From contig CAWIPL010000015.1 of assembly GCA_963838085.1 (NCBI GenBank), forward strand, positions 176,417 through 240,416: a stretch of 64,000 nt of DNA, written 5' to 3'. The translations under genes and the position numbers were made by a program. This document shows positions 1 to 64,000 of the stretch, piece by piece. The stretch's first letter is position 1; each line of letters starts with the position of its first letter. The notes below the pieces were generated by a model, which ran no database searches, was not told the origin of the DNA, and worked only from the letters and a program-made list of their open reading frames with translations. Origin of the DNA: an uncultured Chloroflexia bacterium (GTDB lineage Bacteria > Chloroflexota > Chloroflexia > Chloroflexales > Roseiflexaceae).

Positions 1-945
1 CAGCTGCGCCTCATCCTCCAGAAACGTGCGCGGCGCGCGCGTGTTGACCATGAGCGTGCCAACCGGCACGCCGCCGATAGTCACCGAGATGCCAAGATGC
101 CCGTGAAACTCTTGCGCCTTCAACAGCGGCGGCAGTTCGTCAAGCGTATCGACAGGTAAGTTGGCGCTTTGCTCTGGAAGATACCACAGGTGCGGATTGA
201 GTTGATCGAGCGTCACCGGCAGGCCAGACGGCGGCAGAAAATGCCAACCATGCGCCGCCAGCAGCGTAGCGGTGCCATGTTGTTCGTCTGCCTCGATAAA
301 CGCGCATGCGTCGGCTTCAAGCAGGCGCGTCCCAACGCGCGCCAGCCGCTGCAACCCCGACTCGAATTCTGTTGCGCCGAGCAAATCCTGCGAAAGTTGC
401 AGCAGCGCGGCCTGCTCCTGCACCCGCCGCACCTTGACCTGCTCGTACAATTGCGTGCGCGTAATGGCGGTGCTGAGGAGATGGCCGACTGCCGAGAGCA
501 GTTCAAGCTGTGCAGTGGAAAAGCGCCCGTATTCGCCCGTCGCGACGTTCAGAATGCCAAGAAGTTGCTCGTCATTGTGGAGCGGCACTGAGGCATGCTG
601 CGCAAGTCCGCGCTTGTCGCCGACGGCGTGCCGCAGCCGGCTGCAACGTACCATGTTGACCGCTTTGGTCAGCTTGCCAGACAGGCACTGCTCCTGGCAG
701 TTGCAGGTGTCCTGCCATGCCGGGCCGGGATAGCTGATGGCGGGCGGCAGATTGTAGCGCGCCGCCAGGCGGAACGGATCGTGCTCGTTGTACAGAAAAA
801 TCCAGCCGGTTTGCAGATTCATCAATTCGACGATGTGCCGAATAGCCCCCTCAAGCGCCTCGCGGAGGTCGGCGGCGCGGTTCAAGGTGTGCGCCAACTC
901 GTTTAACGTTGTCAGTTCGGCCACGCGCCGCTGTGCATCGGTCAT
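1..945 (-). CDS. GAF domain-containing sensor protein, N-terminal portion (3' end lies beyond window start)
   Basis: The minus-strand frame is open from the ATG at 943-945 down to base 1 (MTDAQRRVAELTTLNELAHTLNRAADLREALEGAIRHIVELMNLQTGWIFLY...GILNVATGEYGRFSTAQLELLSAVGHLLSTAITRTQLYEQV...GTLMVNTRAPRTFLEDEAQL). It contains two GAF-like modules. It is missing from the ORF track only because the window edge truncates it. Plus-strand ORFs 169-906 are its shadows. Confidence 0.7.
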   Translation of the reverse strand, partial: MTDAQRRVAELTTLNELAHTLNRAADLREALEGAIRHIVELMNLQTGWIFLYNEHDPFRLAARYNLPPAISYPGPAWQDTCNCQEQCLSGKLTKAVNMVRCSRLRHAVGDKRGLAQHASVPLHNDEQLLGILNVATGEYGRFSTAQLELLSAVGHLLSTAITRTQLYEQVKVRRVQEQAALLQLSQDLLGATEFESGLQRLARVGTRLLEADACAFIEADEQHGTATLLAAHGWHFLPPSGLPVTLDQLNPHLWYLPEQSANLPVDTLDELPPLLKAQEFHGHLGISVTIGGVPVGTLMVNTRAPRTFLEDEAQL

Positions 946-967
946 GGGAGGCATGAATCACTGCACA

Positions 968-1651
968 CTAGTTCAGCTCTTGGTTGTCTTCTGCTGTGCG
1001 CTTGCGGCAGATTGCCACGCCATCGCGCAGCGGGACGATCACCGAATCAAGCTCAGAATGGTTCATGATCGCGCGATTGAATTGCTGAATGCCGCGCACA
1101 GTTGGTGCTGCGTCGTCTTCCAGCACCAGCGCGTTGCACAATACATTGTCCGCGATCAGAAGGCCGCCCGGGCGCAGCAGCGGCAGGCACTTTTCCAATG
1201 ACTGCATGGCCTTCTGATCATCTGGGAAAAACCGTAAAATGTCTAAAAAGATCAGGTCGTACGGGCCATGCTCGTGATCAAGCTCCACGAACCAATCGCC
1301 TTCGCGGATCCGCAAGCATTCGCCGTAACCCGCGCGGATGGCATATTCATGGGCAAGTTGATAGCGCTCGGTTTGCCGCTCAATAGCAGTCAAATGTCCA
1401 CCGTCAGGCGCGACGGCGCGCAAGAGCCAAAGTGCGGCGTAGCCTGTCGCCGTGCCGATCTCAAGCACCTCGCGTGCATTGATGCTTTTGGCAAGCAGAT
1501 ACAGAAACTGACCTTCGACCGGCCCAATCAGCGGCAAACCGCGCAGATGGGCGCGCTGCTCAAGGTCGGCAAGCGCCTCGGGGCGGGGCGGCATCAAGCT
1601 CGCCAGGTAATCTTCAATCGCAATGTTGGTGATGTCGTACGCCATCGCCAT
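968..1651 (-). CDS. class I SAM-dependent O-methyltransferase (caffeoyl-CoA O-MT / YrrM-like)
   Basis: Derived from ORF 968..1774. The likely start is MAMAYD (1651 or 1645), directly after a GGAGGA. SAM-binding motif VLEIGTATGYAALWL, then DLIFLD and LLRPGGLLIADNVL. Confidence 0.8.
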   Translation of the reverse strand: MAMAYDITNIAIEDYLASLMPPRPEALADLEQRAHLRGLPLIGPVEGQFLYLLAKSINAREVLEIGTATGYAALWLLRAVAPDGGHLTAIERQTERYQLAHEYAIRAGYGECLRIREGDWFVELDHEHGPYDLIFLDILRFFPDDQKAMQSLEKCLPLLRPGGLLIADNVLCNALVLEDDAAPTVRGIQQFNRAIMNHSELDSVIVPLRDGVAICRKRTAEDNQELN

Positions 1652-1824
1652 CCTCCTCACGCACATATTGAGCATCAGATCGTGTACGATGATTGTACCA
1701 TGAAAATGGGGACATAGAGATGCAGTATGGTGTTTGCGATGGGGTAGAGCCGATGGTATGCTTGGAGTCCACAATTGGTAAAGCTGCTCCCCAAAGAAAG
1801 CTACAAATTGAGGTATTAATCATC

Positions 1825-2249
1825 ATGCCACATCTTCAACAAGCCCAACTTGCATGCGCCTGCGCTTCCGTGGCGTTTCCATCCGGCATCAGCATTCGCG
1901 CTTGGAACGACGGCGATTACCCAGCCGTGCGCGACTTGGCCGCCGCTGAAGGCTGGACTACGTTGCGCGACCGGCCCGCCGACGGTTTGCGCGCATGGCA
2001 AAACTCCTGGCCGGCTCTCGTTGCCTTTCATGATGATGAAGTGGTTGGCTTTCTGCGCGGGCTGACCGATGGCGCGGTGACACTATACGTCGCGGATCTG
2101 CTCGTTGCTCCGGCGTGGCGCGGGCGCGCCCGCGCCACGCGCTGTACCCAACGGCACGCTTCGATCTGCTCTCCACCAGCATGGCGCACGCCTTTTACGA
2201 ACGGCTCGGCTTCCGTCCGTTTCAGGGCTTTCGCAGAAGCTATGTGTAA
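1825..2249 (+). pseudogene. GNAT family N-acetyltransferase, frame-disrupted as sequenced
   Basis: ATG at 1825 follows a GAGGT. The N-terminal part is in frame 1 (…VVGFLRGLTDGAVTLYVADLLVAPAWRGR…). The canonical GNAT C-terminus (…YPTARFDLLSTSMAHAFYERLGFRPFQGFRRSYV*) is in another frame and ends at 2247-2249. The frames switch inside the GC run at about 2117-2141. The 282-aa ORF 1693..2541 is an artefact of read-through. Confidence 0.55.
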
Positions 2250-2282
2250 TATGTACATTGCTCGCCGTTCGCCTCCTGTTTC

Positions 2283-3098
2283 TCACTCCCGTCCTACATC
2301 GCGCAGATCGAAAACCGGGCCGTCGCTACACAGCATGCGCGGGCCGCGCCGCGTCTCGACCATGCATACGCCGCATGCGCCCACACCGCAGACCAGCGGC
2401 CCTTCGAGCAGCACGCTGGCAAATCTGCGCTCCCAGCGGTACTTGACCGCACGGATCGCGTCGCGCAGTGCCGGTATCTGTTCATTTGGCAGTGCCGCGC
2501 AGATCTGGTCAGCCCATCGGATTGTAGATTGTAGATTGTAGATTGTAGATTGTGATGCTGGTTGATTACTCTGCAATCTGAAATCTGCAATGTGCAATCC
2601 GACAATGCTCTGGTACTCCACCTCGCCCGGCAGCAAAAACGGCGGCAGTAGCATGGCTTCATCGTCTGCGCCGACGACAAGCGTCACGGCACAGTTTTGA
2701 TTTGTGGCTTGCTGCGCCAGCAGTAAGAGTGCAGGTAGTCCTGCGCCCTGCCCGATAAGTAGCAGGTTGCGCGTGCGACGGTCCAGCGCGAAGCCATGAC
2801 CAAACGGCCCAATCGCATCCACCACATCGTCTGCATGACCGCGCGCCAGCCATGCCAGCCCGGGGTCGCCTTCTGGCGCATACAGCAGCCCGATCTGACC
2901 GAGCGTCTCTTCCGCTGCCGCAACGAATAAGGGCCGGCGCAGCAGCGGATCATAGCTGCCCGGCGGACCGCCGCGCACGAGCAGATATTGCCCGGCGCGA
3001 ATGCTGCGGGCCAGCGCCGGCGCGTGCAGCGTAAGCCATCGCAGTCGTGGCGTCACCGGGCGCTGATCAGCGATTGTGAGCAAATGTTGCTGGGCCAT
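2283..3098 (-). CDS. pyrK: PyrK-type FAD/NAD-binding oxidoreductase with C-terminal 2Fe-2S motif (dihydroorotate dehydrogenase electron-transfer subunit-like)
   Basis: Derived from ORF 2283..3242, with the start taken at MAQQHLL (3098). Motifs: RRPLFV, GQGAGLPALLLLA and C-terminal CGVGACGVCMV. It lies immediately downstream of pyrC. No pyrD is in the window. It contains the heptamer-repeat insert at 2519-2607. Confidence 0.7.
   Translation of the reverse strand: MAQQHLLTIADQRPVTPRLRWLTLHAPALARSIRAGQYLLVRGGPPGSYDPLLRRPLFVAAAEETLGQIGLLYAPEGDPGLAWLARGHADDVVDAIGPFGHGFALDRRTRNLLLIGQGAGLPALLLLAQQATNQNCAVTLVVGADDEAMLLPPFLLPGEVEYQSIVGLHIADFRLQSNQPASQSTIYNLQSTIRWADQICAALPNEQIPALRDAIRAVKYRWERRFASVLLEGPLVCGVGACGVCMVETRRGPRMLCSDGPVFDLRDVGRE
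2519..2607. repeat. heptamer-repeat hairpin element inside the pyrK-like CDS
   Basis: (GATTGTA)x4-5, a 15-nt spacer, then CTGCAAT-CTGAAAT-CTGCAAT-GTGCAAT-CCGACAAT. The arms are complementary if G:T pairs are allowed. Confidence 0.8.
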
Positions 3099-3177
3099 GT
3101 TCTTCCAGTCGGAATTATGCAGCAGCAGTATGCAGTCATTACTAGACGGGCAACTGGTGACTGGCGACTGCCGATTG

Positions 3178-4680
3178 CTATTCTTCCTCTTCGTCCAGAA
3201 TGCCTTCGAGCTTCGACGCTTGTTGCAACATACCGGTGGCAATGCCGAAGTTGCCGCGCCGAAAGACGATCTTTCCGCCGCACATTGTCAACATAACCTG
3301 TCCTTTGAGTTGCTGTCCGGCGACCGGCGTGTTTTTGCCTTTCGAGGCGAACTCGTCTGGCTTCACCGTCCACAGCTGGTCTGGATCGAAGATAACAATG
3401 TCGGCCGGCAAGCCGGGCCGCAGCGTGGCTGGCGTGCGCTCCAGAATGCTTGCTGGCCCCTCAGTTAGCTTGGCGAGCATGGTCACGAGGTCGAGTTCGC
3501 CGCGATGTACCAGCGTCATAACCAGACCAAGCGCCGTTTCCAGCCCGGAAATGCCAGGTGATGCGAGACCATATTCTACTTCTTTATCGACCCGGCTGTG
3601 CGGCGCATGGTCAGTTGCGATGATGTCAATTGTGCCGTCGCGTAGGCCCTCGATCAGCGCGTCCACATCTTCTTCGCCGCGCAGTGGCGGGCTGACGCGC
3701 GTGCTGGTGTCGTATGGCGGTAGCAGCGATGGATTCAACCAGCTCGGCAGGCCAAGTTCCGGCTCCATCTGCCGCCGTCTGCGTCCACGCCCGCTGCCAC
3801 CATCGCGGCGGCCTTTGCGCGGTGGCGGCTCCCATGGTTCCAGCGAGCCAAGCACCCAGCGGTCGGTCAATGTCAGATGGTGCGGCGATGCCTCGGCAGT
3901 CACGTGAACGCCGCGCTCCTTGGCGGCCCGAATTAGCGCCACGCCGCCGGCCGTGCTGACATGGCAAATGTGAATATGGCCGCCAGTTTGCTCTGCCAGC
4001 GTAATGTCGCGGGCGATTTGCACTTCTTCAGCCGCAGATGGGTAGCCCGGCAAGCCTAGCCGCGTGCTCACTGCGCCCTCGTGCATGGCCCAGCCATGGC
4101 TCAATGTCAGGTCTTCGCAATGGCTCATAATCGGTACTTCCAACATGGCCGAGTAGGCCAGCGCATTGCGCATGACTGCCGCGTCGCTGACCGGGCTGCC
4201 GTCATCACTGAAGCCGATGCAGCCGGCCTCGACCAGTTCAGCCATCTCGGTCAGCTGCGTGCCGGAGCGCCCGACCGTCACCGCGCCGATTGGCTCGACC
4301 CGCACCACGCCCTGCCGCCGGGCCGTCTCAATGACCTGGCGCACCACACCGGCCGCGTCGTAAGGTGGGCGCGTGTTGGGCATGGCGCAGATTGTGGTGA
4401 AGCCACCGTGTGCCGCCGCCTGCGTCGCCGTGGCAATCGTTTCCTTGTGCTCCTCGCCCGGTTCACGTACATGGACATGGATGTCAATAAATCCTGGCGC
4501 AATCACCGCGCCGCGAGCGTCAATCACCTCGACCTCGCCTTCTGGCAGGTTGATCTGTGTGTTCAGGTCGGCCATGTCGAAGACTTTAGTGACTTTGCCA
4601 TCCTCGACCAGAATGTTACCGACGGTTGCAACGCGCTGTGCCGGGTCGATAATCGAACCATTTTTGATTAAATAGCGCAT
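3178..4680 (-). CDS. pyrC: dihydroorotase
   Basis: Derived from ORF 3178..4878, with the start taken at MRYLIKNGSIIDP (4680). Motifs: DIHVHVREPG, ATDHAPH and a C-terminal amidohydrolase layout. It is about 500 aa because of an Arg-rich insert of about 43 aa. Confidence 0.9.
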   Translation of the reverse strand: MRYLIKNGSIIDPAQRVATVGNILVEDGKVTKVFDMADLNTQINLPEGEVEVIDARGAVIAPGFIDIHVHVREPGEEHKETIATATQAAAHGGFTTICAMPNTRPPYDAAGVVRQVIETARRQGVVRVEPIGAVTVGRSGTQLTEMAELVEAGCIGFSDDGSPVSDAAVMRNALAYSAMLEVPIMSHCEDLTLSHGWAMHEGAVSTRLGLPGYPSAAEEVQIARDITLAEQTGGHIHICHVSTAGGVALIRAAKERGVHVTAEASPHHLTLTDRWVLGSLEPWEPPPRKGRRDGGSGRGRRRRQMEPELGLPSWLNPSLLPPYDTSTRVSPPLRGEEDVDALIEGLRDGTIDIIATDHAPHSRVDKEVEYGLASPGISGLETALGLVMTLVHRGELDLVTMLAKLTEGPASILERTPATLRPGLPADIVIFDPDQLWTVKPDEFASKGKNTPVAGQQLKGQVMLTMCGGKIVFRRGNFGIATGMLQQASKLEGILDEEEE

Positions 4681-4699
4681 GATAGCTCCTAGAGAACGA

Positions 4700-4745
4700 C
4701 TATAGATGATGGACGATAGACGATGGAGTAAGAACCTAGAACCGA
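4700..4745. repeat. heptamer/14-mer tandem repeat in pyrC upstream spacer
   Basis: TAGATGA-TGGACGA-TAGACGA-TGGAGTA-AGAACCT…, directly abutting the REP-like hairpin. Confidence 0.6.
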
Positions 4746-4778
4746 GTTCATGGGCGAACCTCGTGTTCGTCCATGAAC
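4746..4778. repeat. REP-like palindrome GTTCATGGGCGAAC-CTCGT-GTTCGTCCATGAAC
   Basis: 14-bp stem (one G:T pair) with a 5-nt loop. The core GGGCGAACCT..TGTTCGYCC is shared with 44456-44480. Confidence 0.75.
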
Positions 4779-4796
4779 TGAGAACAAACAAGTTCC

Positions 4797-6272
4797 TCAG
4801 TGGCTTGCCTCTCCTGTGCGGCGCAATGACAGTAGCAACCCAATTAGCGCGCCGCAGGTCAACATAATAAAGCTCCATGAGATCAGCGTCGCGGCGGGCT
4901 GCCCAAAGCCGATCTGCGGGCGGTCGAGCGCAAAGCTGACAATTGGCACGTTGCCAAAATTAAGCTGTTGCAGATGCGCCACAAGCGGCGAGTAGGCTGG
5001 CTGGAATAGATAGATTGCGGCGCGGCTCAGATCATCGCCAGCAATCTGGTTGATGTACGTGTTGAAATCCACCAATATGCCAAGCGCATTTACGAATAGT
5101 GAGAGCGGCAGCAGCCCCAGTCCGATCACCAGCCGCCATGCCCGCTGACGAAGCAGCACGCCGAGCGGCAGCACCAGAAACGGCATGAGCGGCACGAGAA
5201 AGCGTGGCCCCCAATTGTGTCCGCCCCACCAGATCCACCATGTCGCGCTAGTCAGCAGCGTGATCAGTGTCAGCAAGCCGATGAACAATGCTTCTACTTT
5301 GAAGCGGCGCGCAAACGGCCACGCAGCAAACGGCAGCGCCAGCAGCAGTGGCACATATAAAAACAACGACTTGCCGGGACTCAGGAGCAGGCCATACAGC
5401 CCGTCCCACAGATTGCCGGTGAAGCCTTCGCCCGCGTAGCCATGGTCGGCAAGCGAGCGGAAGCGCACCCAATTATAGCCCAGCCACAACAGTGCGGCGG
5501 GTAAGGTGCCAAGGAGAAACCAAAGGGTAGGACAAAGGACAAAGGACGAAGGACGAAGAATCACAACCGCTTGTTCGTCGTTCGTCGTTCGTCGTTCGTC
5601 AGAGAATTTGAGCCACAAATACATCACAAACGCAGGTACCAGCGTCACGCCGACCGTACGCGTCAGTACAGCATAGCCGAACGCCAGCCCGGCCAGCAAC
5701 GGATGCTGCGCGTAGATGGCGTAGGCAGCAACAAGCAGGCACGCGCCGAACAACGGCTCGCTGAAGAAGAAGCGGCTGTATGGCCATGCCAGCGTGCCGA
5801 GGCCGAACAGCAGCGCCAGCGCCACGCCAATCCAAGCCGATTTGTACAGCCGCGTCGCCCACATGCACAGCACGCCGCCTGCAAGCGCCGTTGCCATGGC
5901 AGGCAGCAGCAGTGCCACGAACTGTCCAACATAAAATGCCCGCTCGGGCGCGGCCAGCCAGCGACCCAGTACGTAGCGCCCAAACCAATGCAGCGGCGCG
6001 GCCAGCAGCGGCTGGCCCAGGCCGTATTTCGAGAACAGTACACCGTCGGCGCGCCGCACGACCTGAGGGTACACTGCGGCGGCGGCGGGCAGCGTCACAG
6101 TGTGATTCTCTGCAATGCGCGTCGCCGTGATGCGCATGACCTCGCCGTCGCTGATGAATGGCTGCCCGCCCGTCGAGAGCAAGTACACGCCGAGCAGCAG
6201 CAGCGTCACCCAGAAGGCTGAAGATCGAGCGTGGAACAGAGAAAATAGTGGTGTACGCGACGCTTGTCGCAT
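4797..6272 (-). CDS. polytopic membrane protein, GT39/ArnT-like (phospholipid-carrier-dependent glycosyltransferase family)
   Basis: 491-aa ORF with more than 10 hydrophobic helices. The N-terminal loop (GGQPFISDGEVM…FSKYGLGQPLLAAP) is typical of GT-C enzymes. It sits between pyrB and pyrC with tiny spacers. It contains the heptamer insert at 5527-5601. Confidence 0.6.
   Translation of the reverse strand: MRQASRTPLFSLFHARSSAFWVTLLLLGVYLLSTGGQPFISDGEVMRITATRIAENHTVTLPAAAAVYPQVVRRADGVLFSKYGLGQPLLAAPLHWFGRYVLGRWLAAPERAFYVGQFVALLLPAMATALAGGVLCMWATRLYKSAWIGVALALLFGLGTLAWPYSRFFFSEPLFGACLLVAAYAIYAQHPLLAGLAFGYAVLTRTVGVTLVPAFVMYLWLKFSDERRTTNDEQAVVILRPSSFVLCPTLWFLLGTLPAALLWLGYNWVRFRSLADHGYAGEGFTGNLWDGLYGLLLSPGKSLFLYVPLLLALPFAAWPFARRFKVEALFIGLLTLITLLTSATWWIWWGGHNWGPRFLVPLMPFLVLPLGVLLRQRAWRLVIGLGLLPLSLFVNALGILVDFNTYINQIAGDDLSRAAIYLFQPAYSPLVAHLQQLNFGNVPIVSFALDRPQIGFGQPAATLISWSFIMLTCGALIGLLLSLRRTGEASH
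5527..5601. repeat. heptamer-repeat hairpin element inside the GT39-like CDS
   Basis: GGACAAA-GGACAAA-GGACGAA-GGACGAA, an 11-nt spacer, then CTTGTTC-GTCGTTC-GTCGTTC-GTCGTTC-GTC. Six of every 7 positions are complementary. Confidence 0.8.
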
Positions 6273-6275
6273 GAA

Positions 6276-7259
6276 CTACTCTCCTGCCAGCCGGTACAGC
6301 ATCGCCATGCGCACCGCCACGCCGTTCGTCACCTGTTCTTCGATCACCGACTGCGCCCCGGTCGCTACATCGGGCGTGATCTCGACGCCTTCGTTAATGG
6401 GGCCGGGATGCATCACCAGGCAGTGTGGTGCGGCGCGCTTGACGCGCTCGGCGTTGACGCCAAAGAAACGGCTGTATTCGCGCAGCGTTGGCAAAAGGCC
6501 CGACTGCTGCCGCTCCTTCTGAAGTCGCAAGGTCATGATCACGTCGGCATCGCTCACGGCCTCGTCAAGATCGGTGGTAATGTGAATCTGCGGCCAGGTC
6601 GTTTTCCAGAAGGCCGGGCGACCGAGCAGCGTGTGCGGCGCGCAGAGCGTCACATGCGCGCCCATGGTCGTCATGCCCCACAGGTTCGAGCGGGCGACCC
6701 GGCTATGAACAATATCGCCGACGATCACGATCTTCAGCCCCTCAATGCGCCCAAGCCGCTCATTGATGGTGAACAGGTCGAGCAGCGCCTGCGTGGGATG
6801 GGCGTGTCGCCCGTCGCCCGCGTTCAGCACTGAGCCGCGAAAGTGCTGCGCGACAAAGTACGGCGCGCCCGCCTGGCTGTGCCGCATGACCAACACATCA
6901 CCGCCAAGCGCTTGCAATGTCCGCACTGTGTCGAGCAGCGACTCGCCCTTCTCCACGCTGCTGCCTTTAGCCGTCATGGAGACGACGTTGGCCGACAATG
7001 CGCGGGCGGCAAGTTCGAACGAAATACGGGTGCGGGTGCTCTCCTCGAAAAACATGTTGACCACGGTTTTGCCGCGCAGCGCCGGCACCTGCTTGATCGT
7101 GCGCCCCAGCACCTCCTTCATGCTTGCCGTGGTTTCCAGCACTTCCTCGATCTCGATGCGTGTAAAATCGTCCAGATCGAGCACGTGGCGGCGCTGGCCG
7201 TTGCGGAACGCGGGCCGCGTATCAGCTGTTGGAGGGGCAGGTAGCTCAAGGGTCGTCAT
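6276..7259 (-). CDS. pyrB: aspartate carbamoyltransferase catalytic subunit
   Basis: Motifs STRTR, HPTQ and HPGP, and full-length similarity of layout (…FFEESTRTRISFELA…GDGRHAHPTQALLD…VMHPGPINEGVEI). Confidence 0.95.
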   Translation of the reverse strand: MTTLELPAPPTADTRPAFRNGQRRHVLDLDDFTRIEIEEVLETTASMKEVLGRTIKQVPALRGKTVVNMFFEESTRTRISFELAARALSANVVSMTAKGSSVEKGESLLDTVRTLQALGGDVLVMRHSQAGAPYFVAQHFRGSVLNAGDGRHAHPTQALLDLFTINERLGRIEGLKIVIVGDIVHSRVARSNLWGMTTMGAHVTLCAPHTLLGRPAFWKTTWPQIHITTDLDEAVSDADVIMTLRLQKERQQSGLLPTLREYSRFFGVNAERVKRAAPHCLVMHPGPINEGVEITPDVATGAQSVIEEQVTNGVAVRMAMLYRLAGE

Positions 7260-7262
7260 TGA

Positions 7263-8021
<759 letters not shown>

Positions 8022-8029
8022 TCTTTTTT

Positions 8030-8059
8030 ATCTTAGCACGGTTCGTGCAGCATTGTCAA
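8030..8059 (-). promoter_or_regulatory. sigma70-type promoter for the pyr operon leader
   Basis: The minus strand reads TTGACA, an 18-nt spacer, then TAAGAT, positioned just upstream of the PyrR binding hairpin. Confidence 0.5.
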
Positions 8060-8158
8060 TGTTGTCATGTACACTTAATGTGCAGCGCGTTGGAGTTGAC
8101 GCAGCCAATTAAATCATCTAGACTTCGTGTAATAAAAACATGTACAGAAAGACAATCC

Positions 8159-8764
8159 ATGCTTGCTCCCAACATTGAGGAAGACATTGCCGCGCTGGCT
8201 GCCCGCTACGGTGAGCCGCGTCACATCCGCGTCACGCTTACCGGCGCGCCCTTTCGCCCGCTCTCCTCCGACGACCGGATTGGGGAGGTGTGCATGGTCG
8301 TGCGCCGCCTGAACGGCAAGTTCATCACTGCTATCAAGACCTTTTACCCGCCCGGCGCGTTTCGCCTGTTGACCGGCGGCATCGATCATGGCGAGGCGGT
8401 TGAAGCGGCGCTGTTGCGCGAAATTGCGGAAGAAACTGGCCTCGATGTGGCAGTGCGGCGCTTCCTGGCGGTGATTGAATACGCGTGGGCAGATGTAGAC
8501 AAGGCTGTCGGCGCAAATCCGTCGTTTGCGACGTTCGCGTTTCTGGTGGATGAAATCGGCGGCACGTTCGGCGTCGTTGACGAGGACGAGCAGATCGGCG
8601 CGTTTCGCGAGGTTGCTGTGGACGAACTGCCCGCGCTGGCCGATACCCTCGACACGGTCGCCGACGGCTACCATCCTGAGATTGAAGGTTCGTGGGCCGA
8701 TTGGGGCCGCTTTCGGGCGGTGGTGCATCGCGCTGTGTACGCGGCGCTAACAAATATGAGCTGA
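8159..8764 (+). CDS. NUDIX hydrolase
   Basis: Derived from ORF 7961..8764, with the ATG taken at 8159 (MLAPNIEE). NUDIX box GGIDHGEAVEAALLREIAEETGL. Confidence 0.8.
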   Translation: MLAPNIEEDIAALAARYGEPRHIRVTLTGAPFRPLSSDDRIGEVCMVVRRLNGKFITAIKTFYPPGAFRLLTGGIDHGEAVEAALLREIAEETGLDVAVRRFLAVIEYAWADVDKAVGANPSFATFAFLVDEIGGTFGVVDEDEQIGAFREVAVDELPALADTLDTVADGYHPEIEGSWADWGRFRAVVHRAVYAALTNMS

Positions 8765-8900
8765 TGCTGATCTATTCCGCATTGCGGCAATCTGATGGCA
8801 TAGTTGGGCATGTGCTGTCACAGCTTGGCGCATATCCTGACGTGATCGCTCAACGTATTGAGCGTGAGTAGAAAATGCTTACAAGGAGCAACCGAGCCGC

Positions 8901-9848
8901 ATGACGCCACTAACCAATCTGCGTGAGTTGCTGCATTACGACCATGAGCAAGGCGTGCTGCGTATTCGCGATCTCGCAGGCTTGTCGGAGCAGCAATTCG
9001 TCGAGTTCCGCGACGCTGAAACAGTTGCCGCCACATTGGCCATGGGCGAGTACAGCAGCACGGTGCTGAGCTTGCTGGCAGGCTACGGGCTGGCGCTGGC
9101 CGCACGGGCATGGCAAAGACGGCAGCCAGACGCACGCCGCGCTGCCATGATTCAGACCCGCGAGCAACTCCGAAGCGCACATCCATCGATCACCGTGGAG
9201 CGCATGCTCAACGCGGCTTTGCAACGCGCCGACGCTGCGGTGTTCGCCGGGGCGGATGCCGAGCGCGCCGTGACCGAGGTGGTGGACGAGGCGCTGCGGC
9301 AGGCTGACCGCGCCGCCGAACGCTGTGGCAGGCGCGCCGCCGAATTGCTGCAGGACAATGATGTGCTGGTGACGCATGGCCCGTTCGGCCCGGCATGGTG
9401 GTGGATGATCCACGCCGCGCAACAGGAAAATAAGCAGTTGCGCATAGTGCTGGCCGATGAGCCTGCTGCGCGACAATCTGGCTCGCAGGCTCAGCAATTT
9501 GGCATTACATTGTTGTCGTTCGAACAGACCGCGCCGCGCACATGGAGCCTGTTTATGGTTGAGGCTGAGCAGGTCGCCCGCGACGGTAGCGTGTCTTCCC
9601 TACGTGGCACGCGGCAGCAGGCCGAGGTGGCGCGGCAGCACAGCCTCCCGTGCTATGTATTAGGCGCGGCTGGCCCGGACGCAGACGCCGTCACTGCTGC
9701 AGATTTGTTTGTTGCGCCTTCGCTCGAAACTCTATCTCCAGAGCTTGTCAGCGCCATCGTGACGGATCGCGGCATTTACCGTCCCGCCATGGTCACGCGC
9801 TATTTTGATGATGGTAATGCACCGCTTGACGTTATTCCGTTGACGTAG
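8901..9848 (+). CDS. eIF-2B alpha/beta/delta family protein (MtnA-like fold, divergent)
   Basis: 315-aa ORF. The C-terminal half has the family layout (…VLVTHGP…LRIVLADEPAARQSGSQAQQFGITLL…FMVEAEQVARDGSVSSLRGTRQQAEVARQHSLPCYVLG…), but the catalytic residues are not obviously conserved. Confidence 0.5.
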   Translation: MTPLTNLRELLHYDHEQGVLRIRDLAGLSEQQFVEFRDAETVAATLAMGEYSSTVLSLLAGYGLALAARAWQRRQPDARRAAMIQTREQLRSAHPSITVERMLNAALQRADAAVFAGADAERAVTEVVDEALRQADRAAERCGRRAAELLQDNDVLVTHGPFGPAWWWMIHAAQQENKQLRIVLADEPAARQSGSQAQQFGITLLSFEQTAPRTWSLFMVEAEQVARDGSVSSLRGTRQQAEVARQHSLPCYVLGAAGPDADAVTAADLFVAPSLETLSPELVSAIVTDRGIYRPAMVTRYFDDGNAPLDVIPLT

Positions 9849-9873
9849 TTTGAACGGACAAGTTGAGTAATCC

Positions 9874-9902
9874 TTGCACGCTCGGCATGCGGCTGCTACA
9901 AT
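9874..9902 (+). promoter_or_regulatory. candidate sigma70 promoter upstream of the response regulator
   Basis: TTGCAC, a 17-nt spacer, then TACAAT, about 40 nt upstream of the ATG at 9943. Confidence 0.45.
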
Positions 9903-9942
9903 ACTAATCAGCTAACGTGTGAATATTATCAGCGAGTGCGCC

Positions 9943-10623
9943 ATGCCAGAACATATTTTGATTGTCGAGGACGAAAACGAGATTGCGGGGTACCTGCGGC
10001 GTGGTTTGGCGTTTGAAGACTTCAGCGTCGAGATTGCTGCCGATGGCGTCTCGGCGCTGACATCGGCCCGCGAACGCCCGCCTGATCTCGTCATTCTTGA
10101 TCTGATGTTGCCAGGCATGGACGGCCTTGAGGTGGCGCGGCGGCTGCGCACTGTGTCGCAAGTGCCTATTATCATGCTCACCGCGCGTGAGTCTGTGCCA
10201 GATCGCGTAGCTGGTCTGGAAGCGGGCGCGGACGATTATCTGGTCAAGCCGTTTGCCTTCGAGGAGTTGCTGGCGCGCATCCGGGTGCAATTGCGCCGCC
10301 GCTCGCGCGATTCGCATTCCGCGGTGTTGCGCTACGGCCCGTTGGTCATGGATACAGCGGCACATTCGACATTTATCGGTGAGCGGCGTATCGAACTGAC
10401 GGCCAAAGAGTACGAACTGCTCGAACTCTTCATGAACCATCCCCAGCAGGTGCTTACCCGCGAAGTGATCTACGATCGCGTATGGGGGTATGATTTTGGT
10501 GGCGAAAGCAACATCATCGAGGTGTATGTGCGCTACCTGCGGCAAAAGTTGGAGGCCGCCGGTGAGCCACGGTTGATCCACACCGTGCGCGGCGTCGGCT
10601 ACATTCTTCGTTCGGATGAGTAA
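9943..10623 (+). CDS. OmpR-family response regulator (receiver + winged-helix)
   Basis: [18 protein letters not shown]…[14 protein letters not shown]…LTARE…[10 protein letters not shown], then the trans_reg_C layout ([16 protein letters not shown]…VRGVGYIL). Confidence 0.9.
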
Positions 10624-10774
10624 GAAGCGGAGAATCAGGCGACATGGGATGTTGATCTGCTCAATTTTGCGCCTCGGTTCGCCGTTGTCTGCCCCTTGTT
10701 CTTTATATCAAACATTACAATTCTGTCATCTTGCCGTAATCTCCGATTCTCGGTAGAACCTGTGTGCGCGTGCT

Positions 10775-11737
10775 ATGCTCTACGTCATCGTACGGAGAGA
10801 TTACACGGCATTTATGAACGGAATAATTGAGGCTGCTCGACAGAAGCAGCGCGTACTCATCCTCATCGCTATCGTTGTCGCGTCGATCAGCATGGCTCTC
10901 TTTGTTGTCAACCAATCAATTGCCGCGCTGCTTGTACCGCTGGTTGTCGCGCTAGCGGTAGAAGTTGTCTGGCGCGATGCGCGCGCGCGCGTGCTGGCTC
11001 AGCAGATTGTGGCCGGGCAACCAAGCGAAAAGCTTGAGGTGCCGCATGGCGCATGGGGCGAACTGAGCCGCGCCATCAACGGCATGGTACAGCAGCGTCG
11101 CTTGCAGCAGCGCTTGCAATTGGCTGCGCCAGCAGGGCTGCCCGACGTGGCCGTGCAGGCAATCCTCAGCGGCGAGCTGTACGGCGCACATGAGCCGCGC
11201 GTGGTTAGTGTGCTGCTGCTCAGCGCCGGCAAGCAGCGGGCCGAAGACTGCGCCCAACGCAGCGCCGTGCAGGCATGGCAGAAGCTGGCTGCAACCGCCC
11301 ACGAGCATGCCCAACAGCATGGCGCGCTGCTTCAACCCTACGGCGATGCGCTGTTGTTAGTGTTCGGGGCGTTTTCTGATCAGGGGGCTGATGTGACGGC
11401 GCGGGCGGCGCTGAGCGTTGGCGCGGCGCTGCAATGCGCGTGGCACGCCTACACCATGGGCAGGGAAGCACCACTGACCTTCAGCATTGCGACTGGCTCG
11501 GCGTGGGTTATGATGCTGCCAAAACTTGGTTGCAGCGTGATCGGCACGCCAGTGCAGCAGGCCAGCCGCATGTTGCAGCTTTCGCATGAAGCGCACTACG
11601 ATGGGCCGCTGTGCAACGAAGAAGTATACTACGCGCTCCGCTCGCGCTCACGGGCGAACTGGCAGCCGACGCCGCTCCGCCTTCATGGGCAAAATCGCTC
11701 GCCGCAGCCAGTGTATTGCTGGCGTGAGGCGGCCTGA
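10775..11737 (+). CDS. membrane-anchored protein with degenerate class III nucleotidyl-cyclase-like domain
   Basis: N-terminal TM segments are present. The C-terminal layout is VVSVLLLSAG…GALLQPYGDALLLVFGAF…FSIATGSAWVMMLPKLGCSVIGTPVQQASRMLQLS. The first metal-binding Asp position is not conserved. An alternative start lies at 10814. Confidence 0.5.
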   Translation: MLYVIVRRDYTAFMNGIIEAARQKQRVLILIAIVVASISMALFVVNQSIAALLVPLVVALAVEVVWRDARARVLAQQIVAGQPSEKLEVPHGAWGELSRAINGMVQQRRLQQRLQLAAPAGLPDVAVQAILSGELYGAHEPRVVSVLLLSAGKQRAEDCAQRSAVQAWQKLAATAHEHAQQHGALLQPYGDALLLVFGAFSDQGADVTARAALSVGAALQCAWHAYTMGREAPLTFSIATGSAWVMMLPKLGCSVIGTPVQQASRMLQLSHEAHYDGPLCNEEVYYALRSRSRANWQPTPLRLHGQNRSPQPVYCWREAA

Positions 11738-11758
11738 ACAATTTGTCTGTATGTTGCT

Positions 11759-11796
11759 CTGGCCGATCCCATGTACGGATCGGCCAGTTGTTTGCT
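11759..11796 (+). terminator. intrinsic terminator
   Basis: Perfect 11-bp stem CTGGCCGATCC/GGATCGGCCAG with a 7-nt loop, followed by TTGTTTG, about 20 nt after the stop at 11737. Confidence 0.6.
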
Positions 11797-11899
11797 CCGC
11801 CACCTCTGCCCCATGTCTCCATATTGTGTTAGCTCCTTCGGTATCGAATGTGCTATCAACGCTGCTAATACTTGAAACAAAAGGGAATTAGCATAGTTG

Positions 11900-13468
11900 A
11901 TGGCAACCGTTGAACTTGTGATTGGACTGCTCTCCGCAGTGGCGGCGTTGGTACTGATTGCCGACCGGATTGCCGTGCCATATCCGGTACTCCTCGTTAT
12001 CGGTGGTCTCGTGCTTGGGTTCATTCCCGGGTTGCCCAGCGTCGCGATTAACCCAGACCTGATTTTCTTGCTCGTGTTGCCGCCGCTGCTGCAAAATGAG
12101 GCTTTTTTTACCTCGTTGCGCGATCTGCGCGCGAATCTGCGGCTGGTCGGCTCGCTTGCTGTTGGGCTGGTGCTTGTGACCGCTGCTGTGGTTGCTGTGG
12201 TTGTCCACGCGGTCATTCCCGGGTTGTCGTGGGCGGTGGCCTTTGTGTTCGGCGCAATTGTGTCGCCGCCCGATCCCGTGGCGTTCTCCGCTATTTCAGA
12301 TCGCATTAGCCTGCCGCAACGCTTGATTGTTGTGCTGAAAGACGAGGGCTTGATCAACGATGCCACCGCGCTGACGGCCTACCGTGTCGCAGTGGCGGCG
12401 GTGGTCGCCGGAACATTCTCGCTCTGGTCTACAGGCGCGCAGTTCGTTACGACGAGCGTGGGCGGTGTGCTAATTGGGCTGGCAATGGGATGGCTGGTGC
12501 AGCGGTTCATCAGCCATGTGGACAACACCGCCATCTCGATCACTATTGCATTGGCCGCTGCCTTCGCGACGTATCTCATTGCTGATATGGTGGGCGTATC
12601 GGGCGTGCTTGCCGTGGTCACGTCCGGTTTGTACCGTGGACGGCGCGAGTTTGTCCTGTCGGTGAACACGCGCTTGCAATCGCATGTCTTTTGGGAAGTG
12701 CTGGTCTTTTTGATTAACGGTGCGATGTTTGTGCTGATCGGCCTTCAGTTGTCGCGAGTCATGACAGGGCTGACTACGTCGTCCACGTTGCTGTGGTATG
12801 CAGTGATCGTTTCGCTTACCGTGATCGTGACGCGCTTCATCTGGGTGTTTATGGTGACGTACATACCGCACATGCTACGCCGTGGCACATCCGACGATGT
12901 GCCACCATGGCAGCAAACAACCATTATCGCGTGGGCGGGTATGCGCGGCATTATTTCGCTTGCTTCGGCACTGGGTCTGCCGCTCCTCGCCGCCAATGGA
13001 CAAGCGTTTCCTCATCGCAATCTTATTATTTTTCTGACGTTCTGCGTCATTCTTTCAACATTGGTTTTGCAAGGCTTGAGTTTGCCCCTCCTCATTCGCT
13101 GGCTTCATGTTGCCGGTGACGACGGCATGGAACGGGAAGAGGCTCAAGCACATCTTGCTGCCATTCATGCCGCCCAAACGCGCCTTGATGAACTTGCGGA
13201 TAAAGAATGGGTGCCGCAAGACTTGGTGGATCAGTTGCATACCTTCTATGACCGCCTTTCAGCTCGGTATGCAACTCAGACCAATGGCGATCATGATGAC
13301 GGCGTCATGGCCCGCGCCGAAGCAGCTACACGCCTGCGCCGCGAAGTTCTTTCTTCCAGCCGTGATGCATTGATTCAGTTGCGTGACGAAGGCGCGATTA
13401 ACGACGAGGTGTTGCGCCATGTCGAACGCGCGCTCGATCTGGAAGAGCGACAGCTCGATCTGCGATGA
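11900..13468 (+). CDS. Na+/H+ antiporter (CPA1/NhaP type)
   Basis: The ORF has about 12 TM helices, PDLIFLLVLPPLL, FGAIVSPPDPVA and a soluble C-terminal tail. The ATG at 11900 follows the TTG at 11897. Confidence 0.85.
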   Translation: MATVELVIGLLSAVAALVLIADRIAVPYPVLLVIGGLVLGFIPGLPSVAINPDLIFLLVLPPLLQNEAFFTSLRDLRANLRLVGSLAVGLVLVTAAVVAVVVHAVIPGLSWAVAFVFGAIVSPPDPVAFSAISDRISLPQRLIVVLKDEGLINDATALTAYRVAVAAVVAGTFSLWSTGAQFVTTSVGGVLIGLAMGWLVQRFISHVDNTAISITIALAAAFATYLIADMVGVSGVLAVVTSGLYRGRREFVLSVNTRLQSHVFWEVLVFLINGAMFVLIGLQLSRVMTGLTTSSTLLWYAVIVSLTVIVTRFIWVFMVTYIPHMLRRGTSDDVPPWQQTTIIAWAGMRGIISLASALGLPLLAANGQAFPHRNLIIFLTFCVILSTLVLQGLSLPLLIRWLHVAGDDGMEREEAQAHLAAIHAAQTRLDELADKEWVPQDLVDQLHTFYDRLSARYATQTNGDHDDGVMARAEAATRLRREVLSSSRDALIQLRDEGAINDEVLRHVERALDLEERQLDLR

Positions 13469-13558
13469 TGCAGGTACATGGCTTACTCCATCGCGCGCCG
13501 GCTGGCCTCACAGAATCGCTCGTCCATGATGGCGAAGCCGCGTTGACAATGTGAGAGA

Positions 13559-13595
13559 AAAAACAAACGCCAGCGCATTGCGCTGGCGTTTGTTG
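13559..13595. terminator. bidirectional hairpin terminator between convergent genes
   Basis: AACAAACGCCAGCGCA-TT-GCGCTGGCGTTTGTT forms a stem of about 15-16 bp. It is flanked by an A-run on the plus strand (a T-run for the minus-strand gene). Confidence 0.6.
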
Positions 13596-13611
13596 CGTAA
13601 GAAGAAGGGTT

Positions 13612-15242
13612 TTACGTGCGTGGGCGCAGGCCAGCATAGTAATGTGCGGCCCAGTAGCCGCCGCCGAGATTAGCGACACCAACGCCAAGACCGGGCGTGA
13701 GCGCCTGGACCACATTGCCGCCGCCGACGTAGATCCCACATGGCTGATGCCGCGCGTGTAGGTGTTGGCGAAGAAGACCAGGTCGCCAGGCTGTAGGTCA
13801 GCCGCGTTCGATACAATCGCGCCATAGGCGGTGTTGAACTGGCCGGCGGCGCTGTGCGGCATGTTCAGACCATACTGCCGGTACACATAGCGTGTGAAGC
13901 CACTGCAGTCAAATCCGCCCGGCCCTTCGCCGCCCCACGCATATGGATAGCCAACGAACTTCATGGCGAACCCGGTGGCGCTGCTGCCCGACGCCGACGG
14001 CGCTGGTGGTGGCGCTACCGCCGCTTTGGGTGCTGCGGCTTGTGGCTTCGTAGCTTGCGGTTGGGCTGCGGCTTGCGGCTTGGCCACCTGCCTTTGAGGC
14101 AAGGCCGGAATATCGCGGGTCGTGACAACACGGCGCGCAACAAAGTCGTCGACGTTGACCAACTCCATTGAGATCCAGCCAGTCGCGCCGTTCGATGCAC
14201 GCACCTTGTACCAATCGTCATAGCGTCCGAGCAGATCCAGCTGCGTGCCTGCGCCGAGCGAACCCAGCTTATCGTATGCGGTGTTCGGGCCGCCGCGCAG
14301 GTTCACGTTTGGCTGGCTAACGCTGCCGACCAGCTTGGGATTGGCATCCGGAATGCTCGTCACCGTTTCCACACGATCCAGCACGCCGGGCTGCAAATTG
14401 AGATGCTGGTCGAGTACCCATCCGATACGGCCATTGTCGGTCTGTACTTGCAGCCAGTCGCCGTAGCGCGCCAGCAGATCAAGCGTTGTACCTGCATTGA
14501 GCTTGCTCATGCCAATGAAGTTTGTGCCGGGGCCGTCACGCAGATTCAGATTATCCTCAGCGACCGTGCCAACCTTTGCAGGTGGCGGCGTGGGAATATC
14601 GGTTGCATCGGGCAGCAAATCTGCCGCAGCCTGATTCATCGCAAGAAGCTCAGCGGCGACCCAGACGATGCTGCCATCCTGCTGCTGGGCTTTGTACCAA
14701 TCATCATGGCGAGCGAGCAGTGTAAGTGGCGTGTTCTGCGCCAGCTTGGCAACCTCATCGTAGTTTGTACCCGGACCGGTACGAACCCTGCCAGCCTCCG
14801 CCACAATTGTGGCCGCGACTGGATGCACCTGAAGCTGGCGTGGGTCGAAGTGCGTTTGCGGCAGCGCGTCAATCTCCGCAAACGCTGAGTCAGGCACGGG
14901 TGCATCGGCATGCGCGTTCAGCGACAAGGGCGCGACCGGCATCATGAGGTCGTCTGGGCGGGTGTGTGCAGCGGGAATGGTGACAGGCGTCGCTGACCAT
15001 TGCTGCAACAACGGGCCGCCAACGGCGGCAAGTGGCACCAGCAACGCGACCAGCAGATGCAGCACCACGCGTGCTGGCATGTGTTTGCCGTGGTCGCGAA
15101 ACCATGTGCTATATTGGCTAGCAAAGGGTGTTTCAAGTGAAAGGGCGGCGAGGCGACTGCGGCGGTGCTGCTGGTGAAGCGTACGGGCATGGAGTGATGC
15201 CGCATCGAGCTTCGTAGCAGGATCGTGGAGACGATATGTCAC
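13612..15242 (-). pseudogene. secreted SH3b(x3)-NlpC/P60 peptidoglycan endopeptidase, frame-disrupted near 3' end
   Basis: ORF 13398..15242 carries three SH3b-like repeats, a PQAAA linker and the NlpC/P60 core (DCSGFTRYVYRQYGLNMPHSAAGQ…GDLVFFANTYTRGISHVG). The authentic end (IYVGGGNVVQALTPGLGVGVANLGGGYWAAHYYAGLRPRT*) is in another frame and stops at 13612-13614. The switch is at the CCC at about 13735-13737. A possible alternative start is at 15080 (MPARVV). Confidence 0.75.
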
Positions 15243-15768
15243 TATGTGTCCTCACTAAAGAGGAGCTACAGCTTGCCACAGACGAACAACGGACAACCGA
15301 CGCCTTCTTTCCATGTCATACGTCAACAACAAGAACATGAGTAGGCCAAAACGTCTGTGACGACCAACGCTGCAAGCTCACAGAGTAAAGTATAGAACGA
15401 TTGCCGAACATGTACAGCGCGTATGACATCTGGTAAAAAAGCGGTTACTTCTACCTTGATGAAGCGGAGCATACACGCAAACCTGAAAATTGTCAAATAT
15501 ATTTGTCAGATATTTCTCAGATTGTTCAGCAAACCGCCCGTGCTATTGTACTGGGTGACTGCTGTTTGCACAGTCACCTGAAGGTACTTACTTCCATGGC
15601 TCTCTGCTAGGACGTGTAGGAGTGACCAAAGTATCATGCGCGGCAGTTGCCATGTATCCCATGGTCGCTTGTGTGACGCGAGCAGGCGCGCAGCATGCTG
15701 CCGCCAGTGAAACATCGTATATCATGCCAGCGTCTAATAGAGCAACACATGTATATTGGAGATCAACC

Positions 15769-16245
15769 ATGGATATTTTGGGGAACTTGAATAAAACGCT
15801 CAGCCAGGGGATTGATCGGGCGCGTTTCGAGGCCGAACGTCTACAAAAGACGTTGCGACTGCAAGGCGAAATCAGCGAACTGAAGCGCCAGATTGACGCC
15901 AAACGGCAGGAGCTTGGCGATCGCGCGTTTGATCTGTACAAAGCCGGGCAAATTCAGTCGCCGACGCTTGGCACGCTGGTGCAGAGCATGGATGCGTTGC
16001 GATCGCAGATTACGCTCAAGGAAGAGGAACTGAAACACGCGCAAGCTGAGGAGTACGTGGAGCCACCCCAGCCGAGCGCCGGAGCGCAGCCGGGGCCGGC
16101 CAGCAACACATCAGCGCCTTTCCCCAACCAAGCATCCACTGCACAGGCAACTCCCTCTGACACAAAAGCGTGTCTGAACTGCCAGTTCGTAATGCCACGC
16201 AATGCGCGCTTTTGCCCGCAATGTGGCGCGCGCATGAGCGCGTAG
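15769..16245 (+). CDS. coiled-coil protein with C-terminal zinc-ribbon
   Basis: The ATG at 15769 follows a GGAGA (MDILGNLNKTLSQGIDRARFEAERLQ…). C-terminal motif CLNCQFVMPRNARFCPQCGARM. Confidence 0.6.
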   Translation: MDILGNLNKTLSQGIDRARFEAERLQKTLRLQGEISELKRQIDAKRQELGDRAFDLYKAGQIQSPTLGTLVQSMDALRSQITLKEEELKHAQAEEYVEPPQPSAGAQPGPASNTSAPFPNQASTAQATPSDTKACLNCQFVMPRNARFCPQCGARMSA

Positions 16246-16321
16246 CTGTCCGCTGCAAAGTCACAGCGGACACAGCGCATTTGCAACGCAGCTTCGCGTT
16301 CTGTGGCTTTGCGGTGAAATA

Positions 16322-16828
16322 TTAGTTTCCGAGCGCGTTCTGCTGGTCGCTGTCGTCAATCGGCTCAACATGATCTTGATCGATCAGCGCGGGCATGCGG
16401 TCGTGGCCGGTCAGTTCGCGGTATTCCGGCGTCGGCGGCACGGTCAACATGTACACCCGCTCCACGCCATCGCGCCGCACCAGATAGCCGCGGATGCCGT
16501 GCTCGATCTCGAACCAGACCCTTTTCTCGACACCTTGAAAGGCTGGAATGATCACCTCGCGCGGGCGGAGGTAGTTCCATTTGCCTGATTCCAAACTTTC
16601 CACGCGCACCCAGCCAGTCCTGGGCAGCTTCAGTCCTTCGTCGCGGTTGCCCCAGTCCAGCAGCCGTAGGTCGTCGCCCATCTGCACCGGCAGCACCGGG
16701 CGCGGTTGCCAGAATACTGACTGCACCACCCCGCGTTGCTTGGCCTCTGCAAGCTGTTCGCCCGTGAATACCTCTTGCAACGCTGGCTCCAGCCGTTCAT
16801 CATAGGTAAAACGTATGCCGCCACACAT
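16322..16828 (-). CDS. SRAP (SOS-response-associated peptidase / YedK-like) domain protein, short form
   Basis: N-terminal MCGG (Cys2), …DWGNRDEG…IIPAFQG…HDRMPALI. The order of conserved patches matches the SRAP family, but at 168 aa it is shorter than usual. Confidence 0.55.
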   Translation of the reverse strand: MCGGIRFTYDERLEPALQEVFTGEQLAEAKQRGVVQSVFWQPRPVLPVQMGDDLRLLDWGNRDEGLKLPRTGWVRVESLESGKWNYLRPREVIIPAFQGVEKRVWFEIEHGIRGYLVRRDGVERVYMLTVPPTPEYRELTGHDRMPALIDQDHVEPIDDSDQQNALGN

Positions 16829-16954
16829 CGCATGCCCCCTCTCTTGTAACCGTATGTGTATGCGTTTATTGTACCATTTACGTCAGTATAGTGACACAAA
16901 AAGGCATGCAGCGCGTGCTGCATGCCCTGGGAAGATGTTCTTGATCTGCGATGG

Positions 16955-17920
16955 TTAGTTGGTGAGCATGGCCGTGCGTGTATAGTGCTCCAGTGCCTCC
17001 TGTGGGCTTGGCATGGTTTGCACACCACTAAGCGTGACCTGCTGGCTGGTCAGTGTGACGGCCACCTCGGCGGAGATGCCGCTGATTGCGACCTGGCAGC
17101 CTAACAGCCGCAACGCCTGCACCGTGTCAAGCAGCGCCTTGGCTACCTGCGTATCTACCATAGCAACGCCAGCCACGTCCAGCACAACCAGCCGGGCGCG
17201 TTGGACATGCGTTTGCTCAAGCAGGCGCGTCATCAGCGCCTGCGCACGGCGGCTGTCAAGCTGTCCTACAATAGGTACGAACAGCACGCCATCTGCCAGC
17301 ACAACAGCGGGAACTTCCAGTGTACTGACCAGATCCAGCAGGCGGCGCTGCTCATCAAGCTGCTGCTCCTGCTGCTGATTGGCGGCGGCGAGTTGCTGCG
17401 CCTGCTCTTCAGTGTGAATCAATGCTTTTTCTGCGCGGCGTACGTTCTGTTCAACATCCTGCTGCACCGTGTTCATTGCGAGCCGCGCCACAACCATGCT
17501 GCCAACGCTGAGCGCAAAGACCGACAGCGCCCGTATGTCCGTTACGACACCCTCCCCACCTGTGCGAACCAGAAGAATGGCGATCAACGCCACAGCGCTG
17601 CCGATGATCCACACTAAATCAAGGAGTACCAACGCGAGGACAGGTGGCATAAGCGTCACAGCGAAAAGAGCCGGATTATCCAGTACGTTGTAGCCGAAAG
17701 CCACAAACAACGTAAAAAGAGCCACCGTCACATGCCGAACATAGTACCATCCGTTCCGATGCGCAAAAAAGAGTGCTGCGTAGACCAGCGAGGCCGCCCC
17801 CGCAAGCAAGGCAGTTCTTGAATCTTCTCCAAGTGTAAAGGCATAGATTGTCGTCAGCACGCCTACAACGAGCTGCAGCCCCAACATGAAAGTCACACTT
17901 TGCCGCGCGGTAATCCTCAT
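16955..17920 (-). CDS. membrane protein with C-terminal STAS domain
   Basis: Four to five TM helices, a Gln-rich coiled coil, then a STAS-like segment (VLFVPIVGQLDSRRAQALMTRLLEQTHVQRARLVVLDVAGVAMVDTQVAKALLDTVQALRLLGCQVAISGIS). Confidence 0.65.
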   Translation of the reverse strand: MRITARQSVTFMLGLQLVVGVLTTIYAFTLGEDSRTALLAGAASLVYAALFFAHRNGWYYVRHVTVALFTLFVAFGYNVLDNPALFAVTLMPPVLALVLLDLVWIIGSAVALIAILLVRTGGEGVVTDIRALSVFALSVGSMVVARLAMNTVQQDVEQNVRRAEKALIHTEEQAQQLAAANQQQEQQLDEQRRLLDLVSTLEVPAVVLADGVLFVPIVGQLDSRRAQALMTRLLEQTHVQRARLVVLDVAGVAMVDTQVAKALLDTVQALRLLGCQVAISGISAEVAVTLTSQQVTLSGVQTMPSPQEALEHYTRTAMLTN

Positions 17921-18085
17921 ACGATATCTCCCAACGAGTGCAGGAGCAGCACAAAGCTCCTTCTGTATTAGAACTATTATCGCATCTGTGTTGGTATATG
18001 AGAAGCAAGATTAAACGGCAGTATGTAAACAACTGCGTAACATCCTCGCTAAGTAAGGAACATGGTAGTAGATTGTTGCGAAAAG

Positions 18086-18137
18086 TTATCCACAAACCGT
18101 CCCATAAATTGCTTACACATTACACCAGTTATCCACA
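18086..18137 (+). promoter_or_regulatory. two perfect DnaA boxes (TTATCCACA) in direct orientation
   Basis: TTATCCACA occurs at 18086-18094 and 18129-18137, inside the 473-bp AT-rich spacer between 17920 and the dnaE start. Positions were cross-checked against ORF 17938..18195. Confidence 0.55.
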
Positions 18138-18156
18138 AGACCAAGGCGCATGGGTG

Positions 18157-18165
18157 TGCTATAAT
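18157..18165 (+). promoter_or_regulatory. extended -10 promoter element (TGcTATAAT) upstream of dnaE
   Basis: TGCTATAAT lies 20 nt downstream of the second DnaA box and about 230 nt upstream of the dnaE ATG. Confidence 0.4.
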
Positions 18166-18393
18166 GCTAGAGCAGCGCCAAAACCACTGTGTTAGTTCGT
18201 CTCCATTATGTTTATTTATTGCTTTCTGATGCATTTCCTCCGACATTTATTTGAGAAGCGCGTTACATGTGAAGCATGTAGAACTTTTTGAGGTGCTGAG
18301 GAACAGATAAAAGTGTAAAATGTTTTGGGTAATGTTCACGAGCTGTGTGCGTCCTGGTGTTTTGCTCTGTGGTTCTTCCTGGCGGGGTTTTTT

Positions 18394-21300
18394 ATGAACG
18401 ACTTTGTCCACCTCCATGTCCATTCTGAATACAGCCTGCTCGACGGCTATGCGACGACCAAGGGCATCGCCCAGCGTGCCGCCGATCTTGGCATGGACAG
18501 CATCGCGCTGACCGACCATGGTGTCATGTACGGCGCGATGGAGTTTTACGACGCCGCGAAAAAGGCGGGCATCAAGCCAATCATCGGCATGGAAGCCTAT
18601 ATGGCGCCCAACTCCATGAAGGATCCTATGGTCAAGGGCGGCAAGAATTATTATCACTTGCTGCTGCTGGCCAAGAACGAAGTTGGCTATCGCAATCTCG
18701 TCAAGCTGACGACCCGCGCGCACCTCGATGGTCTGGCCAACCGGGGCGTGTTTGCGCGCCCGCGCATCGACCGCGCGCTGCTGGAGCAGTACCATGAGGG
18801 CATCGTAGTCACTTCGACCTGCATCGCCGGTGAAGTTATTCAGAACATTACGCAGAAGCAAAAGGACAAAGCGCGCGAGGCGGCAGCCTGGCACCGCGAT
18901 TTGCTCGGTGCCGACAATTACTTTCTTGAGTTGCAACTGCACGACAACACGCCTGAACTGGAAGAAATCAACGACGAACTGGTAAAGATTGGTAGCGAAC
19001 TTGGCATCCCCATGGTCGTCACCAACGACACCCACTTCGTGCGGGCCGAAGATATTGAGGCGCAGTCCATGGTCATGGCTATGGGCTTCAACCTGACCTA
19101 TCGCGAGCTGTGCAGCAAAAACTACCAGATGGACGGCACCTACCACATCGCGTCGGGCGACGATATGTGGCAGCGCTTCAAGAAGTACGGCACCGCGCCA
19201 CTGGAAAATACCCGCCGGATTGCCGACATGTGCAACCTCAAGCTCGATTTCGGGCGCGTGCAGCTGCCGGAGTTCGAGATCCCGGACGGCCATGACGCGG
19301 CTTCGTATCTGCGCTTTGTGTGCGAGGAAGGCTTGATGAAGCGTTTCGCTGGCGCGCCGACTGAAGAATACATCAAGCGGCTCGATTACGAGCTTGACGT
19401 AATCAACAAGACCGGCTTTCCCGACTACATGTTGATTGTATGGGACTACGTGAAGTATGCCCGCAGCCGTGGCATCCCATGTCTGCCGCGTGGTTCGGCG
19501 GGCGCGTCGCTGGTGCTGTACTGTTTGTTCATCACCGACGTTGATCCGGTCAAGAACAAGCTGCTGTTCGAGCGCTTTTTGTCGCCAGAGCGCCTGGAGA
19601 TGCCGGACATCGACACTGACTTCGCCGACTCGCGCCGGGGCGAGATTCTGGATTACATCGCGGGCAAGTACGGGCGTGAAAATGTCGCGCAAATCATTAC
19701 CTACGGCACGCTGGGCGCGAAGGCGGCGCTGCGCGATATGGGTCGCGTGCTCGATATTCCGCTCAGCGAGGTTGATCGTGTCGCCAAGCTCATCCCGACG
19801 CTGCCGGTCGGCACGACGATCTCCTCAGCACTGGAGCGCGTGCCGGAGCTGAAGCAGATTTACGATGGCAACGGCGAGTTGCGTAACATGATTGATTGGG
19901 CGCAAAAGGTCGAAGGGCGCATGAAGAACGTTGGCACGCATGCCTGCGGCGTAGTGGTCAGCCACAACCCGCTCGAAAACATTGTGCCGCTTCAGCATAC
20001 TACCAAAGATGAAAACGCGGTCATGGCCGCCTTCGAAGGGCCGACGCTGGCGAAGATCGGGCTGCTCAAGATGGACATCTTGGGCCTCACCAATCTTTCG
20101 ATTGTGGCCGAGGCGCTCAATTACATCGAGCAGACGACCGGCAAGCGCATCGAGCTGGCCGACATTCCGCTGGAAGATCAGGCGACGTTTGAGGCGCTCG
20201 GGCGCGGCGAAACAACCAATGTATTCCAGCTTGAGTCGGTGGGCATGACGCGCTATCTGATGCAACTCAAGCCGACCCGCGTGGATGATCTGTACGCCAT
20301 GGTCGCGCTGTACCGGCCTGGCCCGCTGGAGCAGATTCCTGTTTATATTCAGAACAAGAATAATCCCAAAGGCATCAAGTACCTGCATCCGATTCTGAAG
20401 CCGATTCTTGAAGATACCTACGGCGTGATTGTGTACCAGGAGCAGATCATGCAACTGCTCCAGACGGTCGCTGAATACACGCTCGGCCAGGCGTACATCG
20501 TCATCAAGGCGATTAGTAAGAAAAATCGCGAGTTGATGGCCGAAAATGAAGTGCGCTTCAAAGATGGCTGCCTGCGTAAAGGTATCAGCAAAGACATTGC
20601 GAACGAACTGTGGGATCTGATTTTGCCGTTCGCGGGCTATTCGTTCAATCGACCGCACGCCACGCTCTACGGTTTGCTGTCGTACCAGACGGCCTGGCTC
20701 AAGAACAATTTCTCAACCGAATACATGGCCGCCGTGCTTTCCGCCGCTTCGGGCGACATGGAGTCCGTCACCAAGAGCGTGAACGAGTGCGGTCGGCTGG
20801 GCGTGGCAGTGCTGCCGGTGGACATCAATCAAAGCAGCACCGGCTTCACGATCGAGCCGCTGCCCGACGGTCAACTGACCGACTTCGACAACCGCATGGG
20901 CATTCGCTTCGGTCTGTCGGCGATCCGTAACGTCGGCGAAGGCCCGCTGTCGGTGATTCTCAAAGAGCGTGAGGAGAACGGGCCGTTCAAGTCACTGGAA
21001 GGATTCTGCGAGCGGGTGGACCGCACGGCGTTGAACAAGCGCGTGCTTGAAAGCCTGATCAAGTGCGGTGCGATGGATTCGCTGCCTGGCACGCGGCGAC
21101 AGAAGCTGGCGATCATGGAGCAGGCGCTGTCAATGGGCATTGAGTCGCAACGCGCCCGCGAGGCCGGGCAAGTCACCATGTTCGACTTCCTGGGCGGCGA
21201 CGCAAGCACGTCTGGCTCCAGCACGCAAACCATTCCGCTGCCATCAATTCCCGAAGAGCCGCACCATTATAAAGAGCAACTTTCATGGGAAAAAGAGTTG

Positions 21301-22197
21301 CTTGGTATGTACGTGTCGGCGCACCCCATGGTCAAGGCGCTTGAAGGCGTGGACATGAGCGGCATTACCTCGCTGGGCGACATCACCGATGAAGCGGTTG
21401 GGCAGGTGCGCACGTTCGTCGGCATGATCACGGGCGTGCGACGGCTGGCGACCAAGAAGGGCGACAGCATGCTGGTCGCGACGTTCGAGGATCAGGATTT
21501 GCTCACCATTGAGCTTGTCGCCTTTCCGAAAAGTTATGAGAAGTATCGCGAATTGTTGCAGGACGATGCGCTGCTCCGAATTACCGCCAAGGTTGACCGT
21601 GGCAAGCGCGACGACACGATCCAGTTATTGCTTGACTCAGCAGAGCCGCTTGAGGCTGCCAAACAAGCCTCACCCAACCAGGAAGCCCCACTTGCTATGG
21701 ATTTTGACCAGCTTACAGACGCGCCCAATGACGCGCCACCGATTGATATACCAACTGCGCATGTGAGCCAGCCTCTCGCTGCAATGGAATCAGCGCCGCA
21801 TGCCGAGGTGAGTGCGCCGGAGCCTGCGGCACCAGCGCCTGCCGCGCCATCAAACGGCCAGCCGCTCAGCGCCATCCGCGCGCGCACCAAGGTCGGCGCG
21901 AACGGCAATGATCATAGCAACGGCCACAGCAATGGCAACGGTGGTGGCTACGAGCCGCTGCACCATACGCTGCGGCTGTTCCTGGCACGCACCGAAGACT
22001 ACGACGCCGATGTGCGGCTGATGCAGCATGTCCATGATGTGCTGTGCCAGAGCGAAGGCGACGACTCGGTGCTGATCCACATTCCGAACGGCAGCACTAC
22101 CGTGGTATTACAGCATGGGCAGGCGGTGCGCTGTGACGACGGGCTGCTCCATGCGCTACGCGATGTACTCGGCACGGAGTGCGTGGTAGTGGAGTGA
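18394..22197 (+). CDS. dnaE: DNA polymerase III subunit alpha
   Basis: Derived from ORF 18325..22197, with the ATG taken at 18394 (MNDFVHLHVHSEYSLLDG, PHP domain). The polymerase core contains …PDIDTDF… and is followed by an OB fold. There is a C-terminal extension of about 200 aa. Confidence 0.95.
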   Translation: MNDFVHLHVHSEYSLLDGYATTKGIAQRAADLGMDSIALTDHGVMYGAMEFYDAAKKAGIKPIIGMEAYMAPNSMKDPMVKGGKNYYHLLLLAKNEVGYRNLVKLTTRAHLDGLANRGVFARPRIDRALLEQYHEGIVVTSTCIAGEVIQNITQKQKDKAREAAAWHRDLLGADNYFLELQLHDNTPELEEINDELVKIGSELGIPMVVTNDTHFVRAEDIEAQSMVMAMGFNLTYRELCSKNYQMDGTYHIASGDDMWQRFKKYGTAPLENTRRIADMCNLKLDFGRVQLPEFEIPDGHDAASYLRFVCEEGLMKRFAGAPTEEYIKRLDYELDVINKTGFPDYMLIVWDYVKYARSRGIPCLPRGSAGASLVLYCLFITDVDPVKNKLLFERFLSPERLEMPDIDTDFADSRRGEILDYIAGKYGRENVAQIITYGTLGAKAALRDMGRVLDIPLSEVDRVAKLIPTLPVGTTISSALERVPELKQIYDGNGELRNMIDWAQKVEGRMKNVGTHACGVVVSHNPLENIVPLQHTTKDENAVMAAFEGPTLAKIGLLKMDILGLTNLSIVAEALNYIEQTTGKRIELADIPLEDQATFEALGRGETTNVFQLESVGMTRYLMQLKPTRVDDLYAMVALYRPGPLEQIPVYIQNKNNPKGIKYLHPILKPILEDTYGVIVYQEQIMQLLQTVAEYTLGQAYIVIKAISKKNRELMAENEVRFKDGCLRKGISKDIANELWDLILPFAGYSFNRPHATLYGLLSYQTAWLKNNFSTEYMAAVLSAASGDMESVTKSVNECGRLGVAVLPVDINQSSTGFTIEPLPDGQLTDFDNRMGIRFGLSAIRNVGEGPLSVILKEREENGPFKSLEGFCERVDRTALNKRVLESLIKCGAMDSLPGTRRQKLAIMEQALSMGIESQRAREAGQVTMFDFLGGDASTSGSSTQTIPLPSIPEEPHHYKEQLSWEKELLGMYVSAHPMVKALEGVDMSGITSLGDITDEAVGQVRTFVGMITGVRRLATKKGDSMLVATFEDQDLLTIELVAFPKSYEKYRELLQDDALLRITAKVDRGKRDDTIQLLLDSAEPLEAAKQASPNQEAPLAMDFDQLTDAPNDAPPIDIPTAHVSQPLAAMESAPHAEVSAPEPAAPAPAAPSNGQPLSAIRARTKVGANGNDHSNGHSNGNGGGYEPLHHTLRLFLARTEDYDADVRLMQHVHDVLCQSEGDDSVLIHIPNGSTTVVLQHGQAVRCDDGLLHALRDVLGTECVVVE

Positions 22198-22219
22198 TGC
22201 TAGATAAGATAAACAAAAA

Positions 22220-23359
22220 ATGCCAGACGATAGTGATCTTGATGGGATTAACTCAGAGGCCTTTAGTGCCCAAAATAATGATATGCCTGAACAACTTCCA
22301 TCTGTTAGGCTAGACAAGATACAATTACTTGAAGCGATGCGCTATTTGCGTGAGTTTAAGAAACTCGAAAGTATGCGTGAGTATCTTGGCTTGCTAAAAA
22401 AAAGGATCGACGACTCTGGTAGTCAGTTGCATGCGCATGACGATGTCGACGCAGTAAATTTCCCTTACAGGTTGCTTCTACAGGATCTAAATCAAATAGC
22501 TGCGTCACAGACGCTTGAGCGTGCTCATTACTACGTTGATCGCTTTGTTAAGGCCATAACTGAGGAGCGTGTAAGTCCAATTAACGATATTAAGCTTAAT
22601 CGTTGGAAAGAATACAACGATATTTATACTGATAGCTTTTGGCATATCAAGCGGCGTGATAGCTCCGGTGCGCACACGGCAGACTACTGGGGCAACTTCA
22701 TTCCGCAGATACCGTATCAGATGATGCAGCGTTACACCAAGCGCGGCGAATGGGTGCTGGACGTGTTCGCTGGCTCCGGCACCACGTTGATTGAGGCGCA
22801 GCGGCGTGGACGTAATTGCCTTGGCATTGAGCTTCAGCCGAATGTTGCTGATCGCGCTCAGAGATTGATAGATGCCGAGCCAAATCAGTATGGAGTCACC
22901 TGCAAGATCATTACTGATGATAGCACATCAGCCGATTACAAGGAGTTGCTCCAAAAGAATGGCGCAGAGTCGGTGCAGCTCGTGATAATGCATCCACCCT
23001 ACTTCGATATTATTAAATTCAGTAACGATGCGCGCGACTTGTCGAACGCTGGGTCAGTTGAATCCTTCATAGAGCGCATGGGACAGGTGGTCGAGCGCGC
23101 CGCCGCCGTGCTCGACCGCGGGCGCTACCTGGTGCTGGTGATTGGCGATAAATATGTCAAAGGTGAATGGATACCACTCGGATTTCAGACCATGAGCGAA
23201 ATACAGCAGCGTGGTTTCCTATTGAAAAGTATCGTCGTCAAGAACTTTGAGGAGACAGCTGGTAAACGTTCACAAAAGGAGTTGTGGAAATATCGTGCAT
23301 TAGTTGGTGGGTTCTACGTTTTCAAGCACGAATATATTTTTATTTTTAAGAAACTATAG
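22220..23359 (+). CDS. DNA methyltransferase (N6-A/N4-C type) with permuted motif order and unusual HPPY motif IV
   Basis: Motif I region (YWGNFIPQIPYQMMQRYTKRGEWVLDVFAGSGTTLIEAQRRGRNCLGIELQ) precedes motif IV (VQLVIMHPPYFD…RVL-like DRGRYLVLVIGD…IVVKNF). A unique N-terminal domain of about 150 aa is present. The region is AT-richer than its flanks. Confidence 0.8.
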   Translation: MPDDSDLDGINSEAFSAQNNDMPEQLPSVRLDKIQLLEAMRYLREFKKLESMREYLGLLKKRIDDSGSQLHAHDDVDAVNFPYRLLLQDLNQIAASQTLERAHYYVDRFVKAITEERVSPINDIKLNRWKEYNDIYTDSFWHIKRRDSSGAHTADYWGNFIPQIPYQMMQRYTKRGEWVLDVFAGSGTTLIEAQRRGRNCLGIELQPNVADRAQRLIDAEPNQYGVTCKIITDDSTSADYKELLQKNGAESVQLVIMHPPYFDIIKFSNDARDLSNAGSVESFIERMGQVVERAAAVLDRGRYLVLVIGDKYVKGEWIPLGFQTMSEIQQRGFLLKSIVVKNFEETAGKRSQKELWKYRALVGGFYVFKHEYIFIFKKL

Positions 23360-23367
23360 CAATCCTA

Positions 23368-24483
23368 GAGAAGTTGTAAACTGTGCTACACTTGGCATCG
23401 AACTGATGATCAGATTTGAACCAAGGGTATGAGGAGCACAGCGATGAGCGTGGTACCGGCGGATCTGCAAGCCTTTCTGGATGAGCATCGGGACTCACGC
23501 GAGTATCGGCGGGGCGTGGCGGTCAAGCTGGCACTCCAAGGCTATCTGTACGCAACGATCTGCGCGATGTTGGATGTAAGTCCAGGGTTCATTAGCCAGG
23601 CGAAAATAGCCTATGAGACCGCTGGCGTCGATGGGCTACGACTTAAGTATCAGGGCGGGCAACCCTTTCTGACCGATGAACAACGACAGGCGGTCATTAC
23701 CTGGCTCAAAATCCAGCAGACCTGGTCGGTTGAGCTGCTCCGCTCGCATATTGAGACCACCTATGCGGTGGTATACCAGTCCAAGCAAAGCTATTACGAA
23801 CTCTTGGCCGAAGCCGGTATCACATACAAACGCTCGCAAGCGCGCAATCCAAAGCACGATCCCGAACAAGTTGTTGCGAAAAAAAAGCCATCCGAGCGCT
23901 CGTGATGCCCCTAGCAGCACAAATTGCCGCCAAGGAGGTAGTTGTCCTGTATATCGATGAATGTCACCTCAGTGCTGGCGACGCGTGTGGATATGTTTGG
24001 GGCCCAAGCCATCAGCGCATGTCGGTTCCGATCCTCAATCAACGCGACCGCCAAACCTACTATGGTGCTATCGATGCCTATACGGGTGAGTTGATCGTCG
24101 TCCCGCTCCAAGCCGGCACTACTGAATGGACACGGATCTTTGTTGAGTATTTGCGTGAGCAATTTACAGGGAAACGGCTGATCCTCTGTTGGGATGGAGC
24201 CTCCTACCATCGTAGCACCGAGATGCGAGAGTATCTCGAAGCCGTCAATCTTGGTCATGCGCACGACGATTGGCCGATCACCTGCATCCAATTTGCGCCC
24301 TATGCGCCAGAACAGAACCCAATCGAGGACGTCTGGTTACAAGCAAAAGACTACGTTCGGAAGCGCTGGCATCGCTGTAAGGATCACTTTCAGAGCATTA
24401 CTGACCTGTTCGAAGAAGCACTTAATACAATCGTCTTTGACTTTGAGAAGCTTCGTATGTATCTGCCAGATTTACAAATCGCG
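23368..24483 (+). mobile_element. IS630-family insertion sequence (about 1.1 kb) with TA target duplication
   Basis: Imperfect terminal inverted repeats: GAGAAGTTGTAAACTGTGC on the left, and GCCAGATTTACAAATCGCG on the right (reverse complement CGCGATTTGTAAATCTGGC). Each is flanked by TA (23366-67 and 24484-85). A two-frame DDE transposase lies inside. Confidence 0.8.
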
Positions 24484-24486
24484 TAG
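23444..24486 (+). CDS. IS630 family transposase (orfA 23444-23905 plus orfB to 24486, joined by -1 slippage on A8)
   Basis: orfA has HTH and winged-helix features. orfB has DDE features (LYIDECH…CWDGASYH…APYAPEQNPIEDVW). The orfB frame is open upstream through the AAAAAAAA run at 23879-23886 (…AKKK/KAIRALVMPLAAQ…). Confidence 0.8.
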
Positions 24487-24554
24487 GACTGCTATATAAT
24501 TTATGTGTATATCGTGACATTAAATTTTGTAACTATAATATAATATAGCTCTAC

Positions 24555-24956
24555 TTAGAGTCCTATTAGCTGCTTCTCTAAGTATGCTACAAGGATTTTC
24601 AACGCGCTCTCGCCAATAGGACCGCTTATCTTATAAAGAAATTCTTTTATTTTCTGTGCTGATAATTTCCGTTCTGCTTCAGGTGCTGAACTATCTTTCA
24701 CTTGGCTTAACAGTGTTTGTAGAGTTAACGCTTCAATCTTATTGGCATAGCTATTGAATAGCTCTACTAGATGGTTATCTTCGAGTGTGAATATAATATC
24801 ACCATTTAATTCATTGGCAATAATGGATTGTACTTTTGCTTCCTGTTGGACTGAAAAATTGGAGATATTCACTGTAATCGGTGCCGAGTTATTTGCAAGC
24901 GATATTAAGTTTAATGATTGTCTGTCCTGATCTATCTCTACTATACTGTTTGGCAC
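24555..24956 (-). CDS. hypothetical protein (AT-rich island), possibly the C-terminal part of the upstream ORF
   Basis: 133-aa ORF with a GTG start sharing one base with the TAG stop of ORF 24956..25984. Its frame stays open about 75 nt further upstream without a start codon (…HENENKLLRLRQQFESELLDIVPNS…). Confidence 0.5.
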   Translation of the reverse strand: MPNSIVEIDQDRQSLNLISLANNSAPITVNISNFSVQQEAKVQSIIANELNGDIIFTLEDNHLVELFNSYANKIEALTLQTLLSQVKDSSAPEAERKLSAQKIKEFLYKISGPIGESALKILVAYLEKQLIGL

Positions 24957-25984
24957 TATATCAAGTAATTCACTTTCAAACTGCTGTCTAAGTCGTAGTA
25001 ATTTATTTTCATTTTCGTGCTTAAATCGAGTTTAATTCTTTGATACTGCTTAGTAAACCTCGATATAGTACTAATGGCATCTAATGAAGATACTCCTCGC
25101 GATAGTAAAAGTGCTTCTGCCTGAGAAGGACTGTTCTGGGATAGCTCCATAAATGATTCAAATCTTGCTATAGAATTATCTAGCTCTTCAGTATCAGTAG
25201 ATGTACTTTTATCTTTGAATATATAAATTATTCCATAATCTGTCTTTCTGCTATCAATAAAAATTGATTTTCCTTCTACATTTTGTAGATAATTCTCAAA
25301 TAGTTTTAATATACTTTCAAACTGTTCAGCTTGAAACCTTCCATTTGGAACATACAGTCGTAGAAAAATTCCTCCTTCGATTTCATCAAGAAAATCTTGT
25401 ATGCGAAGTGTAATATCTAAGTTTCTCTTATAGGGAACAATAGAAACGCCACTCTCATATATAAAACCTAGCAATCTATCCACCTTTTCAGCAGCTTTGG
25501 AAAGCTCTTCAACCTTGTTGAAAGATGCTCGGATTTCAGCATCATACGATTTAGACGGATTAATTATGTCATGAAAGTTAGACTGTTGGTACGGTGAGAT
25601 TGTCTGAACTGAAGCAAGATGTTGCTTGGCATCATTTACACGAGTATACACTCCATTCAGGTTATCCTCATAAATAAAGACTAGAGATTGAGATTGTCTA
25701 ATTTCATTTAGTAGATGAGGCCAGTATGCCTCATACTCTAGGGTAGAGGTCTTAAAAAGAGTTTCTTCAGTAAAGTTAGCGAAGAGAGCTACTAATGAGC
25801 CATTCTCACGTTGTTCTCCGATATAGTTAATAATTTTTACCCAGTTCTCTACTTTAGAAGTAACAACTCGTTTTTTATAATCGTAGTCCATTGACGTAAT
25901 CTTATCAGCTACTCCCTCTCTGATATAGCCAGATAACAATACTACGATTTTCTTCGAGATGTTTGAAGTAGATGTCTGGTGCAT
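24956..25984 (-). CDS. hypothetical protein (AT-rich island), no recognisable motif
   Basis: Derived from ORF 24956..26008. ATG at 25984 with an AGGAA 8 nt upstream. 342 aa, rich in K/N/I/E. No Walker, nuclease or HxH motifs were found by eye. Confidence 0.55.
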   Translation of the reverse strand: MHQTSTSNISKKIVVLLSGYIREGVADKITSMDYDYKKRVVTSKVENWVKIINYIGEQRENGSLVALFANFTEETLFKTSTLEYEAYWPHLLNEIRQSQSLVFIYEDNLNGVYTRVNDAKQHLASVQTISPYQQSNFHDIINPSKSYDAEIRASFNKVEELSKAAEKVDRLLGFIYESGVSIVPYKRNLDITLRIQDFLDEIEGGIFLRLYVPNGRFQAEQFESILKLFENYLQNVEGKSIFIDSRKTDYGIIYIFKDKSTSTDTEELDNSIARFESFMELSQNSPSQAEALLLSRGVSSLDAISTISRFTKQYQRIKLDLSTKMKINYYDLDSSLKVNYLI

Positions 25985-26078
25985 GCAGATGTTCCTATAT
26001 AAATACAAGACGTTAACACTGAAGACAATTATAGCATAGTTAATTCAGCTTATCTAGACCGATTTACATGTACTTTCC

Positions 26079-27011
26079 ATGAATAATCTCGCTATCCTAA
26101 GTGCTCTAATCGGTGCGCCTGTCATCGCTGCTGAACGCTGCGCCATGGGCTTCGAAAACCGCACTGATCTGGTGACGTTGGCCGACGGGCAGCAACGCAT
26201 TGTGCAGCAGATAACCAGCCGCGCGCTCGCGCCGCACAAGATTCGGCTGGCGCAGCAGCTACCGGAGCGGTTCGCCGCTGTTGGTGTGCGGCTGCCGCGT
26301 GTGCTTGTCGCCGATGCGCATGCCAATCCTCCATACGTGGTGCGCGAATACCTGCATGGCACGCCCGGCAACGTGCTGCTGGACGATGATGTGTCTGCCG
26401 TGGCGCTGGCTCGCGCCATGGGTGCGCTGCTGCCGCATTTGGCGCAGGTTGACACGGCAGGGCTTGGCCTTCATCGCGGCTGGGCCGATGGAGAGCGGCT
26501 CGCCCGTCAGTCACTTCAATATCTCAACCGCTGCCGTCCGCTGCTCGACGTTGTGACGGTGCAGGCGCTGGAGCAGACGATTGCTGCTGTTCCGTCGCAA
26601 TTCGCCGGGCGTGGCGGATGCTTTGCGCATGGCGACTTTTGTCCGGTGAATGCCCTGATTGAGACGACCGACGACCGGCGACCGACGACCGACGTAGGTC
26701 TGACAGAACATTCATTGTCTGCCATCAGCCTGCTTGACGTGGAGTTTGCTCGCGTCGCCGACCCGTTGTTCGACGCAGCATGGTGGGGCTGGGTCGTGCG
26801 CTACCATCATCCGGCACGCTGGCGGGTGGCCTGGCCAGTGCTGCTCGACGCTGCGGGCATACCTAATGATGTGGAAACTAATGTTCGTGCGCATGTGCTC
26901 CAGCAACTGCGCTGCCTGGAGGCGCTGAGCTACTACCTTGCGACGCGCGGCACAGACGGCGCGGCCATGTGGGCGCAGCGCCTGACCGCGACCGTCGGAT
27001 GGGAAGCGTAG
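26079..27011 (+). CDS. phosphotransferase (APH/choline-kinase-like) family protein
   Basis: Catalytic loop CFAHGDFCPVNALI and LLDVEFARVADPLFDAAWW (the HGD…N…D-x-E/F pattern). It contains the heptamer insert at 26663-26694. Confidence 0.75.
   Translation: MNNLAILSALIGAPVIAAERCAMGFENRTDLVTLADGQQRIVQQITSRALAPHKIRLAQQLPERFAAVGVRLPRVLVADAHANPPYVVREYLHGTPGNVLLDDDVSAVALARAMGALLPHLAQVDTAGLGLHRGWADGERLARQSLQYLNRCRPLLDVVTVQALEQTIAAVPSQFAGRGGCFAHGDFCPVNALIETTDDRRPTTDVGLTEHSLSAISLLDVEFARVADPLFDAAWWGWVVRYHHPARWRVAWPVLLDAAGIPNDVETNVRAHVLQQLRCLEALSYYLATRGTDGAAMWAQRLTATVGWEA
26663..26694. repeat. heptamer tandem array inside the phosphotransferase CDS
   Basis: GACGACC-GACGACC-GGCGACC-GACGACC-GACG. No convincing complementary arm was seen. 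Confidence 0.7.
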
Positions 27012-27028
27012 ACGCGCCTGCTTTTCGC

Positions 27029-28790
27029 TTACTTTTGAAATGTTCCTACTGCCGTGATTTCGCTCCACTCGCCCCGAGCGACCATGGAGTACGAGCCAGC
27101 CGGAAGCATGGCGGTGTCAAATGTAAAGTGAATGGTGCCATTCTCGTCGGCATGGGTTTGAGGAACGGGACCAACGGTGCCATTCGGCGTGTTGTACCAC
27201 AGCGCCACTGGCTCGTTTGGCGCAAACACCCCGCTCGCGAACATGCGCATGCTGCCTTCTTCCTCAATTGTTAAGTTGTAGAACTGCTGTTGAGTGGTTG
27301 TGTCTGTGGCAACAAGAACCGGCATGTTACTCTGTCCACTGCCGCCACCGCGCCCATCTGCCCAACGATAAGTCAGTCGTTCACCGAGTTGTGTGCCTGT
27401 CATGAGACCTGGCTGTGTGATCAAACGCACCGTGGCTGTTACTGCATCACCACTGCTGCCGAGCCGTCCGATTTGGAACACGAGCGCATCTGCCTCAATG
27501 CTGCTGACCCACGCTTCCTTGCGGCTAAAATTGGCATCCAGCACGCGGAACTTAGCGGGATCGAACGGCAGCGTCACAGTCGCATTGCTGGCCGCGCCCT
27601 GGCCGCGATTGGTCGCCACGATAGTGTAGGTCACGGTATCACCGGGCCGCACCGCAATGTTGGGACTGGGCCGCTGCACCACGGTAACAAAAGCAGGTTT
27701 GCTCTGTGTATTCATGATGGGAGCCGCGCCACGCTCAAAGAGCAGCACTCCAGGCCCAAAAAGGTTGCCTGTCGCTGCGTTAATAAGCACACCCCTAAAT
27801 GCTCCCGTATGTCCGTCATAGCGCAGCACCTGGCTAAACCACAAGCTGCTCACATACAGATTGCCATCAGGGCCAAAGGCCAGACCCGAAGGGTGTGACA
27901 GGCCAGTTCGTGGGCCGCCGGGGATGGGATAGGGCGCATTGCTGGGACTTCTCGCAAATACATCAATAAAAGCGCCAGTGCGCCCATTGAAGCGCAGCAC
28001 CTGATCCGTTTCATAGCTGATGACGTACAAATTGCCATCTGGTCCGAACGTGAGATGCGTTGGAAAGCGCAAACCGCCACTGTTCGGCGCAACGAATATA
28101 CCAAGAAACTGGCCGGTGTGACCATCGAAGCGCAGCACCGTATTGTCCCGGGCGACGCTGAGGTATAAATTGCCGTCCCGCCCAAATGCAATGCCGGAAA
28201 TGTAGATCGATTTGAGTTGGGATAGCCCAATTGTCGATGCGGCAACGCCCCCATACGTACCAGTCCGACCGTTAAATCGCAACACACGGCCAAATTCGTC
28301 AACAACATATACATTGCCATCTGGCCCAAAGAGCAAATCACCTGGCCTCGAAAGACGATATGTACCTTGATTCAGGTGACGGATACGGCCCAATTTCTCC
28401 AGCAAACACATCAACGAATGTCGCTGTGCGTGGATTGAAGCGCAGTATCTGGTTGGTACTAGCGCTGCTAACGTAGAGTAAACCATTTGCCCCAAGTGCT
28501 AGTCCTGATGGCCCGTCAAGCACGTACCGATTGGGATCGTCAGGTGGCGGATAAAACAAGGCGACTGTAGATTTAAGTTGACCTGTTGTTCCGTTAAAAC
28601 GTAAAACTTGATTCGTGCCGAGATCAGCGACGTACAGATTGTTATCACTTGCACTTTGTGCTGATGGGCCGCCGGGAAACAAAATGCCTACGGCGATAAG
28701 CATGGCGGCTACTATGGTGATCCACACTTTTACGAACTGCCAGCGTTGCTCTGCACGCTTTGAGTGAGATGAAGAAGTACCATGCAGCAT
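27029..28790 (-). pseudogene. secreted NHL-repeat (beta-propeller) protein with DUF11/Ig-like C-terminal domains, frame-disrupted
   Basis: ORF 28338..28790 (signal/TM plus NHL repeats, NLYVADLGTNQVLRFNG…) and ORF 27029..28495 (…GDLLFGPDGNVYVVDEFGRVLRFNG… repeated, then TVTYTIVATNRGQGAASNATV) are in different frames. They join as …FVDVFAGEIG/RIRHLNQGT… at about 28385-28392. Confidence 0.7.
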
Positions 28791-28907
28791 ACTTACTCCT
28801 TTGTACGTGGATCTATTTGCGGGAAGAATAAGCAGAGTATAGCATGAAAATCGGTAGCTCCATGCGCAAACTGTTCGTGAAGCTTCTGCGAGGATAGCAA
28901 TGATGTG

Positions 28908-31448
28908 CTACAAGTGCCGCGTGAACGGCAGCCATGTCTTCTGCGGTGGCGTAGTCACCTGTACGTTTAGCGGCTCGCTGTACGGCCCGCAGCCGCCCTC
29001 ATTGCAGCCACGCACGCGGAACGTATAGCTGCCAACATCCTCGACTGTAGTGAAGCTTGCATCAATTGTCATGTACATTGCCTTTGCTGTACCTTTGCCG
29101 GTTGGTGCAATGATCTGCTGCTCAATGTCGTAACGGGTAGCACTTGGTGAAGCGTTCCATGCTAATGAAATTGTTGGGCTGCCAGCCATGCCAATCGAGC
29201 GTAAGGTCGGCGCGGGCGGCGGCGCTACTGCAACGATCTGCTGTGCTCCGGCGACCACCGCGAATGGCTGTGCGCCGCCCTGTGCCACCACTGCCGCATG
29301 GACGCGAATGGTATAGGTGCCAGCCTGCGGCGCGGTAAGCTCGATGCTCTCCATGACATTACAGCGATCAGCGCCTGCTGCGTTGCGACAGTTCGCTGGC
29401 AAGTCAGCGCTTGCGTTGCCGAGCACCATACCGCCGGGTGTCTGCACTTCCAGATCAAGGTCATTCACCAGCGTCTTGAACACAACAGGTGACGCGGGAT
29501 AGTCGGTCCATGCCAGTGTCACGCGCAGCGGCTGCCCGGCGCTGACATGAAGTGTATAGCTCATTGTCTGGCCGGTCTGCAAGCCAGTGTCATTGTCGGC
29601 AAACCACACCCGCTGCGGCTCACCTTGCCCCACTGTGGCGGCAATATCGGCCCGTCCCCAACCCTCGACATTGTTCGGCCATGTTGATGGAATCTCGCGT
29701 TGCCCCCCCGCGCCGTACTGTCCAGGCGTGATATTAGTCGCGCCGTTCAGCAGCAGCGCCTTGACCAACGCCGCGCTGGGCGTGACGACATCGTACTGCT
29801 GAGCCAGCCATTGTCGCGTGAGCGCCGCCAGTCCGCTCACCATTGGCGTCGCCATGGACGTACCGCTTTTGTAGGCATAATCTTGATTGTAGGGCGTGTC
29901 ATAATAGGCGTTGGGGTCGTGCGACCGCGACGAAATAATGTTGGTTCCCGGCGCAACGATCTCAGGTTTAATTCGTCCATCGTCTGCCGGGCCGCGGCTC
30001 GAAAAAGCCGCCATGCCGCTGGGATTATTGCTAATGAAATCATCAGCGAGTGGTACATGCGCGAATTGCAGGCTTTTCCAGCAGACATTTTGCGGCCCGT
30101 TCGACGCACAGGTGCTGCTCGTTGGTGGGCGATTGCTTTCGCTGGCCCCAACGCTGAGAACATTCTTAGCCGTGGCAGGCTGCTCTGTCGAGTCGCTATC
30201 TACAACACCATCGTTGTTTGAGTCGGTTCCACCATTGCCAACCGAGGCGATTAGCACATGATCTTTGTGTTGCCACAAAAACGTATCCATAACCTGATCC
30301 AGCATGGTGTAGCGCCCAAACATGTCTCCACCATACTGGCCGGTTGGGCCGCTAAAGCTTGCGTTTTGGATACGTGCGCCTGCGTCATAGGCCAGTGCCA
30401 GAAACGAGTCGTCATCTGGCAAACAGTCCAGGTGATCGCTGCCGCCCGACACGGCCTGCACGACAATGCCTGCTTTCGGCGCAACACCTGCGAATGACAT
30501 CCCCGGCGGTGATAGCGCGCCGGTGCCGAGCAATGTCCCGGCGACATGTGTGCCATGGCCGTTGGCATCGCTCCATGTCGCGCCGTTGCTATAGATGGCG
30601 CAGGATGGGCTCATTTCCTTCCGTGAGAAGCCACGCACCACGCGCCCGGCAAAATCGGCGCTCAGGTTGCCTTGCACGTCCAGCCCGGTGTCGGTCACGG
30701 CAATGATCTGTCCGCTGCCGTCCAGTCCGAGCTGCTGCCGTACGACCGGCACGCCCAGGATTTCGTTCGCTTTGTCATTGGTGATATGGAGTGCAGCAAC
30801 CGGCTCGATCCACAGCACATCATCGCGCTCTGTCATAGCCTTCAGCGCAGCCGCTGGCAACCGCACATGGAACGCGGTGCCGGTCATGCTCACAACTGTG
30901 CCACCTGCGGCTGTGACTGCGTCCGCAAGCGTGCTCGGCTGTGCGTCAGGCGTTGTCAGTACGTGCAAATCAATGGTTTGCTGAGGCGGATCGCTCATCT
31001 GCATGCTACTGTTGACGAGCGGGTCCAGGTCGCTCGAAAGCTTGTAGCGCGACTCGACCGGCCCACTCCAGCGCACCCATGACGCTGACAATTGCGCAGC
31101 AGGCTGTGTAGCGCGCACAATAAATGCGTTGTCGGGCACATAGACCAGCGGTTGAAGGCCCGCCGATGCAAGTTGGGCAGGAGTGTTGGCATCCGGCGCA
31201 TGCTGAAGCTGCACAAGTAGCAACGATGACGTAGCTTGGGTACGCGCTGTAGCGCGTATTGGGACTTGCTGGAGCGGATCAAAACGCGCGCGCCGCAGCG
31301 AGATCATGGCGGACGCGCGGGTGCTCTGAGCGGCAACAGGCCACCCGCACCATGGCAAGCATGCCAGAACAATGAACAGTAGCAACAGATGATGCTTTGG
31401 CACGGGTGTTCCTTTGTGGCACCGCGCATGGTGATAATGTCTGTACAT
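28908..31448 (-). CDS. S8 family (subtilisin-like) serine peptidase with C-terminal beta-sandwich domains
   Basis: Catalytic triad contexts VTDTGLD, HGTHVAGT and SGTSMATPMVSGLAAL. N-terminal signal-like segment. Confidence 0.9.
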   Translation of the reverse strand: MYRHYHHARCHKGTPVPKHHLLLLFIVLACLPWCGWPVAAQSTRASAMISLRRARFDPLQQVPIRATARTQATSSLLLVQLQHAPDANTPAQLASAGLQPLVYVPDNAFIVRATQPAAQLSASWVRWSGPVESRYKLSSDLDPLVNSSMQMSDPPQQTIDLHVLTTPDAQPSTLADAVTAAGGTVVSMTGTAFHVRLPAAALKAMTERDDVLWIEPVAALHITNDKANEILGVPVVRQQLGLDGSGQIIAVTDTGLDVQGNLSADFAGRVVRGFSRKEMSPSCAIYSNGATWSDANGHGTHVAGTLLGTGALSPPGMSFAGVAPKAGIVVQAVSGGSDHLDCLPDDDSFLALAYDAGARIQNASFSGPTGQYGGDMFGRYTMLDQVMDTFLWQHKDHVLIASVGNGGTDSNNDGVVDSDSTEQPATAKNVLSVGASESNRPPTSSTCASNGPQNVCWKSLQFAHVPLADDFISNNPSGMAAFSSRGPADDGRIKPEIVAPGTNIISSRSHDPNAYYDTPYNQDYAYKSGTSMATPMVSGLAALTRQWLAQQYDVVTPSAALVKALLLNGATNITPGQYGAGGQREIPSTWPNNVEGWGRADIAATVGQGEPQRVWFADNDTGLQTGQTMSYTLHVSAGQPLRVTLAWTDYPASPVVFKTLVNDLDLEVQTPGGMVLGNASADLPANCRNAAGADRCNVMESIELTAPQAGTYTIRVHAAVVAQGGAQPFAVVAGAQQIVAVAPPPAPTLRSIGMAGSPTISLAWNASPSATRYDIEQQIIAPTGKGTAKAMYMTIDASFTTVEDVGSYTFRVRGCNEGGCGPYSEPLNVQVTTPPQKTWLPFTRHL

Positions 31449-31646
31449 ATATGATAAAGATGCTGGCTGCCCATGTCAACCGAATTCAGATGAGATGTTG
31501 GTACCAGATGATCTGCGTCGAGCCGCCAAAGCTTGTACCAGCGATAGTACCTGTCAATTCTTTGTTCGGGACTAGCGGCTGATGGTCACTATGAGGTTCC
31601 AGGCGTATACTGATGAGCGCGAAATCAACCACATGTGTGATGTACT

Positions 31647-32285
31647 ATGCCGCAGTCATTTATCGAATCACTTCTGTCTACCTTGTTTCCAGAGCGCTGC
31701 GTAGGTTGCGCTCGATTGGGCGCACTATTCTGTGAAACCTGCCGGGCGGCGCTACGCCCGTACCACTTGCAGCGCCAGCTCCAGCAACCAGAGCTTAATG
31801 GCATTGACATCGGCTTTGTGTTCGAGGGGCCGCTGCGCGAAGCCATTCATCAATTCAAATATCAACGCCGTCGTCGCATGGCAAAACCGCTCGGCGCGCT
31901 GTTGGCAGCGCATGTCTCGCCCAGCTTTGCTGCCAACGCAACCATTGTGCCGGTGCCGCTCCATGCCACACGGCAGCGTGAGCGCGGCTTTAATCAGGCT
32001 GAGGTGCTGGCAAGAGAAGTGGCACGAGCGCTCATGCTGCCGCTTCTACGCGAAGGACTGGTCCGGCAGCGTGCTACCGAGCAGCAGGCGCACCTTGATG
32101 CGCGTCGGAGGCATGAGAATGTGAGCGGCGCGTTTGTATGGCAGAGCACAGCGGCGCCGCCGGAACGTGTATTGTTGCTAGACGATGTGATCACAACTGG
32201 CGCGACAATCAGTGCCTGTGCGGCGGCACTGCGTCGTGCAGGCACGCGTGAAGTGTACGCGCTCGCGTTGGCGCGCAGCCGATAA
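31647..32285 (+). CDS. ComF family protein (phosphoribosyltransferase domain)
   Basis: N-terminal Cys pairs (CVGC…CETC) and the PRT motif VLLLDDVITTGAT. Confidence 0.8.
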   Translation: MPQSFIESLLSTLFPERCVGCARLGALFCETCRAALRPYHLQRQLQQPELNGIDIGFVFEGPLREAIHQFKYQRRRRMAKPLGALLAAHVSPSFAANATIVPVPLHATRQRERGFNQAEVLAREVARALMLPLLREGLVRQRATEQQAHLDARRRHENVSGAFVWQSTAAPPERVLLLDDVITTGATISACAAALRRAGTREVYALALARSR

Positions 32286-32361
32286 AAAAGAAGAAGTAAG
32301 AAAGAAGAAGTAAGAAGTTAGTCGTTCACTCCTCTTACTTCTTCTTTCTCCTTCTTACTTC
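32285..32361. repeat. long purine/pyrimidine heptamer-repeat hairpin between convergent genes (probable bidirectional terminator)
   Basis: AAGAAGA-AGTAAGA-AAGAAGA-AGTAAGA-AG, a spacer of about 15 nt, then TCTTACTTCTTCTTTCTCCTTCTTACTTC. The arms are about 29 nt and nearly complementary. Confidence 0.7.
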
Positions 32362-32365
32362 ATGC

Positions 32366-33961
32366 TTACCAGCTCCGCTTCTGCCCCGGCCCAACTGTAC
32401 CGAAGATATGCGGCGGCAGCTTGAAGCCGTGCGCTTCCAGGCGCGAGCTAAAGCGCGGGCGCGTGCCGGTCGGGCGCAACTCCGTGATGAGTTTTCCTTC
32501 TGGCGTCTTGCCCTTGATGTCGAGGACAAAAATGTCTTGCAACACGATCACGTCGCCTTCCATGCCTTGCACTTCACTAATGTAGGCTACCTTGCGCTGG
32601 CCATCCTCCAGACGGGTCTGCTGCACAATCAGGTCAACAGCTGACGCAATCTGCTCGCGAATGACCTTGAGCGGCATGTCCATGCCCGCCATCATCGCCA
32701 TTGTTTCCATACGGGAGCAAGCGTCGCGCGGCGTGTTGGCGTGGAGCGTTGTAAGCGAGCCATCGTGGCCAGTGTTCATGGCCTGGAGCATGGCCATGGT
32801 TTCGCCGCCGCGACACTCACCGATGACAATGCGCTCCGGGCGCATACGCAACGAGTTGATCACCAGGTCGTTGATCGACACGCGCCCGGTGCCATCTACC
32901 TCGGCAGGCTTGGCCTCCAGCCGTACCACATGATCTTGTCCCAGCTTGAGTTCGGCGCTATCCTCAATCGTGACGATGCGATCATCTTCAGGAATAAAAT
33001 TCGACAGCACATTCAGCAGCGTAGTTTTACCGGAGCCTGTGCCGCCCGACACGACGATGTTGAGGCGGCTGACCACGCACGCCCGCAGAAATTCTCCCAT
33101 TTCAGACGTTACCGAGCCAAACCGAATCAAATCCTCGATCTGCAGTTTATTCTTCCCAAACTTACGAATGGTAATCGACGGCCCATCGATTGCGCATGGT
33201 GGAATAATGGCGTTCACACGCGATCCGTCAGGCAGACGCGCGTCTACCATCGGCCACTTGCGGTCTACGCGGCGACCAAGCGGGCGAATAATGCGGTCGA
33301 TGACCTTCAGCACATGGTCGTCATTGGCGAACTTCACCGGGCTCAAGGTCACTTTGCCGCCCTGCTCGATGTAGACCGCGTCTGGGCCGTTGACCATGAC
33401 TTCAGAAATACTATCGGTACGCAAGAGCGATTCAATCGGTCCAAAGCCGAGCAATTCGTCGGTGACCATTTCGTACAACTGGCGCACCTGTGCCTCACTC
33501 AGGTTGACGCCCGCCTGACGGTAGTAGTTTGTGAAGCGCTCCTGAATCAGGCGCTCCGACTCGGGCGAACGCTTTAGTTCCGTCTGGTTGCTCAGCGATC
33601 CTTGAATGCGGTCCACAATCCAAAGCGATAATTCAAGCATCCGCTTCATGGTGACGCTGCCATCGCCACTCACACTTGCGGCAACGCTGCGTTGCTCTGC
33701 AGCGGCAGTCTGCTGAACGGCTTCGGGCGGGAGCGGCGGCGCGGCAGCGGGCACGGCACTGCTCACGGGTGCTATGTGTGGCACCGGCATGGGTGGCATG
33801 GAGCTACTCTGCGGTGGCACAGAACTGCTCATGGGTGGTGCCGTACGCGGCGCTGGCGTGGCTGGTTGCGGCGCTGGCACTGCAACTGATACAGTACTTG
33901 TCGCAGATGGCGAGCTTTCGCCTGGCTGTGATGGATTACCGAGACGTTTCAAAAGCGACAT
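32366..33961 (-). CDS. CpaF/TadA-type secretion ATPase (type II/IV secretion NTPase family)
   Basis: Walker A VVSGGTGSGKTTLLN, then IVTIEDSAELKL, GHDGSLTTLHAN, and a Pro/Ser-rich N-terminal tail. Confidence 0.85.
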   Translation of the reverse strand: MSLLKRLGNPSQPGESSPSATSTVSVAVPAPQPATPAPRTAPPMSSSVPPQSSSMPPMPVPHIAPVSSAVPAAAPPLPPEAVQQTAAAEQRSVAASVSGDGSVTMKRMLELSLWIVDRIQGSLSNQTELKRSPESERLIQERFTNYYRQAGVNLSEAQVRQLYEMVTDELLGFGPIESLLRTDSISEVMVNGPDAVYIEQGGKVTLSPVKFANDDHVLKVIDRIIRPLGRRVDRKWPMVDARLPDGSRVNAIIPPCAIDGPSITIRKFGKNKLQIEDLIRFGSVTSEMGEFLRACVVSRLNIVVSGGTGSGKTTLLNVLSNFIPEDDRIVTIEDSAELKLGQDHVVRLEAKPAEVDGTGRVSINDLVINSLRMRPERIVIGECRGGETMAMLQAMNTGHDGSLTTLHANTPRDACSRMETMAMMAGMDMPLKVIREQIASAVDLIVQQTRLEDGQRKVAYISEVQGMEGDVIVLQDIFVLDIKGKTPEGKLITELRPTGTRPRFSSRLEAHGFKLPPHIFGTVGPGQKRSW

Positions 33962-34022
33962 CGAGAATGCTCCTTGGAAACAACATCATTGTTAGAGATA
34001 ATTGCGACAATAATGTTGAGAG

Positions 34023-35405
34023 TTACGAAAGTTTGACGAAATAAGCTTCACACGCGCGATTGATCAGGTCACGTGACATAGCTGGTACCACACCGCGATA
34101 CTTTGCTTCATCCAAAATTTGATCGCAAATATCACGCGGGTGGCAGGATCGCAGATCACGATTGATTTTGAGATAGTGTTCCTGGATCAGGTAGCGCAGC
34201 CCTTCGTCACTATATGGAATGTGTTTCGCTTTACATACCCGCCGGAAAATCTCGCGGTATTCGTCAGGTGTTGGGTTCGGTACCTCGATTTTGTGGCGGA
34301 TGCGCCGTAAAAATGCATCGTCTACCAGATCTTTCGGTGCAAGATTTGTCGAGAACACAATCAACACGTCAAATGGTACCTGGATCTTTTTGCCGGTTTG
34401 CAGCGCCAGGTAATCAACCTTCTGCTCCAGTGGTACGATCCAACGGTTGAGCAGGTCTTGCGGGCGACACTTCTGCCGTCCAAAGTCGTCGATCAGGAAC
34501 AATCCGCCATTGGCCTTCATCTGGTATGGCGCTTCGTACACCTTGACGATCGGATCAAAGATCAATTCAAGCTGCTCGGTAATGAGTTCACCGCCAACGA
34601 CAACTTGAGGCCGCCTGCACAACACCCAGCGCCGATCTGGAAGCTGGGGGATGCTCAGCAGACATGCCATTGAAGTTGGTATTCGGCTCCGGCTCAATGC
34701 GCATCCGGCTGCGCAAGCATTTTGTGGTTGAGCGGATCGAATACCTTGATGATCTGCCCGTCAACCTCAACAGCATACGGAATAAGCACATTGCCATCAA
34801 GAATGTTCGCGATGCCTTCCGCAATGGTCGTCTTGCCATTGCCAGGTGGCCCATACAAAAACAGCGAGCGCGCCGAGTTCGCCGGCCGGCCCGACTTTGT
34901 CAAGCATCTGCTCGCTGATGACGAGATGCGAAAATGCTTCACGGATGCGATCCGTATTGATAACCATGCCACCAATCGATTGCCGATGCACCATTGCAAT
35001 GTAATCGTCGAGCGGTACCGGCGCTGGTCCGGCATACTGCGTCCGGTCAAGAATCTCGGCGACCTTGACACGACCTTTGGTTGCAATAACATACTGGAAC
35101 GATCGTTCACTGAAGCTGCCTTCTGCGCCAGTAATATCGACATATTCTTCAAGTTTGAGGAAGTCAAGCACTTTATCGAGCACGTTCAAGAACGGCAGCT
35201 TGGTGACCTCGGACAGGCGTTGAGCGGTGATGTTGCCCGAAAAATAGATGACCTTCAGCACCAGGTCCGTCAGAAACCCAATTGAAAGACCAGTTTCCGC
35301 GATGGAGGTTGCCTCTGGAGGAAACAGGGAGGCTACCATCGTAACTGGCGACGCAGCCGACTGCGGTGGCGCAGATGGCACAAATTCACGTAGCTTGAAG
35401 CTCAT
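34023..35405 (-). pseudogene. AAA+ ATPase, disrupted by two frame changes as sequenced
   Basis: Three overlapping fragments: 34797..35438, 34694..35167 and 34023..34697. They read …ISEQMLDKVGPA / NSARSLFLYGPPGNGKTTIAEGI…VFDPLNHKMLAQPDAH / …PDRRWVLCRRPQVVVGGELT…GGLFLIDDFGRQ…VFSTN…. The switches are at about 34881-34892 and about 34640-34700. The start ATG at 35405 overlaps the upstream stop (ATGA). Confidence 0.7.
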
Positions 35406-35740
35406 TCTGTCGGCTCCTGCGCAAACTGACCTAGCCATGGCGCGTCACCAAACTCGGTGAACGCTTCGAGCGGCGCAACCATGACAATCTGCTGGTAGGC
35501 AATCAACATGAAGCTGGTGCGATAGAGCAGTTGTGTTCCTGTGGCGTCATACACTGTTGCCTCTGTAATCGGCAGGAAGCGCGACTGAGTGTTATCGAGT
35601 TCGTCTTTCAAGCGGCGGTCTGGGCGAACATGAACATCGCCAATAATAAAATAGTCGGTCGTGCGCACGACTGCAATAACAGTATCCTTGGAGACGCGCT
35701 GGGTAAATATTTTGCCTTTGTCATCAATGCGTGCATTCAT
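35402..35740 (-). CDS. hypothetical small protein (translationally coupled to the AAA+ gene)
   Basis: ATG at 35740 after an AGGAG (MNARIDDKGKIFTQRVSKDTVIAVVRTTDYFIIGDVHVRPDRRLKDELD…). The stop overlaps the next ATG. Confidence 0.5.
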   Translation of the reverse strand: MNARIDDKGKIFTQRVSKDTVIAVVRTTDYFIIGDVHVRPDRRLKDELDNTQSRFLPITEATVYDATGTQLLYRTSFMLIAYQQIVMVAPLEAFTEFGDAPWLGQFAQEPTE

Positions 35741-35922
35741 GGTTGCTCCTCTTGGGACGATGGTAAAACGAAAGCGCAAAGCAATTTAGCAATATATAAA
35801 AGGCTGGATGGTTCAAACCACCCAGCCTCAAGTATAGGCGCGTGCTTCATATTGGACAATAGTACAGCGGAGCTACATGCACCTAGCCATTTCGTGCATC
35901 ATGAACAGGCGCAGAAGCGCAC

Positions 35923-36771
35923 TTATTCTTCATTCATATCCTCATCGTCGCCCATGTCCTGCTCGATGTCATCGAGTCCCAACTCTTCTTCCTCGTGCCC
36001 AAAGGCTTCTTCCTCGATCTCCTCTGGCTCCTCACCAGAGTCGTCCTCGTCCAGCAGATCTTCGGCGAAGTCCTCGTAGGCACCGGTTGGGTAGTAGCCG
36101 CGTAGCGCGCCCTCGCTGAATTTACCGGGAAACGACACACGGTTGCGCTGGCTGGGATGCTGAAACGTTTCGCGGATCAGCACGCGAATCTGATGACCAC
36201 TCGCCTGCGCCACTGCCGCAATATATTGATTGCCGCCATTCATTAGTTCGCTCAGCCGCTGCGCCAGCTTCGGCTCCAGCCGCCCGATCACCTCGCCGTC
36301 GGTGTTCAGCACTCTGACATAGCGACCATCGAGTTGCAACTGAACCTGCTCGCCTGTCACCAGTGTGCTGGCAAGGGCGCGGTTCACATCGACCAGTGTC
36401 GTCAACGCGGTCTTGCCAGTTTCAGCAATGAACAGGCGTAGATCAACTAATTGTCGTCCGGTGCGGTCGATACGGTTTGTATCGCCACGGCGAGCGATCA
36501 GATCTTCAAGGCGCTCAACGTTGCGACGGGCAATCATATTCGTTGGCATGATACGGAGCGTGTTCTGATATGCCTCACGTGCATCGTTGAGTTGTCCCAA
36601 CTCAAAGTACGCCTTGCCAAGCCGATTGAAGGAATCAGCATCTTCGCCGAGTTCGATAAGTTGTTGATTGATCTCAACAGCTTTTTCCCACTGGCTTTTG
36701 GACGCCAGTTCAATCGCCTGGTCCTGGAGGCGACGCCGCTGGCGCATTTTTTCGTCATAATGCCTGGTCAA
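35923..36771 (-). CDS. TPR-repeat protein with extremely acidic C-terminal tail
   Basis: N-terminal TPR-like repeats (…FNRLGKAYFELGQLNDAREAYQNTLRIMP…) and a C-terminal D/E run (DEDDSGEEPEEIEEE…DDEDMNEE). Confidence 0.6.
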   Translation of the reverse strand: MTRHYDEKMRQRRRLQDQAIELASKSQWEKAVEINQQLIELGEDADSFNRLGKAYFELGQLNDAREAYQNTLRIMPTNMIARRNVERLEDLIARRGDTNRIDRTGRQLVDLRLFIAETGKTALTTLVDVNRALASTLVTGEQVQLQLDGRYVRVLNTDGEVIGRLEPKLAQRLSELMNGGNQYIAAVAQASGHQIRVLIRETFQHPSQRNRVSFPGKFSEGALRGYYPTGAYEDFAEDLLDEDDSGEEPEEIEEEAFGHEEEELGLDDIEQDMGDDEDMNEE

Positions 36772-36878
36772 GCTTCGCTCCTTCTATCTCAAAAATCATG
36801 TCACATATTGGTCCCCTCTTCTGTATGCCAGAAAAGGGGTACATAAACTATCTATACCATTAGTGAGTGCGTACGCAG

Positions 36879-37730
36879 CTACAAGCCGCATGCTGACGAG
36901 CCGGGATTATTGATGCAATACGTCAGCAGCACGAGCGCTACACCGTTGTTGATTGCATGGGCTAAAATACTTGGAATCAAACTGCGGGTGCGATCCATAG
37001 CCCACGCAAACAGCAGTCCCATGACAAATGCGGGAACGAGCAGCCCAACAAGTCCCTCAGTTGCCGCCAGTGAGTGCGCCAGCATGAACAGCAGCGCGCT
37101 GATAATGTAGGCTGCTGGACGGCCCCATGCGAACCGTGCCCAGCTTTGCTTGAAGGCATTGAATGCATAGCCACGAAACAGTGTTTCTTCACCCATAGGC
37201 ACAATCACGGCTGCGCCAATGAAGAACAGCGCCTGCCCAATATAATCGCCCGCGTAGAGAGGATACTGCGCCGACTGGTTCTGTTGCACGCCGAATGACG
37301 AAAAGATTGCGCCGAACATGCCATTGCTGATCAGCGTCACCACGCCGAGGCCAATGCCAAGCGCAACGAGCTTGAGCGGCTGTGGCGCGCGGAACCCGAT
37401 CGTACTGATTGGCTCGCGCCGCAACACACCGACGCGTAGCAGTGGCACAGCGATAAAGATCAAATTCTGGACAACCAGCGTCGCGAAGATGCCTGGTACG
37501 CCAATCAACCGAATGGCATATTCCGGGCTGACGTTGCCACCACTAAAGAGTTGGCCACCTTGCCGCATACTGTTGCCAATTAAAAACACTGCAGCAATGA
37601 TGGACGTGATAATGATAACGCCAATCATGGTCACCACGAAGTCGATGAAAAAGACGCCGGCGAGCGGCCAGCGCCCTCTACTTTGTGGTTGCGTCTCATA
37701 CGCCGGATAGTCGCCTTCGTACTGGGCCAT
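36879..37730 (-). CDS. CPBP family intramembrane glutamic endopeptidase (CAAX protease-like)
   Basis: Motifs GEETLFRGY and …LAHSL…HAINN across TM helices. The ATG at 37730 overlaps the miaB stop (TGATG). Confidence 0.8.
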   Translation of the reverse strand: MAQYEGDYPAYETQPQSRGRWPLAGVFFIDFVVTMIGVIIITSIIAAVFLIGNSMRQGGQLFSGGNVSPEYAIRLIGVPGIFATLVVQNLIFIAVPLLRVGVLRREPISTIGFRAPQPLKLVALGIGLGVVTLISNGMFGAIFSSFGVQQNQSAQYPLYAGDYIGQALFFIGAAVIVPMGEETLFRGYAFNAFKQSWARFAWGRPAAYIISALLFMLAHSLAATEGLVGLLVPAFVMGLLFAWAMDRTRSLIPSILAHAINNGVALVLLTYCINNPGSSACGL

Positions 37731-39113
37731 CAGGCCAGTTCTCCCTCTGCCACGAGGTCGCTTTGGAGTGACCATGGGCTCGTGTGCGTGACGCGGACAC
37801 GGGCAAGCCGTCCGGTCCAATCGCGGTCGTCACTGAAGAAGACGAGCTTGTTGCCGGGCGTGCGACCGCGCCACTTGCCCTTGCTTTCGCCCTCAACCAA
37901 CACTTCCACAATGTGGCCAAGCAGTTGTGCGTTGCGTTCGGTCGCGATGCCTTCTTGGATGCGTTCAAGCTCGACGCGGCGGGCCTGTTTTTCGCCCTCT
38001 GGCACGGCCAGCGCAGGGTCTTCTTCCATTGCACCAGCGCGCGTGCCTGGCCGCCATGAGTAGGCTGCAATATGCACTTTGTCGAAGCGTATCTCCTCGA
38101 TCAGCGCTTTGGTGCCTTCAAAGTGTTCGCGCGTCTCACCCGGGTGGCCGACAATAATGTCGGTGACCATGGCAACGTGCGGGATGGCTGACCGAATGCG
38201 CCCCACCAGGTCGCGGTAGCGCTGCACGGTGTAGCCGCGCCGCATGACCTTGAGCATGGTGTCGTGCCCGGCCTGCACCGGAAGGTTGATTTCCGGCATG
38301 ACGCGCGGCAATTCAGCAATGGTCGCAATCAGCTTGTCGGTCATCCATGCCGGATGCGACGTCAGGAATCGCATCCGAACCAGGCCTGGCACCTCGTGTA
38401 CGGCACGCAGCAACTCGGCAAGATTAGGCCGTCCCGGCAGATCGTGGCCCCATGAGCTCGACAATCTGGCCCAGCAGCGTAATCTCTTTCGCGCCGCGAG
38501 CGACGATGCGCTGCACTTCGTCCACAATTTCTTCCAACGGGCGGCTGCGCTCGCGGCCACGCCGCTGGGGAATCACGCAAAAGGCACAATTCATGTTACA
38601 GCCGTACTGGATTGGCACATGCACCGACACCGGTGGATGCGTCCAGTTGGCGACTGGCAGCGCAGGCTCGTCGAGCTGATAGATGGAGTTGGGTGCGAGG
38701 GCCAGCACCTCATCCACTGCCGAGGGCGACACGAAATGATCGACCACCGGCAGGCGCTGCTTGAAGATCGACTGGTTGTTCGGGCCGACCATGCAGCCCC
38801 ATAGCACCACCGTGGTGTCTGGCAATTCGCGCTTCACACGCTGCAACTCGCCCAGCTTGCCGATGATGCGCTCTTCCGCCGAGGCCCGCACGCTGCATGA
38901 ATTCAGCACAATGAAGCTGGCCTCTTCAGGCCGGTCAGCCGGCGCATAGCCGACGCCTTGCAGCGCCGCCTCAAGCCGATCTGAATCGGAGATATTCATC
39001 TGGCAGCCGACCGTCCAGACATAATAGCGCCGGTCGCGCGGTGTAGTGTCACGCGAGGGGCGCGGAATCAGCGGCTGGGCTGCATCTTGTGTGAGTAAAA
39101 TAAGATTTTCCAT
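37730..39113 (-). pseudogene. miaB: tRNA (i6A37) methylthiotransferase MiaB, frame-disrupted as sequenced
   Basis: The N-terminal ORF 38424..39113 has the UPF0004 domain and the radical-SAM motif CNMNCAFC. The C-terminal ORF 37730..38560 has the rest of the radical-SAM fold and the TRAM domain. They join as …[12 protein letters not shown] / [16 protein letters not shown]… at about 38450-38460. Confidence 0.85.
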
Positions 39114-39240
39114 AATTGTTGTTGCGCGGCGTTACGCGCCGCAGCCAAGCATTATAGCGCATATGAAAGCCATGCGCAAACAGATTTATTGCGTCAAACA
39201 TAAAACGTAACGAGAGCTCTGCCCAGTTACATTCTACATT

Positions 39241-39879
39241 CTACCAAATAATAATCGGCAGTCCGGTGCTAACGCTCTTGTCGGCAGCATCGCGCAGCAC
39301 TTTGAGGCAGCGGTATGGCCCGCTCTTGGTCGGAATGCTGGCCGACTGGAGCATACGATCTAATTCGACCAACTCGCGCTGAAGCGCCACCGACGAGCCG
39401 AAGCTAACGACATGCTCCTCAATGTTTTCGGTGGTATCTGCGTCATCGCTGTCAAACTCCAGCCAGATTGGCTCAGGGAAGTCCGTCGGCAGGTAGTAGC
39501 CACCCTCGGCCTGGTGGTTGATCAAGTGCGGGAAGCGGGTCTTCTCCGTGCCTTCCCAGATGCCGGCCAGAATCGGGTCGGGTTCGCCGTCCATGTCAAC
39601 CTGGTCAAGCACGCCCGACACGTCCCGGTTGCGCTCCAGATATGCCGCCAGAATGCGCAGTTCATACAAATCCATGAACCGATCGATGCCGCCTTCCCAC
39701 ACTTCGGTGCCAGGACTCGACAAAAGGTCGGCTTCTACGCCCTCTTCGCGCAGCAGATCCTGAATATCAGACAGCCACTCACGCTCTTCTTCGTACTGCG
39801 CGCGGTCTTCCTCAGGTGTGGTCGTGTGGAGCGACCCGACCACCAGATCGAGCTCGGTCGCGTCAGAGCCATTGCTCAT
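39241..39879 (-). CDS. hypothetical acidic protein
   Basis: Derived from ORF 39241..40047. The start is likely MSNGSDATELD (39879), 8 nt after a GGAGA. No motif was recognised. Confidence 0.5.
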   Translation of the reverse strand: MSNGSDATELDLVVGSLHTTTPEEDRAQYEEEREWLSDIQDLLREEGVEADLLSSPGTEVWEGGIDRFMDLYELRILAAYLERNRDVSGVLDQVDMDGEPDPILAGIWEGTEKTRFPHLINHQAEGGYYLPTDFPEPIWLEFDSDDADTTENIEEHVVSFGSSVALQRELVELDRMLQSASIPTKSGPYRCLKVLRDAADKSVSTGLPIIIW

Positions 39880-39977
39880 AGTTGCATTCTCCATGTAGAG
39901 ATATATTCCTCCATTGTATACGCGCAGTATACCACCGACCTGTAAGTTGTGGTATAGTTGCACAGATAGCGACCAAA

Positions 39978-40045
39978 AGAAGATAGAAGGATCACAGCGA
40001 CAGTGCCATAATTTATCTTCTATCCTCAATCCTCTATCTTTATCC
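39978..40045. repeat. heptamer-repeat hairpin in divergent intergenic spacer
   Basis: AGAAGATAGAAGGAT, a spacer of about 22 nt, then ATCTTCT-ATCCTCA-ATCCTCT-ATCTTTA-TCC. Confidence 0.65.
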
Positions 40046-40083
40046 ATACTCTTTTGATACTTTTAAGTGAGTTGAGGAACGCG

Positions 40084-41418
40084 ATGATTGCAGAGCCTCA
40101 AGTGCAGCCGGCGCATGTGCCCTTTGCTGGCCCCGATACGCCTAGCGATGATGTGATTAATACATGTGTTCATTGTGGATTGTGCCTGTCTTCATGCCCA
40201 ACGTACCGCGAAACGGGCGTCGAAATGTCGTCGCCGCGTGGCCGCATCTACCTGATGAAGGCCGTGTCGGAAGGGCGGATCGGCATGGAAAGCACCGTGT
40301 TCCAGGAGCAGATGAGCCAGTGCCTGAACTGCCGGGCCTGCGAGGCGGTGTGTCCCAGCGGCGTGATGTACGGCCAGATTCTTGAAGCGTCGCGGGCGCA
40401 GATCGAGCATGCCCGCGATCATGATAACCTGCCGCCACACCCATTGTTGGTGAAGCTCATCCGCAGCAGCGTGTTCGGCGTGATGTTCAAGCGCATGGAG
40501 ATGTTCCGGCTGTTTTCGCGCGCCATGTGGTTGTATCAACGCACCGGCGTGCAGTGGATCGCGCGGCGTTCTGGCATGCTCAAGGCGCTCAAGCTTGACG
40601 AGAGCGAGGCGCTGCTGCCACGCATGTGCGACGAATTTGTGGTGCCGCAGGGCCAGATCTTTCCAGCGGAAGGCACTGAGCGCTATGTTGTAGCGCTGCT
40701 CAGCGGCTGCATCATGTCCACTGCATTTGCTGACATTCACGCCGCGACCATTCGTGTGCTGCAAAAGAACGGCTGCACCGTAGTCATTCCGCCTGATCAG
40801 GGCTGCTGTGGTGCCTTACATGTGCATGGTGGCGACATGGACGGCGGGCGCGATTTGGCGCGGCGCAATATCGCGGCGTTTGAAGGGCTGGGCGTGGACG
40901 CGATTATTGTCAACGCGGCGGGCTGCGGCTCGACCATGAAGGAGTACGGCCATCTGCTGCATGACGATCCGGCATGGGCGGCGCGCGCGCATGCCTTCGA
41001 TCAAAAGGTCAAGGATGTCAGTGAGTTTCTGGCGGCGATCGGGTTGAACACTGCTGACCTCAAGCCGGTTGATGCAACCGTGACATACCAGGAGCCGTGC
41101 CACCTCGCGCATGCCCAGCGCATCACTGCCCAGCCGCGCAAGCTGCTCAATGCTATTCCCGGACTGAAGCTGGTGGAGATGCATGAGTCGGCGCTGTGCT
41201 GCGGCTCGGCAGGCATCTACAACGTCACGCAGCCGGAGATGGCTGCGCGGCTTGGCAACCGCAAGCTCGACAATGCTGAGGCGACAAGGGCCGACATGAT
41301 CGTGACAGCCAACCCGGGCTGCCATTTGCAGCTTGCCAGCGGCTTGCGTGCGCGCCACAGTGGCATGAAAGTGTATCACATCGTCGAGATGCTGGATCGC
41401 TCGTATCGCGGCGCGTAG
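40084..41418 (+). CDS. (Fe-S)-binding protein, GlcF / heterodisulfide-reductase-like (two 4Fe-4S motifs + CCG domains)
   Basis: ATG at 40084 after a GAGGAA. Motifs CVHCGLCLSSCP and CLNCRACEAVCP. The C-terminal region has Cys-rich CCG repeats (…GCCGALH…, …ALCCGSAG…). Confidence 0.8.
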   Translation: MIAEPQVQPAHVPFAGPDTPSDDVINTCVHCGLCLSSCPTYRETGVEMSSPRGRIYLMKAVSEGRIGMESTVFQEQMSQCLNCRACEAVCPSGVMYGQILEASRAQIEHARDHDNLPPHPLLVKLIRSSVFGVMFKRMEMFRLFSRAMWLYQRTGVQWIARRSGMLKALKLDESEALLPRMCDEFVVPQGQIFPAEGTERYVVALLSGCIMSTAFADIHAATIRVLQKNGCTVVIPPDQGCCGALHVHGGDMDGGRDLARRNIAAFEGLGVDAIIVNAAGCGSTMKEYGHLLHDDPAWAARAHAFDQKVKDVSEFLAAIGLNTADLKPVDATVTYQEPCHLAHAQRITAQPRKLLNAIPGLKLVEMHESALCCGSAGIYNVTQPEMAARLGNRKLDNAEATRADMIVTANPGCHLQLASGLRARHSGMKVYHIVEMLDRSYRGA

Positions 41419-41445
41419 TCATCCGGTGTGAGAATTGCAGATTCA

Positions 41446-41474
41446 AAAAGGGACGAGAACATCTCGTCCCTTTT
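41446..41474. terminator. hairpin terminator between convergent genes
   Basis: AAAGGGACGAGA-ACAT-CTCGTCCCTTT forms a stem of about 11-12 bp, flanked by an A-run on one side and a T-rich stretch on the other. Confidence 0.65.
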
Positions 41475-41502
41475 GTCATTTCGCCGCCTGTGCATTCGCA
41501 TG

Positions 41503-42270
41503 TCACACAACGGCCTGAGCTGCGAGCGCCAGTGTGCAGAGTTCGATATCGCTGGTCATGGCGGCTTCATCAGCGGCGTGGAGTGTGCTATCGTCCAGAT
41601 AGCTGGCAACCGTAGGGCGCAGCCTCTGCCATGGCAACAGCGAAAGCTCGGCCTGCGCAAGGTTTGGCATGTCGAGCAGAAAGGCGCGAATGTGCGGCGC
41701 GGCGAAGCCTGCGGCAGTGAACTGCGCGGCGAGTTCGTCGCCAACATCTGGTGCAGAAGCCAACAGCGCGCCCGCTGCCTGCGCTTTCATGCGAGCGGCA
41801 TGAAGCTGCGCGGCCAGCGCGGGCGGCCAGCGCGTGATCTCGGCCCATGCCTGCGTGCCGCTGACGACCAGCACCTGGCCGCCAGGCTGCACAACTCTGC
41901 GGAGTTCTCGCAATGCCATCACCGGATTGCCAAACAAGCCGAGCGCCGCAATGCAGCATGCCGCCGCGATGCAATTGTCAACGAGTGGCAGGGCGTGGGC
42001 GTTGGCAGTGAGCAGGTGAACGGGCGAGCAGGTGAATAGGCGATGTGCTGCTGCTGTGCAATCTGTAATCTGCCATCTGCAATCTGCAATTGCTGAGTAG
42101 TCGTGGTCGAGCGCGAGCAGACTGACATGCGGGCCGCATGCCTCGCGCAGGAGCGGCAGCTTGAGGCCGGAGCCGCTGGCGAGATCGAGAACGATGCCAT
42201 TACGGGGCAGTCCGGCGGCGGCAAGCATGTGTCGCAGAATGGGAATGAGTGGCTCGTGTAAAATATCCAT
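41503..42270 (-). CDS. class I SAM-dependent methyltransferase
   Basis: VLDLASGSGLKL (motif I), …LPLVD…, VVQPGGQVLVVSG. It contains the heptamer array at 42056-42095 and an adjacent 16-nt tandem duplication. Confidence 0.75.
   Translation of the reverse strand: MDILHEPLIPILRHMLAAAGLPRNGIVLDLASGSGLKLPLLREACGPHVSLLALDHDYSAIADCRWQITDCTAAAHRLFTCSPVHLLTANAHALPLVDNCIAAACCIAALGLFGNPVMALRELRRVVQPGGQVLVVSGTQAWAEITRWPPALAAQLHAARMKAQAAGALLASAPDVGDELAAQFTAAGFAAPHIRAFLLDMPNLAQAELSLLPWQRLRPTVASYLDDSTLHAADEAAMTSDIELCTLALAAQAVV
42056..42095. repeat. heptamer tandem array inside the methyltransferase CDS
   Basis: GTGCAAT-CTGTAAT-CTGCCAT-CTGCAAT-CTGCAAT-TGCTG. This is the same CTGCAAT unit as the right arm of the pyrK element. 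Confidence 0.75.
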
Positions 42271-42461
42271 AGCGATTAAGAAGTCGCCACAGAGGGCACC
42301 GAGCGCACCGAGAAAGTACCCATCAGTATATACTATGCTCTGTGATCGCTGTGTGCTCTATGGCAAACATTCAGTGGTTGTCTGTGCAGAATACAGCATC
42401 TGACAATACGTTGCGTTCTTCGTGCTTGTGTGGTGAATCATGCCAATAGATTCTTGTTCGC

Positions 42462-43475
42462 GTGCTTGGTTTTAACGGACCAAATATCTACGGCCCGCAG
42501 CCGGGCGTGCTGTTGCAGGTCCATTCTGAGCGGGATCGCAGTGTGTTGTTGCGCGATAGGCTCAAAGACGGCGCGCAGCGAGTCGGCATGGTGCTCGGCT
42601 ACCTCGATGTGGCCACCGTGCCAGTTGACGAGGGGTATGTTATCACGGCCAGCTTTGTGACGCCAACGCCTGCGATCGGTGTGGAGCTTGCGCGCCACGC
42701 TATTGAGGCATTGAACGCCCATGAAAGCGGCGATGAGGCATATGATTTCGATGAACAGCTTTGGGATTTGCAGAAGCGGCGGCGCGCCGAAGCGCTGCCG
42801 GTTGCGGCGCTGCAAGTTGTGGCCGAGGCGGCGCAACGTGGCCTGCCCAGCTACGTGCGGGCGGATGGCCGGCTTCAGATCGGCTACGGTGCACGCGGCT
42901 GGTCGCTGGATATAGAATCCATGCGCGGCAGCACGATGCGCATGCCAGGTGTGCCAGGACGTGATGCGCCGCAGTTCGCCGCGCCCGCTGTTGCGGTGCC
43001 CTGGGAGCAGATTAGCGTAATTCCAATTGTCGCGCTGACGGGCGGCATGGATGCCGATACGGCAGCCCAGGCAGTAGCGGCGGCACTCCGGGCCGATGGT
43101 GCGGCGGTTGGGCTGGCGGTGGCGGCAGGGTTTGACGCGGCGCGGGCATTGCTGGCTGAGCGGTCGATTACATGCGCGGTGCTCAGTCTTGACGTGACGG
43201 ATCTGTTACAACGCGGGCTGCCGTTCGATCAGTGCGCTGCGAGCGCGGTGCTGTCACTGCCGGATGCGCTGCCGAGCGGTGCTGCCGAGCGGGAAGAGCT
43301 TGTGCGGGCATTGGGATTGCCCATGCTGGTGACAGTGCCGGATGGCGCAGCGCTGCTGAACACTGCCGTGCCGGAACTGGCCGCGCTGGCAGAGTACGCG
43401 CCATGTCCGGTCGTGCCATTCGCTGCTGGCGCTGATACTGTGGCGACGCTGCTGCGAGTGTTGCGCCAGCGGTAG
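42462..43475 (+). CDS. hypothetical protein (N-terminus reminiscent of cyanophycin-synthetase N-domain; weak)
   Basis: 337-aa ORF with a GTG start. LGFNGPNIYGPQPGVLLQV… resembles the GPN-containing N-terminal segment of CphA-like proteins. The rest is Ala-rich with no ligase motifs. Confidence 0.4.
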   Translation: MLGFNGPNIYGPQPGVLLQVHSERDRSVLLRDRLKDGAQRVGMVLGYLDVATVPVDEGYVITASFVTPTPAIGVELARHAIEALNAHESGDEAYDFDEQLWDLQKRRRAEALPVAALQVVAEAAQRGLPSYVRADGRLQIGYGARGWSLDIESMRGSTMRMPGVPGRDAPQFAAPAVAVPWEQISVIPIVALTGGMDADTAAQAVAAALRADGAAVGLAVAAGFDAARALLAERSITCAVLSLDVTDLLQRGLPFDQCAASAVLSLPDALPSGAAEREELVRALGLPMLVTVPDGAALLNTAVPELAALAEYAPCPVVPFAAGADTVATLLRVLRQR

Positions 43476-43592
43476 CCGGGCAGGCTCGTCATGCGCATGG
43501 TAATGATGGTACGACGACGTTTCGCTCATTGAGTGCAGCGGGCGTGGCAAGCCATATTTTTTCCCTAACGAGCAGCGACATGTACGATGTGA

Positions 43593-44411
43593 CTATTTTT
43601 TTGTTTTTTTACCCTTAACTACCAGCACCGGCACCGGGCTGACGTGCATCAGATCGCCGGTGATGTCTTCCAGCAGAATGTGGTCGAGGGCACTGGCGAT
43701 GCGATGCGCGCCGATGATCAGCAGGCCGTAGTTGGTAGTGTGCAGTTCATCCAGGATCTCATCGATCACCGGGCCGTAGCGAATCTTTGGCTTCACAACA
43801 ATGTCGTGATCTTGCAGATGCGCCATGGCCTCACGTATGGCGGCGGCTTCGGGCGTGTCGCTCTCGATGAATGCCCGATCATGGTTGTGCTGCCGTGGGG
43901 CCTGAAACGTGATCGATTGTTGCGAGTCGACGTGGAGGATCGTGACTTCAGCTTTCAATGGCCCGAGCAATTGGGCGGTAATAGCGGCGTTGTGGAGCGT
44001 GTTGGCGTTGCCGCCGCTGGCGATCAGCGCGCGCTTGATCGGGCGCACGCTGCCCTGCACCCGCAAGACTGACGGCTCAAGCTGTGTAGCGATGCGGCGG
44101 CTGGTGCGCCGCCTGAACAGCATGCGACGAATGCGGGGCCGCAGCCGTCCAAGCATTACCAGATCATAGACGTGTTCGCGCGCCGCAGCGATGATAGCGT
44201 TCTGCGCGCCGCCGGGCAGCGCACACAACTCAACCGGTATATGCTTCGGCAGTTTGAGTTGGGCAACAGCGTCGTCGAGCATGGGCTGACCGCCAGCGCT
44301 TTTGCCAGCGACAAGTGTGACACTGGTGGCGACGCTGGGAACAATCAGCTTGCTGAACGCAAGAACGTCAGCACGCGACGGTGCCTGGCCAACATAGATC
44401 ATGATGTTCAT
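43593..44411 (-). CDS. universal stress protein (tandem USP domains)
   Basis: Two USP-like halves, ending in …LLIIGAHRIASALDHILLEDITGDLMHVSPVPVLVV. Confidence 0.8.
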   Translation of the reverse strand: MNIMIYVGQAPSRADVLAFSKLIVPSVATSVTLVAGKSAGGQPMLDDAVAQLKLPKHIPVELCALPGGAQNAIIAAAREHVYDLVMLGRLRPRIRRMLFRRRTSRRIATQLEPSVLRVQGSVRPIKRALIASGGNANTLHNAAITAQLLGPLKAEVTILHVDSQQSITFQAPRQHNHDRAFIESDTPEAAAIREAMAHLQDHDIVVKPKIRYGPVIDEILDELHTTNYGLLIIGAHRIASALDHILLEDITGDLMHVSPVPVLVVKGKKTKK

Positions 44412-44455
44412 ACAAGATACATCATATCACATAGTGAGAATCACAGAACCATTGT

Positions 44456-44480
44456 AGGGGCGAACCTATGTGTTCGCCCT
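44456..44480. repeat. REP-like palindrome GGGGCGAAC-CTATGT-GTTCGCCC
   Basis: Stem of 8-9 bp in the 81-bp spacer between two minus-strand genes. It has the same core as the 4746-4778 hairpin. Confidence 0.7.
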
Positions 44481-44492
44481 TGAGAGCGCCCA

Positions 44493-45644
44493 TCATTTTA
44501 CAAGCAAAAGCACGACCGGAATCAGCAACATGATAAACAAAAATATACCGAGCGAGCGATTCGTATGAATAATAACCTCTTGCGTGCGGAGAATGGCGCG
44601 CTCGAACGGGCGGTACATAAACAGCAGCACAATGAGCGATAGCACCGCCACGCTCAGCATTTCGGTCAGCACAATCGTGAAGGCTGCCGGGCCGCCCGTG
44701 ATCAGCGCGGCAATCAATGTGTCGATGAACGTCGTGATGTTCGCTCCCATGATGTAGGGCAACGTGTTCTCGCGGCGTACCAGACCACGCGCTGAGAGCG
44801 GCACCAGAATCGACAGCGACACTGAGACGGACAGCGTCACTGACGTGACTGCTGCGCCCAGCAGGAACATGGCAACCGGTCGGTAGACCACGCGCCCGAT
44901 GCGCTGGAACGAGCTACGCTCCGCATGCATTTCCGGAAGTGCGCGATCAAGAAGGCTGAAGGCCACCAGCAGCGTGCCGATGCCGCCGAGCAGCACCAAC
45001 CAACCCGGCAGCCCCCACACTTTGATCATGCCCATGATTGGCCCGTACACTACATCAAGAAACGAAAACACAGGCGTGGCGTCCTGCATTTGCAGACTAC
45101 TCAGCGCGCCCGATGTCAGCAGCCAGTAGCCAATCGCCAGCGCGGGCAGGTAGATCGCGGCGGTGGTCAGCATGGCTAGCACGCCAATCGCAATGCTGGC
45201 GGCGCGCGGCTGACCGCGCAGGTAATACAAAAAGCCGACAAATAGCACAATAAATGACGCGCCCAGCCGCGAGCCAGTGATCATGGTGAAGGCTTGCAGC
45301 GCGGTGATCGTGCCGGACGCAAAGAACGAAACGGCGATGGCAGCAACTGGCGAGCCGCTAAGAAAAATGTAGGCCAGCAACCAGCCAAAGCCCATTGCGT
45401 TAGTGGCATTGACGATGTTGAGTAGCTGCATAATTGTGCGGCCATACTGGCCAGTGCCTTGCTTTAGCAACTGCAAAGCCAGAATGAAGAGAAACAAGCC
45501 GACCAGCATCAGCGCAACTTTTTGCAACCAGATGGCGGGCGCGCTGCGGGTGCGCGCTTGCTTCTTCGGTGTATCAGTGGATTGCGGCAACGATTGCAGC
45601 AGTGCAGGGTTGCTCTCCGTCGCATCGTGTTGGGAATGAGTCAC
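44493..45644 (-). CDS. Na/Pi cotransporter family membrane protein
   Basis: Polytopic membrane protein. Duplicated motif pattern (…ITGSRLGASFIVL… and …IMGANITTFIDTLIAAL…), as in Na_Pi_cotrans repeats. Confidence 0.6.
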   Translation of the reverse strand: MTHSQHDATESNPALLQSLPQSTDTPKKQARTRSAPAIWLQKVALMLVGLFLFILALQLLKQGTGQYGRTIMQLLNIVNATNAMGFGWLLAYIFLSGSPVAAIAVSFFASGTITALQAFTMITGSRLGASFIVLFVGFLYYLRGQPRAASIAIGVLAMLTTAAIYLPALAIGYWLLTSGALSSLQMQDATPVFSFLDVVYGPIMGMIKVWGLPGWLVLLGGIGTLLVAFSLLDRALPEMHAERSSFQRIGRVVYRPVAMFLLGAAVTSVTLSVSVSLSILVPLSARGLVRRENTLPYIMGANITTFIDTLIAALITGGPAAFTIVLTEMLSVAVLSLIVLLFMYRPFERAILRTQEVIIHTNRSLGIFLFIMLLIPVVLLLVK

Positions 45645-45698
45645 GAGCGGCCTCCTTTATGCGTGGCGGCATGTCAATAGGAATCGTTGAGCAACGAA

Positions 45699-46124
45699 CT
45701 AGATCAGAGTTGGGTGTGGTGTGTTCAAGGCGTGCAGGGCTTCCTGCAAGTCATTTGGCAGGCGGGCCGGGCGACCCGTCGCGCGCGCAACAAAGACATG
45801 TTCACTGCGGGCGGTGACAAGCAACGTTCCGGTTTCGGCCAGACGCAATGTGTAGGTGAAGGCAAGCTGGCGACTGCGTATATCGTCCAGTGCCGTGTTG
45901 ATGACGACCTCGTCGTCGTAGCGGGCAGCGGCATGGTAGCGCACCTGCAAGTCCGTCAGAGCAGCAAAAAAACCACGCGCCTCGATCTCGCGGTAGCTTG
46001 TGCCGCTCGCGCGCAGCAGCTCTGTACGGCCCTGCTCCAGCCACACGATGTAGCTCGCATGGTGGACAACGCCCATGGCATCGGTTTCAGCGTAACGAAC
46101 GCGGATAGTTGTCGTTATATTCAT
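45699..46124 (-). CDS. acyl-CoA thioesterase (4HBT / YbgC-like hotdog fold)
   Basis: VRYAETDAMGVVHHASYIVWLEQGRTELLR is the typical 4HBT N-terminus. Confidence 0.85.
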   Translation of the reverse strand: MNITTTIRVRYAETDAMGVVHHASYIVWLEQGRTELLRASGTSYREIEARGFFAALTDLQVRYHAAARYDDEVVINTALDDIRSRQLAFTYTLRLAETGTLLVTARSEHVFVARATGRPARLPNDLQEALHALNTPHPTLI

Positions 46125-46203
46125 GGCACCATTACAGAATCAAAACTATGATCGAATTTATACGTGCCATTATACATGACTTTTTTAATCAAGAAAATAA
46201 AGT

Positions 46204-47106
46204 TTACCCCCGTTTCCAGATCAATGCGCCGTCCTCAAGTATAATTTGCGCCATGCCTTGTGTTGTCAGATAGCTGAGATGCGCTGAGACCGCCGATGTA
46301 AATACGGCGTGTTGGGAGATTCCTGCAAAAACAAGGCCAAGCGTTTGTGCCACGCGCCGACCGATAGTTGAAAGGTCGCCCGGCTCATGGAGCGCGGCCT
46401 GCACCGCCGCCGTCGAGCGCTCGATGGCAGCTACATTAGCATGCAGCACATCAGCCAATTGCTCGCGCATCGTCAAATCGCCATGACCGGGCACGAAGAA
46501 GCGTTCCTCGCGCTCAGCCAGCGTCTGGAGGCTACGGAGCTGCCCGGTAACGTCTTGCGCGTAGGGAATGCCGTGCTTCTGGAGCACCGCCGCGCCAAAG
46601 AAGCCATCGGCGGCGAAGCACACACCGTCATATATCACGCCAATCTGATTGAGGCTGTGGCCCGCGAGCGACACAACATTGAGCATGGTGTCACCGATTT
46701 CTAGCTGCGCGCCCTCGATGATGTGGTGAACTGGACTTGGTTTTGCCATGACCCACTTGTTTTGCAGCGCCTTATATGGTGCGGCACCCATGTTGAGGTA
46801 CAGCGGCTCCAATTCGGGATGCTCGATCAGCGCGGCCTCAAGCGGCGGCGCATAGACTTCCACCCCCGGCATGTTGCGCACCAGGTAGTCATTGCCGCCA
46901 ATGTGGTCGGCATGGTGATGCGTGTTGATGATCGCGCGCAGGTGCAGCCTGGCCTCGTCGAGCGCCTTGCGAATGAGCCGCCCGGTATCTTTGTCGATGC
47001 CAGTGTCAATCGCAATCGCGCCGCCATCATTGGTGACGATGATGCCCAGATTATTCGCGCCGGGAAGATAAAAGGCGCGCTCAGTGATTGATTGCAGTAA
47101 TGACAT
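46204..47106 (-). CDS. MBL-fold metallo-hydrolase
   Basis: Motif THHHADHIGG, with later His/Asp ligands. Confidence 0.85.
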   Translation of the reverse strand: MSLLQSITERAFYLPGANNLGIIVTNDGGAIAIDTGIDKDTGRLIRKALDEARLHLRAIINTHHHADHIGGNDYLVRNMPGVEVYAPPLEAALIEHPELEPLYLNMGAAPYKALQNKWVMAKPSPVHHIIEGAQLEIGDTMLNVVSLAGHSLNQIGVIYDGVCFAADGFFGAAVLQKHGIPYAQDVTGQLRSLQTLAEREERFFVPGHGDLTMREQLADVLHANVAAIERSTAAVQAALHEPGDLSTIGRRVAQTLGLVFAGISQHAVFTSAVSAHLSYLTTQGMAQIILEDGALIWKRG

Positions 47107-47117
47107 AACGATGTAAC

Positions 47118-47197
47118 CGCCGATAAATGTAGATGAACGCCGATAAGGAGAAATATACCTACTATTATCGGCGAGTATCCGCGTGTATCTGCGGGCG
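47118..47197. repeat. repeat/hairpin element in intergenic spacer
   Basis: CGCCGATAA occurs twice (20 nt apart, 47118 and 47138) and its complement TTATCGGCG once, followed by GTATCCGCG-TGTATCTGCG. Confidence 0.6.
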
Positions 47198-47204
47198 CTA
47201 AAAG

Positions 47205-47951
47205 TTAGCTTTCACCGCGTACATCTGGATTGCTCGACGTGGTGGCCGGATCGATACGCACCTTGGGATCGGTGGGGTGGGCTGGCTCGGTGTTGGCGAC
47301 TCCGGTTGAGCCGGATGGGTCAATCGGCATTGGTGCGGAGCCGGAGCCGGTGCCAGCTGATTGGTCAAGCAAATCTTGGAGCAGGTCTTTGTCGGACGGC
47401 GCGCCGCTTGCGTTCTGCGCACGCCCTTCTCCTGCCGTACCTGTGGCGAGCGACGGATCGATTGGCGCGGGGCCAGCACCAGTGTTAGCAGTCGTTTCAG
47501 CTAAACTGGCATGCGGGGCGGCACACCACTGATCGAGTCCGACGCGCACGATCCACAGCGCCACGAGCGCGCCAATCGCGGCCGGGTTGATAAACGATGC
47601 GCCGATGCCGAGCGCCGTCAGAACATACGGCACGAGCGACTTGACCTGATCGGCTAGCGCGAGTCCGCCAATCGTGCCGCGATATTCGTCCTTCAAGCGG
47701 CCCTTTTCTGGATCGCAGATTTCCTTGTGGATCGCATCGGCGTAGAAGGCGATGAAGCGCTGCGCCGCCGAGCCGCCCGCTGCTTCGCCGCCGAGCCATG
47801 GATGGGCGTCGCCTGCTCCAAGCACAGCGGCATGACCCGAGGTCTGTTGCTTGAGTTCGGCATCGAGGCGCTCCAGAATCTGGGCTTCGCTGGCATGCTC
47901 AAGCCCTTCGCCAAGTACCTGGTCAACAGTCTGGTCGATGTCGTTCGGCAT
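47205..47951 (-). CDS. hypothetical protein (one central hydrophobic segment, low-complexity C-terminus)
   Basis: 248-aa ORF in the codon-consistent frame. No motif recognised. Confidence 0.45.
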   Translation of the reverse strand: MPNDIDQTVDQVLGEGLEHASEAQILERLDAELKQQTSGHAAVLGAGDAHPWLGGEAAGGSAAQRFIAFYADAIHKEICDPEKGRLKDEYRGTIGGLALADQVKSLVPYVLTALGIGASFINPAAIGALVALWIVRVGLDQWCAAPHASLAETTANTGAGPAPIDPSLATGTAGEGRAQNASGAPSDKDLLQDLLDQSAGTGSGSAPMPIDPSGSTGVANTEPAHPTDPKVRIDPATTSSNPDVRGES

Positions 47952-48022
47952 AGTTCGCTCTCCTTGAAAATTGCTGCTGATGGAGATTTTACAGGGATAA
48001 TGGCACGATTATAGCACGAGCG

Positions 48023-48370
48023 TCAATGCGAGTAATCGAGGAACAAGCGCGGCATTTCTTCCCATGCTATCTGTTCCACATGGTCTGCTAGCAGCGCACG
48101 CAAGACGGCAATGTAGTCGCGGATGGCAGCGATGGGAAGCCCGGCATGCTCATCGGGGAGCGGCGCAAGCAGCCGCGCCGCACTGGCAAGGTTATGGCGC
48201 GGTCCACTTGTTAACCCGAGGCGTAGCTGGTTCAGTGCGTTGCAGAGTTGGATCATGGCGCGAAGTACATCGCTGCGCTCGGTATGCCACTGCTGTTCGA
48301 AAAGCAGCAAGGCATCGCGATACTCTTCCGCGTTGAAGTGGGCCATGGCGGCAGCAATGTAATTTGACAT
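48023..48370 (-). CDS. DUF309-like protein
   Basis: ATG at 48370. FNAEEYRDALLLFEQQWH…AMIQLCNALNQLRLG matches the DUF309 helical pattern. Confidence 0.55.
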   Translation of the reverse strand: MSNYIAAAMAHFNAEEYRDALLLFEQQWHTERSDVLRAMIQLCNALNQLRLGLTSGPRHNLASAARLLAPLPDEHAGLPIAAIRDYIAVLRALLADHVEQIAWEEMPRLFLDYSH

Positions 48371-48401
48371 AAAATCTTGTAAAGGCAGCGGGCAATAATG
48401 T

Positions 48402-48761
48402 TTATGGTCTTTCGTCAATCGAGCGCTCTCGCTCCTCGGTCTTCTCGCGCATGGCATCCCGGAACTTATTGTGCTGCTGCAGTTCTTCGCCGCTGCGCCA
48501 TGCCAGCACAAGTGATGCAAGCGCGCCGAGGAACAGCGCCGCCGTGACCGCCATCAGCGCCCACGCGAGCGGTCCGATGCCCATGCCCGCTGCCAACGCG
48601 ATGTTATAGCCCGTCAGCAGCAGCACTGCGCCTGCCGCAAGCATGAATGCGCGGCGGCGGTGGGGCTGCGTGGACGCCCGGCGGGCCTGCGCCCATAGTA
48701 ACCCAGCGATGACCATGCCGATGATAATTCTAATAATGTCACTCATGTATTTTTCTGACAT
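48402..48761 (-). CDS. small membrane protein (3 TM)
   Basis: 119-aa ORF with three hydrophobic helices and a charged tail. Confidence 0.5.
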   Translation of the reverse strand: MSEKYMSDIIRIIIGMVIAGLLWAQARRASTQPHRRRAFMLAAGAVLLLTGYNIALAAGMGIGPLAWALMAVTAALFLGALASLVLAWRSGEELQQHNKFRDAMREKTEERERSIDERP

Positions 48762-48764
48762 GAT

Positions 48765-48828
48765 GATACGATGACAAGATGAGGCAAAAGCCAGCAGATT
48801 ATCCTGTCATCGTGTCACCTTGTCATCG
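48765..48828. repeat. heptamer-repeat hairpin between metG stop and next gene start
   Basis: GATGATA-CGATGAC-AAGATGA-GG, a spacer of about 20 nt, then CCTGTCA-TCGTGTC-ACCTTGT-CATCGTG. The ACGATGACAAG/CTTGTCATCGT stem is 11 bp. Confidence 0.65.
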
Positions 48829-48830
48829 TG

Positions 48831-50606
48831 TTAAACTCCCGCCTTCTCTCGCAGCCGCGCCAGTTCCTCCTCCGCCACGGCCTCGTCCAGCTTGCGGAAC
48901 AGCGGCGTAGGTGCCTGGAGCACCTGCCCGACCGGAAGCTGGCTCGGCTTCCAGCCGCCTGTCGTGACGTAGTCGCCGGTCAGCACCTGCCGCGGCGTGC
49001 CGTCGGGCGCTTCGGCCTCCTCGATGTGTGGCTGTGGCGCGAGCACGCCTTCATAGCCAAGCAGTTCATGCAGGCGCTGGCTGCTCCATGGCAGGAACGG
49101 ACTAAACAGCGTCTTGAGATTGTCGATCACCCGCAGACCGGTGTAGATCACGGCTGCCGCGCGTTCGCGGTCATTCTTGACCAATTTCCATGGCTCCTGC
49201 TCGCTGATGTACTGGTTGGCGCGCTGCGCCAGTGCCAGCGTCTCGCTGAGCGCGGCTTTGAGTTTCACCGCGTCGAGCAATGCGCCGATGCGCTCGAATG
49301 CTTCTTCGGCGGCGGCGAGCAGCTGCCGGTCGCTTTCCTGCAGCTCGCCCGGCTCCGGCACCTCGCCGAAGTTCTTGTGAGCGATGTTCAGCACGCGGTT
49401 GGCGAGATTGCCCCATGTCGCCACAAGCTCGTCATTGTTGCGCCGCACGAAATCGGACCATGACCAATTCGCGTCGCGGCCTTCCGGTGCGTTCGCAGCC
49501 AGGTAGAAGCGCAACTGGTCTGGCTGGTAGCGGGTTTCCAGATCCGGCATCCAGAGCGCCCAGTTACGGCTGGTGCTCATCTTGTCGCCTTCCAGGTTCA
49601 GGAACTCGTTGGCAGGCACGTCGTACGGCAGCACGCGGTCGCCATAACCGAGCAGCATGGCCGGCCAGATGATCGTGTGGAACGGAATGTTGTCCTTGCC
49701 AATAAAGTAGTACGAGCGCGCGGGCGACGTGCCATCTGGATTACACACCCACCAATCGCGCCATGCCTCCGGCTGGCCGGTGCGCTTGGCCCACTCGATC
49801 GAGGCCGAGTAATAGCCAATCACCGCGTCGAACCAGACGTAAATGCGCTTGTCCTCGAACGCCGGATCATCCACCGGCACCGGAATGCCCCACTCAAGGT
49901 CGCGGGTGATCGCCCGCCCGCGCAGGCCGTCGCGCAGCCAGTTTTCGGTGAACACCACCGTATTTTGCCGCCAGTAATCGCGGTTCACGCTATTGAGCCA
50001 GTCGCGCAAACCCGGCTCCAACTTCGCGAGATCGAGGAAGAAGTGCTCGGTCTCGCGGAACGTCACCGGCGCGCCGTCCAGCGTGGAGTGCGGATCGCCA
50101 AGTTCCCATGGGTCGCGCAACTGGCCGCAATTGTCGCATTGGTCGCCCCGTGCGCGGGTGAAGCCACAGTTCGGGCACACGCCCTCCACGAAGCGGTCGG
50201 GCAGGAAGCGGCCCAGCGTTTCGGAGTACGAGCCGGTCATGGTTTCCGTGTACAGATAGCCGCGCTCCAGCAGCCGCAGAAAGATATCAGTCGTCACCTC
50301 GTAATGGTTTTTGGTGTACGTCTGAGTAAACAGGTCAAATGTGATGCCGAGCGTCTCGAACGTCTTCAAAAACAGTGGATGAAAGCGCTTGATAACCTCT
50401 TGCGGCGTAATGCCCTCACGCTCGGCCAACAGCGTAATCGGTGTGCCGTGGCAGTCCGACCCGGACACCATGAGCACGCGATTGCCTTTCAAGCGTTGGT
50501 AGCGAGCAAAAATGTCGGCGGGCAGGTACGCACCGGCGATGTGGCCGACATGAAACGGGCCGTTGGCGTAGGGCCAGGCTACCGAGACTAAAATATTTCC
50601 AGGCAT
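48831..50606 (-). CDS. metG: methionine--tRNA ligase
   Basis: ATG at 50606 after a GGAGG. HIGH-type motif (GPFHVGHIAG), KMSKS-type motif (GDKMSTSRNW), and the zinc knuckle CPNCG…CDNCG. Confidence 0.95.
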   Translation of the reverse strand: MPGNILVSVAWPYANGPFHVGHIAGAYLPADIFARYQRLKGNRVLMVSGSDCHGTPITLLAEREGITPQEVIKRFHPLFLKTFETLGITFDLFTQTYTKNHYEVTTDIFLRLLERGYLYTETMTGSYSETLGRFLPDRFVEGVCPNCGFTRARGDQCDNCGQLRDPWELGDPHSTLDGAPVTFRETEHFFLDLAKLEPGLRDWLNSVNRDYWRQNTVVFTENWLRDGLRGRAITRDLEWGIPVPVDDPAFEDKRIYVWFDAVIGYYSASIEWAKRTGQPEAWRDWWVCNPDGTSPARSYYFIGKDNIPFHTIIWPAMLLGYGDRVLPYDVPANEFLNLEGDKMSTSRNWALWMPDLETRYQPDQLRFYLAANAPEGRDANWSWSDFVRRNNDELVATWGNLANRVLNIAHKNFGEVPEPGELQESDRQLLAAAEEAFERIGALLDAVKLKAALSETLALAQRANQYISEQEPWKLVKNDRERAAAVIYTGLRVIDNLKTLFSPFLPWSSQRLHELLGYEGVLAPQPHIEEAEAPDGTPRQVLTGDYVTTGGWKPSQLPVGQVLQAPTPLFRKLDEAVAEEELARLREKAGV

Positions 50607-51130
50607 GAATGCCTCCAATTAACTATTCAACAGGCGATACAACGTGGTTATGCCACCAATCATGTATCACAAAGAACCAGGAATTGGCGAAAAATGCGAA
50701 CAACAAAGTTGTTGGCAGTATAGCTGCATAGAGCATACCACGTTTTTGCGTGGCATCCGCGCTCATGGGCAGGGAAGAAGAAACTGGGGAGATAGGTATG
50801 GCGGGCTAGGCCGCCATGAAGCCGCAGGTGGTCAGGAGCAGACCGGCCCAATGCCAGTGGCATGCCACATGAAGGCTGCGCGGCGTACTGAATGAGACGC
50901 GCGCGATGTTAAATTGTGGCTGCTGATCGAACACGGCCTTGTCCTCTGCATTTACTATGTATGAGCCATGATAGCACGAAGCATGGCGTAGCGTCAATGC
51001 GACCGCAGACCGACATGCGAACAACAGAATTATCGCTGTGCTTCTCAGACTTTGGTCTATCGTCAGGTTGCGTAGGATATGGTATTATTATGATGAATTG
51101 GATACGTCTTTATACTGGCTGGAGGAATGT

Positions 51131-51496
51131 ATGCGGCAACGAGTAGCTGCATTTGGTCAACGGACATCGGCGCTACGCAATCGCTTTCGTCCGTCCGAGC
51201 GTCGAGCAAATCAGTTGTGGAAAGCACTCATCGTTTTTGCTATTCTGCTGCCTCTTGTGTCAATGGCATGGGAAATGGCTCGCCAAAGCCCAATCTCAGT
51301 GATTGTATTTGCGCTGATTGTTATCACCTGGGGTGCTGTGATGTGGTGGGGCTGGCGGCAAGGCAATTCTGGCGGCTCCGCGCCAAACGCATCGAGCATG
51401 GCCGCGCAACCGCCGGCGGCTACGCAGCAGCCACCACAACGACCCACACAAACGGATGCGCGCAAGACGAGTGGCCGTCAGGCTGGACGTAAATAA
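51131..51496 (+). CDS. small membrane protein
   Basis: ATG at 51131 after a GGAGGA. Two TM helices and a Pro/Gln-rich tail. Confidence 0.5.
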   Translation: MRQRVAAFGQRTSALRNRFRPSERRANQLWKALIVFAILLPLVSMAWEMARQSPISVIVFALIVITWGAVMWWGWRQGNSGGSAPNASSMAAQPPAATQQPPQRPTQTDARKTSGRQAGRK

Positions 51497-51524
51497 CGTT
51501 GGGTAGTGGATGTTCAAGGAGGTC

Positions 51525-51881
51525 ATGGCTATGGACATTGCGCACAAACGCTTCAATCGGGCGGATTTACTCACGCTCAAAGGAAGGCTGGATGCTGCTT
51601 CTGCGCCACAGCTCAAGCAGCATATTGAATCGCTGTTCGAGCAGGGGCGCTACCGCATTGTGTTGGACATGGCCGAGCTTGAATACCTCGCCAGCCCTGG
51701 CCTACGTGTGCTGATCGAGGCACGCAAGCGCGCGCGTGATTGGAAAATTACCGATCTTGAAGGCGGCGATGTGCGTATTGCCAGTATGCCGCCGCGCATC
51801 AAAGAGGTTTTTGATTTAACAGGGTTTACTGCGTTGTTTGAAACATATCCTGATGTGACCGAGGCAATCGGTAGCTTCTAG
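51525..51881 (+). CDS. STAS-domain anti-sigma-factor antagonist (SpoIIAA/RsbV-like)
   Basis: ATG follows AGGAGG. …LTLKGRLDAASAPQLKQHI…VLDMAELEYLASPGLRVLI…VFDLTGF…. Confidence 0.8.
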   Translation: MAMDIAHKRFNRADLLTLKGRLDAASAPQLKQHIESLFEQGRYRIVLDMAELEYLASPGLRVLIEARKRARDWKITDLEGGDVRIASMPPRIKEVFDLTGFTALFETYPDVTEAIGSF

Positions 51882-51904
51882 GTCTTTATGCGGCGCGCAC
51901 GTGG

Positions 51905-52694
51905 ATGAGCATGCATTTGGTGTATTCGCGAAAAGCAGCAGATAATCAGGCTACTGAGGTGCTGACAGTGCCTGCGACGCTTGAACTCGTTGGCGCATAT
52001 CAGCGCATTTATTGCGGGCGCGACGGCGCAGGCTGGCCTGGATGAACATACCGCCTGGCAGGTGGAGCTTGCGATTGATGAAGCGGCGACCAACATCATT
52101 GAGCATGCCTATCACCCAAGCGCGCCGGGTGCCATTAAGCTGACATGGCAGCTTTCAATTGATGAGTTGATCATCACGCTCCACGATTGGGGGCGGCGTT
52201 TCGATCCGGACACTGTTCCTACGCCAAACGTGGAATCCTCGCTTGATGATCGTCAGGCTGGTGGGCTGGGCATCTTCTTGATGAATAAACTCATGGACAC
52301 GGTGCGCTACGAATTCGATGAGCAGCATGGCAATGTGCTGACCATGACCAAGCACATCAACCGCTCGGGTGAAGCGCCGCAGGTGTTTGCCTTAAACGGT
52401 CGTCTGGATGCATCAAGCACCGATCAGGAGTTGGAGCGGGTGCGCACCGCGATTGACGGCGGTCTACGGCATATTTTGCTCGACATGGCCGAGGTATCGT
52501 TCATGAGCAGCAGTGGCTTGCGGGCGTTGTTGTTGCTGCGTAAAAATGTGCTGGCGCACAACGGTGTGCTGCGGCTCTGCGCTTTGCAGCCACAGGTGCT
52601 TGAAGTGTTCTCGATTACCGGTTTTACACAAGTGTTCGCAATTCACCGCACGCGCGAGGATGCGCTGGGTGCCTTTGGGCAGGGCGCGCCGTGA
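51905..52694 (+). pseudogene. fused RsbW/SpoIIAB-like anti-sigma kinase + STAS domain protein, N-terminal frame disruption as sequenced
   Basis: ORF 51981..52694 has the HATPase core (IDEAATNIIEHAY…GGLGIFLM) followed by a full STAS domain. The missing first strand (…ATEVLTVPATLE) is encoded just upstream, from ATG 51905/51911, in another frame. The frames join at about 51978-51985. Confidence 0.65.
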
Positions 52695-55682
52695 GTCGTG
52701 AGCTTCGGCTAATTGTCTACTGCCTGGTTGTTGGGCTGCTCGGCTGGTTGTGGCTTCTCAGCAGCACTTCCGGCATTGTCGTAACACCAATTCTGGTGTT
52801 TTTTCTTTTTGTGGCGCTGTTGATCGAGAGCGCTGGCTTTCGTGTGCCGCCCGCCGACCCGCATAGTCTGGTCGGCATCGTGTTGCTGTCGGCCGCCATT
52901 GTGTTTGGTCCGCAGAGTGGTGCGCTGGTCGCCGCGCTGTCGGGCTTAATCTTTGGTGCTGTCGCGCCCTTAGTTTATGGACGAGCGCGAACCGTTTACT
53001 TATTGGTGGCGCGTCCGTTTCTTCGCAGCGGCGTGCGCGCGATTGCAATCCTTGCCGGGGCGGTGCTGGCGGATGCGCTGCTTGGCATGGCGGCGAGCGG
53101 CCTGGCGCGCTTTGCAATCGAGGCGGTGTGCTTTGCGCTGGTGATTCAGTCAGCGCGGGCTGTACGCGAATATTTGCAGGGTGGCTTGAGCGGTCTAATG
53201 ACATGGTGGCGCTCCGCATGGCAGCCCATGCTTAGCGCCGAGGTCGCGCCATTGCCGCTTGCATGGCTTGGCGCGGCAATTTATCAGCAGCTTGGCGTCG
53301 CATATTTTGTGTTAGCAAGCGTGGCGCTGCTTGCGGGCAGTGTCAGCGTGCGGCGCGCGTCACGGCGGGTGCAGTTGCAGCGCCGCTCGGTACGTGAGCT
53401 TGGGTTGCTGAATCAAACCAGTCGGGCGATCAACCGCGCTGCCATGGACGTAGAAGCGCTATGTGATCTCATCTATCGCGAAACATCCAAAATCGTTGAC
53501 ACGTCATCATTTCATCTAGGGCTGTTTGCGCCCAGCGGCGATGCGTATACGTTGGTGGTGCGCGTGCAAGACCGCGTGCGCATGCCGCCGCTGACGGTGC
53601 AGCTTCCGGCGGGTGATGGCATTATCGGCTGGATGCGGACCACCGGCCATTCGCTGCTGGTGGAAGATTTTGCGGTGGAGATGAACCAGTTGCCTGCCCG
53701 GCCGCGCTACCAGAGTGATCGTCCGCCGCGTTCCGGCATATATGTGCCGCTGCTGGTTGGTGATGATGTGATCGGCACGATTTCGATCCAGAGCTACCGG
53801 CTGCGCACTTTCTCTACTGATGATCTGCGGCTGCTGTCGCTGATTGCCGACCAGGCGGCGGTGGCAATCTCCAAGGCCCGCACCTACGATAGCGCGCAAC
53901 AGCGAGCCGTGCAGCTTTCTGCGATTCTGTGAAGTGGGCGAGCGAATCACCGCCATCTTGGAAATTGACCGTCTTCTGCCCTCCGTGGTACACCTCATCC
54001 GCGAACGATTTGGGTACCATCCTGTGCATATTTTTCTGCAAGAGCCAAATGGCCGCCTTGTGTTCCGTGCCAGCACGGTCAGCCCCGCGAGCTTACAGCG
54101 GTTCAATGACTGGACGTTGCGTCCGGGTGATGGACTGGTTGGCGTGGCGGCGCAGGATGGTCAACCGATCCTGGTCAATGATGTGCGTGCCGATCCGCGC
54201 TACATCAGCGATGAGCGCAACACGCGCTCCGAGATGGCTGTGCCGCTGCGCTTCGGGAATGAAAATCTGGGCGTGCTCGATGTGCAGAGTGATTTGCCAA
54301 ACCGCTTCACCGATGCTGACTTGTTTGTCATGCAAACGCTGGCAGGGCAGATCGCGGTGGCAATCGAGAGTGCGCGGGCTTTCACTGCACAACGCGAAGA
54401 AGCATGGACGATCAATGTGCTGTTGCAGGTGGCGGAAAATCTGGCGCAGGCTTCGTCACTTGGCGAACTATTATTGACTATTGTGCGTTTGCCGCCGCTG
54501 CTGCTTGGTTGTGATCGCTGCTATTGTCTGGCATGGAACCGCACTCAGGGCGGCTTTGTGCCTCTGGAAGTGTACGGCCTGAACCCTGAGCAGCGCATTG
54601 AATTCATCGGGCGACGCATCCAGGAAGACGCGGTGCCGCCACTGGCAGAGGCACGGCGCACGCTTGCACCGGTGACACTCCGCGAAACAGCGCGGCCCGC
54701 GATCTTTCCGGTGCTGACTGCTCCAACTGCGGATGGCGTGATCCTGGTCCAGCCGCTCACCGCGCGCGGGGCAGTGTTGGGCATGCTGGTTGCTGAACAT
54801 GACGGTGTGACGGCGCTCAGCGCGCGGGCGCTCACGTTGTACACCGGTGTCGCCAATCAGGTGGCGGGGGCATTAGAAAGCGCGCTGTTGGCGCAGGAAG
54901 CCGCCGAAGCCTCGCGCCTGGAAGAAGAGTTGCGGGTCGCCCGTGACATTCAAACGGCGTTGCTGCCCGCCCACGTGCCTGTCCTGCCCGGCTGGGATGT
55001 CGCCGCCGATTGGCGCTCGGCGCGGCTGGTTGGCGGTGACTTCTACGATTTTTGGCGGCTGCCGATTACCCGTAGCGTTGGCTCATCCAATCTTGACGCG
55101 CCGCCATTTGGCTTTGTAATCGCTGATGTCAGCGACAAAGGTGTGCCTGCCGCGCTGTTCATGGCTTTGTCGCGCAGCCTGGTGCGGGCCGCCGCGCTCG
55201 ATGGCTCGCCGCCGGGCGTGGCGCTGAGCAAAGCAAATCGCTGGATCAGCCGCGACACTGACTTGTCCATGTTCGTCACGCTGTTCTACGGCGTGCTCGA
55301 TCCTGAGCGCGGTGTGTTGCGCTATGCGTGTGGCGGCCACAATCCGCCGCTGCTCATGCGCGCCGCCAATGGCGATGTGACGCCGCTGACTACGCCCGGC
55401 ATCGCGCTTGGCGTGCTGGACGAGGCGACGATTGGCGAGGCTGAGGTTGAGATACAGCCGGGCGATGTATTAGTCTGCTACACCGACGGCGTGACCGAAG
55501 CAATTGACGCTGACGAGCAGCCGTTCGATGTGGTACGGCTGATCGAGGTGGTAGCGCGCCACCGCACCCGCAGCGCCGCCGACATCGTCAACGCGATTGT
55601 TGTTGCATTGCAAGCCTTCACCGCCGACCGCCCGCCGTTCGATGACATTACATTAGTGATCATCAAGCGGGTGGATCACTGA
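52691..55682 (+). pseudogene. membrane-anchored multi-GAF PP2C (SpoIIE/RsbU-like) phosphatase, one frame disruption as sequenced
   Basis: ORF 52691..53932 (TM region plus GAF) and ORF 53844..55682 (GAF, GAF, PP2C: GGDFYDF…IADVSDKGVPAALFM…YTDGVTEA) join as …QRAVQLSAI / REVGERITAILEID… if one T is removed at about 53924-53930. Confidence 0.8.
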
Positions 55683-55757
55683 GCTTTGGCATGAACCAGG
55701 CGGCCTGTACCCGAACTGCTGTGCTATACTATACATGCGATACAAGAGGAGGTTCGG

Positions 55758-56309
55758 GTGCATCTCATCAAGAAATACGCCAATCGTAAGCTGTATCATA
55801 CCAACCGCAAGCAATACATCACTCTTGATGGGATTGGTGAATTGATTCAGCATGGCGAAGAAGTACGCGTTATCGATAACGAAAGCAGCGAAGATATCAC
55901 TGCGTCAATTCTCGCGCAGGTTGTTTTGCAGGCGCGCGGGCGCAAAAGCGCATTGCCGACACATCTACTGACCGACATGATCCAGGCCGGCAGTGGTCGC
56001 CTGGCAGGTCTCAGCCGCTCAGTATGGACGGTGTTCGGCGGCATGTCGCCGGTAGATGATGAAATCATGCAGCGTATTCAGCATCTCCAGGACGAAGGCA
56101 CGATTGACGCCACCGAAGCGGCGCGCATGCAGCGGCTGCTGATCGTCCGTCAGGCAGAGCATGAAGCGAACGGCAGCTTTGCAACCATTCCCAGCGCGAG
56201 TGATATTGCGCGGCTCACTGCGCAGGTTGATGCGCTGACTAGCATGGTCGAGCAACTATTAGCCGAGCGTGCCGCTAACACCACCAAGCAGCCTGGAACG
56301 GAAGCGTAG
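55758..56309 (+). CDS. PhaR-like protein (PHA-accumulation regulator DNA-binding domain)
   Basis: GTG start after AGGAGG. IKKYANRKLYHTNRKQYITLDGIGELIQHGEEVRVIDNESSEDITASILAQVV matches the PHB_acc_N pattern. Confidence 0.7.
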   Translation: MHLIKKYANRKLYHTNRKQYITLDGIGELIQHGEEVRVIDNESSEDITASILAQVVLQARGRKSALPTHLLTDMIQAGSGRLAGLSRSVWTVFGGMSPVDDEIMQRIQHLQDEGTIDATEAARMQRLLIVRQAEHEANGSFATIPSASDIARLTAQVDALTSMVEQLLAERAANTTKQPGTEA

Positions 56310-56315
56310 CAGCAC

Positions 56316-56708
56316 ATGGACGAGCGTACCGCGCTGCTGCTGGATCGCCTGCAGGAAGATGAAAGCCTGCGCGGCGATCTGGAGGATCCTGCGGCTACTG
56401 CGCTGCTCGCTTGGGCCAGCGCCCGCATTCGCGAGGTTGCTGCTGACGAAACGCGTGCTGATGTGTTGGTTACTGCCAACGTGCAAACGATTCGGCAGGC
56501 CGCCCGCGCGGCGGCCCGCGCTGGCATGAACGACCCGCAGCAGGTCGTTGCGGCAGCAGCAATGGCGCTTCAACACGCCTCCACGCATGAAGATGTGCCG
56601 AGTCCGGCTACTCCCTCGCCAATTCCGCGCCTCTTTCGAGCATTTCGCCCGCGCCGCCCAACGCCTCGATTTGGCAAGCGGCACGCACCACGGAAGGAAG
56701 ACCCATGA
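56316..56708 (+). CDS. hypothetical protein
   Basis: 130-aa ORF that overlaps the next gene start by 4 nt. No motif recognised. Confidence 0.4.
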   Translation: MDERTALLLDRLQEDESLRGDLEDPAATALLAWASARIREVAADETRADVLVTANVQTIRQAARAAARAGMNDPQQVVAAAAMALQHASTHEDVPSPATPSPIPRLFRAFRPRRPTPRFGKRHAPRKEDP

Positions 56709-57871
56709 GCAGCCGCCGAGGCTCACGTTCATCGACTACTATTTCGCCACGCTCGGTGCTGATTGTTGTTGTGTTACTGATACTGGTGTATTTGTACCAG
56801 ATTGGCACATTCGACCGCTTATTGGGTCAGGTTGGTCTTGCGCCTGCCCGCCCGTCTGCCGCAGCGCCCGCGCCACAGTCTTCCGCAGGCACCGCGATTA
56901 CGGTGTTCTTCAACACGCCCAACCTGGTGTACCCTGATGTTCCCGCGCAACGTGGCCGTTCACCGCTTGCCGATGCAGTTACTGCCGATTTCCATGCAGC
57001 CAGGTCGAGCATTGATGTAGCGGCATTCGATTTTGATCTGTCAAGCCTTGCTGATGCGTTGCTCCAGGCGCATCAGCGCGGCGTTGCCGTCCGCCTGATC
57101 GTCGATAGTGAGAACTTGCAGGACACCAATGTTGCGAAGGAAACTGGTCGCCTGCAGGATGTTGGCATCCCCATCACCTTCCAACGCACCGAGCCGTTCA
57201 TGCACAACAAGTTCCTGGTCATCGATCAGGCCGTTACATGGACGGGCTCGTGGAACGTGACATTTAATGGCGCGTATCGCAACAACAACAATGTTCAGCG
57301 CTTCGTCAGCAGTGAGATGAGCGCGGACTACACGGCGGAGTTTGGTCAGATGTTTGGTGGGCGGTTTGGCAAAGACAAAGCGCGGCTCACACGCTACCCG
57401 CATGTGCAAGTCGGCACAGCAGCAGTAGAGGTTTATTTTTCACCAGAGGATGGCGTTGCGCAGCATGTGCTTGAGCGGCTCACCCAGGCGCAACAGAGCA
57501 TTCGCTTCATGAGTTTTTCATTCACGTCCGACCCAATCGCCGACGCCATGATCGCGAAGCGCGCAGCGGGCTTGCGCGTGCAGGGCGTGTTTGAGTCACA
57601 AAATGCAAATGGAACTGGCTCGGAGTTTAAACGGCTGCGGAGCGGCAAGATCAGCGTGCTGACCGATGGTAATTGCTACGTCATGCACCACAAAGTAATT
57701 ATCATTGATGATCGTACGGTTATTACCGGCTCGTATAATTTCACGAATAGTGCCGAGCGCTACAATGATGAAAATCTTGTGATCATTGACGATCCGGCGG
57801 TGGCGCAGCAGTATATCGAGGAGTTCAACCGCGTGTATGCCCACGCGCAGTCGCCCACGCGCTGCCGCTAG
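56705..57871 (+). CDS. phospholipase D family protein (two HKD motifs), N-terminal TM anchor
   Basis: HNKFLVIDQAVTWTGSWN and HHKVIIIDDRTVITGSYN. Confidence 0.85.
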   Translation: MSSRRGSRSSTTISPRSVLIVVVLLILVYLYQIGTFDRLLGQVGLAPARPSAAAPAPQSSAGTAITVFFNTPNLVYPDVPAQRGRSPLADAVTADFHAARSSIDVAAFDFDLSSLADALLQAHQRGVAVRLIVDSENLQDTNVAKETGRLQDVGIPITFQRTEPFMHNKFLVIDQAVTWTGSWNVTFNGAYRNNNNVQRFVSSEMSADYTAEFGQMFGGRFGKDKARLTRYPHVQVGTAAVEVYFSPEDGVAQHVLERLTQAQQSIRFMSFSFTSDPIADAMIAKRAAGLRVQGVFESQNANGTGSEFKRLRSGKISVLTDGNCYVMHHKVIIIDDRTVITGSYNFTNSAERYNDENLVIIDDPAVAQQYIEEFNRVYAHAQSPTRCR

Positions 57872-57901
57872 AACTTCTGCCTTTTCGGCGCGTATGGCCC
57901 G

Positions 57902-59764
57902 CTATCCGAACAAGCCAATTGACTGCACAATAGTTTGGAACCAGAACACGAGCCGCCCGCCGAGCGTCAGCGTGTCTGCCGATTGCAATTGCGTGCTGGC
58001 TTGGTTGTTCAATACGTCCAACTCGGCGACCAGCTTATGCTCCGGGTCAACTTCAACGCGCACCACTGGATCGTCGCTGCCAACATCATAGCGCACACTG
58101 GTGAGCACGCCATCCCAGTGGCGCGTCTCCTCCTTGCCGCTGCTTCGCGTGATACGCACATCCACTGGCACAATCGCCTCGCCCAGCCGCTGAATGATCA
58201 CGGCGCTGCCGCTGTCCACAATGCCGCCAACTGCATAGTCGATCTCGCCAGTGCCGTCCATGTAGTCGAAGAACCAGTTGGCGTCGCCGCCGAGCGACTG
58301 CTTGATCGAGGCCCGGAAATCATCGCCAGTCGGATGCTTAAAGCGGTACCGGGTGAGATAATGTGCCATGGCCTGCCGGAAGCGCTCCGTGCCGACGCTG
58401 TTTTCCAACGTCCATAACGCCAGCGCCGTTTTGCTGTAGACCGCCGAGCCGTAGCCCGCGCCGGTATACTGCCAGGCCGGCAGTGTACCTGGCTCGTTTG
58501 GATCGACAGCGTACTGCGTGCGGTCAAGCTGCAAGGCGCTGATGCCAAGGCTGCCAAAGCCAATTGTGCGCCCTGCCTCCACCATGTAGCGCGAGCCGCT
58601 GTATTCGGTAAGTCCTTCATCGAGCCAGGGCGCGCGGCCTTCGTTCGTCGCGGTCTGCATGGGCCACCACTGATGCCCAATCTCATGCGAGGTGACCACG
58701 CCGACCAAGCCTGATCCAATCGGCGCGCCTTCCGTGCCGCCGGTGACCAGCGTTGGGTATTCCATTCCGCCTGCGCCAGTCGCGTTGTCGGGCACGTCCA
58801 CCACCGTCAGGCGCGGGTGCGGGTACTGGCCGTACCAAGCGCTGTAGTCCTGTAGCGAACCCGTTGAAACCGCCATATACTCGTCCACCGCCGCTGCATG
58901 CTCAGGCAAGTAGAAGAGCACGACATCGACAGTGCCAGCCTTGGCTGTGCTCGTTTGAAAATCAGGCGAGGCTGCAAAAGCAAAGTCGGTCACGTTGTCG
59001 GAGGCGAAACGCAGCGTCTTGGTGCTGTCGCCGTTGGCCTGCTCACCTGCCGGAACGCCCGCACCCGCGACGATGTATGCTTGCGGCACCGTGATGCTGA
59101 CATCATACGTGCCAAAGTCGCTGAAAAACTCCGAGTTGGCATGCCATGGCTCGGTGTCCCAATGGCCATGATCGTACACCGTCATTTTGGGATACCACTG
59201 GCCGACCATGAAGAATGTGTCGTCACGCCCGCCGTAGCCGGTTCGAGCAAACACGCGCGGTAGCTTGCTTGTCCACGTGGCGTTCATCGCGATGCTTTGG
59301 CCGGGGCCGAGCGGCTGTGGCAATGGCACGCGAAGCAGCGTGTCGGTCAGCGTGGCCGACGCCAGCAGGTTAGTGCCGTCGGGCAGCGCGAGCGAGTTCA
59401 TGGTGATGTCACCCAACGCGTTGGGGTCCATCTGGTCGCCGCGCAACTGCCCGCCTAACTCGCGCATCCAGATCGTGTCGCGGCTGCTAAAGGCTTTGAG
59501 ATACAGGCGCAGCCATACTTCATGCAACGTATCCTGTGATGGGTTGCGGTAGGTAATCTGCTCGGTGCCGCTCACTGTTTTAGCTGCCGGGTCGAGCCGC
59601 ACGTTCATGACATATGAGGCAATATTTGGCGCTTCAGGTTGCTGCGCGGCAGGCGTTGTTGACATTGTGGCAGACGCAGGCAGCGCGCCGCTCCCGAGCA
59701 GCACCGCCAGCAGGAGAAATGACATAAGATGGCGCATGAACGCTCCTTTAGTAGGGCTGGTCAT
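57902..59764 (-). CDS. M1 family metallopeptidase (aminopeptidase N-like), secreted
   Basis: HEIGHQWW followed by …WLDEGLTEY (HEXXH-18-E). Signal peptide present. An alternative start lies at 59737. Confidence 0.9.
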   Translation of the reverse strand: MTSPTKGAFMRHLMSFLLLAVLLGSGALPASATMSTTPAAQQPEAPNIASYVMNVRLDPAAKTVSGTEQITYRNPSQDTLHEVWLRLYLKAFSSRDTIWMRELGGQLRGDQMDPNALGDITMNSLALPDGTNLLASATLTDTLLRVPLPQPLGPGQSIAMNATWTSKLPRVFARTGYGGRDDTFFMVGQWYPKMTVYDHGHWDTEPWHANSEFFSDFGTYDVSITVPQAYIVAGAGVPAGEQANGDSTKTLRFASDNVTDFAFAASPDFQTSTAKAGTVDVVLFYLPEHAAAVDEYMAVSTGSLQDYSAWYGQYPHPRLTVVDVPDNATGAGGMEYPTLVTGGTEGAPIGSGLVGVVTSHEIGHQWWPMQTATNEGRAPWLDEGLTEYSGSRYMVEAGRTIGFGSLGISALQLDRTQYAVDPNEPGTLPAWQYTGAGYGSAVYSKTALALWTLENSVGTERFRQAMAHYLTRYRFKHPTGDDFRASIKQSLGGDANWFFDYMDGTGEIDYAVGGIVDSGSAVIIQRLGEAIVPVDVRITRSSGKEETRHWDGVLTSVRYDVGSDDPVVRVEVDPEHKLVAELDVLNNQASTQLQSADTLTLGGRLVFWFQTIVQSIGLFG

Positions 59765-59774
59765 TGGTCCATGC

Positions 59775-62324
59775 CTATCGGCGTCGCAGCCGCCCAGCCG
59801 CGTTCAGCGCTCGCATGACCTTGCCGCCCTCAAGCTGGCGGATCAGGTTTTCGAGATAGGCGATGTGCTTGTTTTTCTCCTCGACCACCTTGTCAAGTTC
59901 GTTCATGCGCTTGACAAGGTCCGGAGAGGTAAAGAACACGTCGCCCTTGGCCTCGGTGTGGCCCGGCGCGCCATGTGGGCGGCGCACGAGCGCGTCGGCG
60001 GCATGGTACGGGTTGCGGCAGAACTCCACCAGCGGCTGCAACGCCCGCTCCCATGTGAACTGCTCGCGCACCTGCGCCATGGCAGCGGCCCGGCGGCTGC
60101 GGCGCTCCGAGTCGGCAGCGAGCTTCAGAATGGCATCAGCCACCGCGTCCACATCCTCGGTCGGCACGACGCAGCCCAGCTCGCGCTCGGCCACCAGTTT
60201 GGAGAGCGTGTCGCCCGCCGAAACGATCATCGGCAACCCGGCCCACAGGTAATCCAGCACGCGGGTGCGGAACGCAAAAGTTGTCTCGGTCGAATCGAAG
60301 TGCATGCTCACGCCAATGTCGGCCTCCAGCAGGTAGTTGGCGCGCTCGCGGTACGGCACCCATTCGGTGTTAAAAAAGACGATTGTATTCGTCAACCCAA
60401 GCTCATCGGCCAGCGCCACTGTGCGGTCATACATGAGCATCTCCGGCACGTCGCGGGTGTTGGGATGGCCGCGCCCCAGGAAGAACAGCTTGATGTCGGG
60501 CCGCTGCTCCCTGATCTGCGCCATGGCGTGCAGCAGCGTCAACGGATCGAACCATTCCCAAATGCCGCCGCCCCACAGCAGCACCGTATCATCGTTGCCG
60601 ATGCCGGGCACCACGCCCTTCAACACCTGCCGGGTGTGCTCCGGCGACGTGTCGGACAAACCAAATGGCGCGAGGTCGATCAGCCGCCGCAGCGATCGGT
60701 CGTCTTTGTACGCTTCCGGACTGAGGCGACCCGCCATGGTCAGCGCGCCCAGCCAGAAATTACGCTGCTCCTCGCTGGCACACAGGAAAAAATCGCCCAG
60801 GCCGAGCAGGTAGCGCAGCACCATCTGGTCGATGCTGTGCTGCATATGCGCGCCTTCCAACGCACGGACGCGAAAGAACTCCAGGTTGCCGAGCGGAAAC
60901 GGATCGTACAGATCCACCACGACGATCTTCTTGGTCGTTGTTAAAAATGGAAAGCTGGTGACGATAAAGCCCTGCAAAATCACTACGTCCACACTGGCGA
61001 CCAGATGCTCGATCACCTCCGGCTCGTCATAGTTGAAGGCCAGCATCTGCACGCCCTCAATCGGGTAGTCGGCCTGGTCGTAGGCCGCGACGACCACCTG
61101 GCAGTGCTGGCTGAGCACGCGCGCCATCTCCACGGCGCGGATGCCAGTGCCCGCCAGCTCAGGGCGGAGCGGGTCGCTGCTGATGATCAGCACGCGGGTC
61201 GTTTTCACATCTTCAAACATGGCGGGCAGTCCAAATTCTTTCATCACCTGCTCGAACGTCAGATTGTACGGATAATAGTCGCCGAAGTTGGCCGACAGCG
61301 GCGTGCGAAACAGCGGCAAAATCTCGGCGTCGTCACGGCGGCGCATGGCCTGCACGCGCGCCCGCTTCTCGAACACATGCGGCAGGTCGTCCACAATGTC
61401 GCTGACCGCCAGCAGACAACTCATGACGCTTTTCGGCACTTCCATGCGCGGAAACAGTTCTTCGCCGGAGCGCTTGCGCAGGTCAAAGTCCTCACGCTTG
61501 ACCAGATCGCCCGCTTCCAACACGGCGCGCTTGCACAGGAGCATCAGCGCGGCGGGCAGCACCTGCTGGAAGTGCTGCTCATCGTAGTTTTTAATGATCG
61601 TCAGCAGGGCGTTGCGCTCGAACAGCAGGCGCGTCTGGTACGGATACATGGTGGAGGCGGTGGCATGGTGGCGGTGATACGCCACGGCGCGCGGGTTCAG
61701 CACGACTTTGTAGCCACAGACCCACAGCCGCCAGCCCAGGTCTACGTCCTCGAAGTAAGCGAAGTAATCTTCGTCCAGCCCGCCGATCTCAAGGAACACG
61801 CCGCGGTCCACCAGCATGGCGCCGCCGTTGGCAAACAGCAGCGGCTCCTCGTCGGCATGGTAGCGCTCGGCTGGCAGGCGAAAAAACGGTTGCGCGCCGA
61901 AACCGTGGAAATTCACGCTGCCCATGACGAAGTCGATCCGCTGGCCGTGCCAGTCCAGCACGCGCGACGCGACGCAGGCCACGCCGTCGTCCTTGTGCTG
62001 CTCCGCAAAGCCGACCAACTGCGCCAGCCAGTCGGGCGCGGCATAGGCGTCGTTGTTCAGCAGCGCGATGTAGTGACCGCTGGCATGGCGAGCAGCCTGG
62101 TTCACTGCCGGTGCAAAGCCCATGTTTTTCTCGTTGACCAGCAGCCGTACCTGCGGAAAGGTCTGGCGCATGAACCCGACCGAACCATCGGTCGAGCCGT
62201 TGTCTACCATGATGATTTCGACTGCGCCGCCGTAGTCCTGTTGTAGGAGCGAACGAAAGCACGCGTCGAGGTGCTGCCGTCCGTTGAAATTCAAAATAAT
62301 AATCGAGACCGTGGGGAGAGTCAT
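59775..62324 (-). CDS. bifunctional glycosyltransferase (N-terminal GT2, C-terminal GT1/GT4-like) with C-terminal coiled coil
   Basis: VSIIILNFNG…MVDNGSTDGS…NDAY (the GT2 D-x-D context), then a Rossmann-type GT-B half (…LLWGGGIWEWFDP…). Confidence 0.85.
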   Translation of the reverse strand: MTLPTVSIIILNFNGRQHLDACFRSLLQQDYGGAVEIIMVDNGSTDGSVGFMRQTFPQVRLLVNEKNMGFAPAVNQAARHASGHYIALLNNDAYAAPDWLAQLVGFAEQHKDDGVACVASRVLDWHGQRIDFVMGSVNFHGFGAQPFFRLPAERYHADEEPLLFANGGAMLVDRGVFLEIGGLDEDYFAYFEDVDLGWRLWVCGYKVVLNPRAVAYHRHHATASTMYPYQTRLLFERNALLTIIKNYDEQHFQQVLPAALMLLCKRAVLEAGDLVKREDFDLRKRSGEELFPRMEVPKSVMSCLLAVSDIVDDLPHVFEKRARVQAMRRRDDAEILPLFRTPLSANFGDYYPYNLTFEQVMKEFGLPAMFEDVKTTRVLIISSDPLRPELAGTGIRAVEMARVLSQHCQVVVAAYDQADYPIEGVQMLAFNYDEPEVIEHLVASVDVVILQGFIVTSFPFLTTTKKIVVVDLYDPFPLGNLEFFRVRALEGAHMQHSIDQMVLRYLLGLGDFFLCASEEQRNFWLGALTMAGRLSPEAYKDDRSLRRLIDLAPFGLSDTSPEHTRQVLKGVVPGIGNDDTVLLWGGGIWEWFDPLTLLHAMAQIREQRPDIKLFFLGRGHPNTRDVPEMLMYDRTVALADELGLTNTIVFFNTEWVPYRERANYLLEADIGVSMHFDSTETTFAFRTRVLDYLWAGLPMIVSAGDTLSKLVAERELGCVVPTEDVDAVADAILKLAADSERRSRRAAAMAQVREQFTWERALQPLVEFCRNPYHAADALVRRPHGAPGHTEAKGDVFFTSPDLVKRMNELDKVVEEKNKHIAYLENLIRQLEGGKVMRALNAAGRLRRR

Positions 62325-62345
62325 GAAAGCCTCAAACTCATAGAA

Positions 62346-63542
62346 CTACCGGCCGAACCGCCGCAGCAGCCGCATAATCAAGCCATTTTGCACGGTTGCC
62401 AGTTGCTGCCGGGCTGAGGTGGCCTGTTCTTCCAGCCAGTGCGCCCGTCCTTCCAGGTCGGCAATGTGCGCCGCGACCTGCGCCTCTCGCTCGTCCCAGC
62501 GCTGCTGCATGGCCGCCACGCGCTGCTGAAGCTGGGCATTATGCACCTGCTGGTCGGCGATGATTCGGTCGAGGTTGGAAACGTGGTTGCGCTGGCCCTC
62601 GATGTAGCGCTGGAGCATCTGGGCGCGCCATTCCTCGCGCCGGTCGTCCTGCCCAATTTGAAGGAGCACCAGTACCTGCGTAGCCAGCCCATGCCAGATC
62701 GACGGGTCAAGTTCCTCGGTGCGTTCCACAGTTGGCTCCAGCGAGTCTTCGACGGCATTGAGCCAGTTGTTCTCGTTCTGCTTGGCCGCGACGACCAACC
62801 GCCGGTAGCTCGGTTCGCGCCGCTCTCGCAAGGCATAGCTGCGGTTGTACAGTTCATCGAGACCGAACTGCAATTCCGGCTGGCTTTCAGCGAAGCGCAG
62901 CATGTAGTGCTTCGCCAGCATCATTGGCAGCCATGCGTGCAAATCGCCTGATGGATAATCTTTGAGCGCGCAGCCTGCCTGCTCGAACGCTCGGCGCACC
63001 AGCGGCATCTGCGGCAGCCCGTACTCACGGTGCTCACGCAACTGATCATGCTTGGCATGCAGTTCGGCCTGAATGTACGCGAACAGCACCTTCTCGGCCA
63101 GTGCCGTACGGAAGTCGTCAATCGGGCAGATCAACACTACGCCGTACCGCGCCACCCGCACAAGCTCGCCGATGAAGCGGTCACGCAGGTCGGGCGGGAT
63201 GTGCTCCAGCGTGTCGCATGAGATCACCAGGTCGAAGCTGCTGTCACCGAACGTCATGTTGGTACCATCGCCCTGCACGTAGCCCGGCAGTGGACATGGC
63301 GGCAGATCGAGCACCGTGAGATCCTGGTCGCCAAGGAACTGCTGCGAGGGCAGGCGCGGCGTGCCGTCGGCCTCTTGATAATAGCCGCCAACATCCAGAA
63401 TGCTCAGGCGCTCCTTACCGAGCGCTTGTCGAATCGCCTCGACAGCCTGCTGCACCATGCGATAGCGCCCGTACTGATCGAAGGGCAGGCGCAGCAAGGC
63501 ATCATCAGCCGCCGCAGAAGCGGATGGAGATAGCTGCATCAT
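62346..63542 (-). CDS. class I SAM-dependent methyltransferase with C-terminal coiled coil
   Basis: LSILDVGGYY…DLVISCDTLEHIPP…GVVLICP. The C-terminal ~100 aa are heptad-like. Confidence 0.7.
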   Translation of the reverse strand: MMQLSPSASAAADDALLRLPFDQYGRYRMVQQAVEAIRQALGKERLSILDVGGYYQEADGTPRLPSQQFLGDQDLTVLDLPPCPLPGYVQGDGTNMTFGDSSFDLVISCDTLEHIPPDLRDRFIGELVRVARYGVVLICPIDDFRTALAEKVLFAYIQAELHAKHDQLREHREYGLPQMPLVRRAFEQAGCALKDYPSGDLHAWLPMMLAKHYMLRFAESQPELQFGLDELYNRSYALRERREPSYRRLVVAAKQNENNWLNAVEDSLEPTVERTEELDPSIWHGLATQVLVLLQIGQDDRREEWRAQMLQRYIEGQRNHVSNLDRIIADQQVHNAQLQQRVAAMQQRWDEREAQVAAHIADLEGRAHWLEEQATSARQQLATVQNGLIMRLLRRFGR

Positions 63543-63668
63543 TTCTTAACAACTTATACCACTATAATGTTTTACCGCAGGGGCTGATTATACTGCTGTT
63601 CTGCTCATTCGCGCAACGTGGTATACTCCGCGCCATAATTCAGGTTCGAAGATAGACTCAGGAAATAC

Positions 63669-64000
63669 ATGCACGCTTTAGCTTCCACGCAGCCAGCAGC
63701 AGTGAACCGCCATTGGTCGCTCGCTCGCGCCATGTTTCACCCTTTGGCGCTGCTGTTGCTCGCATTTCTGTGCAATACGATCTTGTGGGCATTGGTCGTT
63801 CCGCCAAACAGCGCGCCCGACGAGCAGGCCCACTTTGAATACATTCAACATCTTGCGCTCCGGAACACGCTGCTGGTGTATGGGAAAACACCCTACATCT
63901 CGAATCCGCAGGCGCTGAACCCGCAGGCGATGCAACCGCCACTGTACTATCTGCTCGCCACGCCAATCGCGCTAGTGTTGCAGGGACAGCCAATTGTCTG
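63669..64000 (+). CDS. membrane protein, GT-C/DUF2142-like N-terminus (partial, continues beyond window)
   Basis: From the ATG at 63669 the frame is open to the window end (MHALASTQPAAVNRHWSLARAMFHPLALLLLAFLCNTILWALVVPPNSAPDEQAHFEYIQHL…). The TM helix plus PDEQAHF loop is typical of this family. It is not in the ORF track because it is edge-truncated. Confidence 0.5.
   Translation, partial: MHALASTQPAAVNRHWSLARAMFHPLALLLLAFLCNTILWALVVPPNSAPDEQAHFEYIQHLALRNTLLVYGKTPYISNPQALNPQAMQPPLYYLLATPIALVLQGQPIV

Follow-up and report, generated by a model that had tools for sequence, protein, structure and literature searches.

What are the many arrays of short tandem units in this genome, and how do they come to lie both in spacers and in frame inside conserved genes? 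The window (the whole stretch of DNA analysed, 64,000 nucleotides) had been described in a sequence-only reading as Chloroflexota-like and as carrying a window-wide class of short-unit tandem repeats, many of them hairpin-forming, between genes as well as within them. The nearest PyrC matches agree with this host (Roseiflexaceae MAG, 80%; Kouleothrix, 77-79%). Tandem Repeats Finder (TRF), our own scan and folding bear out the repeat class, and both settings are confirmed (Table 1).

Table 1. Short-unit repeat elements of the window, in order of position.
Element	Position	Strand	Structure and setting	Basis
E1	2519-2607		(GATTGTA)x4.9, 16-nt spacer, (TCTGCAA-like)x4.3	TRF, folds, PyrK alignment
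X1	3145-3178		(CAGTCNN)x4 on gene strand; pyrC-pyrK spacer, overlaps pyrC stop codon	TRF
E2	4698-4779		direct arrays (GACGATR)x4 and (AGAACCK)x2 at 4698-4745; hairpin 4745-4779	
E3	5527-5601		(GGACRAA)x4.3, 14-nt spacer, (GTTCGTC)x4	TRF, fold, homologue alignment
X2	14034-14082		degenerate period-7 TGCGGCT (73% match, 17% indels); SH3/NlpC-P60 protein linker	TRF, Pfam, translation
E4	26663-26694	+	solitary (GACGACC)x4.6, in frame in APH-family kinase (26079-27011)	
E5	32283-32361		(AAGAAGT/AAGAAAG) array, spacer, (ACTTCTT/CTTTCTT) array	TRF, RNA and DNA folds
E6	39978-40045		weak (AGAAGAT/GATAGAG-type) inverted arrays; divergent intergenic region	
E7	42010-42095	-	solitary (ATTGCAG)x5 on gene strand (42056-42095), in frame in SAM methyltransferase (41503-42270)	
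E8	47117-47194		hairpin, each arm about 3 tandem units of about 10 nt (CGCCGATAAA-like)	
E9	48756-48831		period-8 hairpin: (TGACAAGA-like)x3.4, spacer, (TGTCAYCN)x3.4	

Period, hairpins and unit families

Our scan found six strong arrays of period 7 in the window and none at any of the periods 4-6 and 8-12, and 20 dinucleotide shuffles of the window yielded about zero strong period-7 arrays. TRF lists period-7 arrays at 2520-2553 (4.9 copies, 100%), 2570-2599, 4698-4724, 5529-5558, 5573-5600 (4.0 copies, 100%), 26663-26694, 32287-32318, 32333-32361 and 42057-42090, and adds two that had been overlooked before (3145-3174 and 14034-14082). The expected excess of period 7 over periods 6 and 8 also holds in related sequence, of which only about 0.4 Mb of loci was sampled: 385 kb of Roseiflexaceae, Kouleothrix and Chloroflexaceae loci contain 30 arrays of period 7, 4 of period 6 and 11 of period 8. 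Outgroup loci (1.59 Mb) contain 15 period-7 arrays. The repeats are genuine and far in excess of what chance would give. An inverted partner array accompanies about 15 of 41 strong arrays, and about 60% are solitary. Several relatives at comparable distance (L089-L102) carry almost no arrays, which marks a patchy lineage trait. Within the window, 6 of 11 arrays are intergenic, compared with an intergenic share of the DNA of approximately 9-12% (P ~8e-4). Exact copy numbers depend on assembly quality, because the window shows frameshifts in conserved genes.

A single architecture with a period fixed at 7 had been ascribed to nine loci (E1-E9), and about half of them fit. Strong tandem-armed hairpins are formed at five of the nine, namely E1 (RNA fold -47 kcal/mol, z -8.1 against shuffles on the plus strand; -26, z -4.9 on the minus strand), E3 (about -30, z about -4), E5 (-37.9, z -6.6), E8 (-34.5, z -5.1) and E9 (about -28, z -5.3), and DNA folding reproduces the structures. 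The others depart from this pattern: E6 folds weakly (z -2.0 to -2.8), E2 is an array beside a separate hairpin, and E4 and E7 each consist of a single array that lacks an inverted counterpart (z -1.2 to +1.4). The fixed period has to be given up. At least three head-to-tail 7-nt units are present in E1-E7, and thus in three of the five strong hairpins (E1, E3, E5), whereas E9 has a period of 8 and E8 of about 10, both with the same architecture. No Rfam family matches any element.

The units group into few families (GATTGCA, GACGAAC/GACGACC, TGACAAGG/GTCACC, GATAGAG and others), which recur in different genes and in related Roseiflexaceae and Kouleothrix genomes. The earlier view that every locus has its own unit, and that nothing was copied around, is misleading and finds no support here. 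The E7 unit is the E1 arm unit; the E3 arms (GACGAAC / CTTCGTC), whose stem has one mismatch per unit, reappear with the identical one-base mismatch in the APH gene of the relative L154; GACGACC (E4) is found again in PyrK, methyltransferase and APH orthologues, and the E9 unit type in pyrK and methyltransferase alleles. Non-orthologous copies have only 20-32 nt of array sequence in common, and copying between loci would be deduced from the shared arms rather than directly seen, because no match reaches loops or flanks. The APH allele of L155 carries (GGGGACT)x6, the Nostoc unit, although with about 45 unit classes seen this match could be coincidence.

Copies inside genes and at gene ends

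Homologues align on either side of each of the four proposed in-frame copies, in pyrK, a membrane protein, the APH kinase and the methyltransferase, which confirms all four. E1 lies in pyrK (2283-3098, minus strand) and encodes ..GLHIADFRLQ..QSTIYNLQSTI. A DNA alignment with L081 and L088, combined with a codon test, shows 13 of 14 amino-acid-invariant codons of the arms to be codon-invariant; outside the arms this is true of 50 of 150 (Fisher p=1.7e-5). The arms use rare codons and retain about 90% identity even between lineages with only about 70% PyrK protein identity; the loop between them drifts and is not alignable. The inserted segment is modelled with low confidence (pLDDT ~48-54). Conservation of the peptide in orthologues, which the sequence-only reading had named as an argument against insertion, is found in many orthologues at 65-85% identity, but the peptide is missing in more remote orthologues, and what is conserved is the nucleotide sequence rather than the protein; for these reasons E1 is an old insertion allele and not ancestral protein sequence. 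On the flank tree, PyrK alleles of type A are interspersed with those of type B. In type B the last right-arm unit merges into ancestral coding sequence, and the alleles P0035, P0063 and P0073 carry nested-looking inserts. The type-A arms are the clearest case of selection keeping the stem itself, in what is a minority of elements.

E3 lies in frame in the membrane protein (4797-6272, minus strand) and encodes SDERRTTNDEQ..LRPSSFVLCPT. E4 encodes TTDDRRPTTD directly after DFCPVNAL, and among 111 APH orthologues this site holds heptad peptides of several unit families (65), unclassified inserts (27) or nothing (19). The family class in the APH loop is the same in 71% of pairs at flank identities of at least 90%, and agreement falls to about 10-13% where flank identity is below 70%; occupancy of the loop follows phylogeny only loosely. 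E7 is accompanied by a 16-nt TCACC-type repeat at 42010-42043, and other unit families are present at its site in methyltransferase orthologues. The same permissive protein loops hence hold different families, or none, across orthologues. Membership of X2 in the repeat class is uncertain.

Outside the coding regions, X1 has weak inverted GACTG partners and no significant fold, and the orthologous array in L156 retains its CAGTC core. The pyrC-pyrK spacers of L001, L081, L085 and L088 each contain a tandem-armed hairpin, with differing sequences. E2 lies in the spacer from the membrane-protein stop (4797) to the pyrC start (4680); its array is not a hairpin arm, and the adjoining separate hairpin (15 bp) has one GACGAAC-type unit in its stem. 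E5 occupies the entire spacer of the convergent genes 31647-32285 (+) and 32366-33961 (-), and on the minus strand its hairpin is followed by a U6 run, as in intrinsic terminators. E6 is conserved at the nucleotide level with the relative L150. E8 lies between two genes of the minus strand (47205-47951 and 46204-47106), and E9 immediately 3' of metG (48831-50618, minus strand); neither has a U-tract. In relatives, the position of E9 is taken by a classical terminator hairpin with T-tract, whose stems contain CACCTG, close to the E9 unit. An ordinary terminator is also used by this genome at 41445-41474. Some gene-end copies are probably terminator-like or mRNA-end hairpins.

Turnover and possible origin

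Between the relatives L085 and L088, which are about 97% identical, one arm differs by exactly one 7-nt unit, the pyrK element is wholly replaced (both arms and loop, within approximately 3% divergence), and an 81-nt array-hairpin-array block has been inserted at a site that is empty in L085 and L002. The orthologous spacers of L156 keep the seeds GGTTCT (at E2) and CAGTC (at X1) with differing expansions. The changes observed are therefore gain or loss of whole units, differing expansions of a shared seed, one recent block insertion and replacement of whole elements. For the 81-nt insertion, no donor copy, target-site duplication, conserved terminus or defined termini were found, and the empty site holds no precursor. 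Its identification as a MITE was rejected, target-site duplication being absent and the termini undefined.

Our preferred, still tentative, explanation is that the loci may represent a lineage-typical population of dispersed short-unit repeats similar to STRR, largely selfish or neutral, with fast turnover, persisting where they are tolerated. Such a population would consist of a handful of recurrent unit families with units mostly of 7 nt and sometimes of 8 or about 10, and about 40% of the arrays would pair with an inverted partner array into a long hairpin with periodic mismatches. Turnover would proceed by replication-type processes, and strand slippage, template switching between arms or between arrays, and allelic recombination may be the sources of the changes. 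Arrays would survive only where harmless, i.e. in gene-end and intercistronic spacers and in permissive loops on protein surfaces, in which a stop-free array would simply be translated as a heptad peptide. A minority would be retained by selection on the stem itself. Neutral turnover by itself leaves the recurrence of the same few units, as well as the ~90% identity of the pyrK arms across lineages, unexplained.

It is possible, if rather doubtful, that these are very small mobile elements of a class not described before, with tandem heptamer or octamer arms, which repeatedly colonise and overwrite the same permissive loops and gene-end spacers in Kouleothrix/Roseiflexaceae and are moved or generated by a sequence-specific mechanism, possibly common to the heptamers of filamentous cyanobacteria and Beggiatoaceae. 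We consider it unlikely that they are non-autonomous elements of the REPIN, MITE or SDR kind, whose tandem arms are recognised by an enzyme acting in trans (a RAYT/Y1 transposase, or some other nuclease or polymerase), which inserts pre-formed hairpins, preferring existing hairpins or permissive sites. The clean and recent 81-nt insertion, the REPIN-like combination of conserved arms and free loops, the arm family and per-unit mismatch that E3 shares with the L154 APH gene, the different families at one site in close relatives and the nested-looking PyrK inserts would all suit such elements. Yet target-site duplications, conserved termini and a loop common to non-orthologous copies are missing, and arm length changes by whole units. 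The 50 of 59 long window ORFs scanned include no Y1/RAYT or reverse transcriptase and, as sole transposase, one of IS630 type, which argues weakly against this model, since the 64 kb cover little of the genome. The sequence-only reading, in which no sequence is copied around, would correspond to independent origin in place, with a local short hairpin or direct repeat growing by slippage and the arms co-expanding by template switching in the hairpin, with no movement between loci. Unit-wise indels, orthologous arrays with a common local seed and different expansion, the neighbouring-array unit in the E2 hairpin stem, the type B right arm that merges into ancestral pyrK sequence, and CACCTG in the relatives' metG terminator stems are consistent with growth in place; the recurrence of one and the same unit, and even of the same arm asymmetry, across unrelated genes and genomes, the lack of a precursor at the empty site and the replacement of arms and loop within ~3% divergence make it improbable.

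Selection may also have been the primary cause, with the elements acting as functional RNA or DNA structures (terminators, intercistronic mRNA stabilisers or attenuators, protein-binding arrays) and the repeats being merely a route to building a stem. The enrichment at gene ends, the U-tract of E5, the canonical terminator position of E9, the tandem-armed hairpins in the pyrC-pyrK spacers of four relatives, with differing sequences, and the nucleotide-level conservation of the pyrK arms and E6 point in this direction. As most hairpins miss a U-tract, ordinary terminators are also in use, ~60% of arrays are solitary, termination is ruled out for in-frame copies in genes, content changes quickly, with empty sites in relatives, and Rfam has no match, we give this explanation a low probability. 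That the in-gene segments were selected as protein repeats, for instance as flexible or charged linkers, with DNA periodicity as a by-product, is highly improbable: the loop-borne peptides are hydrophilic and many PyrK orthologues conserve them, but codons are conserved beyond residues and rare codons are used, a 7-nt unit is read in each of the three frames in turn, intergenic DNA contains the same units, one loop holds unrelated peptides, and the PyrK segment is modelled with low confidence.

Whether these repeats arise by slippage, templated copying or an enzyme becomes testable, because public protein sequences alone document independent gains, losses and replacements by the thousand. The over-representation of heptamers in bacteria has been recognised since 2007 and is still without explanation, and it is present here in an unusually informative form. 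In practical terms, ORF calls come out too long where a stop-free array carries the frame further upstream. The segments also make protein loops hypervariable and are likely sites of assembly and alignment errors in Chloroflexota MAGs.

Comparison with known repeat systems

The sequence-only reading had named STRR repeats and in-frame palindromic elements as precedents, and both comparisons are apt. Rickettsia palindromic elements (RPE) are palindromes tolerated in frame in conserved protein genes, in surface-exposed segments. They occur in Rickettsia, measure about 100-150 bp and have a full-length family consensus and arms without tandem short units. The in-frame insertions in pyrK, membrane protein, APH and methyltransferase genes resemble them, but identity with RPE was rejected, as there is no common consensus of ~100-150 bp and non-orthologous copies share 20-32 nt of array only.

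REP sequences and REPINs are dispersed hairpins, abundant at gene ends, in which the inverted arms are better conserved than the spacer, and they form within-genome populations; each REP arm is one imperfect palindrome of 20-40 nt that carries a conserved GTAG-type motif, and the elements are linked to a RAYT gene (PMC3116915, PMC3333891). The present elements partly resemble REPINs in their conserved arms, free loops and abundance at gene ends, but their arms are tandem 7-8-nt units of variable number, in a sample too small for counting copies, and no RAYT was found among the window ORFs scanned.

Heptanucleotide simple sequence repeats are generally over-represented in bacteria according to Mrazek 2007, as cited in PMC4692102 and PMC4679880. 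The STRR heptamers of filamentous cyanobacteria (Calothrix, Nostoc/Anabaena), e.g. GGGGA(C/T)T (PMC4692102), have in common with the present repeats the 7-nt units, short arrays, several families per genome, mostly intergenic position and variability in length and sequence between relatives. Different here are the Chloroflexota host, the many inverted-array hairpins, the periods of 8 and ~10, and the many copies translated in frame at recurrent hot spots of conserved proteins. Assignment to the cyanobacterial STRR1-3 in the strict sense was rejected, since the host is Roseiflexaceae/Kouleothrix-like and the window units differ, GGGGACT occurring only in one relative's allele. In Xanthomonas, GGGAATC heptamers are intergenic, typically with about 4 units and with some inverted pairs able to form stem-loops, and the same gene pairs flank arrays of varying length and sequence in related species (PMC4692102). 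Variation at the same intergenic sites and inverted pairs are likewise seen here, but instead of one dominant G-rich, quadruplex-capable unit there are many families, mostly not G-quadruplex formers, and in-frame coding copies, not described for Xanthomonas (PMC4692102), are present. In filamentous bacteria, TAACTGA forms direct repeats of 2-6 copies (marine Beggiatoaceae, cyanobacteria and Bacteroidetes), mostly intergenic near gene starts, with few inside ORFs in stop-free orientation; their origin is unexplained and a role in translational regulation was proposed (PMC4679880). They resemble the present direct arrays, mostly intergenic and some stop-free inside ORFs, but consist of a single unit with almost no inverted pairs (one reported) (PMC4679880). 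Our literature search found no description of such repeats for Chloroflexota. New in comparison with these systems is a heptamer-repeat phenomenon in a new phylum, paired into hairpins, drawing on a small vocabulary of families and translated at protein hot spots.

Period-7 arrays and their folding

Tandem Repeats Finder called period-7 arrays in the window at most of the positions picked out by the sequence-only reading, and added two further arrays, X1 and X2 (see table). A match/mismatch scan of the window detected six strong arrays of period 7 and none of periods 4–6 or 8–12; that reading had stated that its claim would fail if period-7 arrays were no more frequent than those of period 6 or 8, and the scan does not refute it. 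Strong period-7 arrays were essentially absent from 20 dinucleotide-preserving shuffles of the window. Given this excess over other periods and over shuffles, period 7 is real and specific in the window, and an artefact of chance or composition is ruled out. On the other hand, the period is not fixed at seven as had been supposed, since E9 has period 8 and a segment of E8 period 10.

A single hairpin architecture at all nine loci had also been proposed, which is about half right. RNA folding against shuffles displays strong hairpins at E1, E3, E5, E8 and E9 (z −3.9 to −8.1), which form in DNA folds too; the proposal does not extend to the remaining loci, because the hairpin of E6 is marginal, the array of E2 is unpaired (it adjoins a separate 15-bp hairpin at 4745–4779), and E4 and E7 are solitary arrays. 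At E1 the antisense strand folds far better. A strand-specific RNA structure based on G-U pairing was dropped as an explanation, as the related loci L081 and L088 display no consistent strand preference. An Rfam scan of the window returned no family at any element, its sole match being the PyrR leader; PyrR attenuators were thus rejected as the identity of E1–E3.

Coordinates of the repeat elements (E1–E9, X1, X2) and of further features in the window
Feature	Position	Strand	Description
E1	2519–2607		in frame in pyrK
E2	4698–4779		intergenic
E3	5527–5601		in frame in membrane protein gene
E4	26663–26694		in frame in APH-family kinase gene
E5	32283–32361		intergenic
E6	39978–40045		intergenic
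E7	42010–42095		in frame in SAM methyltransferase gene
E8	47117–47194		intergenic; 47166–47193 called period 10
E9	48756–48831		intergenic; arms 48756–48782 and 48805–48831 called period 8
X1	3145–3178		intergenic; period 7 called at 3145–3174
X2	14034–14082		period 7
PyrR binding-site leader	7898–8025	-	Rfam RF00515, 54 bits, exactly at gathering score
pyrR	7263–7901		
Membrane protein	4797–6272	-	491 aa, multi-pass, no Pfam match
PyrC Arg/Gly-rich segment	3751–3831	-	residues 284–310, EPPPRKGRRDGGSGRGRRRRQMEPELG
GNAT acetyltransferase	1693–2541	+	convergent with pyrK
SH3/NlpC-P60 ORF	13398–13900	-	
Perfect 16-bp palindrome	13562–13594		3′ part of SH3/NlpC-P60 ORF
IS630-type transposase	23429–24486	+	two overlapping ORFs, HTH_33/HTH_32 then DDE_3
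MiaB-like radical-SAM gene	37733–39113	-	two frames, split about 38448–38488
Canonical bidirectional intrinsic terminator	41445–41474		AAAAGGGACGAGA..TCTCGTCCCTTTTT

Genomic setting of the elements

Judged by sequence similarity, the host is a Roseiflexaceae/Kouleothrix-like member of Chloroflexota; the best PyrC matches to the window reach 80% and 77–79%, and the closest metagenome metG match 78%. E1–E3 are located in a minus-strand pyr operon, whose order is PyrR leader (a classical pyr attenuation leader upstream of pyrR), pyrR, pyrB, membrane protein, pyrC, and pyrK. Apart from the window, the membrane protein is found only in the Kouleothrix-like loci L002, L085 and L156; in other relatives pyrB directly adjoins pyrC. 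PyrC of the window is ~70 residues longer than typical dihydroorotases, and its Arg/Gly-rich segment may go back to an old repeat insertion that has since decayed.

The earlier claim of four in-frame copies in conserved genes is confirmed, as homologues of the host genes of E1, E3, E4 and E7 align on both flanks. After curation of gene starts, 6 of the 11 arrays are intergenic, in ~9–12% of the DNA (P about 8e-4). E5 occupies an entire convergent spacer, and on the minus strand its stem is followed by a U6 run; E9 takes the position at which relatives carry an ordinary terminator and its T-tract. The intrinsic terminator that separates the methyltransferase gene from the convergent Fer4/CCG gene is conserved in the related locus L150, hence the genome also uses ordinary terminators. 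The IS630-type transposase adjoins a low-GC stretch (24–28 kb, GC 0.49). In L154, another locus of the comparison, the APH gene is preceded instead by an N6_N4 methylase and a GmrSD_N gene, so the APH neighbourhood has been rearranged.

The GNAT gene looks frameshifted at ~2136–2249: the match of the 148-aa GNAT protein of L156 to the window follows frame 1 as far as 2139 and continues in frame 3 at 2136–2246, and the long GNAT ORF that results crosses the 3′ end of pyrK in antisense and ends at a TAG stop within the E1 array. The split MiaB-like gene, whose L150 orthologue (UPF0004, Radical_SAM and TRAM; 460 aa) is 89–95% identical, represents a pseudogene or else an indel error of the assembly. 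Taken with the GNAT frameshift, it suggests an error-prone assembly. Translation of the SH3/NlpC-P60 ORF beyond GISHVG looks out-of-frame, which may be a further case. As conserved genes are affected, assembly indel errors are possible and exact copy numbers need care; the arrays themselves recur across many independent assemblies.

Shared units and turnover among relatives

Repeat units had been regarded as specific to each locus, a view contradicted by their recurrence across genes and genomes. The unit of E7 is the arm unit of E1. The APH gene of L154 again has the arms of E3, (GACGAAC)4 and (CTTCGTC)n, with the same one-base clash per unit and a different loop. GACGACC of E4, translated as TTDDRRP, is seen in PyrK (P0084), a methyltransferase (P0123) and many APH orthologues, and GATAGAG-type units of E6 are found again in L081. 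The octamer type of E9 (TGACAAGG / CCTTGTCA, with GTCACC variants) makes up the insert in the methyltransferase of L150 and also the "type B" alleles of pyrK. When 113 elements were compared all against all by BLAST, non-orthologous copies had the arrays alone in common (20–32 nt) and no loops or flanks, by which copy-paste of whole elements is rejected.

In 385 kb of relatives' loci, 30 arrays of period 7 compare with 4 of period 6 and 11 of period 8; outgroup loci (1.59 Mb) contain 15 period-7 arrays. An inverted partner accompanies ~15 of 41 strong arrays, the remainder being solitary. Against expectation, the metG relatives (L089–L102) have almost no arrays, so the trait is patchy. Several unrelated outgroup contigs, L064 and L074 (Planctomycetes) and L130/L132/L143/L147, also contain arrays of period 7 or 8 that recur within their own contig, so the phenomenon extends beyond Chloroflexota.

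Some protein loops are hot spots. At the APH site following DFCPVNAL, 65 of 111 orthologues carry heptad peptides that represent six or more recognisable families of units; a further 27 have unclassified inserts, and the site is empty in the other 19. The DNA reads (GACGAAC)4, loop, (TCGTCCT)3.6 in L154, and (GGGGACT)6, loop, (CGTCACC)5 in L155 (96–1091, orthologue P0191), where the two arms are non-complementary. Families agree in 71% of pairs at ≥90% flank identity and in ~10–13% of pairs below 70%. The methyltransferase site displays similar turnover.

For pyrK, the window holds a "type A" allele with GATTGCA arms, while type B alleles are heterogeneous. Both types are interleaved on a flank-based tree, and one pair shares 97% identity once the element is disregarded. 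The ancestral G..TDLL motif is retained in type B and missing from type A, hence switching between the two types requires allelic replacement rather than drift. Among type-A DNA of three lineages (PyrK proteins ~70% identical), the arms hardly vary and the loop is unalignable. Of 14 amino-acid-invariant codons in the arms, 13 are also codon-invariant, versus 50/150 elsewhere in the gene (p=1.7e-5), which indicates that the nucleotides, through pairing in the stem or recognition of the sequence, are constrained rather than the peptide. The inserted peptide is modelled with low confidence. In the type-A alleles P0035, P0063 and P0073, alignment places a second insert (PST...LR.G) inside the right arm.

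L085 and L088, ~97% identical across 1.5 kb, differ by an indel of one 7-nt unit within a hairpin arm, by replacement of the pyrK element, and by a clean 81-nt insertion, in which (GACGATG)4 precedes and (TCACCTTG)4 follows a small GC hairpin, with the empty site visible in L085 and L002. No second copy of the loop of this insertion occurs in any locus compared. In the spacer arrays of the closer relative L156 the seeds GGTTCT and CAGTC are kept and the expansions differ; E6 is conserved with L150.

Origin of the repeats and known systems

On the best-supported reading, which we favour tentatively, the repeats form a population of dispersed families resembling STRRs. They differ in steps of a whole unit, come in as blocks and give way to others; slippage, template switching and recombination may drive these changes, purifying selection would confine the repeats to spacers and permissive loops, and a subset may be kept for the hairpin. 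Origin purely in place at each locus, as the sequence-only reading held, would account for the evidence of slippage, but leaves both the shared unit vocabulary and the precursor-less insertion unexplained, and appears improbable. A serious rival, though a less likely one, is mobilisation by an enzyme, in a REPIN-like manner. No target-site duplications, defined termini or common loops were found, and no candidate enzyme was seen among the window ORFs scanned (50 of the 59 long ones), the sole transposase being of IS630 type.

No description of heptamer repeats in Chloroflexota/Chloroflexi was found in the open-access literature searched. The dispersed families proposed here have their closest precedents in the heptamer repeats of cyanobacteria and the excess of heptamer SSRs across bacteria generally (PMC4692102; PMC4679880), in the GGGAATC arrays of Xanthomonas, some of them arranged in inverted pairs (PMC4692102), and in the TAACTGA repeats of Beggiatoaceae (PMC4679880). 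With the RPEs of Rickettsia, in-frame tolerance is the only feature in common. The nested PyrK inserts resemble nested small repeats described in cyanobacterial heptamer arrays. GGGGACT of L155 is the unit reported for the G-rich heptamer repeats of Nostoc PCC 7120, a match that could be either coincidence or a unit vocabulary common across phyla.

Follow-up and report, generated by a model that had tools for sequence, protein, structure and literature searches.

A frameshifted gene of an unnamed protein family inserted beside an IS630-family element in a Chloroflexia genome

Two adjoining open reading frames (ORFs) on the minus strand of the window, the whole stretch of 64,000 nucleotides that was analysed, are one gene (25984..24555) that encodes a cytoplasmic protein of about 476 residues from an unnamed and uncharacterised family. 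When all the evidence is considered jointly, the locus is very probably best explained as a single frameshifted gene of this family that arrived in a recent single-gene insertion and that may have a role in conflict, the last part being drawn from how the family behaves in genomes.

The upstream ORF of 342 aa (25984..24959) begins with an ATG at 25984 and ends in SSLKVNYLI before a TAG stop at 24958-24956. The downstream ORF of 133 aa (24956..24555) begins with a GTG at 24956-24954 and stops at 24557-24555, and base 24956 is common to the TAG of the former and the GTG of the latter. The second frame is -1 relative to the first, i.e. one base is missing, and it is open for 75 nt (25 codons) beyond the GTG, up to 25031, with the translation TRFKHENENKLLRLRQQFESELLDIV. 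An earlier note, made from the sequence alone, had described an ORF pair of 342 and 133 aa, a one-base overlap between TAG and GTG and a downstream frame open for about 75 nt further upstream; all of these features are present, and the strand, which it left unstated, is the minus strand. The annotated 133-aa ORF covers only that portion of the C-terminal part that lies beyond the frame-0 stop. The promoter-like site listed in Table 1 lies within the AT-rich 5' flank, 44 nt before the ATG, and is a pattern match only; a terminator-like hairpin was not found.

Homologues of the protein are encoded as single ORFs. A word-indexed search with the 342-aa query identified eight homologues, all of them single ORFs; six were 446-490 aa long with 32-50% identity to the query, and the other two were shorter (380 and 348 aa) with the N-terminal part absent. 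An exhaustive profile search yielded 671 clusters at 50% identity, 325 of them at E<=1e-30, the great majority being 435-500 aa in length and covering the whole profile. Most of the best 150 homologues by score are single ORFs across the whole profile, including the motif at which the window gene is broken. Alignment with the closest homologue, P0003 (481 aa), placed the 342-aa ORF on residues 6-324 (50% identity, E 8e-111) and the extended downstream frame on residues 327-481 without gaps (40% identity, E 4e-34). On the family profile, the N piece occupied positions 4-317 with 370 bits and the C piece positions 312-466 with 163 bits. The 476-aa product obtained by joining the two through an X scored 467 bits on the family HMM, above the 442-bit median of the compared members, fragments included. 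The near-invariant residues of the family (W50, Y216 in RLYxP, G256, F280, A294, R321, D325, G400, D436, and Y473) and the R321-x3-D325-x2-H-E-x-E-x-K motif are all kept in the two frames of the window. Both halves of the gene are otherwise undamaged and neither shows decay. Thus, the proposal in the earlier note of one protein of about 480 aa interrupted by a 1-nt indel is supported by the consecutive placement of the two pieces on single-ORF homologues and by the score of the joined product, and the tightly coupled two-gene unit that it had offered as the other option is not supported, the homologues being single ORFs.

The position of the frame break was examined by building a family HMM and scoring X-joined read-throughs of the window at every possible junction. 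The junction at 25024-25023 scored best (467.4 bits), closely followed by that at 25021-25020 (466.9 bits); junctions in AAAATGAAAATAAA, just downstream of the switch, gave 453-460 bits, and towards the annotated stop the values dropped continuously to 426 bits. As the junction scores peak at 25020-25025, the break is one missing base in GATTTAAGC (TTTAAG), a T3A2 sequence and not a long homopolymer, with an accuracy of about +/-10 nt for the switch position. The earlier placement of the switch at about 25000-25030 therefore stands as a range, and the position is refined to 25020-25025 at the 5' edge of that range. The break is located between the conserved Asp codon and the Lys-His-Glu codons of the R-x3-D-x2-H-E-x-E-x-K motif, which is the best conserved of the family (R321 in 147 of 147 sequences and D325 in 141 of 146), and every conserved residue of the motif is preserved on either side of it. 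In the structure models, the break falls inside a single long predicted helix.

Table 1. Coordinates of the features at the frameshifted gene and its insertion site.
Feature	Position in the window	Strand	Basis or description
Gene N-terminal 320 codons, frame 0	25023..25984	-	ATG 25984 to Asp codon 25027-25025
Content of the N-terminal part	25023..25984	-	Flavodoxin-like N-domain, helical insert, alpha/beta middle domain with RLYVPNG, beginning of the conserved long helix
Frame break, one base missing in GATTTAAGC	25020..25025	-	HMM scores of X-joined read-throughs
Gene C-terminal part, about 155 codons in frame -1 plus stop codon	24555..25022	-	Gap-free P0003 alignment, profile score
Content of the C-terminal part	24555..25022	-	Remainder of the conserved helix, disordered linker, C-terminal helical bundle
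Promoter-like site TAGATA, 17-nt spacer, TG-TATAAT	26028..26056	-	Consensus scan, 10/12, extended -10
Low-GC (0.31-0.41) single-gene cargo segment, 1.58 kb	24496..26078		Composition; missing from same-genus genome G001
IS630-family element	23356..24495	+	HTH and DDE_3 domains; beside the 3' end of the gene, which it leaves uninterrupted

As to why the frame is broken, an error in the assembly consensus, with the gene intact in the organism, has about an even chance or slightly better. Other genes of the same assembly are broken in a similar manner: ileS, an essential gene on contig C8, occupies two reading frames, with the break region at about 260118-260131; miaB, located in the window with its break region at about 38424-38560, is split within its radical-SAM core into pieces that match residues 14-217 and 234-456 of MiaB (7mjv); and a neighbouring NHL-repeat gene, also split, is represented in the same-genus genome G001 by one ORF of 718 aa. 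The state of the genome (94% complete, 6% contaminated, 17 contigs) fits split marker genes. Moreover, neither half of the family gene contains another lesion, and the joined product scores like other family proteins. Against such an error, the seven near-identical IS630 copies in the genome (about 8 kb) differ by four substitutions and no indels, and rpoB, rpoC, gyrA, two uvrA copies, secA, dnaE, and three other aminoacyl-tRNA synthetase genes are intact, with intact large genes amounting to about 32 kb in all, which indicates that the indel error rate of the assembly is not extreme; the break site is also merely T3A2. Given that ileS, miaB, and the NHL-repeat gene are frame-broken as well, the chances of a consensus error and of a genuine mutation of very recent date are about equal. 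The latter would be an inactivating frameshift in a costly and newly acquired gene, making it a young pseudogene, and we place it somewhat below an even chance. Family members are often broken elsewhere: the copy in the related genome G014 is split by an IS4-type element, a Bosea cluster includes both 371-aa and 462-aa forms, and several N-only or frameshift-tailed members are found on contigs of 72-145 kb. The window gene also adjoins an IS630 element that is active and present in seven copies. On the other hand, it has no second lesion and has lost no conserved residue, and the same assembly is frame-broken in genes that cannot be pseudogenes.

A two-part unit by design, consisting of translationally coupled genes at the TAG/GTG overlap or of one gene read by programmed -1 ribosomal frameshifting, would agree with the base shared by the stop and the GTG and with the -1 relation of the frames. 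However, no X XXY YYZ slippery heptamer is present in frame 0 at or near the junction AAACTCGATTTAAGCACGAAAATG, and the homology to single-ORF relatives in the second frame runs 25 codons upstream of the GTG. Most of the best homologues span this region in one frame, and the break cuts through one long predicted helix. The lack of a slippery heptamer together with a break inside one helix renders a designed arrangement of either kind very improbable, and programmed -1 frameshifting was rejected on the missing heptamer and the single-frame homologues.

The base composition of the locus and the gene order in a related genome reveal how the gene is placed. GC content is 0.31-0.37 over 24400-26000 compared with 0.55-0.65 in the flanks and the genome, and the family gene is present in a single copy in the window's own genome (G000). 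BLAST comparison of window positions 19000-29000 with G001 gave the order dnaE, DNA methyltransferase gene, a spacer of about 70 bp with a hairpin, and an APH-like kinase gene, the methyltransferase and the APH-like gene being 75% and 78% identical to those of the window. Because G001 has the methyltransferase, spacer, and APH-like gene in succession, the stretch 23356-26078, consisting of the IS630 copy and the low-GC gene segment, is an insertion in place of the spacer. The presence of a low-GC segment and an IS630 copy where the ancestral spacer would be thus indicates a recent single-gene horizontal acquisition and not a restriction partner of the methyltransferase. Flanking direct repeats that would explain the arrival of the segment were not found. 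Description of the locus as a 3.9-kb island including the methyltransferase was rejected.

Alternatively, the gene could encode a restriction endonuclease that forms a pair with the convergent N4/N6 DNA methyltransferase (22220-23359), the two having been parted by the IS630 insertion. The genes are convergent once IS630 is removed, the methyltransferase carries an N6_N4_Mtase domain, and 70 residues of the C-terminal part have a weak match to the PADLOC REase_II model (E 0.0026). This pairing is nevertheless scarcely credible, as G001 has the methyltransferase at the same site without the gene, and the methyltransferase likewise occurs in G002 and G014 with the family gene not adjacent. No methyltransferase homologue is found beside other members of the family at 17 other loci (13 after removal of near-duplicates), and the GC content of the methyltransferase (0.41-0.52) differs from that of the gene. 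No nuclease fold or motif was found either: for PD-(D/E)xK, HNH, GIY-YIG, and PLD nucleases there was no Pfam or NCBIfam match and none among the fold matches, leaving the REase_II hit as the only one. The restriction-enzyme reading was accordingly rejected on the genomes in which the methyltransferase lacks the gene and on the neighbourhoods of other members. The same data refute the suggestion in the earlier note that methyltransferase genes might adjoin the homologues; the window methyltransferase is ancestral and the gene was inserted later.

The pieces of the window gene had no match to a Pfam, NCBIfam, or PHROGs family. With PADLOC-DB 2.0.0, the N piece had no match and the C piece had only the weak one mentioned above. 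When 85 members were scanned against Pfam at E<=1, no family recurred and no TIR-family match appeared; NIR_SIR_ferr in four of the 85 at E>=0.015 is noise. The statement in the earlier note that no motif could be recognised by eye thus extends to the family models of these four collections. For structure prediction, we folded P0003 as the closest intact homologue and P0010 as a natural core-only member, in place of the joined window protein. In the AlphaFold model of P0003 (pLDDT 76.8, pTM 0.62), the predicted chain begins with a flavodoxin-like N-domain and a helical insert; a small alpha/beta domain with RLYVPNG follows, and then a long helix that leads through a disordered linker to a C-terminal helical bundle. 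The P0010 core model, calculated with 150 sequences, reached a pLDDT of 90.4 and a pTM of 0.85. Searches with the core model by Foldseek against PDB and BFVD and by VIA-align wide gave a best Z of 6.9, which is at noise level; the matches at this level were ion-channel helices and generic four-helix bundles. The family HMM found nothing among PDB sequences, and the whole-protein model was matched solely via its N-domain. An ESM Atlas search with another member, P0005, returned clusters of "hypothetical protein" and an AbiTii lead with a score of 0.75, below the trust level.

The predicted N-domain has a flavodoxin-like parallel sheet and resembles both TIR domains (7fcl, Z 10.3; 3h16, Z 9.7; 8g83, Z 9.2) and CheY-like receivers (3snk, Z 10.0; 4kfc, Z 9.8); in a model of this pLDDT, TIR is tied with receivers and other Rossmann-like folds. 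Neither likeness extends to the sequence. The position of the TIR catalytic Glu after strand C (E75) is a glutamate in only 38 of 131 family sequences, and hhalign against a real TIR_2 sequence gave a probability of 0.1%. Unlike receivers, the family has no phospho-acceptor Asp at the end of strand 3, where positions 72-74 read K/Y/H-L-T, and in place of the acidic pair after strand 1 it has G-[N/D/S] at positions 20-21; the hhalign probability against a real receiver sequence was 0.5%. Furthermore, true TIR_2 or receiver domains sit ahead of the family N-domain in some relatives. No conserved catalytic-type residue was identified in the N-domain. Since the near-invariant residues of the family are mostly structural (Y, G, F, and A), along with the R/D/H/E motif in the helix, we infer from sequence conservation that the protein would act as a sensor or scaffold and would have no enzymatic activity.

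The family is patchily distributed among relatives of the window genome. Of 60 related genomes searched, one contains a copy (G014, 35% identity), and a phylum sample of 400 genomes, in which some of the 60 are repeated, gave no other match at E<=1e-10. A GTDB-wide pattern scan identified one locus, and tblastn of phage and plasmid record collections with two family members gave no match. At every locus examined, GC content of the gene is below that of its contig, by 0.02-0.20. The G014 copy that was knocked out by the IS4-type element lies beside an Mrr-type (Mrr_cat) nuclease gene, and the copy at locus L026 lies beside a PD-(D/E)xK nuclease gene. In three IMG/VR prophages (L013, L024, and L025), the family gene follows, at a distance of 3-54 nt and in the same orientation, a gene for a 215-aa CI-like S24 repressor; an integrase gene lies downstream, and a terminase gene (L013) and primase genes (L013 and L024) lie upstream. 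The repressors of these prophages are 80% identical while the family proteins are 45-48% identical, and the three contexts represent one phage lineage and are not independent. In some relatives, the whole module is preceded by an N-terminal TIR_2, CHAT, AAA_23/SMC_N ATPase, Response_reg, or STAS domain; the CHAT fusion is an 881-aa cyanobacterial "CHAT domain-containing protein". An all-against-all blastp comparison of neighbours, which covered L001-L013 from genomes and metagenomes, the G014 locus, and the window and left out prophage loci L024-L026, found no conserved partner gene across independent loci, outside duplicate contigs. The sole recurring neighbour is the CI-like repressor in the three related prophages.

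The low GC content, the place after a prophage repressor, and the fusions to TIR, CHAT, and ABC-ATPase domains suggest a conflict or defence role for the family, and the patchy distribution, recurrent disruption, and nuclease neighbours at G014 and L026 agree with this suggestion. Weighing against it, no catalogued defence model matches the family, and the phage and plasmid record collections gave no match. Likewise, the core has no structural relative in PDB or BFVD, the N-domain lacks a conserved catalytic-type residue, and independent loci share no conserved partner gene. The receiver and STAS fusions suit signalling equally well, and the prophage cases come from one lineage. We therefore put forward only tentatively, as a proposal with appreciably less than an even chance, that the protein acts on its own in conflict between phage and host or between mobile elements, for example in abortive-infection-type defence or superinfection exclusion. 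In such a role, the non-catalytic flavodoxin-like N-domain, shaped like TIR or a receiver, and the novel core, alpha/beta plus helical, could serve as a sensor or scaffold, and this module would bear TIR, CHAT-protease, or ABC-ATPase heads in some relatives. The fuller version of this proposal, which we consider rather unlikely as a whole, is a protein that works alone in anti-phage defence or superinfection exclusion, is previously undescribed and has a new core fold, is carried as low-GC cargo of prophages, directly after the repressor, and of chromosomal islands, can be combined with TIR, CHAT, or ABC-ATPase effector heads, and is often lost; within it, the frequent loss by frameshift or IS insertion would occur because the gene is costly.

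Two kinds of known systems offer partial parallels. In phage lambda, rexAB adjoins cI, and lysogeny modules of prophages harbour 'moron' defence genes. The family gene is similar in that it directly follows a CI-like repressor gene, has a GC content below that of the phage, and diverges much faster than the repressor; by analogy, the position and divergence of the prophage genes would be those of exclusion or defence cargo. Unlike the prophage morons, the copy in the window lies outside a prophage, and the family has no sequence or fold similarity to described exclusion or abortive-infection proteins beyond the AbiTii lead below trust level. Kaur and colleagues are said to have described, in 2020 and 2021, effector-swapping conflict systems of multicellular prokaryotes. 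The family resembles these in joining a constant module to N-terminal heads that vary (TIR, CHAT, or ATPase) and in its patchy occurrence in Chloroflexota-like and cyanobacterial genomes. It differs in that no NTPase or partner genes are conserved near the gene and in that the Pfam models for the effector-swapping modules, which we take to include EACC1, EADs, VMAP, and others, do not match it.

For annotation, a single frameshifted gene or pseudogene should take the place of the two "hypothetical proteins", and the methyltransferase should be regarded as an ancestral orphan rather than half of a restriction-modification pair. The split is ordinary in itself, and what deserves attention is a family that is unnamed, structurally unmatched, mobile, and defence-like. 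The family is sizeable (671 clusters when grouped at 50% identity); Pfam, NCBIfam, PHROG, and PADLOC contain no model for it, and its confidently predicted core is without a solved structural relative. Its resemblance to defence genes consists of the xenogeneic composition, the position in the immunity region of prophages, the fast divergence, the effector fusions, and the recurrent inactivation. Such defence-like genomic behaviour makes intact homologues reasonable candidates for a phage-challenge screen, and the family itself offers a sensible lead towards a new protein of phage/host conflict.

The N6_N4 DNA methyltransferase gene downstream of dnaE occupies the same position in the same-genus genome G001, at 75% DNA identity, and is found in the relatives G002 and G014 as well. 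This distribution rules out the gene as part of a recently acquired island and, despite its lower GC, marks it as an ancestral orphan methyltransferase. Its 3′ end is overlapped by the left end of the neighboring IS630 element, from which (at about 23356) all seven copies in the genome are identical. The methyltransferase C-terminus reads IFKKL-TAG in the window versus IFKKK-TAA in G001. Taken with the position of the IS630 end over the last codon and stop, this indicates that the insertion rewrote the C-terminal residue and provides the stop codon.

Coordinates of the features discussed
Feature	Location	Strand	Details
DNA methyltransferase	window 22220-23359		downstream of dnaE
IS630 left end/methyltransferase 3′ end overlap	window 23348-23360		last methyltransferase codon + stop
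NHL-repeat/DUF11 protein gene	window 27029-28790	minus	two overlapping frames
miaB	window 37730-39113	minus	split into overlapping ORFs 38424-39113 and 37730-38560
ileS frame break	contig C8 of the window's genome, about 260118-260131		two frames, profile 2-527 and 521-850
G014 family member, IS-interrupted	L018 7737-10434 = G014:C1, about 4519736-4522433
Repressor + family gene, three related prophages	L013 9253-11299; L024 9221-11332; L025 9251-11350

Other genes in the same genome are also frame-broken. The sole strong ileS match spans two different frames and, because the gene is essential, the break is most likely an assembly error. Within the window, the two miaB ORFs match residues 14-217 and 234-456 of MiaB (7mjv), respectively. 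The NHL-repeat/DUF11 gene has a counterpart in the same-genus genome that is one 718-aa ORF (L019 2439-4595).

Among the 60 relatives searched, the sole other member of the family of the frame-broken window gene is in G014, where it is cut by an IS4-type element of ~1.2 kb (DDE_Tnp_1 transposase, L018 8298-9500). Its neighbors there encode an Mrr_cat nuclease and a DUF6953 protein. Inside the APH-like gene beside the window member, a 32-nt stretch (26663-26694) has more than 20 matches scattered through G014, at 94-97% identity, and a single match in G001. Its behavior is that of a short dispersed repeat and not of a local array. In the metagenome contigs L002 and L003, the second gene upstream of the family member encodes a SAM-dependent methyltransferase (Methyltransf_25; L002 129-1178, L003 311-1359). 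This gene is a 349-aa single ORF in one contig and is broken into 210 aa and 144 aa in its near-identical partner.

In the three related prophages, the family gene lies directly downstream of the repressor and is of lower GC. The repressors are 80% identical, and the family members just 45-48%. The slot downstream of the repressor in the immunity region holds fast-evolving or swapped cargo.
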